Made by a program: the position numbers and the translations under genes. From a virus (taxonomy: Duplodnaviria > Heunggongvirae > Uroviricota > Caudoviricetes), in the IMG/VR virus record IMGVR_UViG_3300029286_001043, positions 28,228 through 92,227 of that record: a stretch of DNA of 64,000 bases, one strand, 5' to 3'. The notes under the pieces are model-generated. The model was not told the origin of the DNA and searched no databases. It saw only the letters and a program-made list of their open reading frames with translations. Below, piece by piece: positions 1-64,000 of this stretch. Numbering within the stretch: the first letter of the stretch is position 1; the number at the start of each line of letters is the position of its first letter.

Positions 1-361
1 TTAAAGTATCGGTCAATGCAGTCTTGACATCGTTGATTGAATTGACTGTGAATGTACCGACTTCTTCATTCAACATTTGAGACAAATCTATTTTGTTCAA
101 TCCTTCGATCTGCAATACATTCTGATTAAATTCAGCATAGTCTTCTTTATTAATCCCAATCTTTAGAGAATTCTCGAAGGCTACTTCGTAGAGATCCCCT
201 TGATCTAATATCTTTATTCCCCATTCTTTCTTAACCTTGCTTAGTGCTGCTATTGCATTACGTACAGTAGTAAAACCGCCAGGAATATAGGAAATGTTTG
301 CTGAAGTAGTATCTTCATTCAGAACTCTTACTAATTTAGAAACAAATTCGCTTAGGTTCAT
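1..361 (-). CDS. hypothetical protein, 3' end truncated by window edge (N-terminus MNLSEFVSKLVRVLNEDTT...)
   Basis: Hand translation of the minus strand gives an open frame from ATG at 359-361 to position 2 with no stop. The ATG overlaps the TGA of the upstream gene (ATGA coupling). Not in the ORF track because it is incomplete. Confidence 0.45.
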   Translation of the reverse strand, partial: MNLSEFVSKLVRVLNEDTTSANISYIPGGFTTVRNAIAALSKVKKEWGIKILDQGDLYEVAFENSLKIGINKEDYAEFNQNVLQIEGLNKIDLSQMLNEEVGTFTVNSINDVKTALTDTL

Positions 362-1095
362 TCCTGTTCCTCTTCCTTTGGCTCTTCTACTTCAGGTTCT
401 TGTTCTATTTGACTCTTTCCTCGGGTATATGTATTTGCCTGTTCTTTTTCCTTTTTAGCTAAAGCCCCTGCTGCCTTCTTGACCGCCCCTACTTCTTTAT
501 TACTCATTGCTTCAGCTGCCTTGATTTCTTTACTATAGAAATCTCTTAAATACCCAGCAAAATCGCTAGTATATGCCGGTAATACTTTCCATACTGACTG
601 ACCGTGCTTGCACATTGCTCCATATTCTTTAGGATTGTTTCTCTTCGGCGGTCTGTTCTCAGGATTACCGAATTTAGCTTTACGCTGAGTACGAATATAC
701 TCAGATCCAGAGAAGGTGTCCGCCATACAGTCACAATCCTCTTCCATATCTACTCGGTTCAGTACTTCGGCCGCTAACAACTTATAATTTACACGACTTC
801 CATCTTCAAGCCAAATACTTCTATCTCTAACTGCCTTATTAATTACATCTACTATATTTTTAAATGCTACATACACATCATAATCGGCGCCAGGAGTTGT
901 ACCTGAAGCTACAGAAAATCTCCATACCCCAGGTTTCTTTTCTTTCAATCTAATCCCGCCATTTGCTGAAATATCTCTAATTCGTTGAGCAAACTTATCA
1001 GGATTGTACAAACGAGTAACTGAACGTTGTTTGTTTGCAATCTGACCAAACGTAACCTCATTTAATATATGACTAGCAAATTCAGTTATACTCAT
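358..1095 (-). CDS. hypothetical protein in head-gene neighbourhood; acidic Glu/Pro/Lys-rich C-terminal tail
   Basis: 245-aa ORF, same strand, translationally coupled to neighbours. No recognisable family motif. Confidence 0.5.
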   Translation of the reverse strand: MSITEFASHILNEVTFGQIANKQRSVTRLYNPDKFAQRIRDISANGGIRLKEKKPGVWRFSVASGTTPGADYDVYVAFKNIVDVINKAVRDRSIWLEDGSRVNYKLLAAEVLNRVDMEEDCDCMADTFSGSEYIRTQRKAKFGNPENRPPKRNNPKEYGAMCKHGQSVWKVLPAYTSDFAGYLRDFYSKEIKAAEAMSNKEVGAVKKAAGALAKKEKEQANTYTRGKSQIEQEPEVEEPKEEEQE

Positions 1096-1794
1096 TTATA
1101 TTCGGCTCGCTAAAGCAACCCAGCGCCCTTCATTCATCAGCTGTTCTTGAAGATCTTTCATTTCTTCCCGGCCTTCATTATATAAAGTCTGCCCATCATT
1201 GTTTACTCCTATTGCGCTAGACTTCCTTAAAGCATTCCCCTCGGCCTGTTTTACTAATGCCTTTACATATTCTAATATCCATCGTAAAGGTGCTTCATCT
1301 ATAATTTCATCCGTTTCGGTTGCAAGACTAAATCTTCTAGTCCCCAACACATAAATCTTTTGGATATTGCTTGCTTGATTAGAGAGATAAATATTTCCTC
1401 CTACGGTCGGGTCATTCGATCTTTCAAAATGCCATTTAAATCCAGAGGAAATATATCCCTTATAATTCTTAAAGGCTTCAGTCATCATAATCAAATCATT
1501 GTTCACGCCATCTAATATCGAAATACCTAATAGAGACCACTGTGGATAGTTCTGAGTTATCCATTCTTCTGGAGGCGAAGGCAGAACTTTGACCACTGTT
1601 TTAATATTTGCACTTACTTGTATTCGGGTTAATTCAGAAGTAATAGAAATCATTTCGGCATACTTGAATGCCGAGTGAGTATTCAGATAACGAACAGCAT
1701 TATCAATAAACTGGGAGATAGTCTCTTGCCCAGTAATTAATTGTATAGGTTTGAATTCACTTTGTACCCAATTTATTATATCAGTTCTAATCAT
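1096..1794 (-). CDS. hypothetical protein (possible virion/head-associated)
   Basis: 232-aa ORF abutting the next gene (stop/start adjacent). No motif recognised. Confidence 0.5.
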   Translation of the reverse strand: MIRTDIINWVQSEFKPIQLITGQETISQFIDNAVRYLNTHSAFKYAEMISITSELTRIQVSANIKTVVKVLPSPPEEWITQNYPQWSLLGISILDGVNNDLIMMTEAFKNYKGYISSGFKWHFERSNDPTVGGNIYLSNQASNIQKIYVLGTRRFSLATETDEIIDEAPLRWILEYVKALVKQAEGNALRKSSAIGVNNDGQTLYNEGREEMKDLQEQLMNEGRWVALASRI

Positions 1795-1968
1795 TCTCGT
1801 CCTTCTATAGTGTAGAGAGGATCTATTTATCTAATGACTTCAAATAATCTAGTGCTTCACGACCACTTAAAATTCTATTCAACGGCAGCGGATTAGTGTC
1901 CGCCTTCTTCTCTTCTTTCTTTACTTCTACTTCAGGTTTCGGATTTGCTATTCTCTTTTTCAGTCTCA

Positions 1969-2011
1969 TAATTTAAAACTCCAGGAACGGGGGATCGAAG
2001 GCCCCCGTTCC
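1969..2011 (-). terminator. Rho-independent terminator after the MCP/HEG unit
   Basis: GC-rich hairpin GGAACGGGGG(1984-1993)/CCCCCGTTCC(2002-2011), followed on the minus-strand RNA by UGGAGUUUUAAAUU. Confidence 0.5.
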
Positions 2012-2024
2012 ATAGAGTAATTTG

Positions 2025-3041
2025 TTAACTTAAACCAGAAATCGTTCCATGACAGAACGCGCCTGGATTAATTACCTTGTACGCAGCAGAAGAAAGAAAT
2101 CCCTTCTGAGCCTTCAAGTCTGTAGCAGTAATCAGCGTAGGTGTAGTGAACAGAGGAATATCATTTTTGTTACCATCACGAATGATGGGCTTAGTGATTT
2201 CTAGTTCTCCTAAGCTCCTAATATCGCTACTAGGATCAGACTGTACCATATTCTCTTTCGAGATTTGTCGATTACAGTCGTTGAACCTCTTGTCATTATG
2301 AAAATTAACAATCTTTGTTAACAAACTAACTCTATTAGAATCTACTAATTCGGATTCCCAAATAATAAGTAAATCATATCCGTGATCTTTAAAAAATTTT
2401 ATTCGATCAAATTCAGACATAATATTTGGAAATTTATTAGCATCATGCCAATAGTCGCCGAACATATCAATCATTTTGTTATTATTAATTGATATAATAT
2501 CCGGATGTCTATTACCGACTAACTTTCCGCCTTTCGGATAATTTAATTGATAACAGCCAGGTAAAATTGATTCCAAAATATTAATAAGATAAACTTCTTT
2601 ATCATTAGGGAAAGTCTTAGATGCCCGAATTACATTAGTAATACGGGTAGTATTTTTAGCAAGCTTGCTTTTAATCTTAGCACGTACTTCCGGCCTTTTA
2701 GCTGGATTCTTATCCCCAATCATCCTAAGAGGTGTATGTTCTGCACAATAAGTTGAATCACTATATGTTCTTATTTTGCAAACTGGACAATACTGCCAAG
2801 TATCTTTATACTCTTTCCCATCCCTATGTAATATCATATTTGTTATCATTTCTAAAGAATGTTTCTTACCATAAAATGGATTATTTTCACCTGTTAATTT
2901 GTTAACTCGATCATCTGATGTAAATTTAGTTATTCCATATAATTTAGTAGCTTCATCTTCAGTTATTTTATGTTTTCTTAACAAATGTATCTGCAAGAAA
3001 TCATATCTACTATCGCATATAGGACAACTTAATTTACCCAT
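2025..3041 (-). CDS. homing endonuclease-like protein (NUMOD3-like repeats + Vsr/DUF559-like PD-(D/E)xK nuclease domain) with C-terminal 44 aa duplicating the MCP C-terminus
   Basis: Motifs ENNPFYGKKHS and GDKNPAKRPEVRAKIKSKLAK (NUMOD3-like). HPDIISIN...MFGDYWHD...LLIIWESEL matches the PDF / IEVDGxxH / VLRFWE pattern of Vsr/DUF559 nucleases. The last 44 aa (IPLFTTPTLITATDLKAQKGFLSSAAYKVINPGAFCHGTISGLS) are 43/44 identical to the C-terminus of ORF 3183..4502. Confidence 0.7.
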   Translation of the reverse strand: MGKLSCPICDSRYDFLQIHLLRKHKITEDEATKLYGITKFTSDDRVNKLTGENNPFYGKKHSLEMITNMILHRDGKEYKDTWQYCPVCKIRTYSDSTYCAEHTPLRMIGDKNPAKRPEVRAKIKSKLAKNTTRITNVIRASKTFPNDKEVYLINILESILPGCYQLNYPKGGKLVGNRHPDIISINNNKMIDMFGDYWHDANKFPNIMSEFDRIKFFKDHGYDLLIIWESELVDSNRVSLLTKIVNFHNDKRFNDCNRQISKENMVQSDPSSDIRSLGELEITKPIIRDGNKNDIPLFTTPTLITATDLKAQKGFLSSAAYKVINPGAFCHGTISGLS

Positions 3042-3182
3042 TCATAACTCCAATTTGGCTGCTGATTGACCGCACTAAAACATTTTTACTATTTCTAGTA
3101 GTTTTAGATACTCGGTTATTCCAGCAAGTTTCGACATTTTCTATATAAATTTCTTTATATAGCCGCATATATATCCCTTCCT

Positions 3183-4502
3183 TTAGGATAATCCGCTTAT
3201 TGTTCCATGGCAAAACGCGCCTGGATTTATTACTTTATACGCTGCTGAACTTAAAAAACCCTTTTGGGCTTTAAGATCTGTAGCAGTAATTAAAGTACTT
3301 GTAGTAAAAAGTGGAATATACGGGCAGAATGCAAATGCGCCTTGAATAAAACTGTCACCTTTCCATCCAAAGATTATTTCAGCTGCAGATAAGAACGGAT
3401 CATGAACAACAACGCGACCGTCCAGTGTACCTAAAACATAAGGACCTGTAGGTGTAATACCGTCAAGACCGGGAGCGGCTTTAAAGTTCGGAGCCAACTG
3501 ACGAATAAGTCTTGATGTATCGTTACCGGCAATAATCCAAGAACATTGCATCCTTAATGTCTTAGCTAAGATGTTAACGTTTGCTTTTTCAACGAAATCA
3601 AGGAACTGATATTTCTTCCAAATCCATTCTGCGCCAGTAGCAACAGTAGCGGAGAAATCGCCTGGAGTAGTAGCACAGCCAGTACCAGTTGAAGCATCGT
3701 TGATCAAGTCGATACCTAAGTGGTCCATCGTAACACGAACTTCTCCACCTAAATATTTTACTACTTCGTCTTCAAGAGAAAGACCATGAGCCTTCTGAAG
3801 ATCAAATGCAGCAGCTAAGCTGTATTGAGCCATCAGAGGGAAATCCTCGGCAGTTACTGTCTCATAAGTTAAGTCGAAATTAACTGAAGGAACAGCAGCT
3901 GAGGTCTTTGTTTCGTAGTTGTATTTGTATGTTGCGCTACCAGATGTGATCGCGAGGTCATTTGTAATTTCAATTGCACCAGTTGTATAGTTGATTGTAC
4001 CAGCTTCAAGTAAAGAAGCATCGTCAGCAACCAATACATTCGCGCCATTATCTGTATATGTACGAGTACCACCTGCATCTACAATGGTAATAACTGCAGA
4101 ACCGGCAATTACAGGAATATAAGCTAATGTACCAGTTTTAATGTTCGCAGCTTGTCCGACTTTAGTTGTCAAAACAACAACTTCGTCCTGAACTCTCGTA
4201 GAAGCATACCTACGACCAGCCCTTGTTGTATTATGGCCAGTTTTTGCAGCCATCATATTTGAATCTGCAGCAATTGCGCCTTTAGCCTGACCATACTTCA
4301 CGTCAAGATAAAAAACTCCGCCAGATCGGCGGTCTAAAGCCTGAACAATCGCCAACTCGTTTAATACTGTGCTAGGAATAAGAGCAGCTATAATAGGTAA
4401 CTGTCGTTCTGTAATCTCTTCTTTAGAAGAGTGTCGGACTATATCATCATCCTCAAAATATTTACTAATTCTATTTTGGGAGCTGGGCGCTATTTGAAAC
4501 AT
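3183..4502 (-). CDS. gp23: major capsid protein, T4 gp23-like (HK97 fold)
   Basis: 439-aa ORF in the head module downstream of the prohead protease gene. Composition and length are typical of T4-type MCPs. The conserved C-terminal tail is duplicated in the adjacent HEG. Confidence 0.75.
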   Translation of the reverse strand: MFQIAPSSQNRISKYFEDDDIVRHSSKEEITERQLPIIAALIPSTVLNELAIVQALDRRSGGVFYLDVKYGQAKGAIAADSNMMAAKTGHNTTRAGRRYASTRVQDEVVVLTTKVGQAANIKTGTLAYIPVIAGSAVITIVDAGGTRTYTDNGANVLVADDASLLEAGTINYTTGAIEITNDLAITSGSATYKYNYETKTSAAVPSVNFDLTYETVTAEDFPLMAQYSLAAAFDLQKAHGLSLEDEVVKYLGGEVRVTMDHLGIDLINDASTGTGCATTPGDFSATVATGAEWIWKKYQFLDFVEKANVNILAKTLRMQCSWIIAGNDTSRLIRQLAPNFKAAPGLDGITPTGPYVLGTLDGRVVVHDPFLSAAEIIFGWKGDSFIQGAFAFCPYIPLFTTSTLITATDLKAQKGFLSSAAYKVINPGAFCHGTISGLS

Positions 4503-5448
4503 TATTAGACCTTTCGTCTTCAGTTTCTAGTCTCTGCACCTTACAATTACTTAATTTATTGTCCATATTATCTTGTAATTCAGACAATAGAAAGGGTAAC
4601 TGTCTTGGCTCAGGATTACCATAAAAATAATTAAAAATATCTTTAGTATATAAACCATACATTAATCCATTAACCTTGCAATAATCTCTAAGAGCATTTA
4701 ATTTCGTTATCGTTAACTTATCATTTAATAAATGTGAACCTTTTATTTCAATTATTGCAATAGTTTCATTATTCACATTTAAAATTTTAAAATCTGGATA
4801 AGTATTATGCCCGTCATATGGAATAGCAAGTTTACTGCGCTGAACTATTAATAGAGAACCTATTCGGCGTTTAAATCCATGCAAAAATTCAAGTTCTAAT
4901 CCAGAACCGTAGAATACATTATCAAAATATCCACGTTTAACCTTTCCATAAAGTGATAATGAACTTCTAAAATCAATACCTTCTTGTGATGAATTCCATT
5001 CGTTCATCTTTATGGCAGTTCTATCATGATATTCCGGATCTGACCAAATCTTTGTCATTGATTTAGACATTTTTTCTCGTTTTAATATTGCCTTTTCTAT
5101 TCCCATTTGCTCTTCATAAGATCGAGAACTCTTTTCACTTAATTGTTTTCTAATTTGCAAGGCCTTCTGGATACCGTATTGCTGTTCAAAAGTTTTACAG
5201 CGTCTTTTATCGCCAGACACTTTCCCACCAATCTTAGTAAATCCCGTTTCCATTACTGTTTTAATAAGACCGGCTCGTTGTTTAGCTATCTTCTTATTAG
5301 CGTGTTCTTCACCATATCTTTCAATATATGATACCCCAGCTAATAAATGATTCTGATAACTAATATGACAAGACCGACTACAAAACTCGCGTTTCGACGG
5401 TATTTCCTTTGAACATTGTCTACAAATATTTTTAACTTTATTTTCCAT
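4471..5448 (-). CDS. homing endonuclease-like protein (Zn finger, NUMOD-like repeats, PD-(D/E)xK domain)
   Basis: N-terminal CxxC...CxxxC. Repeats YGEEHANKKIAKQRAGLIKTV and YGIQKALQIRKQL. C-terminal YPDFKILNVNNETIAIIEIKGSHLL is a PD-(D/E)xK core. Overlaps the MCP start by 32 nt. Confidence 0.6.
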   Translation of the reverse strand: MENKVKNICRQCSKEIPSKREFCSRSCHISYQNHLLAGVSYIERYGEEHANKKIAKQRAGLIKTVMETGFTKIGGKVSGDKRRCKTFEQQYGIQKALQIRKQLSEKSSRSYEEQMGIEKAILKREKMSKSMTKIWSDPEYHDRTAIKMNEWNSSQEGIDFRSSLSLYGKVKRGYFDNVFYGSGLELEFLHGFKRRIGSLLIVQRSKLAIPYDGHNTYPDFKILNVNNETIAIIEIKGSHLLNDKLTITKLNALRDYCKVNGLMYGLYTKDIFNYFYGNPEPRQLPFLLSELQDNMDNKLSNCKVQRLETEDERSNNVSNSAQLPK

Positions 5449-5507
5449 TAGGCTTCCCTGAATTCACCCAGTTATTAAAATTGGATTACTCCAATTTGGG
5501 ACACAGT

Positions 5508-5768
5508 TTAATTACGCATCCCTAAGAAGTCGATGTTACTAGAATCAGTAGTTTCAAAAAGTTTCGAAACCCTTGATTTACCAGCATTTAACAGAGCGTT
5601 TTCTGCGCAACGAGATATGTTGTGCTTCATATTCTCTGTTAACTCTTTTCCTTGTTTCTTCATATAACCTTCAGCAGCTTTGATAATCGGTGCCCATGCT
5701 TCAGACAACGCGGTTCTCTCTGCATTCTGAGCGGCCATACGCGATTCTAATAATTCGTTGATCTTCAT
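5508..5768 (-). CDS. hypothetical small protein
   Basis: 86-aa ORF on the gene strand between the protease-scaffold gene and the HEG. Confidence 0.4.
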   Translation of the reverse strand: MKINELLESRMAAQNAERTALSEAWAPIIKAAEGYMKKQGKELTENMKHNISRCAENALLNAGKSRVSKLFETTDSSNIDFLGMRN

Positions 5769-5791
5769 TTAAATAATTCTCCTTTAATTTG

Positions 5792-8700
5792 TTATTGCCC
5801 CATTGCTCTAAAAGCGGAAGCAATTTGTTTAGATATTACTGATTCTTCAATCGGCTCGCCAACATTGATCTCGGTCACAGGATTAAAGTGTAATCCATTT
5901 CCTCTAATCATGTCTTGAACCATTTCAATAAGTTTATCTACTTCCGATACTGACTTACATGATTCGAAAAGTGTTCGAACATTGTCAGGAAGCTTCAAAC
6001 CCATTGTTTTGACCTTTGTTTCGGTATATGTCTTAACGAGCCCCATAGCGTGGGACTCTTTAAGCAATCTAATTTGCTTCTCATTTGATTCTTTAAGCTG
6101 CTTTATTTGATCTTCGATATTCTTCAATTGTTTTTCTAATTTAGATTTTATTTCTTCGGCTTTTGCTAATGCAGAAGATTTATCACCTAATTTTTCATTC
6201 AATTCTTTTATTGTCTTCTTCGATTCTTCTAATTCCCCATGCTCTTTATGAAAATTAGCAGAAACTTTCACCAATTCCGCTGTTTTTGCATCCAAATGGG
6301 CAGATACGTCTCTTAGCTTAGAAGACAAATCTGAAACATCATGCGTATAATTTGCGGATACTTCGTTAACTCTCTTCTCTAATACAGTACCTAATTCAAT
6401 TGCCTTATCCCGTTCGGCAATTAGGATTGCTTCAGAAACTTTTGTTTTAGACTCATTATTAAAACCGACCCTTAATAATTCTTTAAAAAATGCGGGGTTT
6501 TCTTTCATAATTCTCTGCATTTCTTCTTTATCTTTTTTATCTGATTCCTCATTCGCTTCCTTAGCCTCTACCGTAGTATTAACCGTCTTGATCTCGCCCT
6601 TACCGTCTTCCCTCTTCTCTTTGTACTCTTCGGCCTTCTTGTCTTTAATATCCTGTTTGTCGATAATATCTTGCTTGACAGTTTCAGGTGTTGTAATTGC
6701 CGCTTCATTCTTCTTTTCATTCATATAAGTCTCGGCTCTCTTTAACGATTCTTTATATTCCCAAACCATTGTTGAACACTCTATAATTTTTTCTTGCCGT
6801 AAATCAATAACTATATCTATCTTTTTGCCCATTTTCTTTTCTAAACTGTCAGTTATTTCAGATATTTGTCCTTGATAATCGGTAGTAAATACATTAGAAT
6901 CTATTGCAACAAAAACATAATTTTCAGGCATAAATATAATATACCCGCCTATTAAATACTTATCCTCTTTTTTATATCCTAATTCAATTAAATCCTTTTT
7001 GCCATCATAATATTCTAATTTAGCAGAGCCAGTATTATATACCCAAGTGCCAATAGGTAAAGCTCCACGTTGTACAATAGACCAGGACCTAGATAAAACG
7101 GTTTGTTTTTTCTGTTCATCAGTTAAGTCTTTAAAGTCTTCAGTTAATCCTACTATTTTAATATATGCTTGATTTAAAATCAGACTCTCACCTATCTTCA
7201 TGATCTCAGCTTCCAATCCACGTCTCTGAATTTCTTTCATCAGTGCATCGACTTCCTTGTTTAATTCTTGATGATCGTCAGAAGCCATTGATTTATACCT
7301 AGTTAATATCTCTTCATTGGACAATTTGGAAAGATCTGCAGATTCAGTAATATCCTTTTTCTCTCCCGGCCCGCCAAATTCATTCTCTAATTCAGCTTCA
7401 GTTTTATCCACCAATTTCTTAAATTCAGCAGGACTGATTCCCCTCTTATCCGCATATTTCTTGGCCAATTCCGGATCGTCTGAACCTGAATTAATATAGT
7501 CAAGAATATCAGCCGGAACTTTCTTACCTTCCACCACCTTCGATTCCTTCATCAATGAATCAGGATAATGTTTAGACATTTTATTTTTGTTATTGGCCCA
7601 GAATAAATCGGCTTGTTTACTATACTTGCCCTTCCACCAATTTGCAGCAGCAACATTCGCCTTATCTTCTGGCCATCCTAATTGAGATTGACATTCAGCA
7701 GATACTGAACCGAAATTATTACCGCCGACTCTACCTGCTATAACACTTATTTGCCAAGCTTCTTTATCGGTCAAAACTAAACTCGCCTCTTCTACCTTGG
7801 CTTCAGTTACTACCATAAAATCCTGAGCCGAATCGTCTGAATCTAATTCAACTATAACCTTATTACCGTCCGCTTTCATATGAATAATATGCTTATTGCG
7901 TAATTCCTTAAACGTAGTCTCATTTGTTTTAGCTTCATTCGACACCTTAGCTCCTATCCACTTTACCTTATTAGATTTGCAAGCCGGACAAATCATTCGA
8001 TCGTTTTGATCTACTGAAACTGCAAATATATCTCCATTCCATCCACAGTCAGGACAGAACATTTTGCAGCTTTCGTCTAACGATTCTTTCAATTCTTCTC
8101 TAGTTCGAGCAATAACCTTAGGCAATAACTCCTTCAGCAATAAAACATTGTTCTCAGGATATTTCTCCCCTATTACTTTAACTATCTCTTCATCAGTATT
8201 GCCATCTATCACCATGTCCTTTACGACCGCTTCAATATCGTCGTAAATACCTTCGTCTAACTCCTTTAATTCATCCTTTAAATCTTTGGTAATGGTTTTG
8301 ATCTTCTCAGTATCATTGTTAATCTTTTGAATATCATCTTTAATGGCCTCATCGACAATTGCAGCATCACAGCATGAACTCTTGTCATCGCCTTGAGTTA
8401 CTCGAGCCCCACATTTAGAACAGACTTTGCCATGGGCGATCTTGTTGTCGTCGTTCTGATAGTCTTCTTTTACTTCAATTTTATTCTTTAATTTCCATAA
8501 TTCACCCGATTCTAATTTAGAAATCTGACCATCGTTTTCAGCCTTTTCTATTTCATCCTCAATTACTGATAATGCCGGTCTATTTATATAATTAGGATTG
8601 GTAATCATATCTACTAATTCATCGTATCTTCTGCTTTCTTTTACTTCGACTTCGTTAGCATGCTCACATCCGCCACTACACTTCTTTTCCCCTAACTTAC

Positions 8701-9379
8701 ATTTACACTCTTTATGCTGCTTGTCTATAGAAATATCTTCTTTCAGCTTGAGTGCCTTCTTCGATCCGGCCTTTTCTAATAAAGCAATAGCAACATTTTT
8801 ATTTATAGCATGAGATTCATAATTAGTCCGTACCGCTTTAACAATATCTTCAGGTTCAGTTTTAGAACAACTAGGATCCCCAGTGTGATCAACTGTAATA
8901 AATTTATATGAATCAGGTATTACTCGACTATACTTCTCGCCCGATTCATCAACTTCTTCTGATAATTCACCATCGGCCCTAGTACTTGCTGGAACTTTTA
9001 CGCCTGCTTCATGTAAAATCCAAATGAACTTTCCAGAATCTGTAGGAAGTATATCAAAATCAGCTTTAACCTCATTAGTAGATTCATCTATAAACATATT
9101 ACTAATAACATGTGAAGTCCGATCTTTATCTAATTTAATTGAAGATTCGGCTGGATGCTCATGCTCGCCTAATATTTGTCTAGCCTTTAATTTACTTTGA
9201 AATTCGGGATCATTAAGAACATTATCCCAGACTTTCCGTCCATAAATCCGTTTATTAGCATTTTTTTCGTCAATTACACAAATAGTCCGACGAATTCTAG
9301 CCAAAATACCGGATGGCAATTTTTTAGGATCGTTCTCTAAAATTTGTGTTTCATCTAAAATTCGTTCATTTAAATTCAT
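5792..9379 (-). CDS. gp21: giant prohead protease-like protein: N-terminal T4 gp21-like prohead core protease domain fused to ~1000 aa of zinc-ribbon and acidic coiled-coil (scaffold-like) sequence
   Basis: N-terminus NANKRIYGRKVWDNVL...ILGEHEHP parallels T4 gp21 NRNKRLYPKRILEKAV...LGELNHP. Several CxxC zinc ribbons (CPDCGW...CPACK, CSKCGARV). Long Lys/Glu heptad-rich C-terminal region. Continuous 1195-codon ORF. Confidence 0.55.
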   Translation of the reverse strand: MNLNERILDETQILENDPKKLPSGILARIRRTICVIDEKNANKRIYGRKVWDNVLNDPEFQSKLKARQILGEHEHPAESSIKLDKDRTSHVISNMFIDESTNEVKADFDILPTDSGKFIWILHEAGVKVPASTRADGELSEEVDESGEKYSRVIPDSYKFITVDHTGDPSCSKTEPEDIVKAVRTNYESHAINKNVAIALLEKAGSKKALKLKEDISIDKQHKECKCKLGEKKCSGGCEHANEVEVKESRRYDELVDMITNPNYINRPALSVIEDEIEKAENDGQISKLESGELWKLKNKIEVKEDYQNDDNKIAHGKVCSKCGARVTQGDDKSSCCDAAIVDEAIKDDIQKINNDTEKIKTITKDLKDELKELDEGIYDDIEAVVKDMVIDGNTDEEIVKVIGEKYPENNVLLLKELLPKVIARTREELKESLDESCKMFCPDCGWNGDIFAVSVDQNDRMICPACKSNKVKWIGAKVSNEAKTNETTFKELRNKHIIHMKADGNKVIVELDSDDSAQDFMVVTEAKVEEASLVLTDKEAWQISVIAGRVGGNNFGSVSAECQSQLGWPEDKANVAAANWWKGKYSKQADLFWANNKNKMSKHYPDSLMKESKVVEGKKVPADILDYINSGSDDPELAKKYADKRGISPAEFKKLVDKTEAELENEFGGPGEKKDITESADLSKLSNEEILTRYKSMASDDHQELNKEVDALMKEIQRRGLEAEIMKIGESLILNQAYIKIVGLTEDFKDLTDEQKKQTVLSRSWSIVQRGALPIGTWVYNTGSAKLEYYDGKKDLIELGYKKEDKYLIGGYIIFMPENYVFVAIDSNVFTTDYQGQISEITDSLEKKMGKKIDIVIDLRQEKIIECSTMVWEYKESLKRAETYMNEKKNEAAITTPETVKQDIIDKQDIKDKKAEEYKEKREDGKGEIKTVNTTVEAKEANEESDKKDKEEMQRIMKENPAFFKELLRVGFNNESKTKVSEAILIAERDKAIELGTVLEKRVNEVSANYTHDVSDLSSKLRDVSAHLDAKTAELVKVSANFHKEHGELEESKKTIKELNEKLGDKSSALAKAEEIKSKLEKQLKNIEDQIKQLKESNEKQIRLLKESHAMGLVKTYTETKVKTMGLKLPDNVRTLFESCKSVSEVDKLIEMVQDMIRGNGLHFNPVTEINVGEPIEESVISKQIASAFRAMGQ

Positions 9380-10047
9380 GTTTTACTCCCAATTAAATTA
9401 TCTATTTCATCTTCCCAAATAAATATAACTTTATAACCGGCAGTTGTAAATGGTAGAGAATCTATCTTCTCAACTGACCGTTTATTTTCCTCAGTAATTT
9501 CTAAACCATATTTACGTAAATGCCAGTAAATACCGTGAAAAAGAGCAACGGTCTTCAATTCTTCAGAATAAGCATCCGGCGATCGACCATTTATTAAAAA
9601 CGTACAATCACCAGTATATTTAAATTTGTTATTATAAATGGTATTTAAATAATTTAAAGCTTTCCCCTCAAATATATTAGGTCTATAACTAGCTTTAAAA
9701 TATGATTGTTTTAACCATTTTTCAAGTCCGATCTTTTTTATTACCTTTTTCATACTAACAGATTTCTTTGCCTTCGAAATTATCGCCTTTTCTTCGCCAA
9801 ATCTTTTATCAAAAGACATTCCTGTTAGCCGTTTACTTTGTATTTCAGCTAATTCTTGTATTCTTTTATCCGTTTCTTTAGACAAGCCCTTATTCCATGG
9901 ATCATTTGGAAAATTATGTTTATTTGATTTCCGTTTTTTTGGACTTTGATTAAAACATATTATTCCACAAACTTGATTCTTTCGATCTTTAGGATGAACA
10001 TATTTTTTGCCACAGACAATGCATATTCGTTCATCTTTTGTGCTCAT
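9376..10047 (-). CDS. homing endonuclease-like protein (NUMOD3-like + Vsr/DUF559-like nuclease)
   Basis: CxxC...C N-terminus. DPWNKGLSKETDKRIQELAEIQSKRLTG and FGEEKAIISKAKKS repeats. C-terminal RSPDAYS...ALFHGIYWH...YKVIFIWEDEI is the same nuclease pattern as ORFs 2025..3041 and 12061..13026. Confidence 0.65.
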   Translation of the reverse strand: MSTKDERICIVCGKKYVHPKDRKNQVCGIICFNQSPKKRKSNKHNFPNDPWNKGLSKETDKRIQELAEIQSKRLTGMSFDKRFGEEKAIISKAKKSVSMKKVIKKIGLEKWLKQSYFKASYRPNIFEGKALNYLNTIYNNKFKYTGDCTFLINGRSPDAYSEELKTVALFHGIYWHLRKYGLEITEENKRSVEKIDSLPFTTAGYKVIFIWEDEIDNLIGSKT

Positions 10048-10069
10048 TTATGTTCTCCAAATTAGTTAC

Positions 10070-10288
10070 TTACTTTTCTACTGCTTTAACCTCAAGTACC
10101 TTAACTTCAGTCGCGACCTTACCCTTAGCACTTTCACCTGGAGTAAACTCAACAGCCTGTCCGTCTAATAGATTCTTGTAACCATCCATGACAATACTCG
10201 TGAAGTGAACAAAATAATCTAATTGATCCTCACCGTTTACAAAACCCCAACCTTTTTGCTTGCTGAACCATTTCACTGTACCGTACAT
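10070..10288 (-). CDS. csp: cold-shock protein (CspA family, cold-shock domain)
   Basis: MYGTVKWFSKQKGWGFV...DYFVHFTSI matches the CSD signature (GxVKWFNxxKGFGFI, RNP-1/RNP-2). 72 aa. Confidence 0.85.
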   Translation of the reverse strand: MYGTVKWFSKQKGWGFVNGEDQLDYFVHFTSIVMDGYKNLLDGQAVEFTPGESAKGKVATEVKVLEVKAVEK

Positions 10289-10314
10289 TGTTGTTTCTCC
10301 TTTACTTGCATATA

Positions 10315-10512
10315 CTACTTTCTAATTACTTCCCCGTTTTCATTTACTGTAAATTCAGTAGCCAATACTTCTCGCAAATTCTTGTACATGCCGAATTCTA
10401 CCATCTTCCTCCGAATGCTGACCGGACTATTGCCGGTCAGCTCAGAGATTTTAGTTACTGTCAACTTCTCATCTATATGTTTCTCGATTAAGTATTCTTT
10501 AGTAAGTTCCAT
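10315..10512 (-). CDS. small helix-turn-helix DNA-binding protein
   Basis: LTVTKISELTGNSPVSIRRKMVEFG is HTH-like. The track ORF runs 10315..10572. The start is placed at the internal Met (MELTKEY...) to avoid a 52-nt overlap with the repeat-protein gene. Confidence 0.4.
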   Translation of the reverse strand: MELTKEYLIEKHIDEKLTVTKISELTGNSPVSIRRKMVEFGMYKNLREVLATEFTVNENGEVIRK

Positions 10513-10520
10513 AGTTCTCC

Positions 10521-11627
10521 TTACGCCTTGGACTGAATCAGACCATTCACAACTGTTATTGTGAAATCCCATCCATCGATGAAGGTACCAGTAAACCCAC
10601 TTACTGCTCCAGAATATCCTGAGAATCCAGAGATTCCAGAGTAACCTGATTTGCCAGAGTACCCACTGAATCCAGAGATTCCTGAATAACCAGAAATACC
10701 TGAGTATCCTGAAATTCCAGAATACCCGCTGAATCCAGAAATACCAGAATAACCAGAGAATCCACTTATACCCGAATAGCCAGAGAATCCAGAGATACCT
10801 GAATAACCTGAAAATCCAGAGATACCAGAATAACCTGAGAATCCACTTATACCACTATACCCGCTATAACCTGAAATTCCTGAATAGCCAGAAAATCCTA
10901 ATGTAGTAGGTTCTCCTGAAATTCCAGAGTATCCGCTGAATCCTGAAATACCGCTATATCCAGAGATACCAGAATATCCTGAAATACCGGAATATCCACT
11001 ATACCCTGAGATACCTGAATAACCAGAATATCCTGAGATTCCTGAGTATCCGGAGATTCCACTATAGCCTGAATATCCTGAAATACCCGAGTAGCCAGAG
11101 TAACCAGAGATTCCAGAATAACCACTAAATCCGGAAATACCTGAGTAACCTGAAGTTCCCGGGCTATCTCCTGAATATCCTGAAGTTCCTACTCCTGAAT
11201 AACCAGAGATACCAGAATAACCTGAGTAACCAGAAATTCCGGAGTATCCACTGAATCCTGAAATACCGCTATATCCTGAATAGCCTGAGATTCCAGAATA
11301 TCCACTGAATCCTGAAATACCTGAGTATCCGGAAAATCCTGAAATACCAGAGTAACCAGAATAACCGCTGATTCCAGAGTAACCACTTATACCACTGTAA
11401 CCTGAAATTCCAGAGTAACCTGAGATACCGGAATAACCAGAAAATCCTGAAATGCCTGAGTAACCTGAAATACCTGAGTAACCTGAGATACCTGAGTAAC
11501 CTGAGATACCGGAATAACCTGAATATCCAGAGATACCTGAATATCCTGATTCCCCGCCGGCTTGACCAGAGATTCCAGAATAGCCGCTTGCTCCTGTACT
11601 GCCTCCACCACCGTGATATATACTCAT
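10521..11627 (-). CDS. hexapeptide-repeat fibrous protein, (G-Y/F-S-G-I-S)n ~55 repeats, with a short non-repetitive C-terminal domain
   Basis: 368-aa ORF made almost entirely of GYSGIS/GFSGYS units. C-terminus AVSGFTGTFIDGWDFTITVVNGLIQSKA. Open through a ~1-kb 18-nt tandem repeat. Other frames of the repeat are also open (the 75/65/74-aa shadow ORFs). Confidence 0.65.
   Translation of the reverse strand: MSIYHGGGGSTGASGYSGISGQAGGESGYSGISGYSGYSGISGYSGISGYSGISGYSGISGFSGYSGISGYSGISGYSGISGYSGISGYSGYSGISGFSGYSGISGFSGYSGISGYSGYSGISGFSGYSGISGYSGYSGISGYSGVGTSGYSGDSPGTSGYSGISGFSGYSGISGYSGYSGISGYSGYSGISGYSGISGYSGYSGISGYSGYSGISGYSGISGYSGISGFSGYSGISGEPTTLGFSGYSGISGYSGYSGISGFSGYSGISGFSGYSGISGFSGYSGISGFSGYSGISGFSGYSGISGYSGISGYSGISGFSGYSGKSGYSGISGFSGYSGAVSGFTGTFIDGWDFTITVVNGLIQSKA
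10575..11600. repeat. tandem 18-nt (hexapeptide-coding) repeat array
   Basis: Imperfect repetition of units such as cctgaaataccagaataa/cctgagtaaccagaaatt throughout. Confidence 0.8.
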
Positions 11628-11663
11628 AGTACTCTCCCTCTTAAGAAATTATATATAAGGCCG

Positions 11664-12107
11664 TTACGCTAATGTTAAATCTACAATCGTAGCATTTGCT
11701 GCATATACTAATATAATAGATGAAACTGCTGTAGCATCGATACACTGCTTGAACCCGTCTCCGGTAATCAAACTAGTTGCCGGAGTATTTGAAGCCGAAT
11801 TGAAGAATACGTCTACCCGCCCAGTTACACAATAAATATCCAGATCTAAAGTGAAGTTTCCAGTAGGTACTGTAATTGTGTCTACTTCAGTATCGTCTCC
11901 AGTATATGATTCTGAAACTATATTGCTATTACTTGCATATGGGGCATCTGAAGTCTTCGTTATCCCCGTAGGCAAAGGAGTTCTGATTGTCTCATATGTT
12001 TCCTTTGATTCCCCGGGTTCTATTCTTGTACTTCCGACTGTTACTACTGTTGCTGTACTGTTAAGATAGGTTGGACACATGTTCAACTCCTTCTTTATGA
12101 AATTCAA
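11664..12107 (-). CDS. hypothetical protein, Thr/Ser/Val-rich (possible structural/beta-rich)
   Basis: 147-aa ORF downstream of a HEG. The start may instead be the internal MCPTYLN Met at 12080. Confidence 0.4.
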   Translation of the reverse strand: MNFIKKELNMCPTYLNSTATVVTVGSTRIEPGESKETYETIRTPLPTGITKTSDAPYASNSNIVSESYTGDDTEVDTITVPTGNFTLDLDIYCVTGRVDVFFNSASNTPATSLITGDGFKQCIDATAVSSIILVYAANATIVDLTLA

Positions 12108-13026
12108 TTAATTTTTGTTTTAATAATATTTTATCTTTTAACTCTTTTTCCCAAACAACTAAAGTTTTATAGCCATACTCACTATATTTTTGTAATCTAT
12201 TATTATCTTTTTCTTCAGAACCTGATATATTATGCCAATAATCTCCATAAAGCTCAACAATCTTCTTTTGACCGTTAATATTTATAAAATCAGGAAAGAA
12301 TCCTCCTATCATAACTTCAAACCCACCTACAAATTTGTAGTTACTAGGAAATAAATTATTTAGTATATCTAATAATTTTTGTTCTGATTTATTAATTTTT
12401 TTATTATGAGAACTAGCTTTAGTCATCATTAACATATGTTCTTTAGAATTAACTTGATTTGTTTTAGCTTCTTCCTTTTTAATTCCAGACATATTTTTAC
12501 ACACTTCATCTCGTTTTTCGGTATGTGACCAATGAGATTTGTCCCTCTTTGCTCGATATTCAGGACTTTTCCACATATTTAATCTGGCAATACTTCTATT
12601 CTGTATAGCTTCAGGAGTAGCATTACCAATTTTTCTTTTCTCTAATAATTTATCTCTTCGGATAGGATCAGACCATATTTGTTTCCAACCGAATAATTTA
12701 TAATTTATAACACACAAATGAGAACAGAATTGTTGATCAGATCGCTTACCTATAAATATATTATTACATGTTAGACATTGCTTTTCTTTTATTTTAGATT
12801 TCACATTTTCTCTATAACATTTTCGAGAACACACTTGTTTATATCCTTTAATTATATGAACAAATTTTGTAGAATTACCACATATTATACAACACCCATC
12901 TAATTCTTTCTTTAAGTATTTATCATAATAAACCCTAGAAGAAAGTTTATGCGTTCTCCATACATGTTTAGATAACCCTATTATAGTATTAAATTGTCTA
13001 TTACATATTAAACATGTACAAATCAA
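12061..13026 (-). CDS. homing endonuclease-like protein (multiple Zn fingers + Vsr/DUF559-like nuclease)
   Basis: Cys-rich N-terminus (CxxC x4). FPDFININGQKKIVELYGDYWHN...YKTLVVWEKEL nuclease core. TTG start preceded by AAGGAGAAAAGG. Confidence 0.65.
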   Translation of the reverse strand: MICTCLICNRQFNTIIGLSKHVWRTHKLSSRVYYDKYLKKELDGCCIICGNSTKFVHIIKGYKQVCSRKCYRENVKSKIKEKQCLTCNNIFIGKRSDQQFCSHLCVINYKLFGWKQIWSDPIRRDKLLEKRKIGNATPEAIQNRSIARLNMWKSPEYRAKRDKSHWSHTEKRDEVCKNMSGIKKEEAKTNQVNSKEHMLMMTKASSHNKKINKSEQKLLDILNNLFPSNYKFVGGFEVMIGGFFPDFININGQKKIVELYGDYWHNISGSEEKDNNRLQKYSEYGYKTLVVWEKELKDKILLKQKLIEFHKEGVEHVSNLS

Positions 13027-13147
13027 CCTTTTCTCCTTGCTTAATTCCTAAAATTATGGGCGGCAAATAATTTGCTGGCGCGCCTTCATTACGAGTATCA
13101 GTCGTAGAAGAGCTGACGTCCTTTTATATAAAGGCCGCCCGAAACTA

Positions 13148-15424
13148 TTATTCTTTCATTGATTCCTGAATCGACTTCAGTATATCTTTATTCTCTACAT
13201 GAACTACTTTTCTCTTCGACTCATATGGCTTCTTGTCGATCTTCATATTCAAATCATTAGCTAATCTTCTGATTTCGCTATCAGCACCTTCCCATGTTTC
13301 CCAAGCTTCAGAAGGAAGATTGTCTACTACATAATCAGTTACTTCAGAATTCCCCTCTAATCCAGCCTTATGAGCCATTCTAACGAGCTCTTTGATCTTT
13401 CCTCTATACTGAGGGCCGATCGTGCGAGCTTCTTTGATCTTCTTTGAATCTCTTTCCTTCTTGCTTAATGGAGTATAAGGATAAAGTGTTCCGGTACCTT
13501 TGTCGCCATCATCCACTTTGTCTTCCTTCTTCGCTTCTTCAGTAACTATATCAGGTTCTACAACTGGAGCTACTTCCTCTTTCTTCTCTTCTCCAGGAAT
13601 ACCAGTTATAGTACGATCGATTGGTTGTACCTCAGGATTTACCGTCGTCACCTGAATTCCACCTTCTGTAGTAACGATGTTAGTTTCCTTATCCTCGTCC
13701 TTTATAATTACCTCGACATCTTCTTTCACCTGTGCTTCATTGGCCTTTTCGGCCTTGATCGGCTCTTGAACTTCTTCCTTTACCTTAGGATTATTTACAC
13801 CTGTTGATGTAATTTTGGCATGTGATAAAGCAGTCAAGACATCTAATATTCTTTTTGCTGGCATTCCAATACTTATAAGTGCTTGATTGATCTGACCCCA
13901 AGTATATGTTTCATTGTTGTCTTCAACAATCTTCTCTTCTCTTACTCCTTGCTGCATTAATACCTGACTTACATAAGGAACCAGTTCGTCATCAGCCTTC
14001 TGCTTTTCTTCAGGAGTAAGATCATTATACTTCCTCTTGAATAAATAATTAGCAATATCATCCATCAACTGCTCAGAAGTTACATTTTTTTCAATAACTA
14101 CCTCTTCTTCAATTTCTTTCTCTTCTGTCTCAGTAGGCTCGGTTGTCGGCTCTTGAGGATTCTTCTCGAGAGCTTCCTTGCGCCTAGTTAATGCGGCCTT
14201 CAACCTAGTCTCTTGTTCGGCAGTAATATCTCCCTTCGTTGCGGTCTTCTCGATTCGGTCCATTACTTCTTCGAGCGACACAGCATCTATAGCTTTGTGG
14301 ATCTTGCGAAGGATTGAAGTAGCAGTTCTAGTTACAGCTGCATTCGCTTCGTCTTCTTTCTTGCCTTCGACTATTGATTCATTAGGATTTACTAAATTAT
14401 TCACGTATTCCTCCGTCTCTCTATTCGACAAAGCACCAGAAACATTATCTAATACCTGTTGATAAATACTATTTGAATCCTTCATTCCGTTCTTCAAACA
14501 TTTATCTACAACTAATCTGATTGCATCCTTTACATTAGGGCTGATCGATTCACTAATCTTTATCTTCACTTTACCGCTCATCTCGGAATGCTCATCATTA
14601 TAATCCTTCAATGCAGCTTCAGCATTCTCTTTCTTTCTATAAGTAGCAATTACTTCTTCGCCTAATACAATCTGGAATACTTTCTCGTTTACTGACTCAT
14701 ATATCGTTAAAATCTTGGCTTCACGATTAAATTTAGCTACTTCCTCTCCTAATACTAAAAATAATATACTATTTCCAGTTTTAGAATCTTGAGTCTCTTC
14801 CCAAGTAATTCCCTTTTCCTTTAATATATCCTTTGCCTCAGCAAAATCATGACAGACTTCGGATTTAGATTCGTTTACTCTCGACTCATTTGGTACTTTC
14901 GGAGTTACTGTATTCTGAGTCGACGGTCCGGTACCTTCAGCCTTGATCTCATCCTTTACTTCAGGTACCTCTTCTTCAGGCTTTACTTCCTCTTCTTCTT
15001 TCAGGAAATACTTCTCGACTATGTCTACAGATACTGACGTCGCCTCGACCTTCTTCATCGCTGCCAATATAAATTCAGGAATGTTTGATATGTCTACACC
15101 GAGCTCAGCTGCATCGGCCAAGGTGTTCTCTGACGCGTCTATAAGTATCAGGTTGTTAACTGTACCACTTGCATCCATGTCCCGCTTCAGATAAAAATAT
15201 TGATCTGCCCCTTTTGCCCCTAAATATTCCTTCTCATCAGGAAGCTCTTCAGTAGGCTCGGTCTCAGGCTTTACTTCGTCAGTCGGCTTCTCGCCAGTAG
15301 GAGGAGTTGAACCTTGAGGATCTTCTGTCCCGCTGTCCTTTTCAAGTGGATCGACAGGCTGCTCGTCCTCAACTTCAAATAGACTCTTCATTTCCAATAT
15401 TAGATTCTTAGTTCGCTTAAACAT
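13148..15424 (-). CDS. large acidic protein (Glu/Lys/Pro/Thr-rich; candidate scaffold/internal head or decoration protein)
   Basis: 758-aa ORF with long E/K/P/T-rich low-complexity stretches in the head-gene block. No enzymatic motif. Confidence 0.5.
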   Translation of the reverse strand: MFKRTKNLILEMKSLFEVEDEQPVDPLEKDSGTEDPQGSTPPTGEKPTDEVKPETEPTEELPDEKEYLGAKGADQYFYLKRDMDASGTVNNLILIDASENTLADAAELGVDISNIPEFILAAMKKVEATSVSVDIVEKYFLKEEEEVKPEEEVPEVKDEIKAEGTGPSTQNTVTPKVPNESRVNESKSEVCHDFAEAKDILKEKGITWEETQDSKTGNSILFLVLGEEVAKFNREAKILTIYESVNEKVFQIVLGEEVIATYRKKENAEAALKDYNDEHSEMSGKVKIKISESISPNVKDAIRLVVDKCLKNGMKDSNSIYQQVLDNVSGALSNRETEEYVNNLVNPNESIVEGKKEDEANAAVTRTATSILRKIHKAIDAVSLEEVMDRIEKTATKGDITAEQETRLKAALTRRKEALEKNPQEPTTEPTETEEKEIEEEVVIEKNVTSEQLMDDIANYLFKRKYNDLTPEEKQKADDELVPYVSQVLMQQGVREEKIVEDNNETYTWGQINQALISIGMPAKRILDVLTALSHAKITSTGVNNPKVKEEVQEPIKAEKANEAQVKEDVEVIIKDEDKETNIVTTEGGIQVTTVNPEVQPIDRTITGIPGEEKKEEVAPVVEPDIVTEEAKKEDKVDDGDKGTGTLYPYTPLSKKERDSKKIKEARTIGPQYRGKIKELVRMAHKAGLEGNSEVTDYVVDNLPSEAWETWEGADSEIRRLANDLNMKIDKKPYESKRKVVHVENKDILKSIQESMKE

Positions 15425-15599
15425 TGTTAGAACCCCTTCTATATTTAATATGATTAGAACAGACGATCAAATCCCCTAATTCTGAATGCGATTCTATTAT
15501 ACAATTCACTAAATCTTCTTTCTTAAACTGTTTGCCACAGACAACACATTGCTCTTTAGCTTTACGATCTAGTAATATTTCCTTTAATACTGCGTCCAT
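15417..15599 (-). CDS. small Zn-ribbon protein (CxxC...CxxH)
   Basis: 60-aa ORF with CVVCGK...CSNH on the gene strand. Confidence 0.35.
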   Translation of the reverse strand: MDAVLKEILLDRKAKEQCVVCGKQFKKEDLVNCIIESHSELGDLIVCSNHIKYRRGSNNV

Positions 15600-15602
15600 A
15601 CT

Positions 15603-15839
15603 TTATTTTAAATCGTAAATTAATTGCCCCAACTTCTCATAAAGATTAGCGACTAAAATCTTGTATTCCTTATTTGTTTCTAATTCGATAAGTGCATGTG
15701 TACAGAGTGAACTGACTCCTATTACCTCTCGTATTGGATCCTTGCACTTACCCAACGAAATTGCTTTCAAGTTTTCGTAGACTGATTTACCCTTCAGTTT
15801 CTCTACCAGATTCTCTAATTGATTTTCAGCTACTATCAT
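15603..15839 (-). CDS. hypothetical small protein
   Basis: 78-aa ORF on the gene strand, tightly packed. Confidence 0.35.
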   Translation of the reverse strand: MIVAENQLENLVEKLKGKSVYENLKAISLGKCKDPIREVIGVSSLCTHALIELETNKEYKILVANLYEKLGQLIYDLK

Positions 15840-16102
15840 CTGAACAATTTCCCCATTAAATTTAAGTCTACACTCTCGATTATCTTAGTACGAACTGAAT
15901 CTTCGACTATCGTCTTCTCTTCCATGGTCTTCGCTCTATTGGTCAGGCATTGTTCGAGCAACGAGCCTTGTGGAGCAATGTCTGAAGTATCTACAATCTT
16001 CGTTTCGACTACGACCTTGGGTTTCAATTGACCGAGTATAGCATCCCGCATGTTCGGACTTGCTACTTCGCCGGTAATATCTCGTTCGTTAGGCGCTTCC
16101 AT
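15836..16102 (-). CDS. hypothetical small protein
   Basis: 88-aa ORF with a 4-nt overlap to its neighbour. Confidence 0.35.
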   Translation of the reverse strand: MEAPNERDITGEVASPNMRDAILGQLKPKVVVETKIVDTSDIAPQGSLLEQCLTNRAKTMEEKTIVEDSVRTKIIESVDLNLMGKLFR

Positions 16103-16198
16103 TCTTACTCCTTCTTACCTTAATACAATATCCACAGTCAGCCATTATGCCATTACTCCTTCACCATCTGAATTATACACTTTTTGTATTCTCCATAT

Positions 16199-16384
16199 CT
16201 ACTCCTTAGTATCATATCTGAAATGCCAAATCTTATCTTGTTTTACATGATGCCCAAAATCTAGTTCTACTGACTTCTTATTACATTTCGGACAACCCAT
16301 TTCATAAATCTTGTCTTGTACATCAATCGTTGCTACATATTGATAATTGCACTTCGTACAGCGAAGCCATAATGTTTCTTTCAT
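16199..16384 (-). CDS. small Zn-ribbon protein
   Basis: 61 aa with CTKCN...CPKCN. Confidence 0.35.
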   Translation of the reverse strand: MKETLWLRCTKCNYQYVATIDVQDKIYEMGCPKCNKKSVELDFGHHVKQDKIWHFRYDTKE

Positions 16385-17092
16385 CTGTTCTCCTTTAGGT
16401 TTGTACTGCGAGTTTCGGACTGCTCACCTAAAGTGTAGATGAGTTAATGGCTGAAATTTATAGGGGAAGGCGTATAGTTTTTTATACTAGGCGAAGACTT
16501 CCCCTGCGCGCTTTTCGATGAGCGCCTCTTTGTCGCCAAATTTATTGAAGTAATTACCTGGACAGGAAGCCTAAGAAGTTCTCGGTTGATAAAAGAAGAA
16601 ACATAACTTGTCTTAGGTCGTTCTCTCTAGTCTTTCGACCATCGAGGTTAGCCTTGCGCGCTTATCCCTTACTGCCTTGACGAATGTAGTTACTAGTTTG
16701 GCACTCAGCCCCACTACAATCTACATTCTTTTAATTGAGCCTATAATACCTTGACTCTTTAGACTTTAGACTTGAGGTTGCAGGCGGTTAAGCCCGAAGG
16801 AATTCAAATTGAGAATAATCTCAATTCTAGTTCTCGTATTTATCTATTATAGATAATCACCAATTCTCCCAAGTTTCGTCTGGCAGAAGTACGCTTCCTT
16901 TTTCCGATTTTTATCTCTGCACATTAATTACTTCTCAAAGAACGATTGAATATGAATATATCCTGTCTATACGGATACCCTAATAAGACATCTGATCCCA
17001 GATGGGTTAGTCTTCTGACTTCTCAGCATACTCACTAAATCTACTAATTGCTGAATATAATAATCTCTATAATACTCTTCTAGACTCTGCAC
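16385..17092. other. ORF-free, GC-elevated ~700-bp region with multiple hairpins (candidate structured RNA / regulatory or origin region)
   Basis: No ORF >=60 aa in any frame. Visibly higher GC than flanks. Duplicated motif cYtGCGCGCTT (16504, 16653). Perfect hairpins AATTGAGAataaTCTCAATT (16809-16828) and TTATCTAttaTAGATAA (16842-16858). Confidence 0.4.
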
Positions 17093-17656
17093 TTACTCTA
17101 GAAGATCTGTCACAGCGTTTACGACTTCCAATTTCCCGTCGATTAATGCTGGCTCGTTACTGAATATATCTAACTTATTGTCTCTTGCCTTAGGATCGTA
17201 ACACCTAACAATCTTTATCTCTGTTACCTGCCCGGTGGATTCTCTTAAACTTATCTCTTTCAATCCACGGTCAGTCAAACCTTTCCAGCTTACTTCTTCT
17301 AGCATTGCCAGATCCTTGCGTCTGTGAATCCATTCAGCAATACATTTTGTTACCTGAACTCCACCTATTTCAATTGTTACTGGAGTTGCTAGATTGGTCT
17401 TCTGAATCCTAATTCTTAGACTTAATAACTCTTTCAAAAGATCGGAGTGTGCTTGAAGCCATTCTGAAACCTGTTGTTTCTGATCTGTATATACAGGAGT
17501 CTCGTTACTTAAATGTGCTGAATGCTTCTGAATCTTTACTCTTATGTCTTCAGCCTTGCGAACTAATTCTTTGCTTGACTTCAACGCTTCAATTATCTTC
17601 ATTTGTCTCTCCTTTTGGTTTGGGTTAACTACTATGTAATCGGCTTCTTCTCCCAT
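17093..17656 (-). CDS. hypothetical protein immediately downstream of the portal gene
   Basis: 187-aa ORF, same strand. Confidence 0.5.
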   Translation of the reverse strand: MGEEADYIVVNPNQKERQMKIIEALKSSKELVRKAEDIRVKIQKHSAHLSNETPVYTDQKQQVSEWLQAHSDLLKELLSLRIRIQKTNLATPVTIEIGGVQVTKCIAEWIHRRKDLAMLEEVSWKGLTDRGLKEISLRESTGQVTEIKIVRCYDPKARDNKLDIFSNEPALIDGKLEVVNAVTDLLE

Positions 17657-17689
17657 TGGTCAAAAGTGTTGACAAATGAGCTACTAAAT

Positions 17690-20600
17690 CTATTTATTAA
17701 AACTTTCTGGAATTATCTTCGCTTTCCCATATTGCTCTTCCCACTTCGTATTCTTTCCTTCGTTCAGCGGTAGTGCCGCCTTCAAATCTGAATTGTCGAT
17801 CCTTGCATTTATACTTGCCTTGAATGGATTCTCTCCTGCACCGGCCGCCATTGGTGCTCCTCCTACTTCGCCCTCTTCTGGAATCTCTGGGGTAGTAAGA
17901 GGCCCTACTTGCTGTTCTACTTCTTTAACGACCTTGTCAAAATCAAAGTCAGACAAGTGCAAGATCTTCTCGTTGAAGTATTTCAGTACTTCTAATTTAT
18001 TGTACCCAGTCTCGCCTAATGTAGTATTCAAAATTTCAACCATCTTAGTAACTACATCGGCTCCACTCGACAGTCCTTCCATCAATTCAGCATTTTCGGC
18101 AGTAGACGTTTCTCCCATCTTTAATTCAAACATCTCTAGATCTGGATCTTTACCTTGATAGGCTAAATGAATCTGCACTAACCTAGTCAATCCTACAATT
18201 AGAGCTCTTTGAATTCTTCGGCATTGACGAGAGAACCTAATATCAAGACGTTCGAAGTTATTACTTCCTATTCCACTGGGTACATCCTTCTGATATCCAC
18301 CTAACAATTGTAACGGTACTCTTAAAGCACAAGAGAGTTGATCTCTCAACTCTTCAATATCCCTTATCCATTTTATATCTACCTCCCCACCTAATTTTTC
18401 TATTCGTACACTATTGACATCTCCCCATACAGGCAGGATTATATCTTCCACGGCTGAATTATGTAAAAATACGCCAGCAGCAACCGGAAAATTATGGTTA
18501 TGTTCTATTTGAATATCATAAGTATCTTCACGTTCAATTAATTGTTCAACTCTAATTACTTTGTGATTCTGAATTACGGCTAAATCAGATTGTACTTTCT
18601 GTTTTCTTTCTGTCCATATCTTTGTAATTGTTTCCCCGATAACTCGGTCATAATGTTCTCTATTTTTATATTTTTGAGTATGTGTTTTTATACATTCGAA
18701 AGTCTCTCCACAACCGCAAGCGCAAGTCCTCGTTTCACGCCGATTTTTATATTCAATTTTAAATTTAGGACCGGATGGACATGAATTGATGTGCGCACCT
18801 AATGATCCGGCAGTTCCTAACCATGTTATATAACATAGCGGACAGGTTAATTGTCTAAGTTTTTTTGCTGATTTTTTCTGTTTAGATTTTATTATTTTCG
18901 CTTTATCTTTACCGTAAATTTTATCGTAAGAACCTAATTTTTTACCTTTATTTTGTTGAATTTGACCGATATGACTAATTGATAACTGTTCCTTTATTTG
19001 TTTCGCTTTATTTTCGCCATATAATTCAATATATGTTTTATTTTTGCGTGTTTTACTAAATGAATGTTTTCGCTGTTTAACTTTTATCTGTTCAGCCTTT
19101 TCTTCCCCATATATCTCTTCATATGTTTTACCAGTACAATGCTCTTTCGACCATTGCCCGCCAAACTTACTATGATAGGCCCAATGATCAATATAATGCA
19201 TCAATTCAAAATTGGTAGGATCATTATTTAATTTATTAAAATCAATATGATGAATAGACATACCGCGTTTTGGCTTTTCGCTATTGCTTTTCTTAAAAAC
19301 TAATCTATGTTCATAATGATATTGATTATCGGCTGGATTATATACTAATCTATACCCAGGTAATCCAGGATTCGTTGCAATTTTAGTATACAATGGCATA
19401 AGACTTTCACTTTGTCCTAAATCCTTAGCCATTTTGTATTCCCCATTCCTCAGCATAAATCGATGATCCGGTGTACAATCTATATATTGTTCGTTGTCTA
19501 AATGGACTCGAATTAATTCGGCATTCAATCGAGTTTTACATACTCCTACTAGTTTATTAGGTTCTAATTCTAAAGTTTGTTCATTAATAGTCCATACTGA
19601 TTTTCCAATATATTCATTTGGTTTTTCTGCCATTTCTTCGATTGTTGGTTCAGTACCATCCAATAAACTTATTTTAGTATTTCCTCTAAGACATAAATTG
19701 TCCATTCTCTCTTTATATGGATTTGGACTAGTTGCTGAAATATCTAATGAATTGTGAACAAAAATACCATCAGTTAATCCAAAATTATGATTTCGTTCTG
19801 TGGTTATATCATAAGTATCTTCTCTAATAACTAATCTTTCTACTCTAACTACCTTATGATTAATAATTGCAGGTTCTAATTTTCTTCTTGCCCATGCCAG
19901 TTTTAGAGATTCAGATCTCCTTTTTAACGTCTCTGGTGACGGTTTAATTCCAAGGTGTCCTTCACTCATATGTTTTTTCGATTCGGCGGAATGAATTGTA
20001 CCTTTATTCTTTACCCCAATCTTTTGTTTATGTTCTTCAGTCATCGGCTTATTTTTTCTATTATGCCCAACTGCATATTGCCATAAAGACGTAATTATAA
20101 CTTCTTTGCTATAACCACATCCACATTTACAAAAACGAATTTCGTGCGGTAATCTTAAATACCGTTTTCCGGCTAAAAAATTGTTTCTGCGTGATTCTTT
20201 TTGTTTATTAATATTTTCAATTGGCCTTTTATATCCAGTTCGTGATTTAGAAATTTTAGCGCAAATATGACTATTCTCTTTAGTTAATCCCTTTGTTACA
20301 TGAGGCTTAACTAATCCTAGAGACTTCTTCACTAAATAGGTTTCAGCTTTCTTTGCTAATCTTTCATCCGTTTCCTTAGTTAATCCTTTACTCCACCCAA
20401 GCTTTAAAGATTTATTATATGTTTTGTATTTACCATCCTTAGAATTTTGAATATTATGTAAAGCTAAATGTCTCCCTCTAAGTTCAAATTTTAAATTAGA
20501 TGGATCATCATCGCATTTTCTAAAATTCTTATGATGAATAACATGTCCTTTCGGCGTTTTGCCGAATAAAAATTCGAATGCAGTTTTAAATACCAATTCA

Positions 20601-23125
20601 TATTTTCCGGATTTAGGATTAAATATATAATTTCGTTGATCCTTATTTCGTCTAGTATATAATGGCATAAGACTTTCACCTTCAATCAGATCTTTAGCTT
20701 CTTTATACTCCCCATCTCTCAGCATAAACCTATGATCCGGAGTACAATCAATATACAATTCGTTATCTAAATGGACTCTTACTAATTCAGCATTCAATCT
20801 AGTCTTCTGAACATTTATTATTTTATCCGGTTCAAAAGCTTTAGTTTCAGTATTAATACTATATACATATTTCCCAATATATTTATTAGGATCATCAGCC
20901 ATTTCCTTAATAGTAGGATTAGATCCACTTAGCAAACTTATTTTTGTATTTCCTCGAAGACATAAATTCTTCTTCAATACTGCGCCGTACTCGTCTAATA
21001 TTGCAGTAACAGCATCGGCATTTGAATTCTTGTCTACTCCAATCAGGAATACTCTCTGTCCCTGTCCTCGTACTACTCTGCTCATCAACAAAGAATCTTC
21101 CGCCATCTTCAATCGTTTGTAAGGAACTAATGCATTATTCAATACACTCGTTCCATATTTACTTGATACTCTTCGAGCATCTGGAGTTAGCATACTCATA
21201 GGGTTATATCCTTGTGTTGCCGAATCTCCAAATATAACTCTTCTCTTCTTCGTACCCAATAATCTGAAGTGGGCAAATGCATATGGAGGCAATAGAGTTT
21301 CAGCTGTATTCACTGACATTCCGGCTTGACCTGGCGTCTTAAAGAATCCGACCAATCTTCCGTCTACGTCTACTCTTGAATAATCTAATGGATGGGCCGA
21401 ATCTTCTACACTTACAATCCCTACTCCTGGAATTGCATTGATCTGGACGAACATATCACCATACAGACAATTATGAACAAATACCCCAGCCCCAACTGAA
21501 AAATTATGATTTTTAGTTGTAGTTATATCATATACATCTTCACGTTCAATTAATCGTTCAACTCTAACTACTTTATGATTCAAATATTCTTTGCGTTTAC
21601 TCAACATTACCAGACAATTAGCCGTTCTAGCTAATCTCTGCTTTTCAGTTATTTCTATTTTAATATGATTTTCTTTACGAAAAGAATTAATTAATGAATA
21701 AGTTGTATTTTGTTTAGTATTATGGCATTCCTCACAAAGTGTTATTCCATTACTTATATCCCAAAATGGTTTCCAAGTCATTGCTAACCTAACCAATATT
21801 TCCTTATCTTCAATAGGAGAAAATTGTGAATAATGTTTAAGAAATTCAGTTAATAATATAGAAAAAGGAATAATATGATGTGATCTAAGATGATGGCCTA
21901 TCTTTCCACATTCCTGACAGGTATAACTATCACGTTCAAAAACTTCCTTTCTCCAAAATTTATATTCTTCTAATTTATGGATAAGACCATATAAATTAAT
22001 ATGAATAAGACCTTTCCAACCGCTTTTCCGAATTGGTATATTAAATCTTCTTAAACGATCAGCTATAACCCCGCCGGGTACATTAATTATATTCGATATC
22101 TGTGGAATTGAAAACATTTGTTTTAAATATAAATCTTCTAAAAGTTCACGAGTAATAATATATTTATATTTTTTCTCTTTAACTATATTTCGGTTTTGAA
22201 CTATTTTTTGAGTTTCAGTCTTTGAACGAAGTGGAATACCGAATTTCCTTAAATAACAATCAACCGATGCACAGCCGATTAACTTGGTTATCCAAAGCAC
22301 AGAAAACTTTTTATTAACATAATTTTCGATCAAAAAATCCTTAGTTAAACTTAATTTTTGTTTTGAATACCAAAGGTTATCCTCAGGATTATAAACTCCA
22401 ATACCACCTTTATAGGCCTTAGTATACAACGGCATAAGACTTTCGCCTTCAACTAAATCCTTAGCTTCTTTGAACTGACCATCTCTCAGCATAAACCTAT
22501 GATTATTCGTACAATCGACATATTCACCATTGTCTAAATGAACGCGAACTAATTCAGCGTTCAGACGAGTTTTATAAACCCCAGCAATAGTATCTACTTC
22601 CAATCTCATAGTTTCAGGATTAACACTCCATAAATACTTCCCAACATATTCTTTCGAATTTTCAGCCATTTCTTTAATAGATGGCTGAGAACCGTCTAAA
22701 AGATTAATCTTCGTATTTCCCCGTAAACACATCGTGTACGCCCAATCGTATATTACTTCTTCTAAATTTATACTATCAAACAGCTTGTCAATCTGGTATT
22801 GATATTCCTTACTCTTTGCATCTGCCCATACAGTAACATTGTTTGTCGTACTCTTGCTCGTGCTGAAGTCTGAATACAGTTCTACAGCTGAACTCATCAA
22901 TGGGTGTTCTACGCTCGCCTTCTCCACTGCTACATATACCGATCGCCGGTCCGTAGCGACCTGGAGCATCTGTTGAATTGCCTTGTTCAGATCAGAGGTT
23001 ACAATCCCAATTCGCTTAAATTGCTCTTTCTCTACTTCTGATGTCTTGATTACTGGTAATTCCTTGGCAGGTATGACAGAAGTACTAGGACTTAACTTCT
23101 TACGCAGATAATTGATAATGTCCAA
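17690..23125 (-). CDS. gp20: portal protein (T4 gp20-like) interrupted by three inteins; 1811-aa precursor, ~575-aa spliced extein
   Basis: Extein segment ...DIKWIRDIEELRDQLSCALRVPLQLLGG... aligns with T4 gp20 ...[20 protein letters not shown].... Located just after TerL. Three insertions each start CLRGNTKI(N/S)LL, contain a TxxH block (DCT(N/P)(N/D)HRFM) and end (V/I)F(V/L)HN followed by C/S/S. TTG start with AAGGAG RBS. Confidence 0.8.
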   Translation of the reverse strand: MDIINYLRKKLSPSTSVIPAKELPVIKTSEVEKEQFKRIGIVTSDLNKAIQQMLQVATDRRSVYVAVEKASVEHPLMSSAVELYSDFSTSKSTTNNVTVWADAKSKEYQYQIDKLFDSINLEEVIYDWAYTMCLRGNTKINLLDGSQPSIKEMAENSKEYVGKYLWSVNPETMRLEVDTIAGVYKTRLNAELVRVHLDNGEYVDCTNNHRFMLRDGQFKEAKDLVEGESLMPLYTKAYKGGIGVYNPEDNLWYSKQKLSLTKDFLIENYVNKKFSVLWITKLIGCASVDCYLRKFGIPLRSKTETQKIVQNRNIVKEKKYKYIITRELLEDLYLKQMFSIPQISNIINVPGGVIADRLRRFNIPIRKSGWKGLIHINLYGLIHKLEEYKFWRKEVFERDSYTCQECGKIGHHLRSHHIIPFSILLTEFLKHYSQFSPIEDKEILVRLAMTWKPFWDISNGITLCEECHNTKQNTTYSLINSFRKENHIKIEITEKQRLARTANCLVMLSKRKEYLNHKVVRVERLIEREDVYDITTTKNHNFSVGAGVFVHNCLYGDMFVQINAIPGVGIVSVEDSAHPLDYSRVDVDGRLVGFFKTPGQAGMSVNTAETLLPPYAFAHFRLLGTKKRRVIFGDSATQGYNPMSMLTPDARRVSSKYGTSVLNNALVPYKRLKMAEDSLLMSRVVRGQGQRVFLIGVDKNSNADAVTAILDEYGAVLKKNLCLRGNTKISLLSGSNPTIKEMADDPNKYIGKYVYSINTETKAFEPDKIINVQKTRLNAELVRVHLDNELYIDCTPDHRFMLRDGEYKEAKDLIEGESLMPLYTRRNKDQRNYIFNPKSGKYELVFKTAFEFLFGKTPKGHVIHHKNFRKCDDDPSNLKFELRGRHLALHNIQNSKDGKYKTYNKSLKLGWSKGLTKETDERLAKKAETYLVKKSLGLVKPHVTKGLTKENSHICAKISKSRTGYKRPIENINKQKESRRNNFLAGKRYLRLPHEIRFCKCGCGYSKEVIITSLWQYAVGHNRKNKPMTEEHKQKIGVKNKGTIHSAESKKHMSEGHLGIKPSPETLKRRSESLKLAWARRKLEPAIINHKVVRVERLVIREDTYDITTERNHNFGLTDGIFVHNSLDISATSPNPYKERMDNLCLRGNTKISLLDGTEPTIEEMAEKPNEYIGKSVWTINEQTLELEPNKLVGVCKTRLNAELIRVHLDNEQYIDCTPDHRFMLRNGEYKMAKDLGQSESLMPLYTKIATNPGLPGYRLVYNPADNQYHYEHRLVFKKSNSEKPKRGMSIHHIDFNKLNNDPTNFELMHYIDHWAYHSKFGGQWSKEHCTGKTYEEIYGEEKAEQIKVKQRKHSFSKTRKNKTYIELYGENKAKQIKEQLSISHIGQIQQNKGKKLGSYDKIYGKDKAKIIKSKQKKSAKKLRQLTCPLCYITWLGTAGSLGAHINSCPSGPKFKIEYKNRRETRTCACGCGETFECIKTHTQKYKNREHYDRVIGETITKIWTERKQKVQSDLAVIQNHKVIRVEQLIEREDTYDIQIEHNHNFPVAAGVFLHNSAVEDIILPVWGDVNSVRIEKLGGEVDIKWIRDIEELRDQLSCALRVPLQLLGGYQKDVPSGIGSNNFERLDIRFSRQCRRIQRALIVGLTRLVQIHLAYQGKDPDLEMFELKMGETSTAENAELMEGLSSGADVVTKMVEILNTTLGETGYNKLEVLKYFNEKILHLSDFDFDKVVKEVEQQVGPLTTPEIPEEGEVGGAPMAAGAGENPFKASINARIDNSDLKAALPLNEGKNTKWEEQYGKAKIIPESFNK
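18458..19693 (-). other. intein 3 in portal (412 aa, HNH + NUMOD-like repeats + Zn fingers)
   Basis: CLRGNTKISLLDG...AAGVFLHN followed by SAVEDII. Contains MSIHHIDFNKLNNDPTNFELMHYIDHWAYH and YGEEKAEQIK / YGENKAKQIK / YGKDKAKIIK repeats. Only 19 extein residues separate it from intein 2. Confidence 0.75.
19751..20962 (-). other. intein 2 in portal (404 aa, HNH-like + NUMOD-like repeats)
   Basis: CLRGNTKISLLSG...GIFVHN followed by SLDISAT. Contains HVIHHKNFRKCDDDPSNLKFEL...HLALHN and WSKGLTKETDERLAKK repeats. Confidence 0.75.
21470..22729 (-). other. intein 1 in portal (420 aa, HNH endonuclease insert)
   Basis: Begins CLRGNTKINLLDG after extein ...YDWAYTM and ends ...GAGVFVHN before CLYGD. 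HNH motif YTCQECGKIGHHLRSHHIIPFS...NGITLCEECHN. Boundary checked at nucleotide level (aat at 21470-21472). Confidence 0.75.
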
Positions 23126-23208
23126 TGATTGATCTCCTTATAGGATTAGAGTGCCCAGATGCACGAAAAGGTCTTTCTGTACTGGTCTCTTAATAATAAA
23201 TAAAATGA

Positions 23209-23865
23209 TTATATTATTTTTTTTCTTAACTCTTTGCCTGCTAAATACTTTCTACATTTGTTTAATACTTCTTCTACCTTCTTTATCGACTTCCAATACG
23301 GAATCCCAATCTTCTTATATAGATCTTTGAATTTAACACGATTTAAGTACTTCTCTTCCAATATATTAAACCCATCTACCTCGGTTCTAAGATCTTCTAT
23401 CATCCTAATTTCATCCAATTTCTCCCTCAGGTCTTCCGTATAGTAGTTTACCGCATTCTTCTCCAACCACTCCATGTCTTCAATACTGATGTTTGACTGT
23501 TCTTTGATCTTTACTCGGTATGAAGCGAGGAGTTCGATCTTCAGATATGACCCAATCCGAAGACAGATCTGAGTTGAATCCCAAGTAACTGGCATTGAGA
23601 TCAGACTCTTATGAAGAGCAATTACACTGATATTGAAGAGTTCTCGGATATCCTCGTCGGCCAGAAAACTCTTGAATTTTCGCTTGAAATAGAAACACAT
23701 TTGAAGAAGGAAGTATTCAAACCGAAAAACTAGAAGACTGAATAATTCAGAACTCTTGGTTTCTTTATACTTCAGAATCAGTTCCTTGACTTCTACCATC
23801 GACAGGTTAAGGAGTATATGGAGTTCCTCGTTCCTAATTCGTGCTTCGTCAGGTCTATTGTCCAA
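23209..23865 (-). CDS. hypothetical protein between TerL and portal
   Basis: 218-aa ORF. The 5' half is noticeably more GC-rich than the very AT-rich 3' half. No confident motif. Confidence 0.4.
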   Translation of the reverse strand: MDNRPDEARIRNEELHILLNLSMVEVKELILKYKETKSSELFSLLVFRFEYFLLQMCFYFKRKFKSFLADEDIRELFNISVIALHKSLISMPVTWDSTQICLRIGSYLKIELLASYRVKIKEQSNISIEDMEWLEKNAVNYYTEDLREKLDEIRMIEDLRTEVDGFNILEEKYLNRVKFKDLYKKIGIPYWKSIKKVEEVLNKCRKYLAGKELRKKII

Positions 23866-25846
23866 TTCTGCGTTTCCTCATAATTTCTGCTAGGTTCTTC
23901 ATTCCTTCGCTAGTCTGAACTTGAATAATCTCTTGCCCATCAGGAGCAAACATCTTCAGATCTATCTTTTCAGTCTTACCTAATAGATTAGAATTCGACC
24001 TCCTGATCAGATCTACCATTAGCCCAGCCGGAATCTGAGGATTTGTATTCAATAGAGCTCGATATATCGACTGGGCAATCGCGTCAGCCATATCCTTGCT
24101 TCCTTCCATTATTACTTCCCTTGTTTCCCCACTATCTAAAAACTCGACATCAGCAATCGTCTCAGGGTGGTCGACCTTTCCGGTAGTTGGGTCCTTCTCT
24201 AAATTGGCTAGCTCGATCAATATCATCGGGTGACGATGGCAGATCCATCTCTTTTCATAAATAAGATTTATTAAATCTAGATATGGCTTCGGATCTTTGT
24301 CTACACTCTGGTACTCAGTCTTTACCCCGGCTGCTGAAAGCAATTGGAATGTATCTTCAGCAGCAAGAGGCAAATCAGATGAAAATTCGGCAATGATAAA
24401 TCCTACGGCTTTCAAATCCAATACTAGTTTCCTAATCTTATGGATCGGAATCCGATCTCCTTCTTTCGCCTTGATCCTCATTACAAAATCGGTTTCTATT
24501 ACCGGCATATTATATTTGACAAATGTCCCGTCTTCCTTTTGAGCTGTTATTTCTTTCCATTCTTTTACACACGACATTGCTAGCGCAGCAGCATCATGAG
24601 TAAAAGCAATGTCGAAACTGACAAACCGCTGAACTGTCCTCGGAACTCTGATCGCAGTCAAATCTAAATACCACATCAAATCTACTTCATCCTTCAGCCC
24701 TATACTTATAGTCTGAACTTTAACAGGATCTCGCTTAGTCTCGTCAAAACATTCTATAATCAGATTCTCAGAAGGAATCAGCTTCGACTTCCTCATTCCT
24801 TCTACGGTAATGCCAGCAGTATCGCGAAGTGATCCAATAATGTCCTGTTGAAATTCAGCTTTGAATTCAACCGGCACTTCAATTATATTGAACCCTTTGG
24901 CCTTATGCTCAACCGCTTCGGACTTATCTATTATCTTTGATGGATTAAAAGCATCGCCTATCGCTATCACAAACTTCTCTCCACAGAAAATATGCTTAGG
25001 TTTTGCTTCCCATAAAGGAATATCAAACACCTTTACCTGTGGGTCATTCTTCATCTTAGTAATAAAGTTATCAATGAAAGACTGTTCGCCTTGCCTAGAA
25101 GCAACCAAGAATAACTTTCCTAAACTATACCCAGTCGAAGCAAAGGTATTTTTAAACCTACGAGCGGTTGCGTCGTAGGCGGCAAGCACTCTAGCCTTCT
25201 GCTTTGCCCCTTCATTAGGAGAATCAACCTCGTCTAGAATTCCGCATACTACATCTGACCCTATAACTGCAAATCCTTTGGCGTAAGGAGAAGCTAGTAA
25301 ATATTCAAACAGACTAAATTCCAGCAGTTCTTCTCCTTTAGACTTAGAAACATAAGAAGCCTGTTTTATAAACCATGGAGATTTAGCAAGAAAAGACTGA
25401 AGTTTAGTAAATCCCCTTGAACTTCCTAGACTCTTAGTCAGATTGAAGAAACTGATTGACATCTTTCCGCCGATCGCCAATGAAAAGTATTTCCATGGAT
25501 CTCTAAGAAGAAGCAGTAGGTACATAATATAACAAATTGAATACAGCGCAATCGTAGATTTCCCAGTTCGAATACCGCCGGTAAATACGATATACAACTT
25601 CGAATTGTCCGAAAATATTTCCTTTAAGGCTTCTTTCCAAATAGGATATACAGCTTTGCCATTATCGGTAACTCTACCTAGATATCTATCATCCGAGATA
25701 AAGGTAATAATATCTACAGGAACTTCTTTATAAATCTTAAGAAGCTCCATCTCTCGGATGGTCCTCATTTCCTTTAATGATCTTTTCTTCTCGGTCATAA
25801 TAAAAAAGCGGCAGCCAAGAGAACAATTTACTGTTCCCTCAACCAC
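23855..25846 (-). CDS. gp17: terminase large subunit (T4 gp17-like ATPase/nuclease)
   Basis: Walker A FTGGIRTGKST, ~660 aa, immediately upstream of the portal. GTG start in the track; alternative Met (MTEKKRS) 16 codons in. Confidence 0.8.
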   Translation of the reverse strand: MVEGTVNCSLGCRFFIMTEKKRSLKEMRTIREMELLKIYKEVPVDIITFISDDRYLGRVTDNGKAVYPIWKEALKEIFSDNSKLYIVFTGGIRTGKSTIALYSICYIMYLLLLLRDPWKYFSLAIGGKMSISFFNLTKSLGSSRGFTKLQSFLAKSPWFIKQASYVSKSKGEELLEFSLFEYLLASPYAKGFAVIGSDVVCGILDEVDSPNEGAKQKARVLAAYDATARRFKNTFASTGYSLGKLFLVASRQGEQSFIDNFITKMKNDPQVKVFDIPLWEAKPKHIFCGEKFVIAIGDAFNPSKIIDKSEAVEHKAKGFNIIEVPVEFKAEFQQDIIGSLRDTAGITVEGMRKSKLIPSENLIIECFDETKRDPVKVQTISIGLKDEVDLMWYLDLTAIRVPRTVQRFVSFDIAFTHDAAALAMSCVKEWKEITAQKEDGTFVKYNMPVIETDFVMRIKAKEGDRIPIHKIRKLVLDLKAVGFIIAEFSSDLPLAAEDTFQLLSAAGVKTEYQSVDKDPKPYLDLINLIYEKRWICHRHPMILIELANLEKDPTTGKVDHPETIADVEFLDSGETREVIMEGSKDMADAIAQSIYRALLNTNPQIPAGLMVDLIRRSNSNLLGKTEKIDLKMFAPDGQEIIQVQTSEGMKNLAEIMRKRRIGQ

Positions 25847-25873
25847 CGCCTCCAGTAATTCTGGTCAGCTTAA

Positions 25874-26053
25874 ATTATTTTTTAATTTCTCTTACTTCCC
25901 ATCTAGCACGTTTAATATTTGGATCTCCTATTCCAGCTATTGCTGGAACTTCAGCTTTATTTAACATAAATTCAATTTCCTTTCCAGTAATACCATCATC
26001 ATAACCATCTGATAGATAAGAAAATCTATTTATTTCGAATTTTTTATTCTTCA
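25874..26053 (-). CDS. small hypothetical protein (59 aa) between putative TerS and TerL
   Basis: Hand-found ORF MKNKKFEINRFSYLSDGYDDGITGKEIEFMLNKAEVPAIAGIGDPNIKRARWEVREIKK with upstream AGGA. Below the track length cut-off. Confidence 0.3.
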
Positions 26054-26184
26054 TAATTTATCCTAACTTCTTTCTCTGTTCAATAATTTCGCCAGACACG
26101 ATCTTCCCATCCTGAACTTTAAGATCGGCAATCAGAGTACCAAATCCTAATTTCTCAGCCTCTTCACTTAACTGCTCAAATATT

Positions 26185-26874
26185 TTATTTTGCTTCAGGT
26201 TCTTGTCCTGGCTGTTCACTTTCAACCTCTAGTTGTTCTAGTTTTAATATTTCTTTAGTGAGATTATCTATAAACCGCTGCCTATCCATAGGAGATAACT
26301 TATCTAAATCCTTAGGCAATCCATCAACTTCATCCTTCCCTTTACCTGTCATTACAATTACATTCTGCTTTCTATTAATTACTACACTAGGATCTTGGGC
26401 TTTAGTATATCCCATCTCTTTAGCAAAAGCAATTAAATGCTTATCCTCTTCTCGAAGTTCAGTCAGCAACTCTTTCTTAATCCGATATATATCCATATAA
26501 CTAGCAATCTCGGTCTCAGCCTTCAAATGACAACCTAAACATTCATACCAATTATCTAATGAATCTTCATGTAATTTAACAGCTGAATGACAGCATACTG
26601 ATACTCGACCCTGTTCAGCACCATCCAGACTTCCTAACATTTCAAGTATTCTAATCCGACGAGCCTTATACCCAACACTGATAAAACTCATAATTGATTC
26701 AGCTACTGCATTTCGTTCAGGCGAAGTCTCGGTCTTCTTTATTTTAGCGATTCTACTTAACACATACTCTTCAGGCAACCCGACCTCTTGCAGTACTAAG
26801 CTTATATCCCCTAAATTACGAAGATATGACTTCTTTATCTGCTCGTCAACTCTAAACTTGTCAAGATTATTCAC
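26185..26874 (-). CDS. hypothetical protein, positional candidate for terminase small subunit
   Basis: 229-aa ORF just upstream of TerL with a CCHS...CLGCH metal-binding motif. No sequence support beyond position. Confidence 0.3.
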   Translation of the reverse strand: MNNLDKFRVDEQIKKSYLRNLGDISLVLQEVGLPEEYVLSRIAKIKKTETSPERNAVAESIMSFISVGYKARRIRILEMLGSLDGAEQGRVSVCCHSAVKLHEDSLDNWYECLGCHLKAETEIASYMDIYRIKKELLTELREEDKHLIAFAKEMGYTKAQDPSVVINRKQNVIVMTGKGKDEVDGLPKDLDKLSPMDRQRFIDNLTKEILKLEQLEVESEQPGQEPEAK

Positions 26875-27598
26875 TCAGATCCTCTCGATCAATAATGGCT
26901 AATACATCAACTTCATGCAAAATAAGTAACTTTTCACCATCCTTGTTTGTAATTGAATTAAACGAATTCTTACTAAATACTACCGTATCACCAACCTTTA
27001 CCGACATAGATGAAATAGTACCATCATCTAAAAGACGACCCTTCCCTACACTAATTACCTTACCCTTCGGCTGTTCTTGTTGAATTGATTCAGGTAAAGC
27101 TATTCCTCCTCGAGATTGCGTCTCAGGAGTCAATTGCTTAACTATAATACGATCCGCTAATGGTTCTATCTCCATATTCTCTCCCCTCGATACCCCCTTT
27201 ATATCCTGATACCCCATATATGGTATTCTATATGACTTGTTATCCGTTCCTTCAACATCATAGCGCCAAGGTATTCCTTTGTCATATACCACTATATCAC
27301 CGACTTCAATTTCAGGTTTAATAAATATCTTTCCGTTTCTAAGATATCCAGGCCCAACTGTTAATACCATACCACAATCACGTTCAATATTTGACTGAAC
27401 TGAATCAGGTATAATAATTAAACTTCGGCTCCTTCGAACATATAGCGGATATATAAATACAATATCCCTTACCGCTTGCAGCGGAAAATTAACGCCGCCA
27501 CACGCCGGACAAACAAATGGGACATTATACTTATTTACATTACCCTTTATCTGAGACTTTACTTTTTCTGAGTCGAGTCCACAAGTATTACAATTCAT
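26867..27598 (-). CDS. groES: co-chaperonin: N-terminal Zn ribbon + two tandem GroES (Cpn10) domains (gp31 functional analogue)
   Basis: C-terminal EIEPLADRIIVKQLTPETQSRGGIALPESIQQEQPKGKVISVGKG...VKVGDTVVFSK...GEKLLILHEVDVLAIID is a canonical GroES. The preceding ~100 aa (LIIIPDSVQSNIERDCGMVLTVGPGY...EIEVGDIVVYDKG) repeat the same pattern. N-terminus has CNTCG...CPACGG. Confidence 0.7.
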   Translation of the reverse strand: MNCNTCGLDSEKVKSQIKGNVNKYNVPFVCPACGGVNFPLQAVRDIVFIYPLYVRRSRSLIIIPDSVQSNIERDCGMVLTVGPGYLRNGKIFIKPEIEVGDIVVYDKGIPWRYDVEGTDNKSYRIPYMGYQDIKGVSRGENMEIEPLADRIIVKQLTPETQSRGGIALPESIQQEQPKGKVISVGKGRLLDDGTISSMSVKVGDTVVFSKNSFNSITNKDGEKLLILHEVDVLAIIDREDLSE

Positions 27599-27993
27599 TA
27601 TTTAGTCTCCGCTGGAGCTTCCATTGCTTTTTCAATATCTTCAACAAACTTCTCTAATACTAGTATATCATCGGCCGACATTCTCAAATTCTTGATATAA
27701 TCGAACTTAATCAGCGGCATATCAATTTCAACCTCAACCTGAAGAAGTTTAATATATTCTTCGTTAAACGCGGCCATATTTTCAGGAGGAACTTGAGACC
27801 CACCTTTTTCATCTTTCTTACCGTATTTATCAATCAAATTAATACGCGCATGCTCCATCGTATTCATTTCGCTATCTAATCTCTTGATCAACCTACTAAC
27901 CCAATATGCAGATTTAAATTCAGCCGGTATACCGGTAATCTTTTTCATTGCATTCTCTGCGCTCTTAATCTCTAATCTTGTAACCTTAATCAT
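27598..27993 (-). CDS. hypothetical protein
   Basis: 131-aa ORF. Confidence 0.4.
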   Translation of the reverse strand: MIKVTRLEIKSAENAMKKITGIPAEFKSAYWVSRLIKRLDSEMNTMEHARINLIDKYGKKDEKGGSQVPPENMAAFNEEYIKLLQVEVEIDMPLIKFDYIKNLRMSADDILVLEKFVEDIEKAMEAPAETK

Positions 27994-28004
27994 TTTAGTT
28001 CCTC

Positions 28005-28238
28005 CTATTTACTCGGTTTCTTTACCTGGTCAACATAAAAATCTACAGGTTTTAATTCTTTTCGCTTTACTGACAACTTATTATTTGGATTGATTACCTC
28101 CTTTTCTCGGCATTTAGTCAAATGACCGTGCCATTTTTTAATTCCTCGTACTTTCTTCTCATAAGCTTCAACCCCCCTCTTCTTCATTGGGGTTTCTCTA
28201 CGCCTTGTACTTGTTTTTACTGTCTTTTCTTTTCCCAC
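28005..28238 (-). CDS. small basic (Lys/Arg-rich) protein, paralogue of ORF 33436..33666
   Basis: 77 aa. C-terminal ...KRKELKPVDFYVDQVKK matches ...YRKELKPLDFYISKIRK in the paralogue. Similar size and charge. Confidence 0.45.
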   Translation of the reverse strand: MGKEKTVKTSTRRRETPMKKRGVEAYEKKVRGIKKWHGHLTKCREKEVINPNNKLSVKRKELKPVDFYVDQVKKPSK

Positions 28239-28247
28239 ATATCCTCC

Positions 28248-28748
28248 TTAATCCCACAAATTAAAATAATACTTCTGAAAGTTCTTCCACCCATCCTCGT
28301 ATTTCTGGACTTCTTCTAGCGTCATTACATATAGACAACTCTTAAATTGTTCCTTTCTTTTATTATATTCTTCAACAGTAAATTCAGAACTAGGAATATA
28401 ATACCAATCAGGATCACCATTTAAAATTTTATCAGCAACTTCAAAACTGTATATCATACTATCCAATATTTTATCCCATGCTTCAGAATTAGCTTTATCA
28501 TCAATATCGTTAGGATCCTGGCCTTCTTTATATACTGTAACTGGATAACCACATTTATTCTTTCTCAAATGTTTTAATCCGCCGAGAATAACGTCAGTTA
28601 AATAATAATCAAATCCCCAAGTATCTGAAACCGCCCAGCCACGCTTACCTCTCTGAATAAATGTTCTAATTGCTCTAGGCCGTTCTTCAACCCAGTTCCA
28701 AATACCATGCCGAAATAACCAATAAATGTGATCTATTCTATTTCCCAT
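28248..28748 (-). CDS. hypothetical protein (Trp-rich)
   Basis: 166-aa ORF. Confidence 0.45.
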   Translation of the reverse strand: MGNRIDHIYWLFRHGIWNWVEERPRAIRTFIQRGKRGWAVSDTWGFDYYLTDVILGGLKHLRKNKCGYPVTVYKEGQDPNDIDDKANSEAWDKILDSMIYSFEVADKILNGDPDWYYIPSSEFTVEEYNKRKEQFKSCLYVMTLEEVQKYEDGWKNFQKYYFNLWD

Positions 28749-29013
28749 TCTTATTCCGCCTCCGTATTTCTTTATCTAATACCCCAGGAGCAAGAAAAGC
28801 CAGCGCTGAATAAAGAGCTGAACAAATAAACAGTGCCTCTTTTACCGTCATCTCTAAATTAAATTTAGACAACATTCCGCGTGAACACAGCCAAATATTA
28901 TCCTTATGAAATTTAGTTGGAGTAATACAGATCCCGGAACAAATAAAATTACCTTGTTTACCCTTTACTATCATACACGACTGACAGTTCTTAATCATTT
29001 TCGGACATTTCAT
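28738..29013 (-). CDS. small Cys-rich protein with C-terminal hydrophobic segment
   Basis: 91 aa with CPKMIKNCQSC...CSGIC and a hydrophobic stretch. Confidence 0.35.
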   Translation of the reverse strand: MKCPKMIKNCQSCMIVKGKQGNFICSGICITPTKFHKDNIWLCSRGMLSKFNLEMTVKEALFICSALYSALAFLAPGVLDKEIRRRNKNGK

Positions 29014-29193
29014 ATTAACTCTGCAGCTCCTTTAAAGTAATAGCTTTAGTATTCGCCATATTATGATTTATAATCTCTTCAACTTTCTTATCTAATGCTT
29101 CAATAAAATCCTTAGAACATCTCTTCTCATTTGCTTTAATTAATTTCTTTACTGATGATACTTTTAAATAATTAGCCATTTTATTCCTCCTTT

Positions 29194-29580
29194 CTATTTT
29201 TTGTCATCAACTTTTACTTGACCACTATCACAAAGTTGCCTTAGTAATTTAGCTACTGCATCACCACAACTAGTAGGAAAATTCTTTATTTTATCCGGGT
29301 CATCTAATTTAGCTTTTGCTCTAGTACAAGCCGGACAAGTAATTAATGTTAATTGATCGATTATCTCCTCTAGAGGTATTTCATATCTAAAGGCTAAAGA
29401 TAATATTCTTCCTATAGATTCTTGATTCGCTCTGCATCCTCCGAGTTTAGAACCATTAAGAAATATCTCATGTATCTTCCCTTGATTATAACCAACGGCA
29501 ATAAATAATGTACCACATCCTACCTTTACTTTCTTTATCCCTCCATCTAACATGTCAGGTCTTGTATGTTTATTCGGCAT
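29194..29580 (-). CDS. TSCPD-domain protein
   Basis: VGCGTLFIAVGY...GGCRANQESIGRILSLAFR...FPTSCGDAV resembles the TSCPD domain, which is often associated with ribonucleotide reductases. Confidence 0.45.
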   Translation of the reverse strand: MPNKHTRPDMLDGGIKKVKVGCGTLFIAVGYNQGKIHEIFLNGSKLGGCRANQESIGRILSLAFRYEIPLEEIIDQLTLITCPACTRAKAKLDDPDKIKNFPTSCGDAVAKLLRQLCDSGQVKVDDKK

Positions 29581-29591
29581 TTTACACTCCT

Positions 29592-30248
29592 TTACAAATC
29601 AATAATTATTGGCTGATTAACTAGTTCATATGTTTCATCACAATTAGAAGCATTGATAAATTGTATGCCTTCTCTTTTAAATATTCCATAACATCCATGA
29701 ATATGTCCAAAACAGTGTACCTTTAATTGTTCTAATTGTTTTAATCTATTTAATAAATCAAAGCAGCCTACTGATTCTCCATTAACCTTTTGATGGTCAT
29801 AATCAAACCTGTCGGCAGTCTTATCTAATATGCCATAAGCTGGGCCATGTGTAATCAATACATCAGTGTCTTTAGGTATCATATTCCAATGTCTTTTAAT
29901 ATCATCCCCTCTATCAGCCATAAACCACCACTCACCAAATCTCGGAGTAAATGGAGAACCCCAAAACGTTATACCGTCAATTGAACACCCGGTGTTTTCT
30001 AAATATTCTGCATTATTTAATACTTTTCTATTCCAGTTATACGAAAACGCGTATAGCGGATAGTCATGATTCCCGGCAATTACTATCTTATGTTTAACTG
30101 GTAGTTCACCTAGCCAATTGTTAAAGTCTACAACTTCCTTTTCTACATTCATACCACACATATCGCCAGCAAAAATTAACACATCACAATCGGGAATTGT
30201 TAATTGCCGGTGTAGATTGTGAGTATCAGATATGACGCAAAGTCTCAT
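29592..30248 (-). CDS. calcineurin-like metallophosphoesterase
   Basis: Motifs ISDTHN, AGDM, AGNHD, GHIHG. Confidence 0.7.
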   Translation of the reverse strand: MRLCVISDTHNLHRQLTIPDCDVLIFAGDMCGMNVEKEVVDFNNWLGELPVKHKIVIAGNHDYPLYAFSYNWNRKVLNNAEYLENTGCSIDGITFWGSPFTPRFGEWWFMADRGDDIKRHWNMIPKDTDVLITHGPAYGILDKTADRFDYDHQKVNGESVGCFDLLNRLKQLEQLKVHCFGHIHGCYGIFKREGIQFINASNCDETYELVNQPIIIDL

Positions 30249-30427
30249 TCATTCTCCTTAATATAATTCTTTATACCTGTTAATATACAAGAATTTATAA
30301 ATTTGTTATCATATTTCTTATGGCGCTTCTTCGCTACTGATTTTAATATTGATTGATCGCTATCATTTAATTCATATACAATAGTAGCTGAACCATTTTT
30401 ATTTTCTTTGATTGATATTACACGCAT
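30245..30427 (-). CDS. hypothetical small protein
   Basis: 60-aa ORF, translationally coupled. Confidence 0.3.
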   Translation of the reverse strand: MRVISIKENKNGSATIVYELNDSDQSILKSVAKKRHKKYDNKFINSCILTGIKNYIKENE

Positions 30428-31005
30428 ATTAAATCTCCTAATTTAATATATTCTTTTTCATACCCCTTTTGCTTTAACCATAATGAATACTTACTAAATA
30501 ATTCTTCAAATGTTATCGGCATAAATTTATGTACATCTACTCCTATATTAATAGCGTCAGTAATCGCCGATCCATTTATAATCCGTTTAAATGCCCAGTT
30601 CTGATGAACATGACCTGTAAAATTAATATCATAATTGAAATCTACCATTTCAGGCTTATGAACTATATTAATCCTTTTACCACCATATCCTATTACTAAT
30701 CGTTCGACTATAGTCTTAAGCGAATTATTGCTATCGTGATTACCTTTAATAAATATCTTATTCCCATATAATTGATTTATATAAAACTCGGCTTTATTCT
30801 GTTCTCCTTCTCCGATCTTACCACCTGGACTATTCTTAAAACAGAAATCACCATTGAAAATTACTACATCTTCAGGTTTTACTCGGCTATTATGATTTCT
30901 AATTAATACCGCATCCATGTGATTTACATCTTTAAACGGCCGATCACAGTATTTAATTATGTTTGCGTGGCCATAATGAGTATCAGCAGTATAGAAGTAT
31001 TTCAT
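30418..31005 (-). CDS. calcineurin-like metallophosphoesterase (second copy)
   Basis: Motifs ADTHYGH, NGDF, GNHD, GHVH. Confidence 0.7.
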   Translation of the reverse strand: MKYFYTADTHYGHANIIKYCDRPFKDVNHMDAVLIRNHNSRVKPEDVVIFNGDFCFKNSPGGKIGEGEQNKAEFYINQLYGNKIFIKGNHDSNNSLKTIVERLVIGYGGKRINIVHKPEMVDFNYDINFTGHVHQNWAFKRIINGSAITDAINIGVDVHKFMPITFEELFSKYSLWLKQKGYEKEYIKLGDLICV

Positions 31006-31014
31006 TGTATAATC

Positions 31015-31224
31015 CTAATCACTTGATTTTATATCCTTATCTACAAATTTAATACATATATCACTCATAAATTGTTTTTGATAATTACTATATCTAATAC
31101 ATTCATCGCAAGTAGTCTTCCCTGTAGTTCCTATTCCACTAATAGCAATACCATAATCTCGAACTCGGCAATCGGATTTCATACAAAAATTTATATTCCA
31201 ACTACCTCTTGATTTATGACCCAT
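31015..31224 (-). CDS. small Cys-rich protein
   Basis: 69 aa with CxxxC...CDEC. Confidence 0.3.
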   Translation of the reverse strand: MGHKSRGSWNINFCMKSDCRVRDYGIAISGIGTTGKTTCDECIRYSNYQKQFMSDICIKFVDKDIKSSD

Positions 31225-31225
31225 T

Positions 31226-31441
31226 TTAGCTTCTAGTCCATACTAATAATTTAGCTTGACATAAAGATTTAGGACAACTATGTTTAATAGTTGACCTAAA
31301 ACACCCAGAAACTGAAGTCATTGGAAAAATCTCACCTTGTTTACCATAGGTCCATTCTAAAAGTTTATCATAGTCATCAATTTTCATACCACCTGCATCA
31401 CAATAATCACAATTAACAATTTCTTTATTAGTTATACTCAT
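31226..31441 (-). CDS. small Cys-rich protein
   Basis: 71 aa with CDYCD...C. Confidence 0.3.
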   Translation of the reverse strand: MSITNKEIVNCDYCDAGGMKIDDYDKLLEWTYGKQGEIFPMTSVSGCFRSTIKHSCPKSLCQAKLLVWTRS

Positions 31442-31672
31442 TTATCCTCCTCATTTAATAACAATCACACCATCTTTCAAATTCACCACAACATACACAA
31501 ACTACTTCACTCATTTTAACACCTCCCAAATATATGCTTAAATGTACTATTACTAATCTTGTACTCGTTTACTGATAACTTAGTTTTATCAACTTCATGA
31601 CCCCATATAATCCAAATATTATATCCTAAATTAGCTAAAAATTCCCGTTTTTGTTCATCATTAGGTAACATA

Positions 31673-32707
31673 TTACATCTCCAACCATTTCTTATTTTCT
31701 GGTTTTAATGACCATTCAATAGTCTTTTTTATAGATTCTTTTAAATCTAATTTCGGTCTAAACCCTAACTTCTTTAATTTACTACCATCTAGTGCATAAC
31801 GCAAATCGTGGCCTGGACGGCTTGAGTGGAAATCAACCATTTTGTAATTTAATTTTTTACCAACTACCTTGGCTATAAATTTAGCCAATTCTAAATTATC
31901 CATCTCTGGACCAACTATATTAATTTTATCACGAGTAACTGGATTTTTATTTAACATAAATAATAAAGCATCTGCTACAGTTCTAGCATGAATCCAACAA
32001 CGTGAACCGGCATGTTTCTTTGTCTTATCAGAATGAACTGACAACATTGTACCTTTAAGTACACAATTAATAACCTTCGGTATATACTTCTCAGGAAATT
32101 GCCGTTCCCCACAAACATTCATTGTGTGGCTAATTAACATTGGTATCTTATATGTATTAGCATAAGCTAAACACAATTCCTCCCCACCGGCTTTAGAAGC
32201 TGAATAAGGATTAGTACTATCATATCTATCCCATTCTTTATAAAACTTACCTCTAGGCGCTGGACCAAATACTTCATCTGTACTAAAGTATACAAATTGC
32301 TTAAATGTTTGAGTAATACCTGAACAACCAATAGAAGGAGAATAAGGTTGATTTAAATATTTAGCATACTCTAACATTCTCATTGTTCCTACTACATTAC
32401 TCATAACAAAGGGTACTGGATCTTCTATTGACCTATCAACATGTGTTTCAGCAGCCATATGTACTATGTAATTTATATCCCTACCTACTTCCTGCTTAAC
32501 ACCATCTGAAATACCAGTAACTAAATCTACATTAAATATCTTTATTCTTTTGTCATCAAAAACATTTATGTCTCTTAATCTATCATAGCCATTGGAGGCA
32601 TAAGTAAGCTTATCAAAAATAACAATATCCCAATCGGTATTCTTTATTAGATGTTCTATAAAGTGGTGCCCAATAAATCCACAGCCTCCAGTAACTATTA
32701 TTTTCAT
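31673..32707 (-). CDS. NAD-dependent NDP-sugar epimerase/dehydratase, dTDP-glucose 4,6-dehydratase (RmlB)-like
   Basis: N-terminal Rossmann IIVTGGCGFIGHH. Catalytic YSASKAGGEEL (YxxxK) as in RmlB PYSASKA. 344 aa. Confidence 0.7.
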   Translation of the reverse strand: MKIIVTGGCGFIGHHFIEHLIKNTDWDIVIFDKLTYASNGYDRLRDINVFDDKRIKIFNVDLVTGISDGVKQEVGRDINYIVHMAAETHVDRSIEDPVPFVMSNVVGTMRMLEYAKYLNQPYSPSIGCSGITQTFKQFVYFSTDEVFGPAPRGKFYKEWDRYDSTNPYSASKAGGEELCLAYANTYKIPMLISHTMNVCGERQFPEKYIPKVINCVLKGTMLSVHSDKTKKHAGSRCWIHARTVADALLFMLNKNPVTRDKINIVGPEMDNLELAKFIAKVVGKKLNYKMVDFHSSRPGHDLRYALDGSKLKKLGFRPKLDLKESIKKTIEWSLKPENKKWLEM

Positions 32708-32946
32708 TATGCCTCCTTAATAATGCTTTCTATATAATCAATAGCGTCTTTAACTGTAATCATTTTCTCAGCGACTTCATCTGATATTTCTATTGCATAT
32801 TCCTCTTCTAATCTCATTACTAATTCAACTGTGTCTAAAGAATCGGCACCTAAGTCCTCAATAAATTCTGCATCATCAGTTACTTTACTTATATCTACCC
32901 CTAAATGTTCAGCTACAATTTCCCGTATCTTTTCCTTTATACCCAT
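32707..32946 (-). CDS. acp: acyl carrier protein
   Basis: 79 aa. [19 protein letters not shown] carries the phosphopantetheine-attachment DSL motif. Confidence 0.8.
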
Positions 32947-32947
32947 A

Positions 32948-33265
32948 TTACCCTCCTAAATTATTTTCAATTAGTACTTGATATAATCCGCATTCTAATC
33001 GTTCAATGTTATCATGTTCTATATTAAGACATAAATGAGAATTAATTACTTCTATTATTTCATGTATAAAAGTACTCTCTACCATTTGTCTGGCAGCTTT
33101 ACGATCAAGAAATATAGTCAAACACTCAGAAACAAAATACCCGAAAAACTCTTTGTCTTTATCTTCTTCTAATAAGTAAGGTTTAATTGCGTTAACAAAA
33201 TCATCCGTTATTAATACCTTATAGTTAATTCCAAGTATCTTTATGTTTTCAGGTATATTTATCAT
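32948..33265 (-). CDS. hypothetical protein adjacent to ACP
   Basis: 105-aa ORF coupled to the acp gene. Confidence 0.4.
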
Positions 33266-33435
33266 AAATGTTTTTTAGCTAACCTATGTGGTTGTATCTT
33301 CATTAATTCATATCTAGTTTTGCTTGTTGCATCTACAAATTTATCTAACTTCTTCAATTGTTCTAATCGTTTCTTAATAATCTTTTCAGCTATTTTACGC
33401 CTTTTCTCTCTATCCATTATTACTCCTAAAGGTTA

Positions 33436-33666
33436 TTACTTTTCGTTTATCTTCCTTATCTTCGAAATGTAAAAATCTAATGGCTTTAATTCCTTTCGAT
33501 AGGATGGAACTTTAGTATTCTTATTTATTATAGCAGGAGTCTCTCTTATCTTTAAAACCCGATTATACCATTTAGTTATACGAGCTACTTTTTTATTGTA
33601 TACAGCAGAACTTCGTTTCTTAACTGGTGTTGACCTTCGTTTAACTAGCGTTTTTTCTTTTTTCAT
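33436..33666 (-). CDS. small basic protein, paralogue of ORF 28005..28238
   Basis: 76 aa, MKKEKTLVKRRSTPVKKRS...YRKELKPLDFYISKIRK. Confidence 0.45.
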   Translation of the reverse strand: MKKEKTLVKRRSTPVKKRSSAVYNKKVARITKWYNRVLKIRETPAIINKNTKVPSYRKELKPLDFYISKIRKINEK

Positions 33667-34165
33667 TCGATCTCCTTTTAAAATAGTTTTGCCAATATTC
33701 TCGTTTTTGATTAGTTTTTGAATGACAAGATTTACAAAGTGTAATTAAATTATCTGAATTACAATTCTCTTTATTATAATCAATATGATGACAACTTGTT
33801 GCCGGTTCTTTCTGGCATAATTGACAAGTATAATGATCTCTTTCACGAATACTTCTTTTAAGAGTTCCAACCCAATCAACAGAATAAAGATCTTTACTTA
33901 TCCCACCTTTCCAATTATAATGATCAGAACCTTTATTTTTATCGCTTAGTCTAACTCCTTCGCTAACTTGTTTTTTGTGATATTCAGAAAGAGATTTACC
34001 TAAATGTCCTTTAGCAATCTGTCTCTTATGATATTTAGAAAGAGGTTTACCAGTACGAGTTTTACTCATTTTCATCCTAGTTTCAGCCGAAGGAAGCAAT
34101 CCTTTATGCGATTCACTTATTTTTCTTCGTATAGCTTTAGTTCTAATATATTCGCCGGGTTTCAT
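33641..34165 (-). CDS. HNH homing endonuclease-like protein with NUMOD-like repeats
   Basis: RDHYTCQLCQKEPATSCHHIDYNKENCNSDNLITLCKSCH. Repeats KPLSKYHKRQIAKGHLGKSLSEYHKKQVSEG. Confidence 0.7.
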   Translation of the reverse strand: MKPGEYIRTKAIRRKISESHKGLLPSAETRMKMSKTRTGKPLSKYHKRQIAKGHLGKSLSEYHKKQVSEGVRLSDKNKGSDHYNWKGGISKDLYSVDWVGTLKRSIRERDHYTCQLCQKEPATSCHHIDYNKENCNSDNLITLCKSCHSKTNQKREYWQNYFKRRSNEKRKNAS

Positions 34166-34167
34166 AT

Positions 34168-34668
34168 TTAAATAGATTTATATTTATGAAAAATCTTTCT
34201 TAATTGATCAACAGTACTTATTCGAGCAATTGGATTTTTAACATGCCTATTGTATTTCCAATCGATCAAAATTATCTTCGAATAATCTTTGAACATTGGG
34301 TAATCTTCTACTAATACTACATCTTTCTTTCGGCATAGAGTCCTGAATTTTTCATGGTGCTTAAAATACTTTATACTAAAGTTCTTGAAATACTTCTTAA
34401 TCCACTTCTCGGTATGTACTTGCCAATCATCGGGTTGAGCTGACCAAAATTCTATATGATTATTATTGCCGTACTTCTGTATTATATCACAATATTTAGT
34501 AGGTTTAGCATTTATTAATACTGAATAATCCTCTCTAACATAATCAAAGATCGTCTTTCCTTTATGATGCCATACCCAATTCTTAACTGGCCGTAAACAA
34601 CCATATCTTTCCTTTATTATCCCCATCAAATCTCTTACTACCCCGTCGATGTCGAAGACAATCTTCAT
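34168..34668 (-). CDS. HAD-superfamily hydrolase, 5'(3')-deoxyribonucleotidase-like
   Basis: N-terminal MKIVFDIDGVV (DxDG motif I), ~165 aa, as in phage NT5C-type nucleotidases. Confidence 0.45.
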   Translation of the reverse strand: MKIVFDIDGVVRDLMGIIKERYGCLRPVKNWVWHHKGKTIFDYVREDYSVLINAKPTKYCDIIQKYGNNNHIEFWSAQPDDWQVHTEKWIKKYFKNFSIKYFKHHEKFRTLCRKKDVVLVEDYPMFKDYSKIILIDWKYNRHVKNPIARISTVDQLRKIFHKYKSI

Positions 34669-35384
34669 TTTCTATAAATTTCAGATATTTTATCCGAATA
34701 AAAATTTTGCCAATATTCTCGCCTATAATTAGCTTTCGAATTACAACTGACACATAGTGTAATTAAATTCGTCGGTTTAATATTCTTTTTATTATAATCT
34801 ATATGATGAACTGATAATCTTAAATTATTAATCAGAACAGATTTAAATTCTGAAATTTTACAATTTTGACAAATATAGACATCTCGTTTTTTAATTTTTC
34901 CAATTAATTCAGTATTAAATTTAACGGGATAATCAGAAATACCGCTACGTCCATCTATATATGTTGGCCATTTAGTAGGGTCTTTAAGATACCGTTTATG
35001 TGCCTTTAATGCTATTAATCTCCTAGTTTTTTCAGAATGCGGGGTATTATGAATATTATTATTCTGCATTCTAATACTCTGTTCTTTATTTTTCCGCCCG
35101 ATTAATGCCCTTTTAATCTTTCTAATCATGGCCTTAGTAATCTTCGGTTTTTTACCGAACATCCCATTAAATTTACCATTTCGAGCACATGACCCGCATC
35201 TTTTAGCCGATAAAGTTACTATCTTTTTATTGCAATCAAGACAATAAACATCTCTATTTAATTCAGGATTAAAATTCCAAGGTTTTCTGCCTTTAGGCGC
35301 GCCCATTTTTCCCTTCAATATAACAAATATGTGATAATAATACATAGTTAAATAGGTCAATAAAAGAATCCTGCACCGATTCAT
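34665..35384 (-). CDS. HNH homing endonuclease-like protein with N-terminal Zn fingers
   Basis: CLDCNKK...CGSCARNGK and SVHHIDYNKKNIKPTNLITLCVSCN. Confidence 0.65.
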   Translation of the reverse strand: MNRCRILLLTYLTMYYYHIFVILKGKMGAPKGRKPWNFNPELNRDVYCLDCNKKIVTLSAKRCGSCARNGKFNGMFGKKPKITKAMIRKIKRALIGRKNKEQSIRMQNNNIHNTPHSEKTRRLIALKAHKRYLKDPTKWPTYIDGRSGISDYPVKFNTELIGKIKKRDVYICQNCKISEFKSVLINNLRLSVHHIDYNKKNIKPTNLITLCVSCNSKANYRREYWQNFYSDKISEIYRK

Positions 35385-35628
35385 TATTCGGAGATTTATT
35401 TCCTTTAGTTAAATTCATTATTCTATCAATTTTTAATACGCACATAAATAGACCATATTCATGAAGATTTGAAAAATCAAACCTATACTCCTTAGCAATC
35501 TTAGTAACTCGCTTGAAATTAATAAGTACATCATCAATTTCAGCATAGTCATGAGACTTAGACTTTAATACATTAGCACTCTTTCCCATAAACTCATCTA
35601 CGATCTTATTGAACTCTTTTCTATCCAT
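35293..35628 (-). CDS. hypothetical protein
   Basis: 111-aa ORF. Its 3' part overlaps the HNH gene and may be shorter. Confidence 0.35.
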   Translation of the reverse strand: MDRKEFNKIVDEFMGKSANVLKSKSHDYAEIDDVLINFKRVTKIAKEYRFDFSNLHEYGLFMCVLKIDRIMNLTKGNKSPNNESVQDSFIDLFNYVLLSHICYIEGKNGRA

Positions 35629-35918
35629 TAGTCCTCCACTTTTTCATATGTCTGTTCAAATATATCAGGTTTACAAGGATAACATTCGCCTTTAACTCCT
35701 CTAATAATCCAATCATATGGCCGTGCTTCCATTACACCTTCAAGTGTTTCAATAAGCAAGGATGTATCATTTTGCTTTAATCTATACAGTCCTACAAACT
35801 CCGCCATTTCCAGTACATTTTGACAATTCCACTGAATAGCTTCTATTACTACAGGTTTCTTCCGGTATTTCATACTATTGCCCAAATTAATGAACCTAAC
35901 CACCCAATAAACGTCCAT
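35628..35918 (-). CDS. hypothetical protein
   Basis: 96-aa ORF. Confidence 0.35.
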   Translation of the reverse strand: MDVYWVVRFINLGNSMKYRKKPVVIEAIQWNCQNVLEMAEFVGLYRLKQNDTSLLIETLEGVMEARPYDWIIRGVKGECYPCKPDIFEQTYEKVED

Positions 35919-36070
35919 CCTGTAAATAGATTAACTAAAAATATTGCTAATGTATCTATATGACACTTTGACATTGCCACTAGTGTAGGAAGGAAATACA
36001 ATCCAATAAGAAAAGCTATAAATCCTACCGCTAAAACTAATAAAAGTATTGTTTCAATAGTACCTTTCAT
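35870..36070 (-). CDS. small two-TM membrane protein, superinfection-immunity (Imm)-like
   Basis: 66 aa. YFLPTLVAMS...LFTGWTFIGWLGSLIWAIV resembles the FLPTIIA...LLGWTGIGWIIALIWA pattern of the Imm_superinfect family. Confidence 0.4.
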   Translation of the reverse strand: MKGTIETILLLVLAVGFIAFLIGLYFLPTLVAMSKCHIDTLAIFLVNLFTGWTFIGWLGSLIWAIV

Positions 36071-36071
36071 C

Positions 36072-36566
36072 CTACCCCTCCTTAACTGCTTCTATTGCAT
36101 TATTAATATGTACAGCAGTACTATCTTTCTTCTCGGCAGTAGTAGCAATCCTATGTGCTTTCCAGAATGGCGATCCCTTTTCCATCTCTTTAAATTCCGC
36201 TATTTCATGAGTAACTACCGCATTAAAGAATGCTGGAGATACTTTACCACTTTTCCGGTTACACCCGCAATCATAATTAGAATTTCGATAATGATGAGTA
36301 CTGACCCATATTTCATGTATCGGAATAAATTCATGAACATATCCATGTCCACCATGTCCATATAGAACACTTAAATTATTTCTAACCCATTCTCCATCAA
36401 CCGCAAATATAGTGAATCCATCTTGCTGTCTAAGATATTTCTTCCAAATACCGTTGACAGAAAAGGTAGTATCTTTATAGTCCGCCCTCTTCTGGACATC
36501 CTTCTCTAATGTTTCACAAAAATTATATCGTTTTACTTTTTTATACGTGCCCATAGTAAGAATCAA
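36072..36566 (-). CDS. hypothetical protein (His-rich, possible metal-binding)
   Basis: 164 aa with HGGHGYVHEF and THEIAEF. Confidence 0.4.
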   Translation of the reverse strand: MILTMGTYKKVKRYNFCETLEKDVQKRADYKDTTFSVNGIWKKYLRQQDGFTIFAVDGEWVRNNLSVLYGHGGHGYVHEFIPIHEIWVSTHHYRNSNYDCGCNRKSGKVSPAFFNAVVTHEIAEFKEMEKGSPFWKAHRIATTAEKKDSTAVHINNAIEAVKEG

Positions 36567-36831
36567 AAGCTCTATATCTTCGTTTAGTTAATTTAACACT
36601 AATATAATTTCCTATTGCACAACTTATACAGTAGAAAAATATCATCCAGGCAGTATCATTACTCTTTATCGCCCAAGCCACAACCGTCAGATTAATTGCT
36701 AAACATAAGAACCCCATTAAAGAAGATAATACAGCTTTACCATCAACCGCGAACAGCGTCCAATTAGTAGCAATATATTGCTCGATCGTCCCAACAAATA
36801 AAACTATAATATAATTAACATAATTTGGCAT
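36541..36831 (-). CDS. small membrane protein
   Basis: 96 aa, three hydrophobic segments. Confidence 0.35.
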   Translation of the reverse strand: MPNYVNYIIVLFVGTIEQYIATNWTLFAVDGKAVLSSLMGFLCLAINLTVVAWAIKSNDTAWMIFFYCISCAIGNYISVKLTKRRYRAFDSYYGHV

Positions 36832-37006
36832 TTTTTATTTTGATCTGCATAAACATAATGTATTAACTATACAGGTATTACAGCTTATCTTACTCGCTTT
36901 AACGCATCCTCTAATATATCCTTTTTCGTACCATACATGATAAAATGGAAATTCTTTACTTATCTGCTTATTAACATCTACTTCAAATCCGTCCTCTTCC
37001 ATTTTA

Positions 37007-38122
37007 CTAATTCTTACTTTTTAAATCAACAGCATAAAAAAATGTTTGCACTCTATTTTCATTAACGCCCCAAACGAGTTGTATAGGATTAGAATATTTA
37101 GCCATACTCTCCGATAACCCATCACCGCCAACAGTAGATGGACCTCTAAACACGCGTATTCCATCGACATCATATAATCCAAAATGGTGCCAATGCCCAT
37201 AAACTATAGCTTTTGCACAATGCTCTTTAGCCCACGCACTAAATTTTACTCGGCCGGACGGAGTATCCGGCTGTTCAGGTGCTAAATGCCGAATAAGATA
37301 ACAGTGTCCTCGGATATCAAACGTCATATAATCTGTCTCAACATATTTAATTTTAAATTTACTATTTTTTAATTCAGCTTTTGACCAGTATTCTAATATC
37401 ATATATATCATTAAATCCCAATTAGCTGTAGGATCAGTATCTTTACCCGTCCGACCGTGATTCCCTTTGACTCCGTAAAAAGTAACTGGTAATTTCCGGG
37501 CTAATAACGCTTTTATCAATTTACCAACAACCTTAACTACTAACATAACTTGTTTAGGCGGCGCTAATTCCTGTTCATAAGCTTGAGTAGCATAAATATC
37601 TTCGCCATTAGCCTGATCCCCGGTTGATATTATCACAACATCAGTAATCGGTACACCTTTACTAATATTATTATCAAGTAACTTTAATATCTGCTTACAT
37701 AATTTATCTAATCGTTCTATAAAAATATTCTCATCATAAATAATCCTGCCCTCTTGATCCTTTACAATTTTTCCGGCATGGAGATCTGACAATTGTATTA
37801 CTAAAGTATCGCCAGACTTAGAAATTTTAAATTCCTTATCGGCATACTGTTCTATTTTACTCAATTCAATCTCTAATAGTTTTATAATAATTTTTGAGCG
37901 GTCAGATGATTTTACTGAAGGATTCGGAGAAAATATATTAGAACCAATAACTTTATTTTTCCGAGTAATGCCAAATCGCCCTAAAGTATGTTCAACTGCG
38001 CTAACAGTAGAACTTAAAGTTTCGGCAATCTTAAAATTATTAAACCCTAAATCAACTAATTCTCTCAATCTCTTTACACGTTCAGGAGGCCACTTACAGC
38101 GGGAATCTTTTTTCTTAATCAT
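37007..38122 (-). CDS. metallophosphoesterase with N-terminal sigma-r4/LuxR-like HTH
   Basis: HTH RVKRLRELVDLGFNNFKIAETL. Phosphoesterase motifs LSDLHAG, GDQANGED, GNHG, GHWHH. Confidence 0.6.
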   Translation of the reverse strand: MIKKKDSRCKWPPERVKRLRELVDLGFNNFKIAETLSSTVSAVEHTLGRFGITRKNKVIGSNIFSPNPSVKSSDRSKIIIKLLEIELSKIEQYADKEFKISKSGDTLVIQLSDLHAGKIVKDQEGRIIYDENIFIERLDKLCKQILKLLDNNISKGVPITDVVIISTGDQANGEDIYATQAYEQELAPPKQVMLVVKVVGKLIKALLARKLPVTFYGVKGNHGRTGKDTDPTANWDLMIYMILEYWSKAELKNSKFKIKYVETDYMTFDIRGHCYLIRHLAPEQPDTPSGRVKFSAWAKEHCAKAIVYGHWHHFGLYDVDGIRVFRGPSTVGGDGLSESMAKYSNPIQLVWGVNENRVQTFFYAVDLKSKN

Positions 38123-38397
38123 TAAAATACCCTTAAGTTATAAAAAGCTTTTGATAATAAGGTTTGAATGCCTGAAAGTTTTGAACCTTTAAGCCTTTTA
38201 TTACTTCTATACCCCAATTTATATAGCACTACAACAAATTTATTAAGTCGGTCTGAATACAACTTACTCAAAGTATCTAACTCTAATTTTTTACACCCGA
38301 TAGACATAGCAGCAAGAAAATTCATTATTTTAATAATATCATCGGTATCGTTAGCAGTAACTTCCGAAATTGCAATTAATATTGAATCATCTTCCAT
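38122..38397 (-). CDS. hypothetical small protein
   Basis: 91-aa ORF. Confidence 0.3.
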   Translation of the reverse strand: MEDDSILIAISEVTANDTDDIIKIMNFLAAMSIGCKKLELDTLSKLYSDRLNKFVVVLYKLGYRSNKRLKGSKLSGIQTLLSKAFYNLRVF

Positions 38398-38895
38398 TTA
38401 TTTACTCCCAGTTTTTATCCTTCGGCAATACTCAGCAATAAGTAATCCATCCGCATCTTTAAACCCTTTAAATTCCACTTTAGGAAATAATCTTTTAGCC
38501 ACATCAAGAGAGGCAATCTTCAATTCCTCTTTATGCAATCCATGTGGGAGTAATTCCTTTTGCCACTCCTTGCTATCCGTAACTTCATATCCAATTTCGG
38601 TTTCTTCTAATGCCAGTATTGTTGCTTCATAAGCCCGTAATGCCGAGGCTGTCGCATTAAACATCGAGGGATTAACAAGTGGTCGTTCAATTAAAGCATT
38701 AATTTTGCAAGCTGAATAACTACACAATAATTCAAATAATTCTTTATAATCTATACGGTTTAAAAACTTCTTTTCTTTAGTATAATTCAAACACTTCTTT
38801 ATCGGAGTATGCAGAAATTTAACTTCTTCATCAGAAGTTATTATCCCAATAGAACCTGAAACTCCGTTATCTATCCCGATCCAAACTGTTATCAT
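38398..38895 (-). CDS. RuvC-like Holliday junction resolvase
   Basis: N-terminal WIGIDNGVSGSIGI (RuvC GIDPG-type catalytic Asp). C-terminal DADGLLIAEY. Confidence 0.55.
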   Translation of the reverse strand: MITVWIGIDNGVSGSIGIITSDEEVKFLHTPIKKCLNYTKEKKFLNRIDYKELFELLCSYSACKINALIERPLVNPSMFNATASALRAYEATILALEETEIGYEVTDSKEWQKELLPHGLHKEELKIASLDVAKRLFPKVEFKGFKDADGLLIAEYCRRIKTGSK

Positions 38896-39509
38896 TCGAA
38901 TAATCTCCGGTGTTCACGGCCAGAATATCTTAGTTCATTAGTTAAACAGTAATTCCAAACATCTCGACATTCAATTTTGTTAAAAGATCCATTTACATCT
39001 GACGGCATAACAATGATTCTAGAGTATTTGGCCGCTTTAAACATATCAATGTTAGTTATATCAAAGAACGTATTAATATGAAGCTGGGTGTCCCGCTCAC
39101 TACCCTGCCATTCAAATTTATAATACCCATTAGAAAATCTATAATTTCTCATCCACCGATAGTTATCATGATTTAAATGTTCTTTATTCGGCTTTATAAC
39201 CAGTGTTGTTTTATCGACCAATGGAATTAAAATCGTTCGATCTAAATCGAGATCAGTCATACGACCTGAGGTTTCAATAATAACATTCTTATTCCCGATT
39301 TTTGTAATCAACTCACAAAGATCTTTTAATTGCCTAAACGGCTTTCCGGTTATAGTAATTACTTCGCCAACACCCTGATGCAATATATCTGCTAATTCAA
39401 ATAAATCAGTAACTTTACCTGCTTCATCCAATTCTAAAACTACAGTAGGAATCCCGGACTTCGGAGACTCTCCTCTTAGAGTAGACTCAATCTTGGCGAT
39501 CTTTAACAT
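38892..39509 (-). CDS. hypothetical protein
   Basis: 205-aa ORF. Confidence 0.4.
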   Translation of the reverse strand: MLKIAKIESTLRGESPKSGIPTVVLELDEAGKVTDLFELADILHQGVGEVITITGKPFRQLKDLCELITKIGNKNVIIETSGRMTDLDLDRTILIPLVDKTTLVIKPNKEHLNHDNYRWMRNYRFSNGYYKFEWQGSERDTQLHINTFFDITNIDMFKAAKYSRIIVMPSDVNGSFNKIECRDVWNYCLTNELRYSGREHRRLFE

Positions 39510-39683
39510 TGTACTCTCTCTTTCATTTTAGTACAGAAGAAATTAACGTATAAGTTTCCCAACCTTCTAAATATTTTTAATTGTTTTCCCCGTATTCCTT
39601 TTACCCCCGATATTCCCTGTATTTCCTTTAGTATTTCGTCCTTACATTTTCTACTCTCGCTCATCATAATCCTCCTGGTGAAA

Positions 39684-42608
39684 TTAAGAATATAAACTAC
39701 TTACTCCGGATCTTTTTATAATGTTTAAAGTCGAATCAGAATACGAACTCAATTCGGGCGTATGGGATATTACAAGAACAACCTTGTCTTGTCCTTCACT
39801 ATGTAACATTGCCCCGATATTTTCTTCGCCTTGACGATCCAAATATGAAAACAATTCATCAAATATTAATAAACCTAAAACCCCAGTCTTTAATCCATGT
39901 CGATTCGCTAACCATTTGTTCAAAGCTAAACAGAGAGATACGTCGCATCGTCTCTTTTCTCCACCACTGAGCGCATCGTATTTTCGGGTATTCCCGTCTA
40001 TATTTATTTCTAGATTTAATTTATTACGATCTTCTCCTGATTTTAAAACCTTAGTAGGACTTACAACGATACTCATATCGCCATTTGACGCACTAGACAA
40101 ATAAGCATTAACTAATAAATTGAACTGATTGCAAAAGCGATCCAATAATAAACCACGAATACCCTTCGAAGAAAAGGCGTGTTTCCAGAAATTAAATATT
40201 TCAATATCACTATTTAAATTATTAACATCTTTTTCTATATTAGAAGATTCTATGACCTGTTCAGCTAAAACCGCAATAATAACTTTCTGATCTCGAACTA
40301 CTTTATCCGCACGATTATTAACATCGGCTATAGTATTTTTGCATTCTCGTATTAACGATAGATAATTATCAATTTGAGAATCGATTGAATTTTTTCTTAA
40401 CTGATTTTCTTGTATTAATTTATCCTGATTCATTTTATCCAGTATTAAGAAATTCTTTTCGTTTTTAATTTCCTTTATTACTTGAGTATAGTTTATTCTA
40501 TTTAGGTTAAAAATTGCAAGTTTATCCTCAAGTTGTTTCTTATTTCCATATAATATAGTTAAGTGATTATGAAGGTCTTTATTGCTATTTCCTAATAATT
40601 GTATCTCTTTATTCTTGTCCTCAACAAACAAAGAAATATTATGCTTTTCAATTGTTGACCCACATTTATCACACCGACTTCCTAAATGACTATTATTCAA
40701 TGAATTAATTTCGCGGTTTAATTCTTCAATTTGATTAGTATTAAATTTAAGTGTATGTTCTAATTCAGTTATCTCAGCCGAAAATTCCTCTTTTTCGGTT
40801 CTAATAACATCTAATTCTTTACTAACGTCTTCAATCATAATTTCATATTTATCTTCACGTTCTTTTAATCCTGATAATTTAACATCAAAATCAATAATTT
40901 TAATCTCTTCTACCGTAACACTGCTCGCCTTTAACTCAGTTATCTTACCTTTATATTCTTCTAACTTAGTATTGTGATCTTTAATCCAATCGTTCATAGT
41001 ATCTAACTCGTTATTGAGAAGTTCAATCTTATTCTTATTATTAGATATTTCATTGTCTACTGTTTGCTTCTGTAATTTTAACTCTTCTTGTAAATCTCCA
41101 TTGTTATTGATCTTATCCACTATTATATCATGTAAATCATCATACGTTTCAAATCCTAATAAATTTGTAATCATATTAGTCTTCTCGGCATCAGAAAAAC
41201 TAGTCAAGGCTTTCAAATTCTCTTGACTAAAATAACAAGAAGATAGGAAAGTATTCTTATCAAATCCTAATATACTATTTAAAATTGCCTGCCTGTCATT
41301 CTGTTTAAGTCCTTCAGTAAGTTCTTGTTCAAATCGGTTCGAAGATATTAATGAAGATTTAAAAATACTTAATCCCCGCTCCCGAGATCTACAAATAAGA
41401 TAATAGTTTTCCGCATCATTAATATCTAAAATAACCTGACAATCCTTTTCACCCCGTCGTATTACGTCGTCGCCAGTTAATCCCTTGGTTGTTTCACCGA
41501 ATAAGCACCAAAATAACGAATCTACAAAACTGGTCTTACCGGACCCGTTACTATCTTTATCTTCATTGTTTCCGGTAATTAAAGTAAACCCATCTTTAAA
41601 GGTATATTTTATTTCACCGATTGACATAAAATCTTTAATACTACACCGAACAATTTTACCTGTAAATATTTTACTTCCTAAATTAGATTTATTTATTAAA
41701 ATTGGTTTTACGATATTAAAATATTCTTCAGATTTATTATTTAATACTATCCATTCCTTTAATATACTTTCAAAATCCTCAGATTTCAATCTCTCATCAA
41801 AAGTCTTAGGAACTATCATACTAACAACATTAGGCAGATTACTCTTCTTATCTGCCCCAACAATCCGGTAATAATTGTAATCGTCGACTACTTCTTCAGC
41901 AGAAACAACGGTTCTGAACTCTGGGTATTTAAGTGGCAGGAAGGTTATTGAATTATCATCGGTGTCTATTAAGTACACACCGCGCGTCCCAGTATCACCG
42001 AAATTTAAATGCATAGGTGATCCAACAATAAAACAATTGTCTGCTAACTTTTCTCTTTGATGAATATGGCCAAAAAATACCATCTTGTTTTGAAGAGATA
42101 ATAATTTCCAATTTACTCCATCCTCAAATGTATAATTGTTTACCTTCGCTCCGATAGGAGTCTGATGAACAACTACTATATCATAATCCTTTATCCTATC
42201 ATAATCTATTTTCTCATTAAACCCGATTAACCTAATTTTTATATCTAAATTTTCGGTAACCGGAACTCGGTCAAAAACATTAGTAGAGAAATGAAACCAC
42301 TCAGGATCAATGCGATTTATCATATCATGATTACCTGGAACAAAGAAGCACGGTACTTTAGACTGATCTAAAGAATTATAAAATTGATGAGCTATATTGA
42401 GTGCTTCGACAGGAATAGAACCTACAGAATGAAAAAGGTCTCCGCCATTAATGAAGACCTTTACCTTATTCTTTACAATTATATCGGTTATTTGTGACAG
42501 AACTTGCTGCTGATCAAATAATCTCTTAGGAAGTAGAGTATCTGAATGCAACCCAAAATTGTTCCATCGATGCAAATGTATATCTGATGCTATACAAATT
42601 TTACTCAT
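39684..42608 (-). CDS. fused Mre11-Rad50 recombination nuclease/ATPase (T4 gp47+gp46 equivalents in one polypeptide)
   Basis: N-terminal phosphoesterase motifs ASDIHLH, GGDLFH, PGNHD, VVHQ, GHIH. Then Rad50 Walker A GNNEDKDSNGSGKTSF, long coiled coil with CDKCGS zinc hook, signature LSGGEKRR, Walker B LLIFDE, H-loop VISHT. 974 aa. Confidence 0.75.
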   Translation of the reverse strand: MSKICIASDIHLHRWNNFGLHSDTLLPKRLFDQQQVLSQITDIIVKNKVKVFINGGDLFHSVGSIPVEALNIAHQFYNSLDQSKVPCFFVPGNHDMINRIDPEWFHFSTNVFDRVPVTENLDIKIRLIGFNEKIDYDRIKDYDIVVVHQTPIGAKVNNYTFEDGVNWKLLSLQNKMVFFGHIHQREKLADNCFIVGSPMHLNFGDTGTRGVYLIDTDDNSITFLPLKYPEFRTVVSAEEVVDDYNYYRIVGADKKSNLPNVVSMIVPKTFDERLKSEDFESILKEWIVLNNKSEEYFNIVKPILINKSNLGSKIFTGKIVRCSIKDFMSIGEIKYTFKDGFTLITGNNEDKDSNGSGKTSFVDSLFWCLFGETTKGLTGDDVIRRGEKDCQVILDINDAENYYLICRSRERGLSIFKSSLISSNRFEQELTEGLKQNDRQAILNSILGFDKNTFLSSCYFSQENLKALTSFSDAEKTNMITNLLGFETYDDLHDIIVDKINNNGDLQEELKLQKQTVDNEISNNKNKIELLNNELDTMNDWIKDHNTKLEEYKGKITELKASSVTVEEIKIIDFDVKLSGLKEREDKYEIMIEDVSKELDVIRTEKEEFSAEITELEHTLKFNTNQIEELNREINSLNNSHLGSRCDKCGSTIEKHNISLFVEDKNKEIQLLGNSNKDLHNHLTILYGNKKQLEDKLAIFNLNRINYTQVIKEIKNEKNFLILDKMNQDKLIQENQLRKNSIDSQIDNYLSLIRECKNTIADVNNRADKVVRDQKVIIAVLAEQVIESSNIEKDVNNLNSDIEIFNFWKHAFSSKGIRGLLLDRFCNQFNLLVNAYLSSASNGDMSIVVSPTKVLKSGEDRNKLNLEINIDGNTRKYDALSGGEKRRCDVSLCLALNKWLANRHGLKTGVLGLLIFDELFSYLDRQGEENIGAMLHSEGQDKVVLVISHTPELSSYSDSTLNIIKRSGVSSLYS

Positions 42609-43356
42609 CTAATTCATTTTCTGTCCATATTAAATATTTCATCGAATTTTCTCGACAGTATTGTTCTCCAGCATTAAACTTTAAAATATTTATAATAGTA
42701 TTTAATTTTTTAGATGGTTTAACTTCAATCAATACTTTACGTTTATCATTATACTCAACTAAAATATCCGGGACATAAATCCGCGCTTCTCCTTTATAAA
42801 TATACGGAATACTAAAATAGCATCGGCCGTACCGCGTAACAGTATAATCATGTTCTAATTTAATGTAAGCTTTTAATTCATACGAAGATTGAAATCTAAT
42901 TTCGCAATTATTTTTATATGATTTAAAATAGCCAGCAATATAACCAATCATTTGATGTTTTTCAACTTTAGATATATATTTAGGATCAGACCAGCATTTT
43001 AAACTACTTATTTTTCTATTTATCTTTAATTTTTTAGCTTTCTTTTTTCCGTGAATATTTTCATATGATCGGTCTTTAAGCTTACTAATTTGATTTAATA
43101 ATAAAATTTTTCGTAAATTATGATATTCTTTAGCGCGTTCAGAACCGTAAATATCTTCATATGTTCTGCCTCGAGTAGGATGATTAGTTGAAAGATTGTG
43201 CCCTAAAAAATATCTCCAAGAATCCTTAGTTTTAACAATTTTAGATTTACCACAGCCGCATAAACAAAAACGGGTCTCTCTCGGCAGCATATGAGTACCC
43301 TTCTTTGCTTTGCTTATATTTCGGCAATGTTTAGCCGTAAATATTATTTTGCCCAT
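42601..43356 (-). CDS. homing endonuclease-like protein (Zn finger + PD-(D/E)xK)
   Basis: CLCGCGK N-terminus. YGSERAKEYHNLRK repeat. VPDILVEYNDKRKVLIEVKPSKKLN core. Confidence 0.6.
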   Translation of the reverse strand: MGKIIFTAKHCRNISKAKKGTHMLPRETRFCLCGCGKSKIVKTKDSWRYFLGHNLSTNHPTRGRTYEDIYGSERAKEYHNLRKILLLNQISKLKDRSYENIHGKKKAKKLKINRKISSLKCWSDPKYISKVEKHQMIGYIAGYFKSYKNNCEIRFQSSYELKAYIKLEHDYTVTRYGRCYFSIPYIYKGEARIYVPDILVEYNDKRKVLIEVKPSKKLNTIINILKFNAGEQYCRENSMKYLIWTENELDE

Positions 43357-43368
43357 TAACCGTATTCC

Positions 43369-43875
43369 TTAATCTATATTAAAATCCTTTAAAAGTAATC
43401 CTGAATCCCGGCCAACAGAATAAACGGATAATACATTTATAATTGGATTAACATTTGCGGTCTCAGCTAATTTTAAATCCAAAATATATCCTTTAACTTC
43501 AAATTTCTCAATTGATTTATCTAATATTTTGATAATACGTAATCTTTTCTTAACATACTTATTCAATACCACCCCATCGACACTATCCTTACATTTATCA
43601 ATTGATTCGCCATATAAATCAGTAACTACAATAGAATCGTCATCAGTCAAATATGCTATAGCAATATACATTGATTCGTTAAAATATTTAAGCATATCAA
43701 CAATTGTTCCATTTTTAAATCCATCCCAGTCCGCAGGAAGATCAACCGTTAACCGGCCTTCATCTTCAGAAACTTTATATTCATTAAATATTTCTAAGTA
43801 AGATGGTGGGGCAGAAACCAGATCAGTCTGCTTTTTCCTAATAACTAATTCAATCTTAAACAATTCTAAAGCCAC
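43369..43875 (-). CDS. hypothetical protein
   Basis: 168-aa ORF. Confidence 0.35.
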   Translation of the reverse strand: MALELFKIELVIRKKQTDLVSAPPSYLEIFNEYKVSEDEGRLTVDLPADWDGFKNGTIVDMLKYFNESMYIAIAYLTDDDSIVVTDLYGESIDKCKDSVDGVVLNKYVKKRLRIIKILDKSIEKFEVKGYILDLKLAETANVNPIINVLSVYSVGRDSGLLLKDFNID

Positions 43876-43883
43876 AACGCCTC

Positions 43884-44186
43884 CTATCTATTCGTCCAGA
43901 TGAAAAGAATATTATCCTTAATCGCAAATTTTATATACGTCTTAATCCCTAAATGCTTAGCAGCAGTCCGGATACCGATCTTTATAGTATTGATCTTGCC
44001 TTTATTCGCGCCAGTAATATCCATTTGAACGCACTTAGAAGAATCAATTATTTTTAGAGTATCGATTATCGGATTGTATTTACTCTTGCTCCTCTGTAAC
44101 ATCTCCAATTCGGCAGTTCTGTCAACTACACATATTCCATCAGGAAGAATCGGTAAAACATTATCTAATTTCTGGCCTTTTCTCAT
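43884..44186 (-). CDS. hypothetical protein
   Basis: 100-aa ORF. Confidence 0.35.
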   Translation of the reverse strand: MRKGQKLDNVLPILPDGICVVDRTAELEMLQRSKSKYNPIIDTLKIIDSSKCVQMDITGANKGKINTIKIGIRTAAKHLGIKTYIKFAIKDNILFIWTNR

Positions 44187-44890
44187 TTCTTCCCCCCGGT
44201 CGTATAAAATTCAATTGTCATGCTCTTACAATTTTCCTTTAATTCACAAGCAATACAGTCTGGGTTAATTGGGTTAAATTTCTGCCCGAAACATTCCTTT
44301 TTAACCGCTGGTTTATCTTCCTTTTTATCAACTTTATTTTGGCCAGTCGGTTCAGAACTTGCACCACTCATCATATCATTAATCCTGGTGGCAGTAGGAA
44401 TTTCAAACTTTGTTTCAAGATCGATAAAATTATCAATCATCTTCTTTTTTAAATCTTCGCTAATCACTTTGCTTTCCTTCATCGGAAGTACTTCATAAGT
44501 AGTATCGAGCTTAGTACCCTTTCTAGTAATTACTATATCATACTCAGTAATCTCGCCGTATTTCTGAACTAAATTCTGAAACTTGCGCTTCAAAGTTATT
44601 CCAAACTTCAAGATCTTAATATTCTCATCCTTTCGGTCAAGAATGTTAATGTAATAATGCAATTTAGGCATATTACCTGCCGCGCATAATGGACAGCCGT
44701 CTCCCATACATAATATATATTTCATCTTCGCTTCAGGAACATAATGAACATTCCTAAATATATATTGGCCTAATAACCGAATTAAATTATCACCCTCATC
44801 GAGAGTTTTAAATTCGTCTTTACCGAAAATCTCTTTCTCCTGTGCTGAATCTTCCCAGGTCTTTGCTTTAAACATATTCTGCTCTGCCAT
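44183..44890 (-). CDS. putative single-stranded DNA-binding protein (T4 gp32-like) with Zn motif and acidic C-terminal region
   Basis: GDNLIRLLGQ...HY...CMGDGCPLC parallels gp32 GQAVIRFLP...H...C...C..C. Weak. Confidence 0.4.
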   Translation of the reverse strand: MAEQNMFKAKTWEDSAQEKEIFGKDEFKTLDEGDNLIRLLGQYIFRNVHYVPEAKMKYILCMGDGCPLCAAGNMPKLHYYINILDRKDENIKILKFGITLKRKFQNLVQKYGEITEYDIVITRKGTKLDTTYEVLPMKESKVISEDLKKKMIDNFIDLETKFEIPTATRINDMMSGASSEPTGQNKVDKKEDKPAVKKECFGQKFNPINPDCIACELKENCKSMTIEFYTTGGKK

Positions 44891-44891
44891 T

Positions 44892-45305
44892 TTACTCCTC
44901 CTTAGTTAATAATTCTGGGTTTTCGTAAATATTACCAATAACTTCGCCATTGTTCGCTATTTCTGAAATATATTTAGTAAAAGGAATCGGAATAAATCTT
45001 CCTTCTTGAAATTCAATAAAAAATATCTTCTTTATTTTTAGTACATCACTTGTAAATTTAATCACATCACCCTCGTAAATCTCCTTGCCATTCTTATCAA
45101 GCAAGCCAGTGAATTGCATAAGTTCTATTTCGTCTAATTTACAGAAATGACCGTTATTATTATCTAACTGAACGACAAAATCTCCTTGAATAGAAACTTC
45201 AGTAGGGGCACTTCCGACAAGAAAAGCACCGAGCCGGGTTAAAACGTCTACTACCCCCAGTATCTTTTCGGTTTTATGCCAAGCTCTAAATTTGATCTCT
45301 CTCAT
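44892..45305 (-). CDS. YopX-family protein
   Basis: N-terminal MREIKFRAW, 137 aa. Confidence 0.6.
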   Translation of the reverse strand: MREIKFRAWHKTEKILGVVDVLTRLGAFLVGSAPTEVSIQGDFVVQLDNNNGHFCKLDEIELMQFTGLLDKNGKEIYEGDVIKFTSDVLKIKKIFFIEFQEGRFIPIPFTKYISEIANNGEVIGNIYENPELLTKEE

Positions 45306-45306
45306 T

Positions 45307-45753
45307 TTAATTATCCGTTTTTGGCGTCGCTAAAAATATATCGACATCGCGCTCAAATATGCTCTTCATAATATAATGACCTGCCATTATATCTTCTCGA
45401 ATATTCCTTAAATAATTGCGATACAACTCACCCTTACGTAATTCATCGCCGATTAAGATATATTCAGTATTGTTCTCAGCAACGCGCTTCTTCCCGGCTT
45501 CAGATGTTTCATTAGATTCACTTAATAATTTTGAATAATTCAATTTCATTTTAGTCTCTATTTCGCGATTATGATTATCAGTACCCATTATACACTCGTC
45601 AATAGAAGATACTAGAGACCAGTACTTAACTGCTAATTTTCGGGCAGATTCATATCCTGAACATTTATCAGTATCTACATCCAGTTCTCTTTTGATATTC
45701 AAAAGACCATTTACTATACTAATTATCTCGTCTAACGGTTTTGTCTTTAACAT
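45307..45753 (-). CDS. hypothetical protein
   Basis: 148-aa ORF. Confidence 0.35.
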   Translation of the reverse strand: MLKTKPLDEIISIVNGLLNIKRELDVDTDKCSGYESARKLAVKYWSLVSSIDECIMGTDNHNREIETKMKLNYSKLLSESNETSEAGKKRVAENNTEYILIGDELRKGELYRNYLRNIREDIMAGHYIMKSIFERDVDIFLATPKTDN

Positions 45754-45800
45754 ATTGTCTCCTCTATTATAGGATATTCTTATTTATAGTATTTTTGCAA

Positions 45801-47108
45801 CTATTTTTTGTCTTCGTTATCAAGAAGCCAGATCGTAAACTTATAGTTTTCAGGCACGGTATCAAAATTACCAGCTCTTAAATAATCAACCTCAGCTTTT
45901 GAAGAGATCTTCGGGCAATAAACCATAGCATAAGTAGTTCGCCTATTTATTAATGCCTTTAACATTTCATAGTGTCTTTCGTAAATATGGAAAGAATCCA
46001 CAAAATGATAATATTCGCCGTACTCTAATTCCGGATATGTATACTTAAGACTAATAAACATCATTTCATGTATAAATGAAAAAGTTGGTAAATCACTACC
46101 TAATCCGAGTATACTGTCTTGGGATCTCATTTTCACAGTCATATTTAATTTATTATTTCGTATTCTAAAACTAATGTTATACGTGCATGGTATTTCCTTC
46201 ATCTTCTCATTCCTAGTATGATAAGGTTGAAGAATAATAATCGCAGCTCTTCTAGAATCTTTATCTTTAATAAGAGCTTTTAAAACATAATCAAATTGGT
46301 TTTCTTGCCCGAAAATATATTGTCCATAATTAGAATTTATCGACCCGTCTTCATTAATAAATTCTTTCCACATTTTAGCATATTCACAAATAGAAATATC
46401 AAATTTATCGCCTTTAAGATACCATAAAAATTCCTTTTTAATATAATTAATATTTAATTTTCGCGGTTCAAAATTAGTAAATCTTACATATGGTGGAAAT
46501 ATATATGAAAAATTCTCAATTTCTTTGACTTTCAATCCTCTAGGAGCAGATTCTTTTCCATATTTATTCAGTACTCTATATATTTTTAATAATAAATTTC
46601 GATGATGTTTTTCGCCATGTAAAAATCCCCATTCTTCATTTTTTCTTTTAACTGTTTCTTTTTGTTTATTAATTGTAAATTCTGATTTTCTTTTACCGAA
46701 CATAGGATTACCCTCCCCAATATTCATTTCTCTAACCTTTATTCGTCCTTCTTCTGTTTTCATCCATGATTTTTCGCCAATTTTCTGTTTACTTTCATCA
46801 GTATGAGTTTTACCGAACATACCATTTTTCGGACCTAATAATGTCGCGCCGAATGCTTCATTCTTAATATTATAAGATTTTATATCGTCAGCCGCATTAC
46901 ATTCCTTTAATAACCGTTCTTCTTCCGTCCTATAGTTTTCCCCAAAATATAAGATCTCTCTTCGGTATTTATCAATTCCATGTTTCTTAATTGCATGATT
47001 AAAAATCCGGCTAGAACTAATATATCCGTCTTCAGGATTGCCGCCATGAGACCCTATATAATATTTGCATGTTTCTATATTAACCCATTTATAAACAAAC
47101 CCAATCAT
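45801..47108 (-). CDS. in-frame fusion: GIY-YIG/NUMOD3 homing-endonuclease module (aa 1-~160) + complete thymidylate-synthase-family domain (TS or dCMP hydroxymethylase-like)
   Basis: GFVYKW...KYYIGS (GIY-YIG). GPKNGMFGKTHTDESKQKIGEKS and GEGNPMFGKRKSEF (NUMOD3). Then LLKIYRVLNKYG..., EFLWYLKGDKF, YGQYIFGQ, DSRRAAIIILQPYH, IPCTYN, RSQDSILGLGSDLPTFSFIHEMM match TS blocks (ELLWFLKGDTN, YGFQWR, SRR, PCH, RSxD..LGxPFN). No in-frame start codon between the modules. Confidence 0.7.
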   Translation of the reverse strand: MIGFVYKWVNIETCKYYIGSHGGNPEDGYISSSRIFNHAIKKHGIDKYRREILYFGENYRTEEERLLKECNAADDIKSYNIKNEAFGATLLGPKNGMFGKTHTDESKQKIGEKSWMKTEEGRIKVREMNIGEGNPMFGKRKSEFTINKQKETVKRKNEEWGFLHGEKHHRNLLLKIYRVLNKYGKESAPRGLKVKEIENFSYIFPPYVRFTNFEPRKLNINYIKKEFLWYLKGDKFDISICEYAKMWKEFINEDGSINSNYGQYIFGQENQFDYVLKALIKDKDSRRAAIIILQPYHTRNEKMKEIPCTYNISFRIRNNKLNMTVKMRSQDSILGLGSDLPTFSFIHEMMFISLKYTYPELEYGEYYHFVDSFHIYERHYEMLKALINRRTTYAMVYCPKISSKAEVDYLRAGNFDTVPENYKFTIWLLDNEDKK

Positions 47109-47390
47109 TTAATCTCCTTTTTCATTTTTTGACCACGCTAATACTTGATACATTGAAAATATATCGTTTTCAGATAACCCAGCAATCTTAGCTAATTTTA
47201 ATAATCTACCCATCATTTCAACTAATTCGTACTTTCGATCTAAATTATCTAATCCACCGGGATTAATACAATCATGATCGAAATTATCACAATTTTGAAA
47301 CATTACTTCCAATTTATTTGTAAAATCACGGTTATCCCAATTAGTTACTGTACTTTTTCGTTCCGCTTCTAATTTGTCAACATCTAACAT
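47109..47390 (-). CDS. hypothetical protein
   Basis: 93-aa ORF abutting the fusion gene. Confidence 0.35.
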   Translation of the reverse strand: MLDVDKLEAERKSTVTNWDNRDFTNKLEVMFQNCDNFDHDCINPGGLDNLDRKYELVEMMGRLLKLAKIAGLSENDIFSMYQVLAWSKNEKGD

Positions 47391-47561
47391 CTAAGAGACT
47401 CCATCTAAAAGGTTATAATAATTACCATTAATCTTATTTATACTCGGCCTAAGCTTCTCAAGTTGTTCAATTGACAACTCTTTAACTATGTCGTCTACAT
47501 TAACTGCTATTTGAACTAATAATTCTCGTTCCTTCAAATTCACTTTAGCCTCGTCAGTTAT

Positions 47562-47598
47562 ATCCTAAATATAAAACTGGGGAGAAATCCCCAGTTTC
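47562..47598 (-). terminator. Rho-independent terminator after the SPFH gene
   Basis: AAACTGGGGAgaaaTCCCCAGTTT perfect 10-bp stem (47573-47596), followed on the minus-strand RNA by UUUUAUAUUU, just 3' of the stop at 47602. Confidence 0.6.
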
Positions 47599-47601
47599 GG
47601 C

Positions 47602-48654
47602 TTATTTACTATCAGATGAAACTAAAACTCCTCCAGCTTGGCCAATTTGAGCAAACGTCTTTTCAGGCAATACTGTAATTCTATTTACTAATTGCGCCAT
47701 CATATCAGCTTTATATTTAGCTACTTCTACTTCAGCACGTCTTCCACCTGATTCACCATCATAAAGAGAAACAGATTCTAATTTCTTAACTTCAGCTCTT
47801 GCTTTACCTACAGCAAGTTCACCACTTGCACGAGCTAAGTTAGAATCTCTTTCTGCTTCTGCATCAAGTACTGTCTTACGCGCTTTAGCTTCTGCATCTG
47901 TAACTTGAGTAATTTTAGACGCTTCAGCAGTTTGTCTTGCTTCTTCTACTTTAGCCTGGCTCATAGCAAAGATACGCTTAGCTTCTTCTTGCGCGGCAAG
48001 GGTTTCTTCAACTTTACGTAATTTTTGCTGCATTGCTATCTGTTTACCTGCTATTTCTTGTTCATATTGAGGATCAAGATAAACTTTGTAAATGATAGTA
48101 TTCTCGATAACTAATCCTCTATCAACTAACACGAGGTTAGATTTAAGAGAATCTTCAATATCATTCTTGAATTTAACAAATCCTTCACCAGAATAGATGT
48201 TTAAGGCTGTTCTGGGCCGCGCAATCTCATTCACTACATCAATAATTTCTCTTTTAAGTACAACTGATTCGTATGTCTTACCAATACCCTGCTTATGAAT
48301 TGTTACTGCTTTATCTGGATTTAAGTGGTAATTGACTGACATTGCTATCCAAGCTTTTTGTCCACCGTTTTCACCAATATCAAGTAAGATTCTCGGATAT
48401 TCTGCTTCCGGGTTAGTAGCAGCATCATCAAAAGTTATCTTTTGAGTACCGATGTTGTAGGTATGTACATCATCAACGAAGTTATTATAGAAGTGCATAC
48501 CCGGTAATAACAATTCGTTCTTAACACCAGCCCAATTCTGTACTACACCTACTTCATTACCTTCTAACTTTACTGCGCCAAAAAACCCAAATAAAATAAA
48601 TAATAGGATTACACCTCCAATGCATACTGCAATTAATTTGCCTAAACTCCTCAT
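47602..48654 (-). CDS. SPFH/Band-7 (stomatin/prohibitin/HflK-like) membrane protein
   Basis: N-terminal TM (LIAVCIGGVILLFILFGFF), SPFH core, then Ala/Glu-rich coiled coil (AQEEAKRIFAMSQAKVEEARQTAEASK...). Strong RBS GGAGGTG. Confidence 0.7.
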   Translation of the reverse strand: MRSLGKLIAVCIGGVILLFILFGFFGAVKLEGNEVGVVQNWAGVKNELLLPGMHFYNNFVDDVHTYNIGTQKITFDDAATNPEAEYPRILLDIGENGGQKAWIAMSVNYHLNPDKAVTIHKQGIGKTYESVVLKREIIDVVNEIARPRTALNIYSGEGFVKFKNDIEDSLKSNLVLVDRGLVIENTIIYKVYLDPQYEQEIAGKQIAMQQKLRKVEETLAAQEEAKRIFAMSQAKVEEARQTAEASKITQVTDAEAKARKTVLDAEAERDSNLARASGELAVGKARAEVKKLESVSLYDGESGGRRAEVEVAKYKADMMAQLVNRITVLPEKTFAQIGQAGGVLVSSDSK

Positions 48655-48711
48655 CTCACACCTCCTGTTTCGGTTTCGCTTCTTGTGTATAGACTCTATA
48701 ATCTTTCATTT

Positions 48712-48816
48712 CTACTCCTTGTTAATTTTCTTTACTATCTTTGTTACAATTTTGTAGATTATCCATAAAAAGAATATTAATATGGCTAAATCTACAAGTA
48801 CTATAAGTCTTCCCAT
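48712..48816 (-). CDS. very small single-TM membrane protein upstream of the SPFH gene
   Basis: Hand-found 34-aa ORF MGRLIVLVDLAILIFFLWIIYKIVTKIVKKINKE with RBS GGAGGGAAAG. Below the track cut-off. Confidence 0.3.
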   Translation of the reverse strand: MGRLIVLVDLAILIFFLWIIYKIVTKIVKKINKE

Positions 48817-48851
48817 CTTTCCCTCCTTTATTTACTTATTCTGTTCTCCTA

Positions 48852-49325
48852 TTATAGTATATTCTTTTTGTCTATCTTTTTGCCAGTCTTTTTTACGTAT
48901 CCTAGTTTCGGGTCTTCTTGTCGTTTTATATTCAGCATCTGTTTCGACTTTACATAATCATAAAAATCCTCAGCTGTCATTCCCCATACTAGAGCCAAGT
49001 CCATAAGGAAACACATCATGTCGGCAATTTCAAATCTACCTTCTACCAAATCGTGCTTAAAGTCTTTAGGATATTGCTTCCATGTTTTCCACCGAATCTC
49101 CTGCCTTAATTCAGCTAACTCATCTGAAAGAGCGATCAGATAGATGTTAGTCCATTTATCACGATCTTCTGGTGAAATATTATCTAAATTATGGAAGCGC
49201 GAAGCAAACCCTTTCTGCAGCGCAAACAATTCATCCAACTTCGGACCTACATTATAATAATGAGATAAATGCTCTTTACACTCCTGCTTCAGTATTGACA
49301 TCTTTCCTCCTCTGATATTTGACAA
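48852..49325 (-). CDS. all-alpha NTP pyrophosphohydrolase (MazG/dimeric-dUTPase-like; candidate dCTPase/dUTPase)
   Basis: LSDELAELRQEI and EIADMMCFLMDLA resemble the paired EExxE motifs of MazG-type NTP-PPases. The true start may be an internal Met. Confidence 0.45.
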   Translation of the reverse strand: MSNIRGGKMSILKQECKEHLSHYYNVGPKLDELFALQKGFASRFHNLDNISPEDRDKWTNIYLIALSDELAELRQEIRWKTWKQYPKDFKHDLVEGRFEIADMMCFLMDLALVWGMTAEDFYDYVKSKQMLNIKRQEDPKLGYVKKTGKKIDKKNIL

Positions 49326-49761
49326 CTTGTATACCGGCTTTAATTAATAATTCAATTCCATCATAATCAACTTTTTCATATACCACCTTCTTTATCCCAG
49401 CTGAAATAATATTTCTGGCACACATTCTGCAGCATCCTTTATTTACATATAACTCTGCCCCAGCCGTTGATATTCCATTCTTGGCGGCCTGAAGTATCGC
49501 GTTATTTTCCGCGTGCTGACAGTCTCCAATCTCATATTTAGTACCAGAAGGAACGTTCCATCGTGAACAATCTTCAGGTTTTTCGCAATGTGAGAATTTA
49601 GGAAGAGTACCATTATACCCGGAACTTATAATCCGGCCTTCTTTAACTAAAACACAGCCGACCTGACTTTTAATACATGAAGATCTTTTCGCTACAACAT
49701 CACAAATTTCTAACATCATTTCATCAATACTAATTCGGTCATCCATTACAGAATTCCTCAA
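49276..49761 (-). CDS. cd: dCMP deaminase (zinc-dependent CMP/dCMP deaminase family)
   Basis: SSCIKSQVGCVLV, CQHAENNAI (H-A-E) and GCCRMCARNI (C..C) zinc-ligand motifs. Confidence 0.8.
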   Translation of the reverse strand: MRNSVMDDRISIDEMMLEICDVVAKRSSCIKSQVGCVLVKEGRIISSGYNGTLPKFSHCEKPEDCSRWNVPSGTKYEIGDCQHAENNAILQAAKNGISTAGAELYVNKGCCRMCARNIISAGIKKVVYEKVDYDGIELLIKAGIQVVKYQRRKDVNTEAGV

Positions 49762-50392
49762 CTTGTGCTAGTGTATTGATAGCTTTGCCATACTTAGCAT
49801 GAAATTCATCATGACATTCTGAACAGAATGTAATACCTTTCTTTAAAAACCAAAAAGGTTTATAATTAATCGCTAATTTAATCAAATGTTGGATATTATA
49901 ATTAAATTTAGAATATTTATTTAGAAAGTTATCTATTAATATTGATAAAGATATTATATGATGTGCTACCAAATAACCAGACTTTCTCTTACATTTTTGG
50001 CAAGTATAATGATCACGTTTAAAAACTGATTTAATCCATTCCTTATTTTGTAATAAATTCCTAATTTTATTTCCTAATGGAGTAATTCCGCCTTTCCAGT
50101 GTGGAGTATTTTTTCCAGTTAAACCCCTTGTCCAACCACATTCAGGCCGGCCCTTTTGGTTTAAACCGTTCAATCTGCATGTTTCTAATTGTTTTTTAGT
50201 TTTAGGCGCCGTCCCCATTCGGCGAACCTGATCAAGTTGTTTCTTAGTCTTAGGCATAGCATTCATTTTCCGGCAGTTGATTAATGAGGCTTCAAGTTGT
50301 TTTTTGGTTCGAGGCAATTTACTAGCATATTCAATAACTTTCAACATATGCTTTCTCCGCCAAACTTTAAGTGATTTAGATCCCTTTTTCAT
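49739..50392 (-). CDS. HNH homing endonuclease-like protein with TKKQLE repeats
   Basis: Triplicated ..PKTKKQLE.. repeats. RDHYTCQKCKRKSGYLVAHHIISLS...KGITFCSECHDEFH. Confidence 0.65.
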   Translation of the reverse strand: MKKGSKSLKVWRRKHMLKVIEYASKLPRTKKQLEASLINCRKMNAMPKTKKQLDQVRRMGTAPKTKKQLETCRLNGLNQKGRPECGWTRGLTGKNTPHWKGGITPLGNKIRNLLQNKEWIKSVFKRDHYTCQKCKRKSGYLVAHHIISLSILIDNFLNKYSKFNYNIQHLIKLAINYKPFWFLKKGITFCSECHDEFHAKYGKAINTLAQVEEFCNG

Positions 50393-52559
50393 CTTTTATC
50401 GGCTTATTAAATACCGTAAACAAATCTTCTAATTTATTAATAAAAAAGAATTCAAAATATTTATCATAATTAACTTCAATTCCATCAGGCAACTTATTAA
50501 TATTTTCATCTATAACTACGGCATCTAATTTTTCTTTTTTTCCTAATCCAAACTTCTCACGATCATTTACAACGACGAATAGCATTTTAACTAAATTACT
50601 TTGCCGGGTATCTTCAGTTATAGGAAGAAATTTTTCAGAGAAATTTAAAGCCCTAAGATGTTGAGGCATTACTTTATACGAATCTTTACTTTTATTGAAT
50701 TTCTTTACCATCGCTAAATCTAATAATGACATATTCCGTAATTCTTTATTATAATATTCAAGATCCACAGGTTTATTATTAAACAGATCCCTAATTATAT
50801 CACGATATTGTTTTCTAATCTTCTTCGGTGTACTATAGACTTCTGTACCGAATCCTTTAATATAGAACTTATCGCTATTCTTCAGTTTAGCAATATAGAT
50901 CTTCTTCTTGCCGAATAGTGCAATACGATCATATTCGTCTTTTAATTCAATCTTTAAATAATTATTTTGTATTTTATATAATTTAATATAATTTACAATT
51001 ATCTCATCGTTAATCTTTCGAATCATTTCTTTCGAATCCATCGCGGTCTGAATAAATAAAGAATCGGTATCTCCGTATATTACGGTTCCATATCCTAATC
51101 GCTCTATTTCTGATTTAAGAACTTTAATAAGCTTTCTTCCCATACTAGTAATACTTTTAGCTATATCCAGATCATATAACCTGAATTTCCTAAAAGCCAT
51201 TACACCATAGAAAGAATTCAATATTGTTTTATATGCGGATTGAACTGTATCTAAATTAATATATTCAATAGAATTTTCATCTTTAATATTTTTTAATTCC
51301 GCTTTCAATCTTAAACGTTCATCGTATAAGAATTTAATAGTCTCAGTAAGAATACCTAACGGCTGAGCTTTAAATCCTACCCCGTCTATAGTATAATCGG
51401 GATTGACTGAAGTCTTAGTATCTGGAGACATATTAAAAGTTAAAATTATACTAGGATAAAGAGAAGCGAAGTCCACCGATATTACATTCTCAAATACTCC
51501 TTTCGGAGGAGAGAATACATATCCTCCTTCATATTCTTCTATTTCAATCTGGTCTTCTAATTTCTTAGATGGGAATACATAATTGTTATATCTCTTTATT
51601 ACCATGGTATCTATTACGGCTGAATTAAAGAATGTATCTCTCATCAATACACCTGAGACATCTTGAATCTTCTTTAAAAATTCAATCATCTGTAACTTCT
51701 CATCTAATTCATGAACTAAATCTACGTCGTTTCTATTATACTTAATCCCTAAAGCCGGATCCTTTTTAAATAACTTGCCGAAGGTCATACCGACCTCAGT
51801 TTTGCCGCGTCCTAAGAAATGAGAAGCTACATTCTGAAGACTCATTCCACCCGTATCTTTCATTACGCTATACCCGATCTTTTTAATTATAATATCCATT
51901 CCATTAATAAACTCAATCATACTGAATTTATCTCTATCATAATTAACACCTAAATTCTTAGCTCTATTAAGTATATAGGTTAAGTCGTAATTAATTACAT
52001 TCCATCCTAATACAATATCTGGAAATACTACATCATTAATAAACTTAAAGAACTCCCGAAGAAAAACCTTTTCAGTAAGATAATCTTGAATATTAAAAGT
52101 CTTTGTAATCCAAACTCCATTATCTTTATATTTCAATGATATTAATAATATAGGAGCAAGAGCTAATTCAGCATTCAAACTATCATCTGTTTCAATATCC
52201 AAATAAGCAACATTATATTCAGTAGACAATTTAACATCCTGAGAATAAAACAAGTATTGATACTCAGCATGATACGAAGATAAATCGTATAAGTATACCA
52301 AATCTGGTCTAGTATTTACTAATTTGTCAAATAAATCATTATGTCTAGGGTCCAATATAGTTACTTTATCTACGGGCTCTTTAGTAAAGAAATGACATTT
52401 ACCGGCATCAGTTACTTCCATTATTCTAGGAACCGACCGCTGAAATCCTTTCTTAACAAAGAATATTCGTTTTAATATCTCACGGTCTATCTCTTTACTT
52501 CCATACCGTTTTATACGTATTTCGCTAGTCTTATAAGTATATTTAAGATTTGTTATCAA
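50376..52559 (-). CDS. gp43: DNA polymerase, family B (T4 gp43-like; exonuclease + polymerase domains)
   Basis: Exo I YLDIETD, Exo II GWNVINYDLTYI, Exo III YNRNDVDLV. Pol motif A VDFASLYPSII, motif B KTILNSFYGVMAF, motif C YGDTDSLFI. Confidence 0.85.
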   Translation of the reverse strand: MITNLKYTYKTSEIRIKRYGSKEIDREILKRIFFVKKGFQRSVPRIMEVTDAGKCHFFTKEPVDKVTILDPRHNDLFDKLVNTRPDLVYLYDLSSYHAEYQYLFYSQDVKLSTEYNVAYLDIETDDSLNAELALAPILLISLKYKDNGVWITKTFNIQDYLTEKVFLREFFKFINDVVFPDIVLGWNVINYDLTYILNRAKNLGVNYDRDKFSMIEFINGMDIIIKKIGYSVMKDTGGMSLQNVASHFLGRGKTEVGMTFGKLFKKDPALGIKYNRNDVDLVHELDEKLQMIEFLKKIQDVSGVLMRDTFFNSAVIDTMVIKRYNNYVFPSKKLEDQIEIEEYEGGYVFSPPKGVFENVISVDFASLYPSIILTFNMSPDTKTSVNPDYTIDGVGFKAQPLGILTETIKFLYDERLRLKAELKNIKDENSIEYINLDTVQSAYKTILNSFYGVMAFRKFRLYDLDIAKSITSMGRKLIKVLKSEIERLGYGTVIYGDTDSLFIQTAMDSKEMIRKINDEIIVNYIKLYKIQNNYLKIELKDEYDRIALFGKKKIYIAKLKNSDKFYIKGFGTEVYSTPKKIRKQYRDIIRDLFNNKPVDLEYYNKELRNMSLLDLAMVKKFNKSKDSYKVMPQHLRALNFSEKFLPITEDTRQSNLVKMLFVVVNDREKFGLGKKEKLDAVVIDENINKLPDGIEVNYDKYFEFFFINKLEDLFTVFNKPIKDEKGI

Positions 52560-53523
52560 GGTTTTTATACAGCTCTTTAACTTCGGTTATTAATATCTTC
52601 TTATATTCGTCTTCGTTTATCTCATCGAGAAATTTCATCTTCTCAGATAATTCTAAAAGATCTGTAAACTTACTGAATTTAGGCATGAAAGAATTCTGAC
52701 TAAATATGATAGTTCCTAGCAAAAGAGATTCAAATATTCTAGGAGCTAAGAAATCAGATTTCAAATATACTGGTTTACTAATCTGTACAGTATAAGGAGA
52801 AGAAGCTAATTGCTCGTATCCATATGCTCGATCTTTCCGTGATATTACTTCATAAATAAATGGATGCTTAATCCAAGTACCCTGAACCTTAATCATCAAT
52901 TCAGGATAATACTTCTTTAACTCTGCAAAACTATCTTGAATACCTTCCTTGAAATATTCATTACCTATATAAGTAAGTTGAAAGGTTAGTTTGGACTTAA
53001 AATAACTATCTATACAGGCTAGAACATCCTCTTCTAATACTGGAATGATTTTAGTTACATCCCCCGTGCCCTTAGGATAATCATATTTGCCATTGAAATA
53101 AGTTACTATATGTTCGTATGGCTTCTTAACCTGTTCATCGGTATCAATTATGATACATTTATCTTTGAACTTATTATATATTTGTTCAAAATCATACGTA
53201 TCGAGACTTCCATCTTTTAATCTACTATAATTTCTAAATCTATTCTTCAAAAACAATATATCGTAATCGGTATCTAACACCTCTTCTAATGATACATTAT
53301 CTTTATCAACTAATTTATCATATAAGTCTTCGCGTATCTCAGGAAGGACATGATATTTAGGAGTCTTATAATCATAAACTGTATCATAATAATGAATATC
53401 AAATTTATCGATCTTATATTCTTTAGCTAACGAATGAAGAAGGAATAATTGATACAGCGGATGAGATGGAATATTTACATCATGGTCGAACATGCGACCG
53501 AAATATCCGAAAAGGGCTTTCAT
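52543..53523 (-). CDS. hypothetical protein (speculative: DNA-modifying glycosyltransferase candidate)
   Basis: 326-aa ORF coupled to the DNA polymerase gene. No confident motif. Confidence 0.35.
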   Translation of the reverse strand: MKALFGYFGRMFDHDVNIPSHPLYQLFLLHSLAKEYKIDKFDIHYYDTVYDYKTPKYHVLPEIREDLYDKLVDKDNVSLEEVLDTDYDILFLKNRFRNYSRLKDGSLDTYDFEQIYNKFKDKCIIIDTDEQVKKPYEHIVTYFNGKYDYPKGTGDVTKIIPVLEEDVLACIDSYFKSKLTFQLTYIGNEYFKEGIQDSFAELKKYYPELMIKVQGTWIKHPFIYEVISRKDRAYGYEQLASSPYTVQISKPVYLKSDFLAPRIFESLLLGTIIFSQNSFMPKFSKFTDLLELSEKMKFLDEINEDEYKKILITEVKELYKNLDNKS

Positions 53524-54176
53524 TTACAAAATTCCTTTATTTTATCCTTCAATGCCATAAACTCCTCAGTCCTTAAATATCGAGTAGCTGATGGATGTGT
53601 TACCTTTATATAGTTCTTAAGTTCTAACCCGTCAATTATCTTATCATATATAGGATAGCTTCCTAAGAAGATTATTCTCTGTCCATCAAAGAATTGCAAC
53701 TCCTTTATAATATCAGGATAATATTGTTTAACCATCTCAACATTATACAAATTTTTAAAGAAATATTCTTTACAGACATTTGTAAAGTACCATTTATAAT
53801 CAAAGCTTAACATCTCATGTAAAGTCTTGCTTGATGGACCGTATTGCCAATTGCTTTCCCCGAAACTGCTCATTGAAAATCCGGGAGCAATTCCTACTAT
53901 AATAATCGACTCTTTACTTACATATCCTCTAGGAGGAGTCATAACCGTTTCATATAATGGTTTATAAATCTTCTCCATATACTTATATACAAAAGTATCA
54001 TTTGAATGTACTATCCCTGGGTATTTAAGAACTAAAGGAATGCGAACATCCTCTTCATTAGGAAGATAAAAGGTTGTCTGCTTATTATTCCTAACAAACA
54101 GTTTATCTTCATCAGATACTTTTGTCAGATCATATTGATGCTGAAATATATATGTAAGTATTGCCTTATCTATCAT
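53520..54176 (-). CDS. uracil-DNA glycosylase superfamily protein (family 4/5-like)
   Basis: IIIVGIAPG...FGESNWQYGP (GEAPG-type motif A with I in place of E) and C-terminal KVTHPSATRYL (HPS motif B). Confidence 0.45.
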   Translation of the reverse strand: MIDKAILTYIFQHQYDLTKVSDEDKLFVRNNKQTTFYLPNEEDVRIPLVLKYPGIVHSNDTFVYKYMEKIYKPLYETVMTPPRGYVSKESIIIVGIAPGFSMSSFGESNWQYGPSSKTLHEMLSFDYKWYFTNVCKEYFFKNLYNVEMVKQYYPDIIKELQFFDGQRIIFLGSYPIYDKIIDGLELKNYIKVTHPSATRYLRTEEFMALKDKIKEFCK

Positions 54177-55132
54177 TAGACTTTATGGCTGCACGTCGGG
54201 CAACAGCCAACTGTCTCCATATTCTGTACATGTAATCCTGCTTCCAATAACTTATATCGAAATCCACCTAATGTCCGATTAGCCATTGAAGTAAGATCGT
54301 TGATTACGTCAAAGAATGTTAATGTCTTGAGCTCTACCTTTTCAGACCATTCCTTCCACTTCTTATTTAATACGCCTTTAGGATATATATGTCCAAAGGC
54401 GCTTGAAATCTCGCGAACATTCTCGATTGGCTGATTTGCTTTAGTAGAAAACCAGCTAGACAATTCCATACCTTGACGGAATATTGAATCAGACTTCAGA
54501 AAATCGAAATCGTCATTATTCCATAGTTCAAATTTCTTAGTTAACCCATTAAGACAAACTAGTCGATTAACCCCACAGCTGATCTTTACACTACCGTTCA
54601 AACTAACAAATACTCCAGCATCAAGGAAATCTCCTTTACGTGCTTCAATCCTTCCTTTAATAGTAGAAAGGAACTGAATCTCGGCATGATCGCCTTCTCC
54701 ACCGATTACCAATTCGTCATAGTCTTTATAGTCGTCTAATTTAACCTTATCAAAAAAATCCTTCAACGTAATATCCTTTTTGTTTGCTTTAAATACAATT
54801 TTATTTCTAAGCGTCAAATCTCCTTCATCAGTATTTATTACATCGAATAAGAATTTAGGATCTGGATTGCCGCTTTCAAGCCAATACGTTTTAATTATAT
54901 CTTTAACTACGTCTATTCTATTATTCTTAATTAACATCCGGCCGATTCGTCCCATCGGGGCAACGATCTCTTTCATGTTTAACTCCGCACTATAATTTTC
55001 GTCGTGAATCAAAATATTCGGTTTTTCATAAATATCAGAATTCAAAAATGTTAATACTCTAGAACCTTTAATTTCAATCGTTGAAAGTCTATCTGTTATT
55101 TCGCTACTTTTACCACGCCACCAATTAACCAT
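54176..55132 (-). CDS. hypothetical protein (C-terminal CCPTCSH)
   Basis: 318-aa ORF. Confidence 0.4.
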   Translation of the reverse strand: MVNWWRGKSSEITDRLSTIEIKGSRVLTFLNSDIYEKPNILIHDENYSAELNMKEIVAPMGRIGRMLIKNNRIDVVKDIIKTYWLESGNPDPKFLFDVINTDEGDLTLRNKIVFKANKKDITLKDFFDKVKLDDYKDYDELVIGGEGDHAEIQFLSTIKGRIEARKGDFLDAGVFVSLNGSVKISCGVNRLVCLNGLTKKFELWNNDDFDFLKSDSIFRQGMELSSWFSTKANQPIENVREISSAFGHIYPKGVLNKKWKEWSEKVELKTLTFFDVINDLTSMANRTLGGFRYKLLEAGLHVQNMETVGCCPTCSHKV

Positions 55133-55697
55133 TTAACACCCCTCCTTTATTTTTAAAATACTCGATCCAATATTCTCTATTAAAATTCGTTTTAACATGA
55201 CATCCATCACATAGGGTAATCAGATTATCAGGATTACAGTTCTTCTTATTATAATCAATATGGTGAACATCAGTCGCTGGCTCTTTACCACAGATCTGAC
55301 AAGTATAATGATCTCGTTCTCTAATACTTCGGCGCAAAGTTTCCGTCCAATCAACCGAATATGGCTCAAATGATATGCCACCTCGCCAACTTGAATTTTT
55401 ATCTCCTCTAGGACATACACGTTTACAAGTTTCACTTATTTTTTTCTTTATTTCATCAGAAAGATATTTTCCTTTATGCGAAATACTTAATTTTAATTTC
55501 GTTTCAGGAGAAACAATCTTTCCCTTATGAATTTTACTTACCATATCTTTATAAGATTTAGTATTACATCTAATTTTATTTTTTTCACTTATTTTGTGTC
55601 TTGTTTCATTAGAACATAAATTACCAATATGCGATAACTTCATATTCTTTAGATGTATTTCAGAAAATTGTTTTCGTTTATAAACTCCACTAGGCAT
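55125..55697 (-). CDS. HNH homing endonuclease-like protein with NUMOD-like repeats
   Basis: RDHYTCQICGKEPATDVHHIDYNKKNCNPDNLITLCDGCH. Repeats SPETKLKLSISHKGKYLSDEIKKKISE. Confidence 0.7.
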   Translation of the reverse strand: MPSGVYKRKQFSEIHLKNMKLSHIGNLCSNETRHKISEKNKIRCNTKSYKDMVSKIHKGKIVSPETKLKLSISHKGKYLSDEIKKKISETCKRVCPRGDKNSSWRGGISFEPYSVDWTETLRRSIRERDHYTCQICGKEPATDVHHIDYNKKNCNPDNLITLCDGCHVKTNFNREYWIEYFKNKGGVLNG

Positions 55698-56739
55698 TTC
55701 TATTTACCTCAAATATGTTTAACTCTCCTAATTTAATATATTCTCTTTTGTATAAATGTTGCATAACATCTTCTCTATCGTCTAAATAAGTAAAAGGTAT
55801 CTTTAAATCAGTTATCATATCAATACAGTATTCCTTGAGTACTTTAGACGATAACCCGATATTCTTGTTATTCCATATATAATAGATAGGCCGGTCAATA
55901 ACACTAACTAACTTTAAGTGTATATAGTCTTCAATTTTTTCTCGGCCAGTTATAATCAGCAATGGTTCATTCAAATTGCCGAGAGAATTAATATAGTTAA
56001 CAACTTCGATTCTCAACTCAGCATTCTTCATTTCGGGATAACCTAACTTCAGAATTGTCCCATCCAAATCTGAAATTATAATACCGTTCTTCTTTTCAAA
56101 TATACTAAGAGTATTCAAATGTTTCGTAAGATACTTTTTTATTCGGCTATCATAATAGTAACAATCAAATCTGCATTCGGCTATCTCGGTACATAAATCA
56201 GAAAAATCGGAAGTACTAAACTTCATACCGTCATCTCGATAGAAAATTTTAACCTCACAACCTGCTAATCTTAATCTGGCTACCAAACATTTAAACTCCT
56301 CATTCACATCTTTTTCCCATTGCTCCTTCATCCCAGAATCCCGCCGAATGAAGATCCAGAACTCCGACATAGGTTTAAACATCTCTAGATAGGCTTCAAG
56401 GTAGGTGTCCATGGTCACATGCCTGATTACCTTAGAATATACGTAACTGGATAGAAAACCACGATCTACGAATAGTATTTTGGAAAGATCTGAAGTCTGA
56501 TTTATGAAGTCAAATAGAATTCTCCAGTCGTGTTTAAGGCTCTCGTCTAAATTAACTTTCTCTCCGGCAAAATCAGAACCCATTTGATAGTTAGAACGAA
56601 AGTAAACGAATGAATTAGGATCGGCATTAATAACTTGCTTTATTTTGGTTGTCTTACCTGCACCATCTGTTCCCGAACAAAAAAGTATCTTACGAAACAT
56701 TTGAATACTCCTTAAATTTTTGTAAATATATTTTATCAA
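55690..56739 (-). CDS. bifunctional P-loop kinase / HAD phosphatase, T4 polynucleotide kinase-phosphatase (PseT)-like
   Basis: N-terminal Walker A FCSGTDGAGKTT. C-terminal IISDLDGTI (DxDGT) and IITGREK (HAD motif II/III region). Confidence 0.5.
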   Translation of the reverse strand: MIKYIYKNLRSIQMFRKILFCSGTDGAGKTTKIKQVINADPNSFVYFRSNYQMGSDFAGEKVNLDESLKHDWRILFDFINQTSDLSKILFVDRGFLSSYVYSKVIRHVTMDTYLEAYLEMFKPMSEFWIFIRRDSGMKEQWEKDVNEEFKCLVARLRLAGCEVKIFYRDDGMKFSTSDFSDLCTEIAECRFDCYYYDSRIKKYLTKHLNTLSIFEKKNGIIISDLDGTILKLGYPEMKNAELRIEVVNYINSLGNLNEPLLIITGREKIEDYIHLKLVSVIDRPIYYIWNNKNIGLSSKVLKEYCIDMITDLKIPFTYLDDREDVMQHLYKREYIKLGELNIFEVNRNA

Positions 56740-57616
56740 AGATTATTAATCCTTTATCTATATATTCTTTAATGACGGCAGAACTATAATTAGGAATATC
56801 TTTCTCAATTATTATAATAAATCGTTTTCCAAATCGTTCTTTCGCCGCATTAAATTTAGCTTTATTATAGGTTGTATTTATTAGTTTTTCAGGTTTTACT
56901 TCTGCTATTTGATCGGTTTTAGGTAAATAAAAATCAGGAGAATAAGTTCTTTTATTTCCAGAAATAGGATCAATATAATCAATTCTATATTTTATAATTT
57001 CAGCTTTATTAAATTGTATTTGTGACTCAGTTAAAAACATCATATATTTCAGCTCTAAAATACTCCTAAAATAAATCCCATTAAATCTTCCCTTCCAACC
57101 GTTCCCCGATTTTTTAGGCGAAGGCTTACCGAACATTGGATTATTTTCGCCGGAAGACGAAATACTTAATTTATGTTTAATCTTATTCGCCTTATCAATA
57201 CCGAATCTCTGTTCCCAAGTTTTACCCTTAGCATCTTCATGACATTTTTCAAACTTACAATATTTACCACCATAATTTGGATTATTTTTCCCACTACTAT
57301 TTTTACTAAATTTTTCTTTAACTAATTTAGCCTTTTCAACACCTAATATTTGTTCAAGAGTTTTCCCGCTTTGCTTTCTACTCCAAATCTGAATACAGGA
57401 AGTTCTTAATCCTAACGTATACGCTATTTCTTGTTTACACCCTCGACATAAATCTTTATTATATTGTCTATAGCCGCTAATGACATTGTAATATTTTCGT
57501 CTATATATCTTCCCACAAGTATCGCACTTCACATCACATGACTGAGTAACGATTATAGTTCCATTACGTATTTTTCCTGTTTCACACTTATTCTTCTTTA
57601 ATTTAGATAATATCAT
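56690..57616 (-). CDS. homing endonuclease-like protein (Zn finger, NUMOD3, PD-(D/E)xK)
   Basis: CDVKCDTCGK. GKNNPNYGGKY and GENNPMFGKPSPKK repeats. YSPDFYLPKTDQIAEVKPEKL core. Confidence 0.6.
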   Translation of the reverse strand: MILSKLKKNKCETGKIRNGTIIVTQSCDVKCDTCGKIYRRKYYNVISGYRQYNKDLCRGCKQEIAYTLGLRTSCIQIWSRKQSGKTLEQILGVEKAKLVKEKFSKNSSGKNNPNYGGKYCKFEKCHEDAKGKTWEQRFGIDKANKIKHKLSISSSGENNPMFGKPSPKKSGNGWKGRFNGIYFRSILELKYMMFLTESQIQFNKAEIIKYRIDYIDPISGNKRTYSPDFYLPKTDQIAEVKPEKLINTTYNKAKFNAAKERFGKRFIIIIEKDIPNYSSAVIKEYIDKGLIIFDKIYLQKFKEYSNVS

Positions 57617-57718
57617 AAAATTTAGGTGGGACTCTCAGTGCCTGCATCTTACACCGTGTCTCGCTTACGCGATTGCCCGCACGATACGCTGTTTCTGGTT
57701 TTCCCGATTTAATTACTG

Positions 57719-57964
57719 TTAAGCCGTTGCCTCTTCTGCAACAACCTTCTTCACTTTCTTTACCTTTACTTCTTTTACCAGTTTAACTTCTGCCGCTGGC
57801 GCACCACCTTTATGTCGATCATAGATAATCTTTAAAGACGCGATCTTGCGATCTACTTTAAATTCAGTTTTAATTCCGGCCGCTACCTCTTCGAAAGTCT
57901 TACCTTCATTCTTCAATACCACAATCTTCGCTATCTCCGCTTCGCTGTACCTTTTCCCTGCCAT
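57719..57964 (-). CDS. hypothetical small protein in a GC-richer island
   Basis: 81 aa with Lys/Val-rich C-terminus. Strong RBS AAGGAGGAAG. Flanking UTRs are GC-elevated with an 11-bp inverted repeat. Confidence 0.4.
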   Translation of the reverse strand: MAGKRYSEAEIAKIVVLKNEGKTFEEVAAGIKTEFKVDRKIASLKIIYDRHKGGAPAAEVKLVKEVKVKKVKKVVAEEATA

Positions 57965-58112
57965 TTTACTTCCTCCTTAGTATTGGTATAAGATCCTAGT
58001 TGTAGTCATTCCAACCCTGCTACAATATCCCTGGGTAGACGATCTTATACCTTGGTTAATTGTTTTCAATATAGTATATTCTGAACTCTGAATTTTTTGC
58101 AACTAAATTTAA

Positions 58113-58331
58113 TTACCCACCGTTTGGATAATCCGAAAATTCTTTAACATATATTACCTTTTTACATTCAGAACAGGTAATTACAACCTTGCCTGTAATT
58201 TCCTGTCCATAACCACACGTTTCACAGCCTTCAGAAGCGGATAGCTCCTCTACTGCTATCATATCGTCAGTCCATTCAGCTTTACAGTATGGACATAATG
58301 GTTTACTCATTTTCGGCTCCATTTCTCGCAT
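58113..58331 (-). CDS. small Zn-ribbon protein
   Basis: 72 aa with CPYC...CETCG...CSEC. Confidence 0.35.
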   Translation of the reverse strand: MREMEPKMSKPLCPYCKAEWTDDMIAVEELSASEGCETCGYGQEITGKVVITCSECKKVIYVKEFSDYPNGG

Positions 58332-58726
58332 AATTCTAAATGTCCTCTATGTGCGTCTTCAGCAGTATTATAACTACCGCTATCAACTGCTTTTGGCACT
58401 TCAATTTCCCATGGACAGCATTTATGTTCAGATTTTTTAGCCATAAATACCATAGTCTCATACTTTCGGCCTAATCCAATATCTTCAAAACCGAATCTTT
58501 TGAAATAAACAGAATCGAACATGTCTCCTAACAAATGTTTATTATTTATTAACCAATCTGGATCGTAAACCTTAGCATGTATTTCTCGGGCCACTCTCTC
58601 TGGCCATAATTCTCCAACTGTTGATACTATATATTTGCCGACATAGGTATTCAAATGAAATCGGCATTTATGACTTAAACAAAAATGTCCAGCATGACCC
58701 ATTTCAATCCATTTATCTTTCTTCAT
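58307..58726 (-). CDS. hypothetical protein (His/Cys-rich)
   Basis: 139-aa ORF. Confidence 0.35.
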   Translation of the reverse strand: MKKDKWIEMGHAGHFCLSHKCRFHLNTYVGKYIVSTVGELWPERVAREIHAKVYDPDWLINNKHLLGDMFDSVYFKRFGFEDIGLGRKYETMVFMAKKSEHKCCPWEIEVPKAVDSGSYNTAEDAHRGHLELCEKWSRK

Positions 58727-58881
58727 CTTACCACCTCCAAATCTTCTTTATTCCAATAGCTATAGCCACCTAATCTCTTATCTAACTTAACACCGCCTTC
58801 AATACCGTCTGCATCAAGCAAGGCTACTATTTCAGCAGTTCGACACTTACCTTTTAATCTTACTATATCACCTTTCTTCAT

Positions 58882-59466
58882 TTAACCCTCCATGATCAAG
58901 TCTAATAATTCTTTAGTAAGTATACTTTTGTGATAATTACCAGAACTAGCATGTTCAGATTCCCACTGACTTATACACTTGATCAGTCCAATGAGATCAT
59001 CCTCATCAGACATTTTATTATTGAGCAACGCATATTGAATAAAGTACGGCAATCCATTACTAGTACTTAATTTGCCTGAAATATTCTCAAGATTACAGTC
59101 ACAGTCGGACTCTTCAAGGACGCCACCTAAAACAGCAGCAATAGCTCGCATAATCATAATTGACTCTTCATTATGACCTAAACTCATCCAAGTTGTCGGT
59201 CCAATAGGATTATCATCGTTATTAGTAATAACAAACATTCGACGTGTACCATGACTGCTTCCATTAATCTCAAAGAAAAAGTTGTAACAATTAGGTTGGT
59301 TGTCGGTAGGTTGAATATCGACTTTCCGTTTTATAGTGTAAAATTTGCCAGCGATATTCTTCTTACGTTTTTTTGTTTCCTTAAGATCAAGATAACTTTC
59401 CATAACATCTTTAATTTGATCTAAACTCCATTTACTGCTTACTACTAGGTGGGTATCAATACTCAT
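58882..59466 (-). CDS. hypothetical protein
   Basis: 194-aa ORF. Confidence 0.35.
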   Translation of the reverse strand: MSIDTHLVVSSKWSLDQIKDVMESYLDLKETKKRKKNIAGKFYTIKRKVDIQPTDNQPNCYNFFFEINGSSHGTRRMFVITNNDDNPIGPTTWMSLGHNEESIMIMRAIAAVLGGVLEESDCDCNLENISGKLSTSNGLPYFIQYALLNNKMSDEDDLIGLIKCISQWESEHASSGNYHKSILTKELLDLIMEG

Positions 59467-59496
59467 CTGCTCCTCCTTCGTTTAGGTCGTCCGACC

Positions 59497-59874
59497 TTAC
59501 TTCTTTAGTTTCTCCAAAACATCCCCAGCTCTAAAACAAAATTTCTTATTATCTACTAGTCTAATTCCTAAAATAGGATATGCTCGACGATTAATTACCA
59601 AACCGCATATTCTATGTACTTCACCTTTCCACATAAACTCTCGGTTCAAATCCTCAGGAGTAAAACCAAAAGTAGTAGCATACTTCTTAAAATCAACAAT
59701 TTTCTTATCTTCAGCTTTACCTTCGGCATTCGGCAAACTTATTTCTACTTTCATAGTTAAAGTAGTATCTAAAAAATTAGCACCACCATAACCGAAACTC
59801 CATTTAGGAAACTTTTCTTTTAAAACAGTTATAACGTCCTGTGTAACTTGTCTTGCTTCCATCTTATCCATCAC
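59497..59874 (-). CDS. hypothetical protein
   Basis: 125-aa ORF. Confidence 0.35.
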   Translation of the reverse strand: MMDKMEARQVTQDVITVLKEKFPKWSFGYGGANFLDTTLTMKVEISLPNAEGKAEDKKIVDFKKYATTFGFTPEDLNREFMWKGEVHRICGLVINRRAYPILGIRLVDNKKFCFRAGDVLEKLKK

Positions 59875-59905
59875 TCCTCCTTTGTTAGGCCATCCAGCCG
59901 TTTAC

Positions 59906-60466
59906 CTATATTAGTATATTCTCTTGTTCTGTGACTTCTGCAAGTTCTTTTTTGAAGTCATCATAACGCTCTTGTGCGTGAAATCTAGAAATCTTAAGTT
60001 TCCTAGCAATCAACCAACGGGTTATCTTACCCTCTTTCATAAACAGATCGTAAAGCCGCTGACTTTTGTTTGAAAGTAAAGGCCGAAGTCTTCGTGGATT
60101 AGTTTCCTTACTTTTATTAACTAGATAATTGAAAGATGGTTTGCTAGAGTCTTCATCATCAGTTTCTTTAACCTCAACAGTTCTCTGAGCGATGTTTACA
60201 GCATGAAAGTATGAATAATAATATCTCGACATCATACGTTCTACCGCAGATTTAAAATAGGTAACAAAACTAGATTTCGTTTTGTCATACTTCATTAAGC
60301 AACGATATAAGCAGATAGTTACTTCTTGTTTTGCATCATTGAAATCTAATACTGAGTGATAACGTCCGTAGAATTGATAGGCAAGCTTTGTTACGAGTGG
60401 ATTGTATTTCTTTAAAATCTCTTCGGTGTTTGATACTTTAAACTTTACTTCAGCCTTTTGCTTCAT
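59906..60466 (-). CDS. putative sigma-factor-like transcription protein (gp55-like late sigma candidate)
   Basis: SSFVTYFKSAVERMM resembles sigma region 2 (T4 gp55 HAYITQACFNAFVQRI). C-terminal basic helix region. Weak. Confidence 0.3.
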   Translation of the reverse strand: MKQKAEVKFKVSNTEEILKKYNPLVTKLAYQFYGRYHSVLDFNDAKQEVTICLYRCLMKYDKTKSSFVTYFKSAVERMMSRYYYSYFHAVNIAQRTVEVKETDDEDSSKPSFNYLVNKSKETNPRRLRPLLSNKSQRLYDLFMKEGKITRWLIARKLKISRFHAQERYDDFKKELAEVTEQENILI

Positions 60467-60604
60467 CTTAACCCTCCATCCTAAAACTGTTTATTAAAAT
60501 TCGTCCGTTTGTTACTCGATCCTGTTACCTCCTTCCATATTACCTCTAACTAAAAGCATTATATACCTAAAACTGCAGTGTGTAAACAGTTATTTTACTT
60601 ATTT

Positions 60605-61165
60605 TCAGTGACACGCAGCAATTTTAGGGGGGTGAGTTTTTTCAAAATAATTAGCCAGACAACATTCAAGCTCGGACTCTATATTAAATATCTCAGTTTC
60701 TAACCTATGATACTTAATTTCATATTCAGAGAATATCTCGAGCACCTTCATTTTATCATAGTATATTTTTAATACTGAATATTTGACTTCTAATAAAAAT
60801 TGCAGATCATCTATATACTGTTTATCAGGATCTATCGGGTCCTCTATTACTTTAATATATTCCTCATATTCCTTTAATGTCTTAGGGAATTCATGAAGAG
60901 CCGAATATTCCTCAATTACCGAGTCTACCGGAATCTTCTTTATATGAGCAATAAAATAAATTAAATCGCCGGATTTCTGGCACGCAAAACAGTGGAATAA
61001 CTTTTTATTTGAATTTATAAAACACGACGGATTTTTGTCAGCATGAAATGGGCAAAGAACTTTATATTCATCACCACCATTGCTATACTGTATCCCTAAT
61101 TGTTTTAATACTGTAGGAACGCTCAGCTTAGAATTTACAAATTTACGTAACTGATTCTTTATCAT
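60605..61165 (-). CDS. DNA primase zinc-binding domain protein (gp61-like ZBD, no TOPRIM domain)
   Basis: CPFHADKNPSCFIN...HCFACQKSGD is a CHC2 primase zinc finger. The remaining ~100 aa lack TOPRIM motifs. Confidence 0.55.
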   Translation of the reverse strand: MIKNQLRKFVNSKLSVPTVLKQLGIQYSNGGDEYKVLCPFHADKNPSCFINSNKKLFHCFACQKSGDLIYFIAHIKKIPVDSVIEEYSALHEFPKTLKEYEEYIKVIEDPIDPDKQYIDDLQFLLEVKYSVLKIYYDKMKVLEIFSEYEIKYHRLETEIFNIESELECCLANYFEKTHPPKIAACH

Positions 61166-61745
61166 TTAGAAATTTAGCTATTTTTATATGTTCATTAATC
61201 GTACCGTCACTTTTTAATCGGTTTGCTCGCCAGGATAAAATTTGTATATTATTTTTAACATAGCCCTTATTATTGTTTATTCGATCAATAGAAACTGAAT
61301 TATCTTTTCGTGAAGTATTAAAATAGTTTAATTTTATCCCTAAAATAGGACAATGTGTTGGATATTTAAGATCTGAAAATTTAAGTGTTATTCTAGATCC
61401 TCTAGCCTTTAAAATACCTCGTAACATTTTAAACTTTCGTAAAATAGCATTTGAAAATCGATCACTTGATATTTTCTTCATTTCATCATAACTAATTCCG
61501 AAACTATGTAAATATTTGCGATTCCGATTTATTTTATTTCTTAATGTATTCTTTTTACATTTATTTCTATGTTTCATATATTTAGTAGTATCAATACCGT
61601 GCCGATTACAAATATTCCAAATGGCCTGTCTACTTACACAATAATGATTAGCGATACTCTGAATTGATTTATGAACCTTGAGTAATTTTTTTATTTTAGG
61701 TATTTGTAAATCCCATTTTCGATATCTTCGTTTATTATGTCTCAT
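61143..61745 (-). CDS. HNH (HNH_3/I-HmuI-like) homing endonuclease-like protein with N-terminal HTH
   Basis: SIDRINNNKGYVKNNIQILSWRANRLKSDG core. N-terminal IQSIANHYCVSRQAIWNI HTH. Confidence 0.65.
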   Translation of the reverse strand: MRHNKRRYRKWDLQIPKIKKLLKVHKSIQSIANHYCVSRQAIWNICNRHGIDTTKYMKHRNKCKKNTLRNKINRNRKYLHSFGISYDEMKKISSDRFSNAILRKFKMLRGILKARGSRITLKFSDLKYPTHCPILGIKLNYFNTSRKDNSVSIDRINNNKGYVKNNIQILSWRANRLKSDGTINEHIKIAKFLNDKESVT

Positions 61746-61783
61746 AGATTAATTATAATCTATAAATTATGAAATGTACATAA

Positions 61784-63070
61784 TTATTTAGCAATCTCAT
61801 ATAAGTGGCATCTTTCTGGAGTAATAAATAACGAAAAATTGAATGGAGCACCATCACGCGATTTAACCGAATTAAAATTCATTAATTTAAGATTAACATC
61901 ATAATGCAATCCTAAAACTAGATCTGCATGATCTGAAATTGATTTACTACCGGCTACATCATAAGAATTAAATCCATCTATTGACGTATCTTTACGCTTC
62001 ATGGCATCCGCTGTAATTTGAGAAGCAGTAATAACACTAATTTGATATCTCTTAGCTATATATTTTAAAGCTAAAGCTACCTCATCTAATACTTCCCAGC
62101 GATCTATATTTCGTTTTAGATGGCTACCGAGTAAACCGATATAGTCAACAATAACAACGTCAGGCTTTACTATAGAAGATAATATATATTCCTCAATCTT
62201 AGTAACCGCCGTTCGTGGAGGAATGTCAATTACTTTAAACATTGTAGTACTTGATTCAATTTCTTTAATCATTGTATCATTAGGCTTTGAATATCCACAC
62301 TTTCTTAATACTTCATAATCGATATTAAGTATTCGGGAATCTAGCCGTCTAAATATCTGCGAAGTTGGCATTTCAAGGGAAAAGAACATTATATTCGTTT
62401 TTGAGGTTATCCAGAGCTGGTAAGCTAAATTTAAAAGAAGAGTAGTTTTGCCAGATCCTGTAGCCCCCATAATTACGGCTAAAGCCGAAGATGAGAACCC
62501 ACCTAATACATTGTCAAAAGCTTTATACCCAGTAATAAATCTTTTCTGATCATCAGCAACTTCCCCGCTATAAATCTTTAACCGCGCTCTAATATCCTTT
62601 ATTTCGGCTTCAGTCTTAACCTGAATTTGAGTCTTACCTAATAACATAGATATAGTTTCGCCGATCACATTAATTGGCCGCAATATATCTATTTCATTCC
62701 CGGATTTTAATATACTCTCATATTCGGTAAGTAATACAGGAATCAGTCTGGACTTTACGTATTCAGTTTTAATCTGATCAGCCAACACCCAGAAATCATT
62801 TCGATTTACCTCGATAGTATTAACTTCATCCACTAGTAAAGATAAATATAGAGAATCAATGCCGAGCGATTTAGCACTTTCTTGTATATAATGCAAATCA
62901 ATCTTATTTCCGGCGAAATATTGAATATCATACATCTTCCGAAGTATCTTCTCGAGATCCGAAGATATAAATCTCAACAGATCAGTAGATAAAAACGTTT
63001 CTCTTAAATCTGGATATTCAATAGTAAGCTTTATCAGCTTTACAATATTATCATTAAAATGTTTACCCAC
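61784..63070 (-). CDS. gp41: replicative DNA helicase, DnaB family (T4 gp41-like)
   Basis: Walker A VIMGATGSGKTT, FFSLEMP, VVIVDYIGLL, ITASQIT motifs. Confidence 0.75.
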   Translation of the reverse strand: MGKHFNDNIVKLIKLTIEYPDLRETFLSTDLLRFISSDLEKILRKMYDIQYFAGNKIDLHYIQESAKSLGIDSLYLSLLVDEVNTIEVNRNDFWVLADQIKTEYVKSRLIPVLLTEYESILKSGNEIDILRPINVIGETISMLLGKTQIQVKTEAEIKDIRARLKIYSGEVADDQKRFITGYKAFDNVLGGFSSSALAVIMGATGSGKTTLLLNLAYQLWITSKTNIMFFSLEMPTSQIFRRLDSRILNIDYEVLRKCGYSKPNDTMIKEIESSTTMFKVIDIPPRTAVTKIEEYILSSIVKPDVVIVDYIGLLGSHLKRNIDRWEVLDEVALALKYIAKRYQISVITASQITADAMKRKDTSIDGFNSYDVAGSKSISDHADLVLGLHYDVNLKLMNFNSVKSRDGAPFNFSLFITPERCHLYEIAK

Positions 63071-63575
63071 CGAGTTCCTCTATTCTTTTCTTTATAAAAT
63101 CTAAATAATAATTAGTAAGACTTTCCTTTTTTACCGCAAATGAGAATATAGCAACCAATCCACGATCTTCAGCTTCTTTTATTATTCTATATAATACTAA
63201 TGAGTTATTCTGAAAGGTTTCTAATCCTAAATTATACACCATTATCCCATCTACCCCGTCATAATTATTTAATGTAAACATATTCACAGAATCTTTTAAC
63301 ACCATATTCTTTCCGTCTTCAACCTCAGACATGAAACGATTAAAAGCCAATGAATCATTCTGAAATATAAAATGTGTTTTCTGACTATATGAAAGTTTAC
63401 AAAAAGAAAAGATATACGAAATCGGAACTCCCAATTCAGTCATTTTGATAATAAAAATATATTGCTTCATACAATTGCAGAATTGAACTTCGGTAGGAGA
63501 CAACACAACAGTACCAGTGCCAGAACAGATTTTACACCCCTTGACAATGTTATCGTACATCAAATCATATCGCAC
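63063..63575 (-). CDS. hypothetical protein upstream of the helicase (positional helicase-loader candidate)
   Basis: 170-aa ORF with CKICSG...CNC. No motif. Confidence 0.3.
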   Translation of the reverse strand: MRYDLMYDNIVKGCKICSGTGTVVLSPTEVQFCNCMKQYIFIIKMTELGVPISYIFSFCKLSYSQKTHFIFQNDSLAFNRFMSEVEDGKNMVLKDSVNMFTLNNYDGVDGIMVYNLGLETFQNNSLVLYRIIKEAEDRGLVAIFSFAVKKESLTNYYLDFIKKRIEELGG

Positions 63576-63581
63576 GATTTA

Positions 63582-63782
63582 TTAGCCCTCAGTCTCTATG
63601 TCGTTTAGTAAATCTTTGAATTCTTGAAGATTACCTAATATAAATCGACTTTCAACTTCTATTAAACATAAATTCGGCTGCATCTTCAAAAAATCAAAAA
63701 TCTCCTGAAGATCGTCCATACACTGGGCATAAACTTCAAAGCACTCATCCTTCTCGGTATCTTTAATATATACTAAATACAT
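63582..63782 (-). CDS. hypothetical small acidic protein
   Basis: 66-aa ORF. Confidence 0.3.
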   Translation of the reverse strand: MYLVYIKDTEKDECFEVYAQCMDDLQEIFDFLKMQPNLCLIEVESRFILGNLQEFKDLLNDIETEG

Positions 63783-63784
63783 AG

Positions 63785-63988
63785 TTACTCCTTCCGTATA
63801 TCTGTCACTTTTGAAACTAACCGCCTATGTCCGTCAATATCTTTTACTACAAATTGTCCTTCTAAATCGCCGGTTACTTTTGTCTCGCAATTATATATTA
63901 CTTTATATCTTTTCCATCCTATTTTAAATATATAACAAAATCTATTTTTAATAATATCCCACAAAGAGGGAACCCAAATTTCAACCAA
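63785..63988 (-). CDS. hypothetical small protein
   Basis: 67-aa ORF. Confidence 0.3.
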   Translation of the reverse strand: MVEIWVPSLWDIIKNRFCYIFKIGWKRYKVIYNCETKVTGDLEGQFVVKDIDGHRRLVSKVTDIRKE

Positions 63989-64000
63989 CCCTTTTGAGTA

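What the first reader, a model, noticed from the sequence alone, without database searches (positions are those of the whole stretch)
1..64000. Extreme density and diversity of homing-endonuclease modules (~15 in 64 kb)
Seven Vsr/DUF559-like PD-(D/E)xK ORFs (2025, 4471, 9376, 12061, 42601, 56690, plus related cores), seven HNH modules (three in inteins; 33641, 34665, 49739, 55125, 61143), and one GIY-YIG (45801). Most carry NUMOD3-like YG..K..K repeats or Zn fingers. They sit next to or inside essential genes: MCP, protease-scaffold, portal, TS, dCMP deaminase/DNA pol, Pnk, helicase/primase. Several overlap their neighbours' start codons. This is an unusually rich natural collection of site-specific endonucleases with identifiable target neighbourhoods.
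Basis: partly seen in the sequence, partly recalled or inferred. Interest (0 to 1): 0.6.

Follow-up and report, generated by a model that had tools for sequence, protein, structure and literature searches.

The report
Phage genome saturated with homing endonucleases
This stretch of an uncultivated T4-like phage genome gives about a fifth of its DNA to 15 selfish DNA-cutting elements: free-standing genes, one self-splicing intron in the capsid gene and three inteins in the portal gene, most of them missing from the same spots in related phages.

Summary
The window is all minus-strand genes of an uncultivated T4-like phage. It carries 15 nuclease modules covering 12.6 kb, or 19.7% of the DNA. 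The cited figures are 11% for T4 and about 7% for phage CB7.

The tally needs correcting:
- The six "Vsr-like" ORFs fall into two families. Three are Vsr/EDxHD-like (2025, 9376, 12061). Three are TnsA/gp4-like PD-(D/E)xK (4471, 42601, 56690).
- There are eight HNH modules: five free-standing and three inside inteins.
- There is one SegD-like GIY-YIG module.

1. ORF 4471-5448 lies inside a 1113-nt group I intron that splits the capsid gene. A second phage shows covarying P1, P10 and P9 pairings.
2. HEG 2025 carries a replacement capsid 3' end and reads into the displaced original. This layout is known from fungal mitochondria.
3. The portal gene holds three paralogous HNH inteins. A relative has none of them but has a fourth at another site.
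4. The GIY-YIG module is truncated and fused in frame to thymidylate synthase.

For 13 of the 15 elements, at least one relative has the empty site. The kind is known; the density and the TnsA-like intron endonuclease are new variants. No cleavage or splicing was tested.

The parts
2160..3041 (-). HEG-B: a free-standing Vsr/EDxHD-like endonuclease with an N-terminal zinc finger and NUMOD3 and a nuclease core at aa ~146-250. It has no stop codon of its own and reads into the relic capsid tail.
   Evidence: NUMOD3 at 2.2e-6. The core matches the DUF559 region of 12061 at E 2e-13. E, PD and G.YWH are invariant. It is absent between the capsid gene and gp13 in L006-L008 and L010.
2025..2159 (-). 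Relic (displaced) copy of the last 44 codons of the capsid gene, in frame with HEG-B.
   Evidence: It is 97.7% identical in protein and 74% in DNA to 3183-3317. Of the 35 differences, 24 are at third codon positions. The duplication is found only in this phage. Its junction-proximal 30 nt match intact alleles better than the other copy does, 25/30 against 21/30 to L009.
3183..3317 (-). The capsid 3' end that is actually translated. It probably arrived with HEG-B and is probably resistant to cleavage.
   Evidence: It is continuous with capsid exon 2. It carries CCT to AGT (an otherwise invariant Pro becomes Ser, all three bases changed) 18 nt from the junction. Its third-position GC is 0.18, like the endonuclease genes, against 0.36 for the relic (weak evidence).
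3183..4404 (-). Capsid (gp23-like) exon 2.
   Evidence: Pfam Gp23 at 4e-31. It aligns with uninterrupted relatives from QLPIIAALI onward.
4405..5517 (-). Group I intron of 1113 nt interrupting the capsid gene.
   Evidence: It is a clean insertion relative to L009. Exon 1 ends in U and the intron ends in G. The guide sequence ACUGU-GUCCC pairs with exon 2 ACAGU (P10) and exon 1 GGGAU (P1). RF00028 scores 33.8 bits, E 7e-5 over the whole window. P1, P10 and the P9 hairpin covary with the homologous intron in L016.
4471..5448 (-). HEG-A: an intron-encoded TnsA/gp4-like PD-(D/E)xK endonuclease. Its 3' ~200 nt overlap the ribozyme core.
   Evidence: TnsA_N at 1e-3 and PHROG 15427 endonuclease. E...PD...EIK is intact. 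Its only close homolog, P0242, lies in the same intron at the same capsid site in L016.
5518..5768 (-). Capsid exon 1 (N-terminal 83 codons plus two bases).
   Evidence: It aligns with the N-termini of the 480-491-aa capsid proteins of relatives.
9376..10047 (-). Free-standing Vsr-like endonuclease upstream of the protease-scaffold gene.
   Evidence: Blastp to the 12061 core at 2.5e-6. Vsr at 0.086. Conserved E, PD and G.YWH. Absent in L005 and L010, where the 131/132-aa gene abuts the scaffold gene.
12061..13026 (-). Free-standing EDxHD/DUF559 endonuclease with several zinc fingers.
   Evidence: DUF559 above the cut-off. I-Bth0305I (3R3P) is the best PDB hit. Absent between the 677/809-aa and 131/132-aa genes in L005 and L010.
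21470..22729 (-). Portal intein 1 (aa 133-552, +1 Cys), carrying a zinc-type HNH.
   Evidence: Intein_splicing at 4e-25, HNH and HNH_2 at 2e-4. The site is empty in the L005 portal (WTM|CLYGDMF). The HNH region is 46% identical to free-standing 49739.
19751..20962 (-). Portal intein 2 (aa 722-1125, +1 Ser), carrying HNH_3.
   Evidence: Intein_splicing at 3e-21 and HNH_3 at 1.7e-5. The site is empty in L005.
18458..19693 (-). Portal intein 3 (aa 1145-1556, +1 Ser), carrying HNH_3 and three copies of the YGxEKA repeat.
   Evidence: Intein_splicing at 4e-24 and HNH_3 at 3e-7. The site is empty in L005. Repeats counted.
33641..34165 (-). Free-standing HNH endonuclease.
   Evidence: PHROG HNH at 1e-13. 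53% identical to 55125 and 39% to the HNH downstream of the capsid gene in L005. No syntenic relative was available for this locus.
34665..35384 (-). Free-standing HNH endonuclease.
   Evidence: Pfam HNH at 7e-6, above the cut-off. Paralog of 33641 and 55125. No syntenic relative was available.
42601..43356 (-). Free-standing TnsA/gp4-like endonuclease upstream of the Mre11-Rad50 gene.
   Evidence: PF08722 at 1e-13. The AlphaFold2 model gives TnsA as the top fold match. Absent in L014, where the 162-aa gene abuts Mre11-Rad50.
46635..47108 (-). SegD-like GIY-YIG module with two NUMOD3 motifs, truncated and fused in frame to thymidylate synthase (45801-46634).
   Evidence: PHROG 314 at 6e-20. 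SegD at 40% identity, E 3e-21. TIGR01453 at 9e-10. No ATG, GTG or TTG lies between M136 and the synthase core. L013 and L014 have thymidylate synthase alone. The same 435-aa ORF appears in assemblies L019 and L020 from two samples.
49739..50392 (-). Free-standing HNH between the DNA polymerase and dCMP deaminase genes.
   Evidence: PHROG HNH at 2e-9. Absent in L014, where the polymerase overlaps the deaminase gene.
55125..55697 (-). Free-standing HNH with NUMOD3.
   Evidence: HNH at 22.3 bits (cut-off 21.4) and HNH_3 at 24.5 bits. L012 has a 78-aa ORF at this position instead.
56690..57616 (-). Free-standing TnsA/gp4-like endonuclease with NUMOD3.
   Evidence: NUMOD3 at 3e-6 and TnsA_N at 9e-5. 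Absent in L012, where the 62-aa gene is followed directly by the 337-aa gene, and in L014.
61143..61745 (-). Free-standing HNH/endonuclease VII-type nuclease with an N-terminal helix-turn-helix, between the helicase and primase genes.
   Evidence: PHROG 3322 at 4e-22 and endonuclease VII at 5e-10. Tblastn hits are annotated as phage HNH endonucleases. Absent in L014. L012 has an unrelated HNH_3 at the same junction.

Best explanation
The window comes from an uncultivated T4-like phage that has accumulated selfish homing elements far beyond the usual level. There are 15 site-specific nuclease modules in four catalytic families: HNH, Vsr/EDxHD, TnsA/gp4-like PD-(D/E)xK and GIY-YIG. They occur in four settings: free-standing between conserved genes, inside a group I intron, inside inteins, and fused to a neighbouring gene.

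Inferred mechanism, taken from the established biology of T4 seg, mob and I-Tev endonucleases and of inteins: during mixed infection with a related phage that lacks the element, each nuclease cuts the conserved essential gene at or beside its own insertion point. The break is repaired by recombination with the element-bearing genome, which copies the element and its flanking sequence across.

The host gene stays functional in one of four ways:
- RNA splicing, for the capsid gene intron.
- Protein splicing, for the three portal inteins.
- Insertion between genes, for the free-standing endonucleases.
- For HEG-B, the element brings a recoded and probably cleavage-resistant copy of the capsid 3' end and leaves the original as a relic.

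Shown here: the nuclease family assignments, the intron and intein anatomy, the empty sites in relatives, and the duplication.

Inferred only: cleavage specificity, splicing activity and present-day mobility.
For: - Family placement.
- Empty sites: 13 of 15 elements have an empty site in a syntenic relative.
- Spread of one family: HNH relatives sit at non-homologous loci in different phages, and the helicase|primase junction holds unrelated HNH genes in the window and in L012.
- Intron: a clean 1113-nt insertion with U at position -1 and a terminal G, P1 and P10 pairings, RF00028 at E 7e-5, and compensatory changes in P1 (2 pairs), P10 (1 pair) and P9 (4 pairs) against L016.
- Inteins: C1, TxxH and HN followed by C or S are all present. 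The three splicing domains are ~70% alike but carry different nuclease cargo. L005 has a homologous intein at a fourth site.
- Capsid tail duplication: almost purely synonymous divergence, with a three-base Pro-to-Ser recoding next to the junction.
- Shared modules: DNA-binding-type repeats are shared between free-standing and intein nucleases.
- Reproducibility: in the two regions compared (capsid and polymerase), the same elements, ten of the 15, recur in assemblies from several samples; no assembly covers either region without them.
Against: - No nuclease, splicing or homing activity was tested.
- In the regions covered by the near-identical assemblies, the elements are present in every one, so ongoing mobility in this population was not observed.
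- The GIY-YIG module lacks the C-terminal third of SegD and may be defective.
- The assignment of 9376 is weak.
- The TnsA-like domain is also the fold of T4 gp4, a head-completion nuclease that is not a homing enzyme (PMC7824862).
- No syntenic relative was found for the two HNH genes at 33.6-35.4 kb.
- The intron scores below Rfam's gathering threshold (33.8 against 50 bits).
Confidence: 0.85

Rival explanations
1. Some of these nucleases are ordinary phage genes rather than homing elements. The TnsA-like proteins could be gp4-type head-completion nucleases. The HNH proteins could be packaging or host-DNA-degrading nucleases, or weapons against competing phages with no mobility of their own.
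For: The nuclease domain of 42601 matches phage proteins annotated as head completion protein and PHROG 218 'head closure'. PMC7824862 describes gp4 as a TnsA-like nuclease needed for packaging. In the regions covered, every near-identical assembly carries the elements.
Against: The window has three TnsA-like paralogs, each with a 130-200-aa N-terminal extension of NUMOD3, zinc-finger or repeat modules. gp4 (about 150 aa, from my own knowledge) has no room for such an extension. One paralog lies inside an intron. The two free-standing ones are missing from syntenic positions in relatives. The HNH genes are paralogous to intein-borne and ectopically placed copies. None lies beside a terminase gene.
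Confidence: 0.1
2. The capsid gene is a true 'gene in pieces': an 86-aa N-terminal fragment and a 439-aa C-terminal fragment separated by a free-standing endonuclease and assembled as two polypeptides, as in the Aeh1 nrdA split. No RNA splicing is involved.
For: Both pieces are open reading frames with their own start and stop codons. The split lies near the likely propeptide cleavage region. The intron model scores below Rfam's gathering threshold.
Against: The boundaries obey group I rules and restore ...FLG-I-QLP... exactly. The P1, P10 and P9 pairings covary between two phages whose endonucleases are only 35% identical. The conserved core motifs GCAGAGACUA and GAUAUAGUCCG are present.
Confidence: 0.04
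3. Many of the elements are decaying remnants. They once homed but are now inactive passengers fixed by drift or hitch-hiking.
For: The GIY-YIG module is truncated and fused to thymidylate synthase. HEG-B has lost its own stop codon. No presence/absence variation was seen among the near-identical assemblies.
Against: Catalytic residues are intact in all three TnsA-like and at least two Vsr-like proteins, and in the HNH cores and intein splicing blocks. All ORFs are full length with no frameshifts.
Confidence: 0.25

Closest known systems
Phage T4 homing endonuclease complement (seg, mob, I-Tev; Edgell et al. 2010, PMC2988022) and Pectobacterium phage CB7 (PMC7344957)
   Same: A T4-like genome with free-standing endonucleases between conserved genes plus intron-borne ones. 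GIY-YIG (SegD-like) and HNH families are present. The targets are replication, nucleotide-metabolism and structural genes. The same logic of intronless homing and marker exclusion applies.
   Different: The density is higher: 15 elements in 64 kb (19.7% of the DNA), against 15 in 169 kb (11% of coding potential) for T4 and 23 in 143 kb (~7%) for CB7. Two PD-(D/E)xK-superfamily lineages account for 6 of the 15. There are three inteins in one structural gene.
I-Bth0305I / EDxHD family (Taylor et al. 2011, PMC3239194)
   Same: N-terminal DNA-binding modules followed by a C-terminal Vsr-like domain. The E, D, H and D residues are present. I-Bth0305I is the best PDB match for 12061.
   Different: The three members here are free-standing, not intron- or intein-borne. 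They carry NUMOD3 or zinc fingers rather than NUMOD2/helix-turn-helix. The last acidic residue of 9376 is uncertain.
TnsA N-terminal nuclease (Tn7) and T4 gp4 head-completion nuclease
   Same: The same restriction-endonuclease-type fold and E/D/K catalytic residues.
   Different: Here the domain sits at the C-terminus behind NUMOD3, zinc-finger and repeat modules. It occurs as a sporadically distributed insertion, and once inside a group I intron. That is the architecture and behaviour of a homing endonuclease, not of a transposase subunit or a virion nuclease.
Group I introns in phage capsid genes (Cluster J mycobacteriophages, PMC3706429) and T4 td, nrdB and sunY introns
   Same: A self-splicing-type intron in an essential late gene. 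The core motifs are those of Rfam's group I consensus.
   Different: The encoded endonuclease is TnsA-like, not GIY-YIG, HNH or LAGLIDADG. Its reading frame runs ~200 nt into the ribozyme core.
Fungal mitochondrial mobile ORFs with an inserted C-terminal and a native C*-terminal relic (Allomyces atp6; Glomus atp6, cox2, nad3, atp9; PMC3630166)
   Same: The endonuclease ORF arrives with a foreign, synonymously diverged copy of the target gene's 3' end. The native 3' end is left downstream, in phase with the endonuclease ORF.
   Different: Here it occurs in a phage capsid gene and with a Vsr-like enzyme, not a LAGLIDADG or GIY-YIG one. I found no phage precedent in the searches I ran.
Phage inteins (actinobacteriophage surveys: PMC5050341, not read here; bioRxiv 10.1101/2025.01.02.630785)
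   Same: Portal proteins are known intein hosts. In-frame HNH inteins exist.
   Different: There are three paralogous HNH inteins in one portal gene, two of them only 19 residues apart, and a fourth site is used in a relative. HNH cargo is the rare, non-canonical type in those surveys.

Membership tests
Homing endonuclease gene (functional definition) | Encodes a nuclease domain | tested here: met
   All 15 modules are placed in HNH, Vsr/DUF559, TnsA_N or GIY-YIG families. ORF 9376 is the weakest.
Homing endonuclease gene (functional definition) | Sporadic distribution: present or absent at otherwise syntenic sites in relatives | tested here: met
   13 of 15 have an empty site in at least one relative. 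ORFs 33641 and 34665 could not be tested.
Homing endonuclease gene (functional definition) | Cuts the element-free allele at or near its insertion site, and is inherited more often than Mendelian expectation | not testable with these tools
   This needs cleavage assays and mixed infections.
Group I intron (RF00028) | The 5' exon ends in U paired with G of an internal guide sequence (P1), the intron ends in G, and P10 pairs with the 3' exon | tested here: met
   GGGAU pairs with GUCCC, ACAGU with ACUGU, and the terminal G is at 4405. All three features covary in L016: GGCGU/GCGCC and ACAAU/AUUGU.
Group I intron (RF00028) | Conserved catalytic core scored by the covariance model | tested here: inconclusive
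   33.8 bits, E 7e-5 over the whole window, full-length model match with the GCAGAGACUA and GAUAUAGUC motifs. This is below the gathering score of 50, and the P4-P6 region aligns poorly. L016 scores 21.4 bits.
Group I intron (RF00028) | Removing it restores the uninterrupted reading frame seen in relatives | tested here: met
   Splicing gives ...FLG-I-QLPIIAALI..., a 490-codon capsid gene against 480-491 aa in relatives.
Group I intron (RF00028) | Self-splicing | not testable with these tools
   This needs RT-PCR or in vitro transcription.
Intein (class 1) | N-terminal Cys, block B TxxH, C-terminal HN followed by Cys/Ser/Thr, and a splicing-domain profile match | tested here: met
   C1, CT(N/P)(N/D)H and VHN followed by C or S are present in all three. 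PF14890 scores 76-89 bits against a cut-off of 35.8.
Intein (class 1) | Exteins are colinear with an intein-free homolog | tested here: met
   The L005 portal is contiguous across all three sites.
EDxHD (I-Bth0305I) family | Vsr-like C-terminal domain with conserved E, D, H and D, behind N-terminal DNA-binding modules | tested here: met
   Met for 12061 and 2025. For 9376 the E, D and H residues are present but the last D is ambiguous, so that one is inconclusive.
TnsA_N / gp4-like PD-(D/E)xK | Profile match above the Pfam cut-off, E...D...ExK residues, and a TnsA-like fold | tested here: met
   42601 scores 52 bits and its model matches 1F1Z and 1T0F at E 2e-6. 4471 and 56690 are below the cut-off but are homologous to 42601 and keep the residues.
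Tn7-type transposase subunit TnsA | Two-domain TnsA with a C-terminal TnsC-interacting domain, encoded next to tnsB and tnsC | tested here: not met
   No TnsB- or TnsC-like genes were found among the window ORFs scanned. The nuclease domain is C-terminal. NCBIfam TnsA_like scores 26 bits against a cut-off of 110.
GIY-YIG homing endonuclease (SegD / I-TevI type) | GIY-YIG catalytic domain | tested here: met
   40% identity to SegD over 96% of the module. TIGR01453 at 9e-10, below its cut-off. PHROG 314 at 6e-20. The GFVY...YYIG...R...E...N residues are visible in the sequence.
GIY-YIG homing endonuclease (SegD / I-TevI type) | Complete protein with its own C-terminal DNA-binding region and stop codon | tested here: not met
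   Only ~158 aa remain, against 213 aa for SegD. The frame continues into thymidylate synthase with no stop.
HNH endonuclease | HNH/beta-beta-alpha-metal profile match | tested here: met
   Above the Pfam cut-off for 34665, 55125 and all three inteins (intein 2 exactly at it). Only PHROG-level matches for 33641, 49739 and 61143.

The most novel reading that the evidence does not exclude
The TnsA/gp4-like nucleases that carry N-terminal NUMOD3, zinc-finger or YGxEKA modules form a large homing endonuclease lineage that has not been formally recognised. [quoted passage not shown] They may derive from the phage's own head-completion nuclease.

An exhaustive profile search found 7140 cluster representatives at E<=1e-3. 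Of the top 100, 95 match TnsA_N and 34 also carry NUMOD3.

The capsid-gene intron here, with its relative in L016, would be the first member with a defined homing site.
Probability: 0.55. Interest if true: 0.65.

Novelty: new variant of a known kind. Interest (0 to 1): 0.55.

Why it matters
- It is a compact natural set of 15 putative site-specific nucleases from four catalytic families. For most of them the presumptive target neighbourhood can be read directly by comparison with element-free relatives. That is useful for enzyme discovery and for studying how homing elements shape phage genomes.
- It gives a testable example of a TnsA/gp4-like endonuclease acting as an intron homing enzyme.
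- It is a phage example of a mobile element that brings its own replacement 3' end for the target gene. That strategy was previously described in fungal mitochondria.
- It shows paralogous inteins spreading to new sites within one gene.
- It shows that a phage can tolerate about 20% selfish-element DNA within its core structural and replication modules.

Tried and rejected
- Megablast of 25 kb against cultured phages found nothing. The capsid protein is at most 30% identical to any cultured phage.
- The IMG/VR scan with the capsid protein gave one distant locus, and the scan with the 166-aa ORF gave nothing useful.
- The single metagenome scan, with HEG-B, returned only short matches in its NUMOD3-like region.
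- Rfam at gathering thresholds found nothing. The intron appeared only in the E-value search.
- I first read the capsid gene as a gene in pieces, with a diverged duplicate of the junction region at the start of the 439-aa ORF. I rejected this once the boundaries, guide sequence, covariance-model match and covariation showed an intron. That 'leader' is the 3' part of the ribozyme.
- I looked for more introns with the core motif GATATAGTC and with the whole-window E-value search. Only the capsid intron turned up.
- A second intron around HEG-B was considered and rejected. Copy A of the capsid tail is in frame, ends in a stop codon and is conserved at the protein level.
- Third-position GC (0.18 against 0.36) favours copy B as the native capsid tail, but only weakly; codon-usage likelihood does not separate the copies. 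Junction similarity favours copy B as native.
- PDB sequence search for the GIY-YIG module found nothing.
- NCBIfam named almost none of the nucleases.
- The word-indexed protein search for HEG-A found a single homolog. The exhaustive profile search was needed to see the family.

Full report
**What the window is.** Every substantial ORF lies on the minus strand and GC content is 30-38%. Pfam identifies T4-type genes:
- gp23 capsid protein, gp20 portal and an S77 prohead protease fused to a scaffold;
- a gp13-like protein, named from the Pfam tag stored with the near-identical contig L002, since the window ORF itself gave no Pfam hit;
- family B DNA polymerase, DnaB helicase and a DnaG zinc ribbon;
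- a gp32-like protein, a fused Mre11-Rad50, dCMP deaminase, dUTPase and thymidylate synthase (TS).

No cultured phage is similar at the DNA level. The capsid protein is at most 30% identical to any cultured phage. The same phage, with identical capsid or polymerase proteins, was assembled from several independent metagenomes. More distant relatives, at 47-77% identity in those proteins, were recovered for comparison as loci L005-L016.

**Census.** There are 15 nuclease modules.
- Vsr/EDxHD-like: 2025-3041, 9376-10047, 12061-13026.
- TnsA/gp4-like PD-(D/E)xK: 4471-5448, 42601-43356, 56690-57616.
- Free-standing HNH: 33641-34165, 34665-35384, 49739-50392, 55125-55697, 61143-61745.
- HNH inside inteins: portal aa 133-552, 722-1125 and 1145-1556.
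- GIY-YIG: the first ~158 aa of ORF 45801-47108.

Counting whole elements (the intron, the inteins and the ORFs), they occupy 12,576 nt, or 19.7% of the window. For comparison, T4's 15 endonucleases are 11% of its coding potential and T4 is called an oddity for it (PMC2988022). CB7's 23 endonucleases in 142.8 kb (~7%) were reported as one of the largest numbers known (PMC7344957).

**Family placement, Vsr/EDxHD-like.**
- 12061 passes the Pfam DUF559 cut-off. Its best solved-structure match is I-Bth0305I, the founder of the EDxHD family, with Vsr itself a weak match.
- 2025 and 9376 match the 12061 core.
- The three share invariant E, PD, G.YWH, R, GY and WE.E positions. These correspond to the catalytic E, D and H described for I-Bth0305I (PMC3239194).
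- 9376 is the weakest member (Vsr at E 0.086).

**Family placement, TnsA/gp4-like.**
- 42601 matches Tn7_TnsA-like_N at 1e-13.
- An AlphaFold2 model has pLDDT above 95 across the nuclease domain. Its only significant PDB matches are TnsA structures.
- 4471 and 56690 are homologous to 42601, and all three keep E...PD...ExK.

**Family placement, the rest.**
- The HNH assignments rest on Pfam or PHROG matches.
- 61143 is of the endonuclease VII type, with an N-terminal helix-turn-helix.
- The GIY-YIG module is 40% identical to T4-type SegD. It also matches TIGR01453, 'group I intron endonuclease'.

**Evidence that the elements are insertions.** Synteny by blastp, set against the gene tables, gives the following.
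- L010 reads large protein, 131-aa gene, protease-scaffold, capsid, gp13 with no nuclease gene. The window has four nucleases in that interval.
- L014 carries the whole replication module with none of the window's six elements there. Helicase overlaps primase, polymerase overlaps deaminase, TS stands alone, and the 162-aa gene abuts Mre11-Rad50.
- L013 has the 94-aa gene directly followed by a 277-aa TS.
- L012 lacks 56690 and 55125. At the helicase|primase junction it has an HNH_3 gene unrelated to 61143.
- L005 has, downstream of its capsid gene, an HNH 41% identical to window 55125 and 39% identical to 33641. The same family therefore occupies non-homologous loci in different phages.
- Only the two HNH genes at 33.6-35.4 kb could not be compared.

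**The capsid gene contains a group I intron.** The relatives' capsid proteins are 480-491 aa, while the window ORF is 439 aa. An 86-aa ORF at 5508-5768 encodes the missing N-terminus. Against L009, the window has one clean insertion of 1113 nt at 5517-4405.

The boundaries follow group I rules:
- Exon 1 ends in U and the intron ends in G.
- The sequence ACUGU-GUCCC, 11 nt into the intron, pairs with exon 1 GGGAU (P1, with the U·G wobble) and with exon 2 ACAGU (P10).
- Splicing restores ...FLG-I-QLP... exactly.

Rfam's group I model matches 4415-4674 over its full length at 33.8 bits. That is E 1.5e-6 in the local search and 7e-5 over the whole window, but below the gathering score of 50. The core motifs GCAGAGACUA and GAUAUAGUC are present.

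The only close homolog of the intron ORF is P0242, at 35% identity. It sits in a second phage fragment, L016, at the same capsid codon. There the pairings change in a compensatory way:
- P1 is GGCGU/GCGCC.
- P10 is ACAAU/AUUGU.
- The P9 hairpin is CUUACU/AGUAAG, against CUCUUC/GAAGAG in the window.

The C-terminal tails of the two endonucleases are the best-conserved part of the proteins, because they overlap the ribozyme core. Intron-free alleles read GGTAT|TCAG or GGCAT|CCAG at the site. HEG-A is therefore an intron-encoded TnsA-like endonuclease. A full-text search for 'TnsA-like', endonuclease and intron together returned no paper. The 2012 PD-(D/E)XK survey lists TnsA only as a transposase (PMC3424549).

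**HEG-B and the duplicated capsid tail.** The last 44 residues of ORF 2025-3041 are a copy of the last 44 residues of the capsid protein, with one amino-acid difference. The DNA is only 74% identical. Of the 35 differences, 24 are at third codon positions, and several are AGY/TCN serine switches. Both copies therefore evolved as capsid genes in separate lineages before being joined. Homology starts at the codons for IPLFTT.

- The translated copy (3183-3317) has CCT changed to AGT at a proline that is invariant in all relatives, 18 nt from the junction.
- The relic fused to HEG-B keeps the wild-type-like right half (25 of 30 nt match L009, against 21 of 30) but has lost the left half.

This is the layout expected if HEG-B inserted at its own target, brought a resistant replacement 3' end, and left the native end as a scar. 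The same arrangement (inserted C-terminal, endonuclease ORF, native C*-terminal in phase) is documented for fungal mitochondrial mobile ORFs (PMC3630166). The duplication is absent from all relatives. Third-position GC hints that copy A is the foreign one, but the evidence is weak.

**Three inteins in the portal gene.** The 1811-aa portal ORF has three Intein_splicing matches. Each intein begins CLRGNTKI, has a TxxH block and ends (V/L)HN followed by Cys or Ser. The splicing domains are about 70% alike, but the nuclease and DNA-binding cargo differs:
- Intein 1 carries a zinc-type HNH, 46% identical to free-standing 49739.
- Inteins 2 and 3 carry HNH_3 with different repeat modules.

The L005 portal protein (857 aa) is contiguous across all three sites. 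It carries a homologous intein at a fourth site that is empty in the window. This shows that the inteins have moved between sites within one gene and have exchanged modules with free-standing endonucleases.

**GIY-YIG fused to TS.** The module covers the N-terminal ~155 aa of SegD, which is 213 aa. It has no stop codon and continues into a complete TS. There is no ATG, GTG or TTG between Met136 and the TS core. Met136 is preceded by GGGGAGG, so internal initiation is possible. The same 435-aa ORF appears in assemblies L019 and L020, from two samples, so it is not an assembly artefact. In Tequatrovirus, segD lies directly beside gene 42, another member of the TS family.

**The TnsA-like family is large.**
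- An exhaustive profile search with the three nuclease domains found 7140 cluster representatives at E<=1e-3 and 1922 at E<=1e-10. Most are 200-350-aa proteins with the domain at the C-terminus.
- Of the top 100, 95 match TnsA_N, 34 carry NUMOD3, 23 carry DUF7487 and a few carry zinc fingers or helix-turn-helix domains.
- The same domain matches phage 'head completion' (gp4) proteins, which are TnsA-like nucleases needed for packaging (PMC7824862).
- The window's three copies differ from gp4. They have long DNA-binding-type extensions, one sits in an intron, and the two free-standing ones are missing from syntenic sites in relatives.

**Mechanism and rivals.** The best-supported reading is classical homing. 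The nuclease cuts the element-free allele in a co-infecting relative, recombinational repair copies the element across, and flanking sequence is converted with it. This is inferred from anatomy and from the established behaviour of these families. No activity was measured.

Three rivals remain:
- Some of the nucleases are housekeeping or competitive nucleases.
- The capsid gene is a gene in pieces.
- Many of the elements are inactive relics.

Each is discussed in its own entry. The first and third may hold for individual elements, notably the truncated GIY-YIG module.

**Verdict.** The kind of element (homing endonucleases in a T4-like phage) is well known. Four things are new variants: the density, the TnsA-like intron endonuclease with a defined site, the phage case of a carried replacement 3' end, and the triple-intein portal gene.

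Noticed in passing
window 4471-5448, 42601-43356, 56690-57616, 9376-10047 and portal intein 3 (18458-19693): A ~20-aa repeat, [ST][YW]E[EQ]xYGxEKA followed by a basic tail, occurs 10 times in the window and only inside nuclease modules of three different catalytic families. No Pfam family matched it. It looks like an undescribed nuclease-associated DNA-binding module.
   Followed up: partly
L016 ~1395-1473: In the second intron-bearing phage fragment, capsid exon 2 stops after ...LNEIATVQA and the sequence then diverges. This could be a second intron a few codons downstream or a chimeric assembly. The first ~150 nt of this contig are also unusually GC-rich.
   Followed up: no
L009 1834-2214; L005 11509-12060: The interval between the capsid gene and gp13 is a hot spot. 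It holds the Vsr-like HEG-B in the window, an HNH in L005 and an ORF with repeated CxxGH...CxxC zinc-ribbon motifs in L009. L006 has only a 71-aa ORF there and L010 has nothing.
   Followed up: partly
window 10521-11627: A 368-aa collagen-like protein (Pfam Collagen at 8e-46) is built from 9-nt-periodic repeats. Together with an 85-aa ORF, a cold-shock-domain gene (10070-10288) and HEG 9376, it lies between the 147-aa gene and the scaffold gene. The collagen-like ORF has no blastp match in L005 or L010. In L005 the cold-shock gene sits next to the HNH downstream of the capsid gene.
   Followed up: no
window 39684-42608: Mre11 (gp47-like) and Rad50 (gp46-like) are fused into one 974-aa ORF. The fusion is conserved in relative L014 as a 975-aa ORF.
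   Followed up: no
window 26867-27598: A 243-aa protein contains two Cpn10 (GroES-like) stretches. The L014 homolog has a single domain in 153 aa.
   Followed up: no
window 28005-28238 and 33436-33666: Two small paralogous ORFs (77 and 76 aa, 48% identical). One overlaps the 3' end of HNH 33641-34165, so it may belong to a mobile cassette.
   Followed up: no
window 33676-33921 and 55151-55396: HNH genes 33641 and 55125 share 70% DNA identity over 246 nt (53% protein identity). They are the closest pair of the five free-standing HNH genes and lie 21 kb apart.
   Followed up: no
window 35293-35628, 45801-49761: A cluster of nucleotide-metabolism genes: DUF1599 ('nucleotide modification associated domain 1'), dCMP deaminase, a MazG-type dUTPase and a TS homolog. 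It may point to modified DNA, which would bear on how the phage protects itself from its own nucleases.
   Followed up: no
window 38398-39509 vs L014 20220-21367: The two genes downstream of Mre11-Rad50 appear in the opposite order in the window (205 aa then 165 aa) and in L014 (173 aa then 209 aa).
   Followed up: no

Follow-up and report, generated by a model that had tools for sequence, protein, structure and literature searches.

Why should the open reading frame (ORF) of a homing endonuclease end in the C-terminus of a major capsid protein (MCP)? The question is raised by the window analyzed here, a 64,000-nucleotide stretch of viral DNA (IMGVR_UViG_3300029286_001043:28228-92227), in which two minus-strand ORFs, 2025..3041 (338 aa) and 3183..4502 (439 aa), share the C-terminus IPLFTT[P/S]TLITATDLKAQKGFLSSAAYKVINPGAFCHGTISGLS*. 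Below, the copy that closes the capsid ORF is termed copy A and the one that closes the endonuclease ORF copy B.

Two copies of a capsid C-terminus

The 44-codon segments at 3186-3317 and 2028-2159 (-) encode the same peptide at 43 of 44 residues, and the likeness of the two ORF tails begins sharply at the Ile codon or, in the DNA, 2 nt earlier at AT. The duplication described in the initial annotation is thus confirmed, with a divergence that is purely synonymous, although the identity of the DNA, 97/132 or 73.5%, is slightly higher than the ~65-70% given there. Third positions agree at 20/44 codons, and three of the four Ser codons common to the two copies belong to the AGY family in one copy and to the TCN family in the other. 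Pairs of random back-translations of the tail peptide, drawn with the codon usage of the capsid gene, share 101 ± 4 nt; because the identity of the two copies is no higher than this, their synonymous sites are fully randomized. If the 35 nucleotide differences had fallen at random positions, 22 ± 2 residues would be expected to remain identical, against the 43 observed (P < 5e-5). An assembly artefact is unlikely, since the gene order of the region is repeated on nine contigs with an identical capsid ORF, and a diverged form of the two-copy arrangement is present in two independent samples (L005, L006).

Anatomy of the interrupted capsid gene

The interrupted gene is the major capsid gene, of the T4 gp23 family. 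Its parts, all on the minus strand, are as follows.

5518..5768 (-): capsid exon 1, 84 codons, ending in GGGAU at the splice site; aligns with residues 1-85 of uninterrupted relatives
4405..5517 (-): upstream group I intron (intron 1), 1113 nt, with the endonuclease ORF HEG2 at 5448..4471, TnsA/PD-ExK-like
3320..4404 (-): capsid exon 2, ending in ...UGC CCG U at the splice site; aligns with residues 86-447 of relatives
3183..3319 (-): copy A, the last exon in a duplicated and recoded form of 137 nt (AT + 44 codons + TAA)
3055..3182 (-): intron 2, ribozyme 5' half, with the L1/P10 guide, P2, the 5' strand of P3 and P4-P6, assigned by alignment and covariation
3034..3168 (-): leader ORF of 44 codons, spanning the ribozyme 5' half, with its own Shine-Dalgarno sequence AGGAAGGG
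2291..3041 (-): HEG1, the endonuclease proper, in the P6 loop, with a CPIC..H..H Zn-finger-like motif, two NUMOD3 and a Vsr-like PD-(D/E)XK domain
2162..2290 (-): intron 2, ribozyme 3' half, with P6', J6/7, P7, P3', P8, P7', P9, P9.1 and P9.2
2025..2161 (-): copy B, capsid exon 3 (AT + 44 codons + TAA), which also supplies the last 44 codons of the HEG1 ORF
1984..2011 (-): terminator-type hairpin after copy B, GGAACGGGGG-CCTTCGAT-CCCCCGTTCC, -27.5 kcal/mol

Joining exon 1 to exon 2 gives back FLG-I-QLP, as in relatives, and exon 1, exon 2 and copy B together encode 490 aa without a stop, collinear with the 491 aa of the capsid protein of L003 at 81.7% identity. The ORF 3183..4502, which had been taken for the MCP, does carry the C-terminal match; it is not the whole gene, as its first 33 codons lie within intron 1 and the 84 N-terminal residues are encoded at 5768..5518. 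Intron 2 is inserted after the CCG-U of a Pro-Tyr codon pair, between the U and the AU of the Tyr codon and 44 codons before the stop. Copy A continues the reading frame of exon 2 and occupies the space from the 5' splice site to the first nucleotide of the intron. The guide sequence GCGG is at 3166..3163 (-) and the terminal G of the intron at 2162, and the 3' half of the ribozyme (2162..2290) doubles as a 43-codon "linker" of the HEG1 ORF. The stop of the leader ORF overlaps the HEG1 start (ATGAATGGGTAA), and this frame is open in all lineages and terminates at the endonuclease ATG. The hairpin adjoins copy B directly, as one does the capsid stop of every relative, so that copy B has the native 3' context of the gene; equivalents are found after the capsid stop in L003 and L004 and after copy B in L005, with none after copy A.

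Further upstream the capsid gene is split by another group I intron, which likewise encodes an endonuclease. Intron 1 is matched by Rfam RF00028 at 4674..4415 with 33.8 bits (E = 5e-6), short of the family's 50-bit gathering score. Its P1 helix is GGGAU/GUCCC with a G.U pair at the splice site, and its last base is G. HEG2 has a weak TnsA-like match in Pfam and a match to a PHROG annotated "endonuclease".

Intron 2 has the features of a group I ribozyme

The initial annotation described a mobile endonuclease cassette near the 3' end of the capsid gene as the source of the duplication. A mobile element at this place is supported; the cassette, however, is not free-standing, as its ORF lies in the P6 loop of what we identify, from comparison of its sequence across lineages, as a group I intron. 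P1 (CCGU/GCGG) is invariant in seven lineages, with a U.G wobble at the splice site. At the 3' splice site an invariant UG precedes AUAUUCC, and ligation restores the host reading frame, the predicted spliced junction of exon 2 and copy B being CCGU joined to AUAUUCCUCUG. In L005 the guide AGGUAUAUGCGG is complementary to the ligated junction of CCGU with AUAUUCCU, and the intron begins directly after copy A.

For the 60 base pairs proposed, pairing holds in 97.1% of cells, against 31-42% when the partners are slid, and two-sided changes occur in 33 pairs, against 14.6 ± 2.6 in shuffles (0/500). Compensatory changes are found in every helix. All five pairs of the P3 pseudoknot covary (5/5), the P7 helix GACUGU/ACAGUC is conserved, and GGUUCAACGACUGUAAUC agrees with the Rfam consensus for J6/7-P7. 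Two introns without an endonuclease at the same capsid site score above the gathering threshold for RF00028 (L135, 58.8 bits; L138, 67.4 bits). Rfam returns no group I match on the window's own intron 2, whose core is divided by a 750-nt ORF, and over the full 64 kb it returns the upstream intron only, with nothing at the gathering threshold; the assignment of intron 2 to group I therefore rests on covariation together with the homologous mini-introns. An intein was considered and set aside, as HEG1 has no Hint/intein match in Pfam and stop codons part exon 2 and copy A from the endonuclease.

The ribozyme of the window has lost none of its helices, and its guide sequence and terminal G are likewise intact. 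Between the window and L005 the ribozyme flanks are 82-84% identical, against 35-60% for the endonuclease, with synonymous sites saturated, and the ribozymes differ by seven double-compensatory and three wobble changes, a pattern that argues for continued selection on the ribozyme in the two-copy clade. The presence of copy A places the guide of the window intron 153 nt from the splice site, so that P1 must close a loop of ~150 nt; folding predictions give this helix a probability of 0.62 in L005 but only 0.14 in the window. Folded alone, copy A forms a closed domain (z = -3.6 in the window, -2.2 in L005). The idea that copy A was recoded for folding did not hold, as replacing it with copy B or with random synonymous versions does not lower the P1 probability. 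At the end of copy A, where an alternative 5' splice site was sought, no CCGU-like sequence can pair with the guide.

The intron endonuclease

A profile of the HEG1 family matches the PDB entry 3R3P, "Mobile intron protein" (E = 2e-6), which we take to be I-Bth0305I (also per PMC3239194), and further matches Vsr (1CW0/1VSR/1ODG, E = 0.007-0.04) and the DNA-binding domain of I-TevI (1I3J). The family profile was required, as searches of PDB and NCBIfam with the single HEG1 sequence gave nothing useful. NUMOD3 is found in HEG1 by Pfam, and the family-invariant residues E149, P180-D181, K189 and W198-H199 are all present in the window protein. On these grounds we assign HEG1 to the EDxHD, or I-Bth0305I-type, homing endonucleases (Vsr-like PD-(D/E)XK with NUMOD3).

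The HEG1 ORF has no stop of its own, and instead reads through the 3' half of the ribozyme, crosses the 3' splice site and ends at the capsid stop. HEG1 thus "ends with" the capsid C-terminus because its ORF runs into the real last exon. The endonuclease ORF takes in the copy B region in 5 of ~10 homologs, including genomes that have no copy A, so the in-frame tail does not stem from the duplication, contrary to the initial annotation. In four homologs (P0127, P0129, P0131, L012) the endonuclease stops inside the ribozyme, from which it follows that the capsid-derived tail is dispensable for the enzyme.

Which copy is native

The downstream copy had been read as the old end of the gene, left behind and translated as the tail of the endonuclease. 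The relatives contradict this. In seven lineages (L007, L009, L010, L011, L012, L135, L138) that carry the same intron and no copy A, the copy B region is the sole source of capsid residues 448-491, and because it is the only C-terminus there, we identify copy B as the genuine 3' exon of the capsid gene. In P0126, likewise without copy A, the exon frame passes straight into the intron.

The copy A insert is exactly 137 nt in both the window and L005 and is absent from the seven other intron-bearing lineages, so that the two-copy state occurs in two of nine. Copy A carries Ser at an almost invariant Pro, a residue unique to copy A among ~130 tails, while copy B has the consensus Pro. Its codon usage is endonuclease-like (NNC:NNT of 1:7; log-likelihood ratio of -9.3 versus 6.0 ± 3.4 expected), and that of copy B resembles the highly expressed capsid exons and is unlike the endonuclease. 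In L005 the contrast between the copies is mixed, with a middle segment swapped. Sequence context, codon usage and the Pro/Ser difference indicate that copy A was the one added. As possible further cases of copy A we considered four capsid proteins whose residue at the Ser/Pro position is Asn or Thr; L139 and L140, the two open to checking, are intron-less alleles.

Some relatives have an intron-less capsid gene. DNA distance to these relatives, near saturation and with no close enough relative found, does not tell which copy is ancestral, as A and B are each 70-77% identical to the nearest of them, versus 80-82% for exon 2. A co-conversion boundary sought in exon 2 was uninformative for the same near saturation. 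Searches of isolated phages gave no DNA match and only protein matches below 30% identity, so no cultured relative is available. In IMG/VR a close capsid relative was not found, and a 16-mer from the intron core returned mostly chance matches together with 17 real introns of the same core, none of them in this capsid gene. A scan of genomes and MAGs with the splice-junction pattern yielded two chance matches without capsid homology, and hence no host information.

Selection and exchange between the copies

A dN/dS-style comparison by NG86 is distorted here by the AGY/TCN switches at Ser and by saturated dS, and we used a neutral-substitution simulation in its place, which does show constraint. 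Between the window and L005, copy A has kept 41/44 residues versus 23.5 ± 2.1 expected under neutrality, and copy B 38/44 versus 17.7 ± 2.2. Both copies are under strong purifying selection; for copy B, single-copy donors could be part of this history if co-conversion replaced it. The two copies have also exchanged segments: three zones make up a mosaic produced by recombination (runs test, P = 1.75e-4), with one near-identical patch that carries lineage-specific residues and saturated divergence elsewhere.

A spare last exon and two proposed routes to the capsid protein

With the anatomy, the group I membership, the exon status of copy B, the selection on both copies and the mosaic exchange established, we consider it probable that the locus holds a mobile group I intron in the capsid gene, with an endonuclease in its P6 loop and a spare last exon that gives two routes to the capsid protein. 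From the sequence we infer that the intron still splices in the window phage and that both routes are used; the origin of copy A and its resistance to cleavage are proposed on the same footing. In the first route the intron would be spliced out together with copy A, giving exon 1-exon 2-B with the consensus Pro. In the second, unspliced RNA would be read through to give exon 1-exon 2-A with Ser in place of Pro, as the in-frame copy A precedes the intron and the unspliced mRNA therefore also codes for a full-length capsid protein. This single residue is all that distinguishes the tryptic peptide of copy A, IPLFTTSTLITATDLK, from that of copy B, IPLFTTPTLITATDLK.

Copy A may have arrived with the mobile element, or been captured by it, from a diverged capsid allele through illegitimate recombination, and it may have been kept since it removes the cost of incomplete splicing in a very highly expressed late gene. 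This rationale of splicing insurance is weakened by the upstream intron, which has no bypass, so that the phage needs group I splicing anyway. The dissimilarity of the A and B DNA would prevent the direct-repeat recombination that deletes the intron. Near the insertion site, copy A may in addition shield the genome from its own endonuclease. The initial annotation's target-site footprint at the 3' end of the capsid gene is supported, the insertion point of the element being the likely target of the endonuclease. The exon 2-A and intron-less exon 2-B junctions are the same from upstream through +7, the central region in which specificity is highest for the prototype enzyme I-Bth0305I (PMC3239194), and mismatch at +8, +11, +14, +21, +22, +26, +27 and +29.

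It is possible, and we offer this tentatively, that the exon copy is a maintained adaptation, with deliberate Pro and Ser isoforms and a cleavage-immune junction provided by the first ~40 nt of copy A. Those nucleotides, which include the unique Pro-to-Ser change, would be held apart from copy B while the rest exchanges freely. If true, this would be a new accommodation between intron and host in viruses, in which an intron pays for its insertion with a cleavage-immune spare exon.

Alternative explanations

Rather unlikely, in our view, is that the two-copy allele is a transient stage on the way to losing the intron or exchanging gene fragments, without any benefit in itself, in which an intron-bearing allele meets a diverged intron-less one and recombination between A and B finally leaves a chimeric, possibly endonuclease-resistant, intron-less gene. 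Fungal introns with a 5' duplicate of the next exon are so interpreted for Tremella (PMC7315562), the exchange of segments between A and B is demonstrated by the mosaic (P = 1.75e-4), and the two-copy state is in the minority among intron-bearing lineages. The state is old and stable, however. An insert of exactly 137 nt and the Ser codon are common to the window and L005, although the endonucleases of the two are no more than 43% identical and synonymous sites are saturated, and both copies and the ribozyme have been under selection throughout. Moreover, the window allele is present on nine contigs, and a chimeric intron-less descendant with Ser was not found among the ~130 tails.

It is improbable that the intron of the two-copy genomes no longer splices, with copy A the only working C-terminus and copy B kept because the endonuclease requires this tail or because gene conversion from copy A repairs it. 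This reading is favored by the ~150 nt that P1 must span and by the inclusion of copy B in the endonuclease ORF of 5 of ~10 homologs, and the near-identical patch with lineage-specific residues fits conversion. Conversion would nevertheless homogenize the DNA, and the copies are saturated outside that one patch, while an enzyme several of whose homologs stop inside the ribozyme can dispense with the tail. The intact helices, guide and terminal G of the window intron, the compensatory nature of the window/L005 changes and the fit of copy B codon usage to highly expressed capsid exons rather than to the endonuclease also argue against a dead intron.

Very improbable is an origin in which a free-standing endonuclease cassette brought copy A as a replacement end and left copy B as a non-functional relic read in frame: it would match the order of gene core, inserted end, endonuclease and native end known from Allomyces and Glomus (PMC3630166), the element-like codon usage of A beside a B in native context, and a capsid ORF that is complete with A and without B, but it is at odds with the covarying group I ribozyme that flanks the endonuclease and is conserved through compensatory changes inside the two-copy clade, with a copy B that alone supplies the C-terminus in seven lineages sharing the insertion and is entered by the ORF in genomes without A, and with the undecayed state of B, which has kept 38/44 residues at saturated dS and the consensus Pro.

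Relation to known systems

Phages are known to carry mobile group I introns that encode homing endonucleases, as in td, nrdB and sunY of T4 and the DNA polymerase gene of SPO1, and group I introns in phage genes are usually considered to be tolerated only through efficient splicing. They also occur in capsid and tail genes of Cluster J mycobacteriophages (PMC3706429) and in recA of the Bacillus thuringiensis phage 0305phi8-36, with I-Bth0305I (PMC3239194). As in these phage introns, the ribozyme of intron 2 breaks a conserved codon of an essential gene and the endonuclease ORF lies in a peripheral loop. HEG1 and I-Bth0305I are both of the Vsr-like "EDxHD" family and have their NUMOD modules on the N-terminal side of the nuclease, although the HEG1 ORF is in P6 whereas that of I-Bth0305I interrupts P5. 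Unlike the known phage introns, intron 2 has at its 5' end a recoded duplicate, in frame, of the exon that follows it, and with it a complete reading frame without splicing, and its endonuclease ORF crosses the 3' splice site into the exon. In the literature we found no report from a phage of an intron with such an exon copy; the layout is known from fungal mitochondria.

There, mobile endonuclease ORFs with a foreign C-terminus are described in atp6 of Allomyces macrogynus and in atp6, atp9, cox2 and nad3 of Glomus, with duplicates 64-81% identical in DNA and 91-100% in protein, and with the endonuclease sometimes in phase with the flanking gene pieces (PMC3630166). The window shares with these their order of core, inserted C-terminus, endonuclease and native C-terminus. 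Most of the fungal elements are intron-less, and expression of the native end has been lost in atp6 and cox2 (PMC3630166), whereas the window has a group I intron of intact structure, with the native end as its 3' exon and a phage as its host. An intron-less ORF with a dead native end, as in Allomyces and Glomus, was therefore rejected for the window, where the element has a group I ribozyme and the native end is under purifying selection.

In mitochondrial introns of Tremella fuciformis a 5' fragment duplicates the following exon, and the duplicate is read as foreign host-gene sequence travelling with the intron (PMC7315562). The likeness to the window extends to an intron 5' end that encodes an analogue of the downstream exon, of similar size. 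The Tremella cases were recognized by genome comparison within a single fungus and described as a route of gene-fragment replacement, with similarity of 72-81% in amino acids, and the passages on them report neither an analysis of selection nor ribozyme covariation (PMC7315562); the virus differs in its 98% amino acid identity at saturated synonymous divergence and in its zone-specific exchange. An architecture of this kind seems to have emerged both in fungal mitochondria and in phages, which suggests a general outcome of homing between diverged alleles.

Integrative elements in the 3' ends of tRNA and protein genes also bring a replacement 3' end and leave a direct repeat. As with these, the target gene in the window is restored by the element's copy of the displaced end. 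Such elements use site-specific recombinases and have near-identical repeats (att sites), unlike the window, which has an intron with a homing endonuclease and repeats that differ as far as the protein allows.

The spare exon would render the intron's own splicing dispensable, in a state that has lasted across deep divergence with both copies selected. If both routes are used, three matters become testable: the cost of imperfect splicing in a very highly expressed late gene, the way in which homing endonucleases avoid a target recreated by their own element, and the survival of direct repeats, here at maximal synonymous distance, in recombination-proficient phages. For annotation, split capsid genes of this kind are routinely mis-called as a truncated capsid protein and "hypothetical" fragments, and an endonuclease ORF that ends in the C-terminus of a host protein is a flag for an unrecognized intron.

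Structure of the capsid locus

The 439-aa ORF 3183..4502 (-) encodes a major capsid protein of the T4 gp23 family (Pfam PF07068, E = 4e-31), and its last 44 residues recur, with a single Ser-for-Pro mismatch, at the end of the 338-aa ORF 2025..3041 (-), which encodes the endonuclease HEG1 and carries the Pro. Similarity between these tails, termed copy A (439-aa ORF) and copy B (338-aa ORF), begins abruptly at an Ile codon in the protein and 2 nt earlier, at AT, in the DNA. Over 132 nt the copies share 73.5% DNA identity, with 20/44 third positions identical and an AGY/TCN switch in three of the four Ser codons common to both. The 97 nt shared compare with 101 ± 4 for two random back-translations using the capsid gene's codon usage, so the copies are as different as the shared protein permits. 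The near-identical tails with synonymous divergence described in the initial annotation are thus confirmed and exceed chance, as 35 random substitutions would leave only 22 ± 2 identical residues in simulation. An assembly artefact is unlikely to be the source, given that the same arrangement is present on nine contigs and a diverged version occurs in two independent samples.

Cultured phages hold no close capsid relative (all <30% protein identity); metagenomic relatives are 480-495 aa, and alignment to them shows that the gene in the window is split. Homology within the 439-aa ORF begins only at its residue 34, and the missing N-terminus is found upstream.

Features of the upstream part of the capsid gene
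5508..5768 (-): 86-codon ORF, N-terminal capsid piece, supplies residues 1-84
5517..4405 (-): upstream group I intron (Rfam match, P1, terminal G, frame restoration)
4674..4415 (-): group I intron match between the two capsid pieces (Rfam RF00028, E = 5e-6)
4471..5448 (-): HEG2, upstream-intron endonuclease ORF, TnsA/PD-ExK-like, different from HEG1

The 5' exon end GGGAU pairs with GUCCC, the last intron base is G, and exon ligation restores FLG-I-QLP, exactly matching the relatives; together with the Rfam match, these features establish an upstream group I intron in the capsid gene, which had previously been overlooked. The start of the 439-aa ORF lies within this intron, its first 33 codons being non-capsid sequence.

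The HEG1 insertion is a second group I intron

Proteins homologous to the 338-aa product, at 32-43% identity, likewise pass via a conserved "linker" into the capsid tail, and in P0126 the capsid exon frame enters the endonuclease region directly, with no upstream tail copy. When the relatives' DNA was fetched and capsid-homologous segments were mapped by tblastn, nine lineages had an insertion at the identical codon, between CCG-U (Pro-Tyr) and AU-AUU-CC. Seven of them (L007/8, L009, L010, L011, L012/13, L135/133 and L138) encode capsid residues 448-491 once only, 3' of the insertion; these residues thus make up the true terminal exon, and expression of the gene requires that the insertion be taken out of the RNA. 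Every lineage shares the exon end CCGU, a GCGG guide 7-13 nt into the insert, a G just before the 3' junction, and conserved blocks flanking the endonuclease ORF on both sides.

Covariation was tested on endonuclease-deleted "mini-introns" from seven lineages using a ten-helix model (P1, P2, P3 pseudoknot, P4-P6, P7, P8, P9) with 60 proposed pairs. The model leaves 97.1% of cells paired, versus 31-42% with partners slid, and both-sided changes occur in 33/60 pairs versus 14.6 ± 2.6 in shuffles (0/500). All five pairs of the P3 pseudoknot covary, and in each lineage compensatory changes preserve the P9, P9.1 and P9.2 hairpins. L135 and L138 have a contiguous, endonuclease-free insertion, which scores 58.8 and 67.4 bits, respectively, with the curated Rfam group I model (threshold 50).

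Endonuclease-less intron versions at the same capsid codon, passing the Rfam group I threshold
L135, 569-955 (-)
L133, 1476-1862 (-)
L138, 5732-6002 (+)

We regard the anatomy of the locus and the group I assignment as nearly certain. The initial annotation had invoked a mobile endonuclease cassette: the element did add a recoded gene end, but it takes the form of a group I intron, with the downstream copy as its 3' exon, a point that had been missed.

The capsid family is an intron hotspot, with insertions after residues ~85, ~307-312, ~347-351, ~438 and 447 (numbering of L003, an intron-less 491-aa capsid reference) and up to three per gene (L005, L007, L009, L012, L135, L138). They mostly carry TnsA-like endonucleases whose reading frames likewise continue into the exon that follows (e.g. 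P0135, P0140, P0141). L138 apparently holds two introns ~10 codons apart (second match 5349-5692, 49.5 bits). The J6/7-P7...P7' core motif also occurs in introns outside this capsid gene on 17 viral contigs (IMG/VR; loci include L024, L028, L029, L033 and L034), and the subtype appears widespread in uncultured phages.

The endonuclease HEG1

The HEG1 ORF sits in the P6 loop of the intron. An endonuclease-family profile search matched PDB 3R3P ("Mobile intron protein", E = 2e-6), which we take to be the I-Bth0305I catalytic domain, along with Vsr endonucleases and the I-TevI DNA-binding region. Since HEG1 also retains every family-invariant residue, it is assigned by sequence as an I-Bth0305I-type ("EDxHD", Vsr-like) homing endonuclease (PMC3239194). 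Lacking its own stop, the ORF crosses the 3' half of the ribozyme and then the 3' splice site, ending only at the stop codon of the capsid gene; in some homologs (L012, P0127, P0129, P0131) it stops inside the ribozyme, so the capsid-derived tail is dispensable for the enzyme.

Leader ORF
3034-3168 (-): crosses the ribozyme 5' half; its end overlaps the endonuclease start codon (ATGAATGGGTAA in the window)

Equivalents exist in L005, L007 and L009-L012, in frame with capsid exon 2 in L007 and L009-L011. The arrangement suggests coupling between endonuclease translation and the passage of ribosomes into the unspliced intron, a process that would be in competition with folding of the ribozyme.

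Copy A is an added gene end

Among the intron-bearing lineages mapped by tblastn, a second tail is present only in the window and L005/L006. The extra segment is exactly 137 nt in the window and L005 (AT, 44 codons and TAA, the coding part of the last exon) and fits precisely between the 5' splice site and the start of the intron proper. In L005 this intron start reads AGGUAUAUGCGG, complementary to the ligated junction, which reads CCGU followed by AUAUUCCU (P10 + P1); the window has an AU-rich expansion between AGGAA and AUAUGCGG.

A strong hairpin (-27.5 kcal/mol) lies directly 3' of copy B, as one does after the capsid stop in L003, L004 and L005, in contrast to copy A, which is followed by the intron. 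Copy B has the Pro found in ~110 of ~130 related tails, while Ser is limited to the two A copies. The NNC:NNT ratio in the window is 4:4 for B versus 42:44 for the capsid exons, and 1:7 for A versus 9:61 and 6:49 for the endonuclease genes; by codon-usage likelihood ratio, A is 4.5 sd off the capsid expectation. Hairpin context, consensus Pro and codon bias thus bear out the earlier proposal that the downstream copy is native and A was added. DNA distances to the nearest intron-less relatives did not indicate the native copy, being near saturation throughout.

Outside copy A, the tail Pro is replaced (by Thr or Asn) only in four capsid proteins (P0048, P0052, P0077, P0080). The two loci examined, L139 (P0048) and L140 (P0080), are intron-less, and such alleles may resist the endonuclease. 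Just past the capsid terminator of L140 lies a free-standing LAGLIDADG gene; intron-less L004 (7444-8060) has a free-standing HNH endonuclease gene at the equivalent place. L004 also has TAA-CCGT-AGGAAG directly after the capsid stop, resembling the exon end (CCGT) plus the window's intron start (AGGAAG), probably by chance.

Both copies are under selection

The window and L005 have endonucleases that share 43% identity and saturated synonymous sites, yet their ribozyme flanks are 82-84% identical, with seven double-compensatory and three wobble changes and two disruptions in 58 helix pairs. Copy A keeps 41/44 residues (neutral expectation 23.5 ± 2.1) and copy B 38/44 (17.7 ± 2.2). These values indicate purifying selection on the ribozyme and both copies in the two-copy clade.

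Because copy A continues the reading frame of exon 2, RNA that has not been spliced also encodes the whole capsid protein, at 490 aa. Spliced mRNA would yield E1-E2-B, joining capsid exons 5518..5768 (-) and 3320..4404 (-) to copy B, and unspliced mRNA E1-E2-A. That both routes operate is the simplest reading, and we lean slightly towards both being really in use; the overall explanation, continued splicing included, is likely. P1 must close over ~150 nt, with a predicted probability of 0.62 in L005 and 0.14 in the window, where AU repeats permit slipped registers. Copy A is predicted to fold by itself into a closed domain, and its codon choices give no better predicted P1 probability than random synonymous versions.

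Mosaic history and origin of copy A

Site patterns among the A and B copies of the window and L005 fall into three zones and cluster non-randomly (runs test P = 1.75e-4). Nucleotides 1-43 group by copy type (positions 8, 21, 22 and 27, among them the Ser-creating CC-to-AG change); nucleotides 44-90 are crossed, window A resembling L005 B (38/47) and L005 A window B (41/47); and nucleotides 91-134 group by genome, with lineage-specific residues within near-identical DNA patches. A and B have exchanged sequence repeatedly, except in the ~40 nt adjoining the insertion site. I-Bth0305I cleaves beside its insertion site with a ~60-bp footprint (PMC3239194), and by analogy the unexchanged stretch is where an enzyme of HEG1's family would bind. 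The A/B difference there may shield the re-formed junction between the exons from the enzyme that the intron itself encodes, with the Pro-to-Ser codon as the best candidate determinant. The exon 2-copy A junction is the same as the intron-less site through +7, the region corresponding to I-Bth0305I's highest specificity (PMC3239194), and we therefore offer immunity as a hypothesis.

The common 137-nt length and common Ser argue for a single origin of copy A. Its most plausible source would be an illegitimate join, during mixed infection, of the intron start to a diverged allele that lacked the intron, taken up to and including its stop codon.

Comparison with known systems

Group I introns with homing endonucleases are well known in phage genes, capsid genes included (PMC3706429, PMC2988022). 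Close precedents for the duplicated gene end come from fungal mitochondria: in Allomyces and Glomus, mobile endonuclease ORFs bring a C-terminus of foreign origin for atp6, atp9, cox2 or nad3, with 64-81% DNA and 91-100% protein identity to the downstream native end (PMC3630166), and Tremella introns duplicate the following exon at their 5' end (PMC7315562). We found no report in the literature of an intron-borne exon copy in phages.

Related phages and a neighbouring gene

L007 (1-669, 9991-11811) encodes a tubulin homolog and a gene with an intein that contains an HNH domain; several kinds of selfish elements are thus present in these related phage genomes. P0095 and P0127 (L012/L013) were deposited in MAGs labelled Thorarchaeota and Heimdallarchaeaceae, which may reflect mis-binning or point to the host.

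ORF upstream of the capsid gene
5792-9379 (-): 1195 aa, weak N-terminal T4-type prohead protease match (S77, below Pfam cut-off)

Beyond the protease-like N-terminus this ORF has a long coiled-coil/acidic region with Cys-rich inserts, and may encode a protease-scaffold fusion.

Follow-up and report, generated by a model that had tools for sequence, protein, structure and literature searches.

In bacteriophage T4, the prohead protease gp21 (212 aa) and the scaffolding protein gp22 (269 aa) are products of separate genes, a point correctly made in the original prediction on the locus described here, and the internal proteins IPI-III and Alt are also made separately. During self-activation, gp21 removes nine N-terminal residues ending in LIE (LIE9). 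In phages P2 (gpO) and lambda (C/Nu3), the maturation protease enters the procapsid as part of the scaffold or nested with it, and 'protease-scaffold' fusions have reportedly been annotated in actinophages. The delivery logic of these systems is the one proposed below for a protein of 1195 aa, although their proteases belong to other folds or families (ClpP/S49- or HK97-type) and they comprise a few hundred residues without a hypervariable array.

Herpesviruses make protease-scaffold precursors, namely UL26 of HSV-1, which contains the VP24 protease and the VP21 scaffold, and UL80 of CMV. In UL26, as in the phage protein, an N-terminal assemblin-fold protease is followed in a single ORF by a linker and by a scaffold whose extreme C-terminus binds the capsid (scaffold and binding being putative in the phage); the herpesvirus linker is, however, short, whereas the phage middle is a long string of hypervariable modules. 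The roles of UL26, UL26.5 and VP24 have been described (PMC4611051).

A gp21-related catalytic domain followed by a C-terminal region is likewise present in phiKZ gp175 and SPN3US gp245 (MEROPS S80), this region, which is proposed to bring the enzyme into the prohead, being removed by autoproteolysis after Glu (PMC5694885). Both are nevertheless much shorter than the protein studied here, lack a scaffold-sized coiled coil or modular insert, and cut at A/S/G-x-E. Shorter fusions also exist in cultured phages: gp062 of Bacillus phage vB_BceM-HSE3 (559 aa) and the head maturation protease of Acinetobacter phage Ab1-TPeters (465 aa), for which no experimental study was found in the searched literature. 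These score 89.7 and 70.7 bits, respectively, against the N-terminal profile of the family described below, and each gene immediately precedes that of the capsid protein; among cultured phages, HSE3 also gives the best E-value for the capsid protein. An acidic linker leads in both to a coiled-coil C-terminus, whose similarity to that of the family is marginal (hhalign E 0.009, probability 4%), and neither has a Cys knuckle, zinc-ribbon modules or a long mosaic middle.

One reading frame in a T4-type head module

The window analysed is a stretch of 64,000 nucleotides from IMG/VR record IMGVR_UViG_3300029286_001043 (Caudoviricetes). The 1195-aa ORF originally reported in it, with the strings NANKRIYGRK and LGEHEHP, was confirmed from ATG to stop on the minus strand; its ATG shares a 4-nt overlap with the stop codon of an upstream endonuclease-like ORF, and a Shine-Dalgarno-like GGGAG lies 5' of it. 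A single chain comprises the protease, 736 aa of variable sequence and a coiled-coil block of 221 aa, where T4 has separate gp22 and internal proteins. The gene and its surroundings are organised as follows:

5792..9379, minus strand: whole gene, fusion of protease, variable middle and coiled coil
8720..9379, minus strand: predicted T4 gp21-type (Peptidase S77, assemblin-fold) serine protease domain, aa 1-220 (AF2 fold, Foldseek, profile, tblastn)
6458..8665, minus strand: hypervariable mosaic middle, aa 239-974, a string of small modules (coverage, phmmer, length range)
5795..6457, minus strand: conserved C-terminal block, putative scaffolding part, aa 975-1195 (coverage, HMM, helix, heptads)
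3183..5768, minus strand: Gp23-type major capsid gene, directly downstream, interrupted (phrog_138 major head protein, PF07068)
5508..5768, minus strand: 86-aa ORF for the capsid N-terminus, aligning to the N-terminus of the intact capsid genes in loci L004/L005
4471..5448, minus strand: endonuclease-like ORF inside the capsid gene
3183..4502, minus strand: remainder of the capsid gene
13148..15424, minus strand: 758-aa acidic mosaic ORF of the head module, from a second family that exchanges modules with the protease middle

The place of the protease in the head module is the same as in T4, with a T4-type portal (PF07230) and a Gp23-type capsid protein, presumed to be both partner and substrate of the fusion protein. 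The capsid propeptide carries a conserved [LI]FE-TTDSS motif, and a group I intron match was obtained at the interrupted capsid gene. The order protease, then Gp23-type capsid gene, recurs in the window, in L004/L005 and in L008-L010. No gp22-like ORF was found between portal and capsid gene, nor any separate gp22-sized gene between protease and capsid in the window and two related contigs.

The fusion is present in 41/41 relatives, at lengths of 533-1640 aa, and both its N and C domains fall in one ORF in 21/21 relatives from IMG/VR; a 1074-aa entry of this type is already in UniProt/BFVD. The original prediction, which regarded a protease-scaffold fusion as atypical, was right relative to T4 but not within the clade, where fusion is the rule. 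It had also named two conditions that would undo it, an assembly error joining two genes and an N-terminus with no significant match to prohead protease models; both were checked, and neither holds. The long frame might in principle owe its length to a faulty join during assembly, to a lost stop codon, or to an intein or homing endonuclease lodged in a 210-aa protease gene. In favour of such an artefact or selfish insertion are features of the same genome, which has three intein stretches in the portal, the interrupted capsid gene and several free-standing endonuclease genes, and aa 371-474, which weakly resemble repeats of the endonuclease-like protein P0024 (E 5e-6). Nevertheless, independent assemblies from ENA, Logan and JGI yielded 9 contigs that encode the identical protein, and in 40 further relatives one ORF spans the same two termini, which makes this reading extremely improbable and, for practical purposes, already refuted. 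As to an intein or homing-endonuclease insertion in particular, no Hint, LAGLIDADG or HNH domain was detected in the protein (Pfam, E <= 1) with the library that finds them in the portal, and the 1195-aa sequence has no HN[CST] end.

The N-terminal protease domain

The following residues and motifs were located in the conserved N-terminal block:

9365..9373, minus strand: LNE, aa 3-5, conserved N-terminal [LIV]-x-E, candidate autocleavage/activation site
9155-9157, minus strand: His75, catalytic candidate (alignment to the T4 triad)
8984-8986, minus strand: Ser132, catalytic candidate (same alignment)
8888-8890, minus strand: Asp164, catalytic candidate (same alignment)
8666..8725, minus strand: putative His + Cys4 knuckle, aa 219-238 'DKQHKECKCKLGEKKCSGGC', closing the block (conservation)

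The AF2 model of aa 1-220 (pLDDT about 85-92) retrieved from the PDB, as the sole Foldseek matches at E <= 1e-3, chains A-C of 5JBL, the structure of gp21 (E 1e-5, prob 1.0, TMt 0.68, 170 columns), and its top matches in BFVD are annotated prohead proteases. The family profile scores 34.6 bits against T4 gp21, aligning H85/S140/D168 of T4 to H75/S132/D164, which are invariant among 21 sequences, while tblastn of the N-terminus found annotated phage head-maturation proteases at E down to 3e-12. The gp21-like character originally ascribed to the N-terminus is thus borne out by the fold, by the family profile with its aligned triad and by tblastn, at an identity to gp21 of about 20%. An alignment to S77 models, proposed together with that claim, gave the protein itself a PF03420 (S77) score below the curated cut-off (23.8 vs 27 bits, E 3.5e-5, aa 39-146); PF03420 matches 14/21 relatives (E <= 1e-3), and phrog_207 'head maturation protease' matches 17/21. 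As modelled, aa 1-220 is a gp21/assemblin-fold protease with an intact His75-Ser132-Asp164 triad, the triad of gp21 being of the same His/Ser/Asp nature (PMC5694885).

In T4, phiKZ and SPN3US the proteases cut after Glu in short motifs, such as ITE and LTE in T4 Alt (PMC5694885). The N-terminal [LI]-x-E and an expected cleavage after Glu are further points shared with gp21, the motif [LIV]xE being present at the N-terminus of 41/41 relatives, vs 13.1 expected. Directly after the Cys knuckle, at the place corresponding to the release site behind the protease of herpesvirus precursors, [LIV]xE is not enriched (10/25 vs 8.1 expected).

This knuckle, absent from T4 gp21, belongs to the three Cys4 motifs that had been noticed at the outset and are indeed present, taking up 12 of the 18 cysteines in tight clusters (225/227/234/238, 320/323/336/337 and 442/445/464/467). 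Their patterns are conserved in relatives, and the labels zinc ribbon and knuckle are putative. In the knuckle, H222, C225 and C234 are invariant and C227 and C238 nearly so, the pattern occurring in 25/41 relatives.

The variable middle

Both ends of the protein are conserved in the relatives (n=41), being 50-72% identical even where the middles are unrelated, whereas the middle is mosaic, with lengths between 77 and 1137 aa. Here the per-residue coverage, taken over 20 relatives, falls from 20 to 0-6; aa 469-673 and aa 749-846 have no counterpart within the family, and an exhaustive phmmer search with aa 246-880 against 1.84e9 representatives gave only 7 matches. The following modules can be told apart:

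8360..8464, minus strand: putative Cys4 module 2, aa 306-340 (DYQNDDNKIAHGKVCSKCG...SSCC), recurring in some relatives, low pLDDT
8081..8359, minus strand: four-helix module, aa 341-433, common to 4-6 relatives
7949..8068, minus strand: putative zinc-ribbon module 3, CxxC-x18-CxxC, aa 438-477 (pLDDT 72-85, beta strands)
7787..7936, minus strand: 39-aa module TTFKEL...DFMVVT, aa 482-531, between EAKTNE and EAKVEE, with a copy in P0022
7376..7519, minus strand: small confident helical module, aa 621-668, with ESKVVE(617) before and ITE(679) after (AF2 model)
7136..7342, minus strand: helical module SADLSKLSNEE..., aa 680-748, common to P0002 and P0009
6746..7060, minus strand: module of aa 774-878, shared with the N-terminus of P0025
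6521..6697, minus strand: Lys/Glu-rich low-complexity linker, aa 895-953 (sequence, AF2 model)

The hypervariable mosaic middle, which the first description of the locus did not mention, is the most unusual property of the protein.

Several of these modules are shared with the second head-module protein family and with a free-standing zinc-ribbon protein. The copy of TTFKEL...DFMVVT lies in P0022, a relative of the 758-aa ORF, with ESKVNE on both sides (61% identity over aa 464-532), and P0025 (441 aa) matches, at its C-terminus, the large mosaic protein whose gene lies upstream of the protease gene in L004. Module 3 is 64% identical to the free-standing 96-aa protein P0023 and is only weakly matched by Pfam Zn_ribbon_8 (aa 442-473, E 0.088). 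The four-helix module has weak similarity to the N-terminal repeats of P0024, module 2 follows KLKE or EVKE in the relatives that have it, and the SADLSKLSNEE... module follows ESKVNE in P0002.

KINE, KVNE and KESK are over-represented 10-20-fold in the middles, and linkers of this type stand on both sides of an exchangeable module; their codons differ between copies, so that the constraint acts on the protein and not on the DNA. Within one sub-lineage, the module boundaries are marked by E[SA]K[IV]NE linkers, which fit T4-type [LIV]-x-E cleavage; the canonical ESK[IV]NE is restricted to that sub-lineage and is degenerate in the 1195-aa protein (EAKTNE, EAKVEE, ESKVVE). Plain [LIV]xE is uninformative because it is too common: the protein has 48 such sites, and its low-confidence segments, which account for 40% of its length, contain 38% of them. 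Module edges defined by BLAST show only a weak tendency to lie closer to motifs than random positions do. Release of the domains by cleavage is plausible, and the enrichment tests within the 1195-aa protein itself were negative.

The middle is hypervariable among related phages, as T4-type internal proteins are, and is physically linked to the putative core part. In T4, such proteins are directed to the core and undergo trimming by gp21; one of them, IPI, blocks a restriction enzyme once injected (PMC9958956). By analogy, the modules could be functional cargo like IPI-III and Alt, loaded through the covalent link between protease and scaffold and cleaved free. They would stay in the head after maturation and be injected together with the DNA, for instance to counter host defences or to bind nucleic acids, and their hypervariability would reflect an arms race. 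Such a role would agree with the contrast between conserved ends and unrelated middles, with the movement of modules between two head-module protein families, one module being also free-standing, with the small, confidently folded nature of several of them, and with the conservation of Cys4 patterns and of linker motifs at the protein level. We nevertheless hold it to be rather unlikely: no module has a recognised function, with DUF5661 and DUF7130, in two relatives, as the sole matches; much of the middle is predicted to be disordered or of low confidence; and middles as short as 77 aa show that any cargo is dispensable for assembly.

Those length differences between conserved ends would also suit a passive spacer, that is, a recombination-prone linker that gains and loses functionless domains, does no more than add bulk or determine how far the protease can reach, and is degraded and expelled along with the core. 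Low confidence or disorder marks about 56% of the middle, which includes the K/E-rich low-complexity stretch, most of the middle has no relatives among the 1.84e9 representative proteins, and the heavy invasion of the genome by mobile elements suggests high local recombination. Set against this are the conservation of Cys4 patterns and module folds across distant relatives, linker motifs kept through synonymous codon changes, and, as a sign of selection, a module with 61-64% identity to its copies in other proteins; a mere spacer is a possibility that we entertain only tentatively.

The C-terminal block and the proposed maturation route

Two further features were placed at the C-terminal end:

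5903-6028, minus strand: most conserved core, Y1118..R1159, helix-turn-helix in the model
5870-5878, minus strand: VTE1170, followed by a short tail

The block is covered by 17-19 of 20 relatives, and its HMM matches 21/21 IMG/VR ORFs. As to the coiled coil, which the original prediction had recommended checking, the AF2 model has one helix of 152 residues (aa 975-1126; pLDDT 60-78 over the block), the strongest 3.5-residue hydrophobic periodicity of the protein lies in this part, with a heptad peak at 1001-1150, and there are weak matches to coiled-coil Pfam families. The 'acidic heptad-repeat tail' described earlier is thus upheld as to its heptads and helix but not as to its acidity: it is highly charged and not net acidic, the net charge of consecutive 50-aa windows being -2, 0, +4 and -3. 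Over its full length the protein is acidic (230 D+E vs 189 K+R).

The C-terminal profile scores 0.0 bits against T4 gp22, and searches against PHROGs and PDB profiles returned generic coiled-coil matches and no annotated scaffold family. Taking into account that a gp22-like gene is absent between the protease and capsid genes, a protease-scaffold fusion is the best reading, and the coiled coil is probably the capsid scaffold, as argued from architecture and gene order and not from homology. The earlier interpretation therefore stands for the protease and the fusion, has architecture and gene order behind its scaffold part, and was mistaken about the acidic tail.

The same block could serve only to anchor the enzyme, another protein, such as that of the 758-aa ORF (13148..15424), being the scaffold. 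The C-terminal region of SPN3US gp245 is inferred to target that enzyme and to be removed by autoproteolysis, and the SPN3US protease autoprocesses its own C-terminus (PMC5694885); here, too, a large acidic protein is conserved upstream in the head module, and no gp22 homology was found. However, known targeting peptides are much smaller than a 150-residue coiled coil with a 70-residue conserved end; in every locus examined, the place of gp22 just ahead of the capsid gene is vacant; and the mosaic protein encoded upstream, with a hypervariability of its own (441-1263 aa), is unlike a core scaffold. A simple targeting tail thus seems to us improbable.

Near the C-terminus, [LIV]xE occurs at positions -46..-28 in 36/41 relatives, vs 22.6 expected, as a motif only. 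This candidate site would lie about 25-45 residues from the C-terminus, similarly to the maturation site of herpesviruses, although the latter are cut at Ala-Ser and the phage protein would be cut after Glu. Herpesviruses also have a nested in-frame gene for the scaffold part, whereas none was detected in the phage ORF, whose C-terminal half has no internal ATG with a Shine-Dalgarno-like sequence and so no start that would raise the share of scaffold-only product. This bears on the fusion reading, against which it counts that the fusion gives one protease per scaffold molecule. Protease:scaffold ratios are roughly 1:10 in T4 and herpesviruses.

On balance, we regard it as likely that the fusion is the head-maturation protease of an uncultured T4-superfamily phage, joined in one polypeptide with a scaffolding (core) function. 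The 150-residue coiled coil and the helix-turn-helix end would co-assemble with the capsid protein, and the protease, together with the modules of the middle, would thereby enter the prohead. Once the shell is completed, the protease would activate itself by a cut after the N-terminal LNE, parallel to T4 gp21, and would then cut after Glu in [LIV]-x-E motifs. These further cuts would sever the capsid-binding end at VTE1170, degrade the coiled coil and part the small modules of the middle from one another. Herpesvirus UL26, with its protease, linker and scaffold, would thus have its layout repeated in a phage, where a cassette-like insert is added.

The open reading frame and its N-terminal protease

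The gene lies on the minus strand (5792..9379) and, in line with the original prediction of a large open reading frame with a gp21-like N-terminus, runs from ATG to stop over 1195 amino acids. A GGGAG is located 8 nt ahead of its ATG, which shares nucleotides with the upstream frame's stop codon. Independent ENA, Logan and JGI assemblies have 9 contigs with an identical protein and the same neighbours, so that the frame is not an artefact of two genes joined by an assembly error. An intein or endonuclease insertion within it was ruled out, as no such domains appeared in a Pfam search. At least three Cys4 motifs had been predicted, and 12 of the 18 cysteines indeed form three clusters (225/227/234/238, 320/323/336/337 and 442/445/464/467).

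The assignment of the N-terminus to the gp21-type proteases is secure. PF03420 (Peptidase_S77) matches aa 39-146 with an E-value of 3.5e-5 and 23.8 bits, below the 27-bit cut-off; among 21 relatives, 14 match this family and 17 match phrog_207 ('head maturation protease'). In tblastn searches against deposited phages, aa ~9-210 match annotated head-maturation proteases (26-35% identity, E down to 3e-12), with no match past aa 211. Single-sequence phmmer with aa 1-248 against the PDB gave nothing relevant, and the full-alignment profile recovered T4 gp21 (5JBL) only at E 0.14, amid coiled-coil noise; since neither search picked out gp21 clearly, a fold search was needed. In an AF2 model of the full-length protein, obtained with a 21-sequence alignment as input, aa 1-220 have a pLDDT of 85-92, and all PDB matches at E <= 1e-3 belong to 5JBL (its three chains; E 1e-5, probability 1.0, target-based TM 0.68, 170 columns). 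T4 gp21 scores 34.6 bits with the profile of the family N-terminus, and the profile alignment pairs His75, Ser132 and Asp164, invariant in the 21 relatives, with T4 His85, Ser140 and Asp168. The gp21 triad is His/Ser/Asp (PMC5694885). Fold, triad and family matches agree on the gp21 type, even with the protein's own PF03420 score under the cut-off.

The head module and the C-terminal block

The head module is of the T4 type, its portal gene matching PF07230, and the frame downstream of the protease gene is the major head protein (phrog_138, PF07068 Gp23). Positions 1-20000 of the window have no match at nucleotide level among deposited phages. The features of the region are the following, L004 (215 kb) and L005 being related contigs with protease genes of the same family.

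2025..3041, minus strand: endonuclease-like ORF containing NUMOD3, with the C-terminal ~45 residues of the capsid protein copied at its end
3183..5768, minus strand: capsid gene, interrupted
3183..4502: ORF resuming the capsid sequence from '...QLPIIAALIPS'
4415..4674, minus strand: group I intron match between the capsid parts (E 9e-6, 33.8 bits, under the gathering score of 50)
4471..5448: endonuclease-like ORF between the capsid parts (weak TnsA-like N domain, phrog endonuclease)
5508..5768: 86-aa ORF aligning with residues 1 to ~85 of the intact L004 and L005 capsid proteins
9376..10047, minus strand: free-standing endonuclease-like ORF, overlapping the protease start codon by 4 nt
10070..10288, minus strand: 72-aa cold-shock-domain protein (PF00313), among the head genes
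10521..11627, minus strand: 368-aa ORF inside the head module, almost all GYSGIS-type hexapeptide repeats, with locally raised GC (0.41 vs about 0.34)
11664..12107, minus strand: small conserved ORF with N-terminus MP.Y.N..., w/o family match
12061..13026, minus strand: free-standing endonuclease-like ORF (DUF559, phrog endonuclease)
13148..15424, minus strand: 758-aa mosaic protein
17690..23125, minus strand: portal gene, 1811 aa, with three intein splicing stretches (PF14890, E 1.8e-65) and HNH endonuclease domains
26867..27598, minus strand: 243-aa protein whose C-terminal half contains a GroES co-chaperonin domain (phrog_3188, E 1.9e-33)

The two free-standing endonuclease-like ORFs, both with N-terminal Cys-rich motifs, flank head genes. 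The two copies of the capsid 3' end (2041-2161 and 3199-3319) have 78% DNA identity over 121 nt and one amino-acid difference, and the duplicated end has thus been synonymously recoded; the 2025..3041 ORF has the look of a homing-endonuclease insertion that came with a copy of the end of its target gene. The portal sequence suggests three inteins in one protein. The small MP.Y.N... ORF (131-218 aa), present in the window, also occurs just upstream of the protease gene in the relatives (L004 9594-9989, L005 9325-9981).

The gene order in T4 is 21 (212 aa), 22 (269 aa) and 23. In L004 and L005 the long protease gene is directly followed by an intact Gp23-type gene and then by a gp13-like gene, and no gp22-type gene was found in the window from portal to capsid gene, including the protease-capsid interval. 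At the end of the long protein, aa 975-1126 are modelled as one continuous helix with the strongest 3.5-residue hydrophobic periodicity of the whole sequence, and attract weak matches from coiled-coil Pfam families. The most conserved C-terminal part follows (Y1118-R1159, consensus Y..TK.K.MGL.LP....TLLE.....EEVD..I), modelled as a helix-turn-helix. The heptad character of the predicted acidic heptad-repeat tail is thus retained, but not its acidity: the tail is highly charged w/o being net acidic, and it is the whole protein that is acidic (net charge -41).

No specific match of the C-terminal block was found to T4 gp22, PHROGs, Pfam or PDB sequences, as is common for scaffolds, and the block is therefore assigned as a scaffold from its architecture and the order of the genes. 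A nested scaffold-only gene was ruled out, there being no internal start with a ribosome-binding site (SD+ATG). Taken together, a protease-scaffold fusion, as originally predicted, is the best-supported explanation of the sequence data, though not a proven one: its protease half is secure, and its scaffold half is putative, with no match to gp22 or another scaffold family. The C-terminal block of the protease gene is a concrete scaffold candidate for this clade, whose contigs reach about 215 kb.

Shorter proteins with the same protease domain, acidic linker and coiled coil are encoded by two cultured phages, Bacillus phage vB_BceM-HSE3 (gp062, 559 aa, annotated as hypothetical) and Acinetobacter phage Ab1-TPeters (465 aa), in both cases directly upstream of the capsid gene. 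The best E-value of the capsid protein among cultured phages is with that of HSE3; the C-terminal block has no significant homology to the HSE3 and Ab1 tails. Metagenomic 'prohead core protein serine protease' entries in BFVD have 598, 653 and 1074 aa. Sinorhizobium phage Phosso carries a plain 210-aa enzyme. For herpesviruses and some small phages, it is textbook knowledge that the maturation protease can be delivered as a scaffold component. In T4-type heads, protease, scaffold and internal proteins are encoded by separate genes, and we know of no description of such delivery there. The overall layout of our protein is that of herpesvirus UL26. The UL26 protease has the gp21 fold (PMC5694885), and UL26/UL26.5/VP24 are treated elsewhere (PMC4611051).

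Conserved ends and a mosaic middle

A word-indexed search retrieved 20 relatives of 670-1640 aa, and an IMG/VR scan added 21 further loci, all of which (21/21, 533-1545 aa) carry the N- and C-terminal profiles in a single ORF. The size that had been called atypical is thus unusual compared with T4, but falls inside the continuous size range of its own clade. Among 185,579 bacterial and archaeal species genomes, the only match was L032 (CAIKWG010000043.1, 1573 nt, 49% identity over aa 1-242), a contig from an 'uncultured archaeon' MAG bin that is probably a mis-binned phage fragment, w/o a clue to the host.

Coverage by the 20 relatives is complete for aa 1-245 and reaches 17-19 for aa ~1000-1195, falling to 4-6 for aa 263-433 and to none for aa 469-673 and 749-846. 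The conserved blocks are separated by 77 to 1137 aa, the 717 aa of our protein being the seventh longest distance of 41. Two relatives, P0003 and P0004, have 68-72% N-terminal identity, yet unrelated middles.

Word-indexed searches with aa 434-1003 and with a C-terminal alignment missed even known family members and are no evidence of absence; for the middle, exhaustive phmmer was used instead. Against 1.84 billion representative proteins, aa 246-880 matched seven and no more. Three of these show portable modules to be the building blocks of the middle: aa 439-477, with the third Cys4 motif, are 64% identical to the free-standing 96-aa P0023, aa 464-532 are 61% identical to part of P0022, and aa 774-878 match the N-terminus of the 441-aa P0025. 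Taking into account that P0022 is related to the 758-aa ORF, and that the C-terminal domain of P0025 is common to a 1263-aa protein upstream of the protease in L004, modules are exchanged between two different head-module proteins.

The second of these is itself hypervariable and very acidic (758 aa in the window; 1263 and 1236 aa at L004 5790-9581 and L005 5163-8873), and has no match in Pfam or PHROG. In the relatives it contains zinc-ribbon modules and ESK[IV]NE-type linkers, and it has modules in common with the middle of the protease family. The new element is this cassette-like middle, with modules also found in a second head protein; within a literature coverage that was incomplete, no account of such a protein with a hypervariable modular insert was found.

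Linker motif, possible processing and the role of the middle

Several four-residue strings are over-represented in the middles of the first 21 relatives.

Four-residue strings in 11,034 residues of middle sequence from the first 21 relatives
String; observed; expected
KINE; 11; 0.52
KVNE; 9; 0.56
KESK; 12; 1.08

Seen with their neighbouring residues, they form E-S-K-[IV]-N-E, directly ahead of recognisable modules. The module TTFKEL...DFMVVT has ESKVNE on either side in P0022, and lies between EAKTNE and EAKVEE in our protein. The mosaic proteins encoded upstream in L004 and L005 have the same motif, and its codons vary from copy to copy, so that what is constrained is the protein, not a DNA repeat. 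The canonical form is limited to a subset of relatives, being degenerate in our protein, and the window's own proteins hold degenerate copies only.

The motif ends in [IV]-x-E. T4 gp21 sites are of an [IV]-x-E-like type, such as ITE and LTE in Alt, and the characterised gp21 relatives all cut after Glu (PMC5694885). Activation of T4 gp21 entails the loss of nine N-terminal residues (PMC9958956), and these end in LIE. In the family, [LIV]-x-E, mostly LNE behind leaders of variable length, opens the conserved domain in 41/41 members (13.1 expected by chance), and a second one lies 28-46 residues from the C-terminus in 36/41 (22.6 expected; VTE1170 in our protein). The capsid propeptide contains a conserved [LI]FE-TTDSS. 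Self-activation, detachment of the capsid-binding end and the separation of modules from one another are all consistent with these motif data.

The plain [LIV]xE occurs 48 times in the protein, with no enrichment in its low-pLDDT linkers (38% vs 40%). BLAST HSP starts lie within 8 aa of an [ILV]xE in 66% of cases, a weak excess over 46% at random positions, and have no association with K[ILV]NE; nor is a release-site motif enriched after the Cys knuckle (His plus Cys4, aa 219-238) that closes the N-terminal block. Since negative motif tests stand alongside the positive ones, cleavage is something that we infer.

The middle may be either released cargo or a disposable spacer. As cargo, the hypervariable array of cassettes, zinc ribbons among others, would be carried into every prohead by its covalent attachment to the maturation protease on one side and to the scaffold on the other; the protease would free the cassettes by cuts at Glu-ending linkers, hundreds of copies of lineage-specific small proteins would stay in the head and be injected along with the DNA, and cassettes would be traded with the second head polyprotein, the 758-aa ORF family. 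We consider such a self-loading, self-unpacking cargo polyprotein unlikely. If true, it would constitute a modular system for evolving injected effectors, and a polyprotein alternative to the capsid-targeting-sequence mechanism of T4.

A second point of importance is the middle, which varies from 77 to more than 1100 residues while the ends are conserved, and whose modules are found again in another head protein. If it is only a spacer, the size range of the family with its conserved ends would be a natural experiment on the extra mass that a scaffold tolerates. If the modules are set free and stay in the head, phages would have in them a new means of loading and diversifying the proteins that they inject, and they would also offer an engineerable route for packaging foreign ones.
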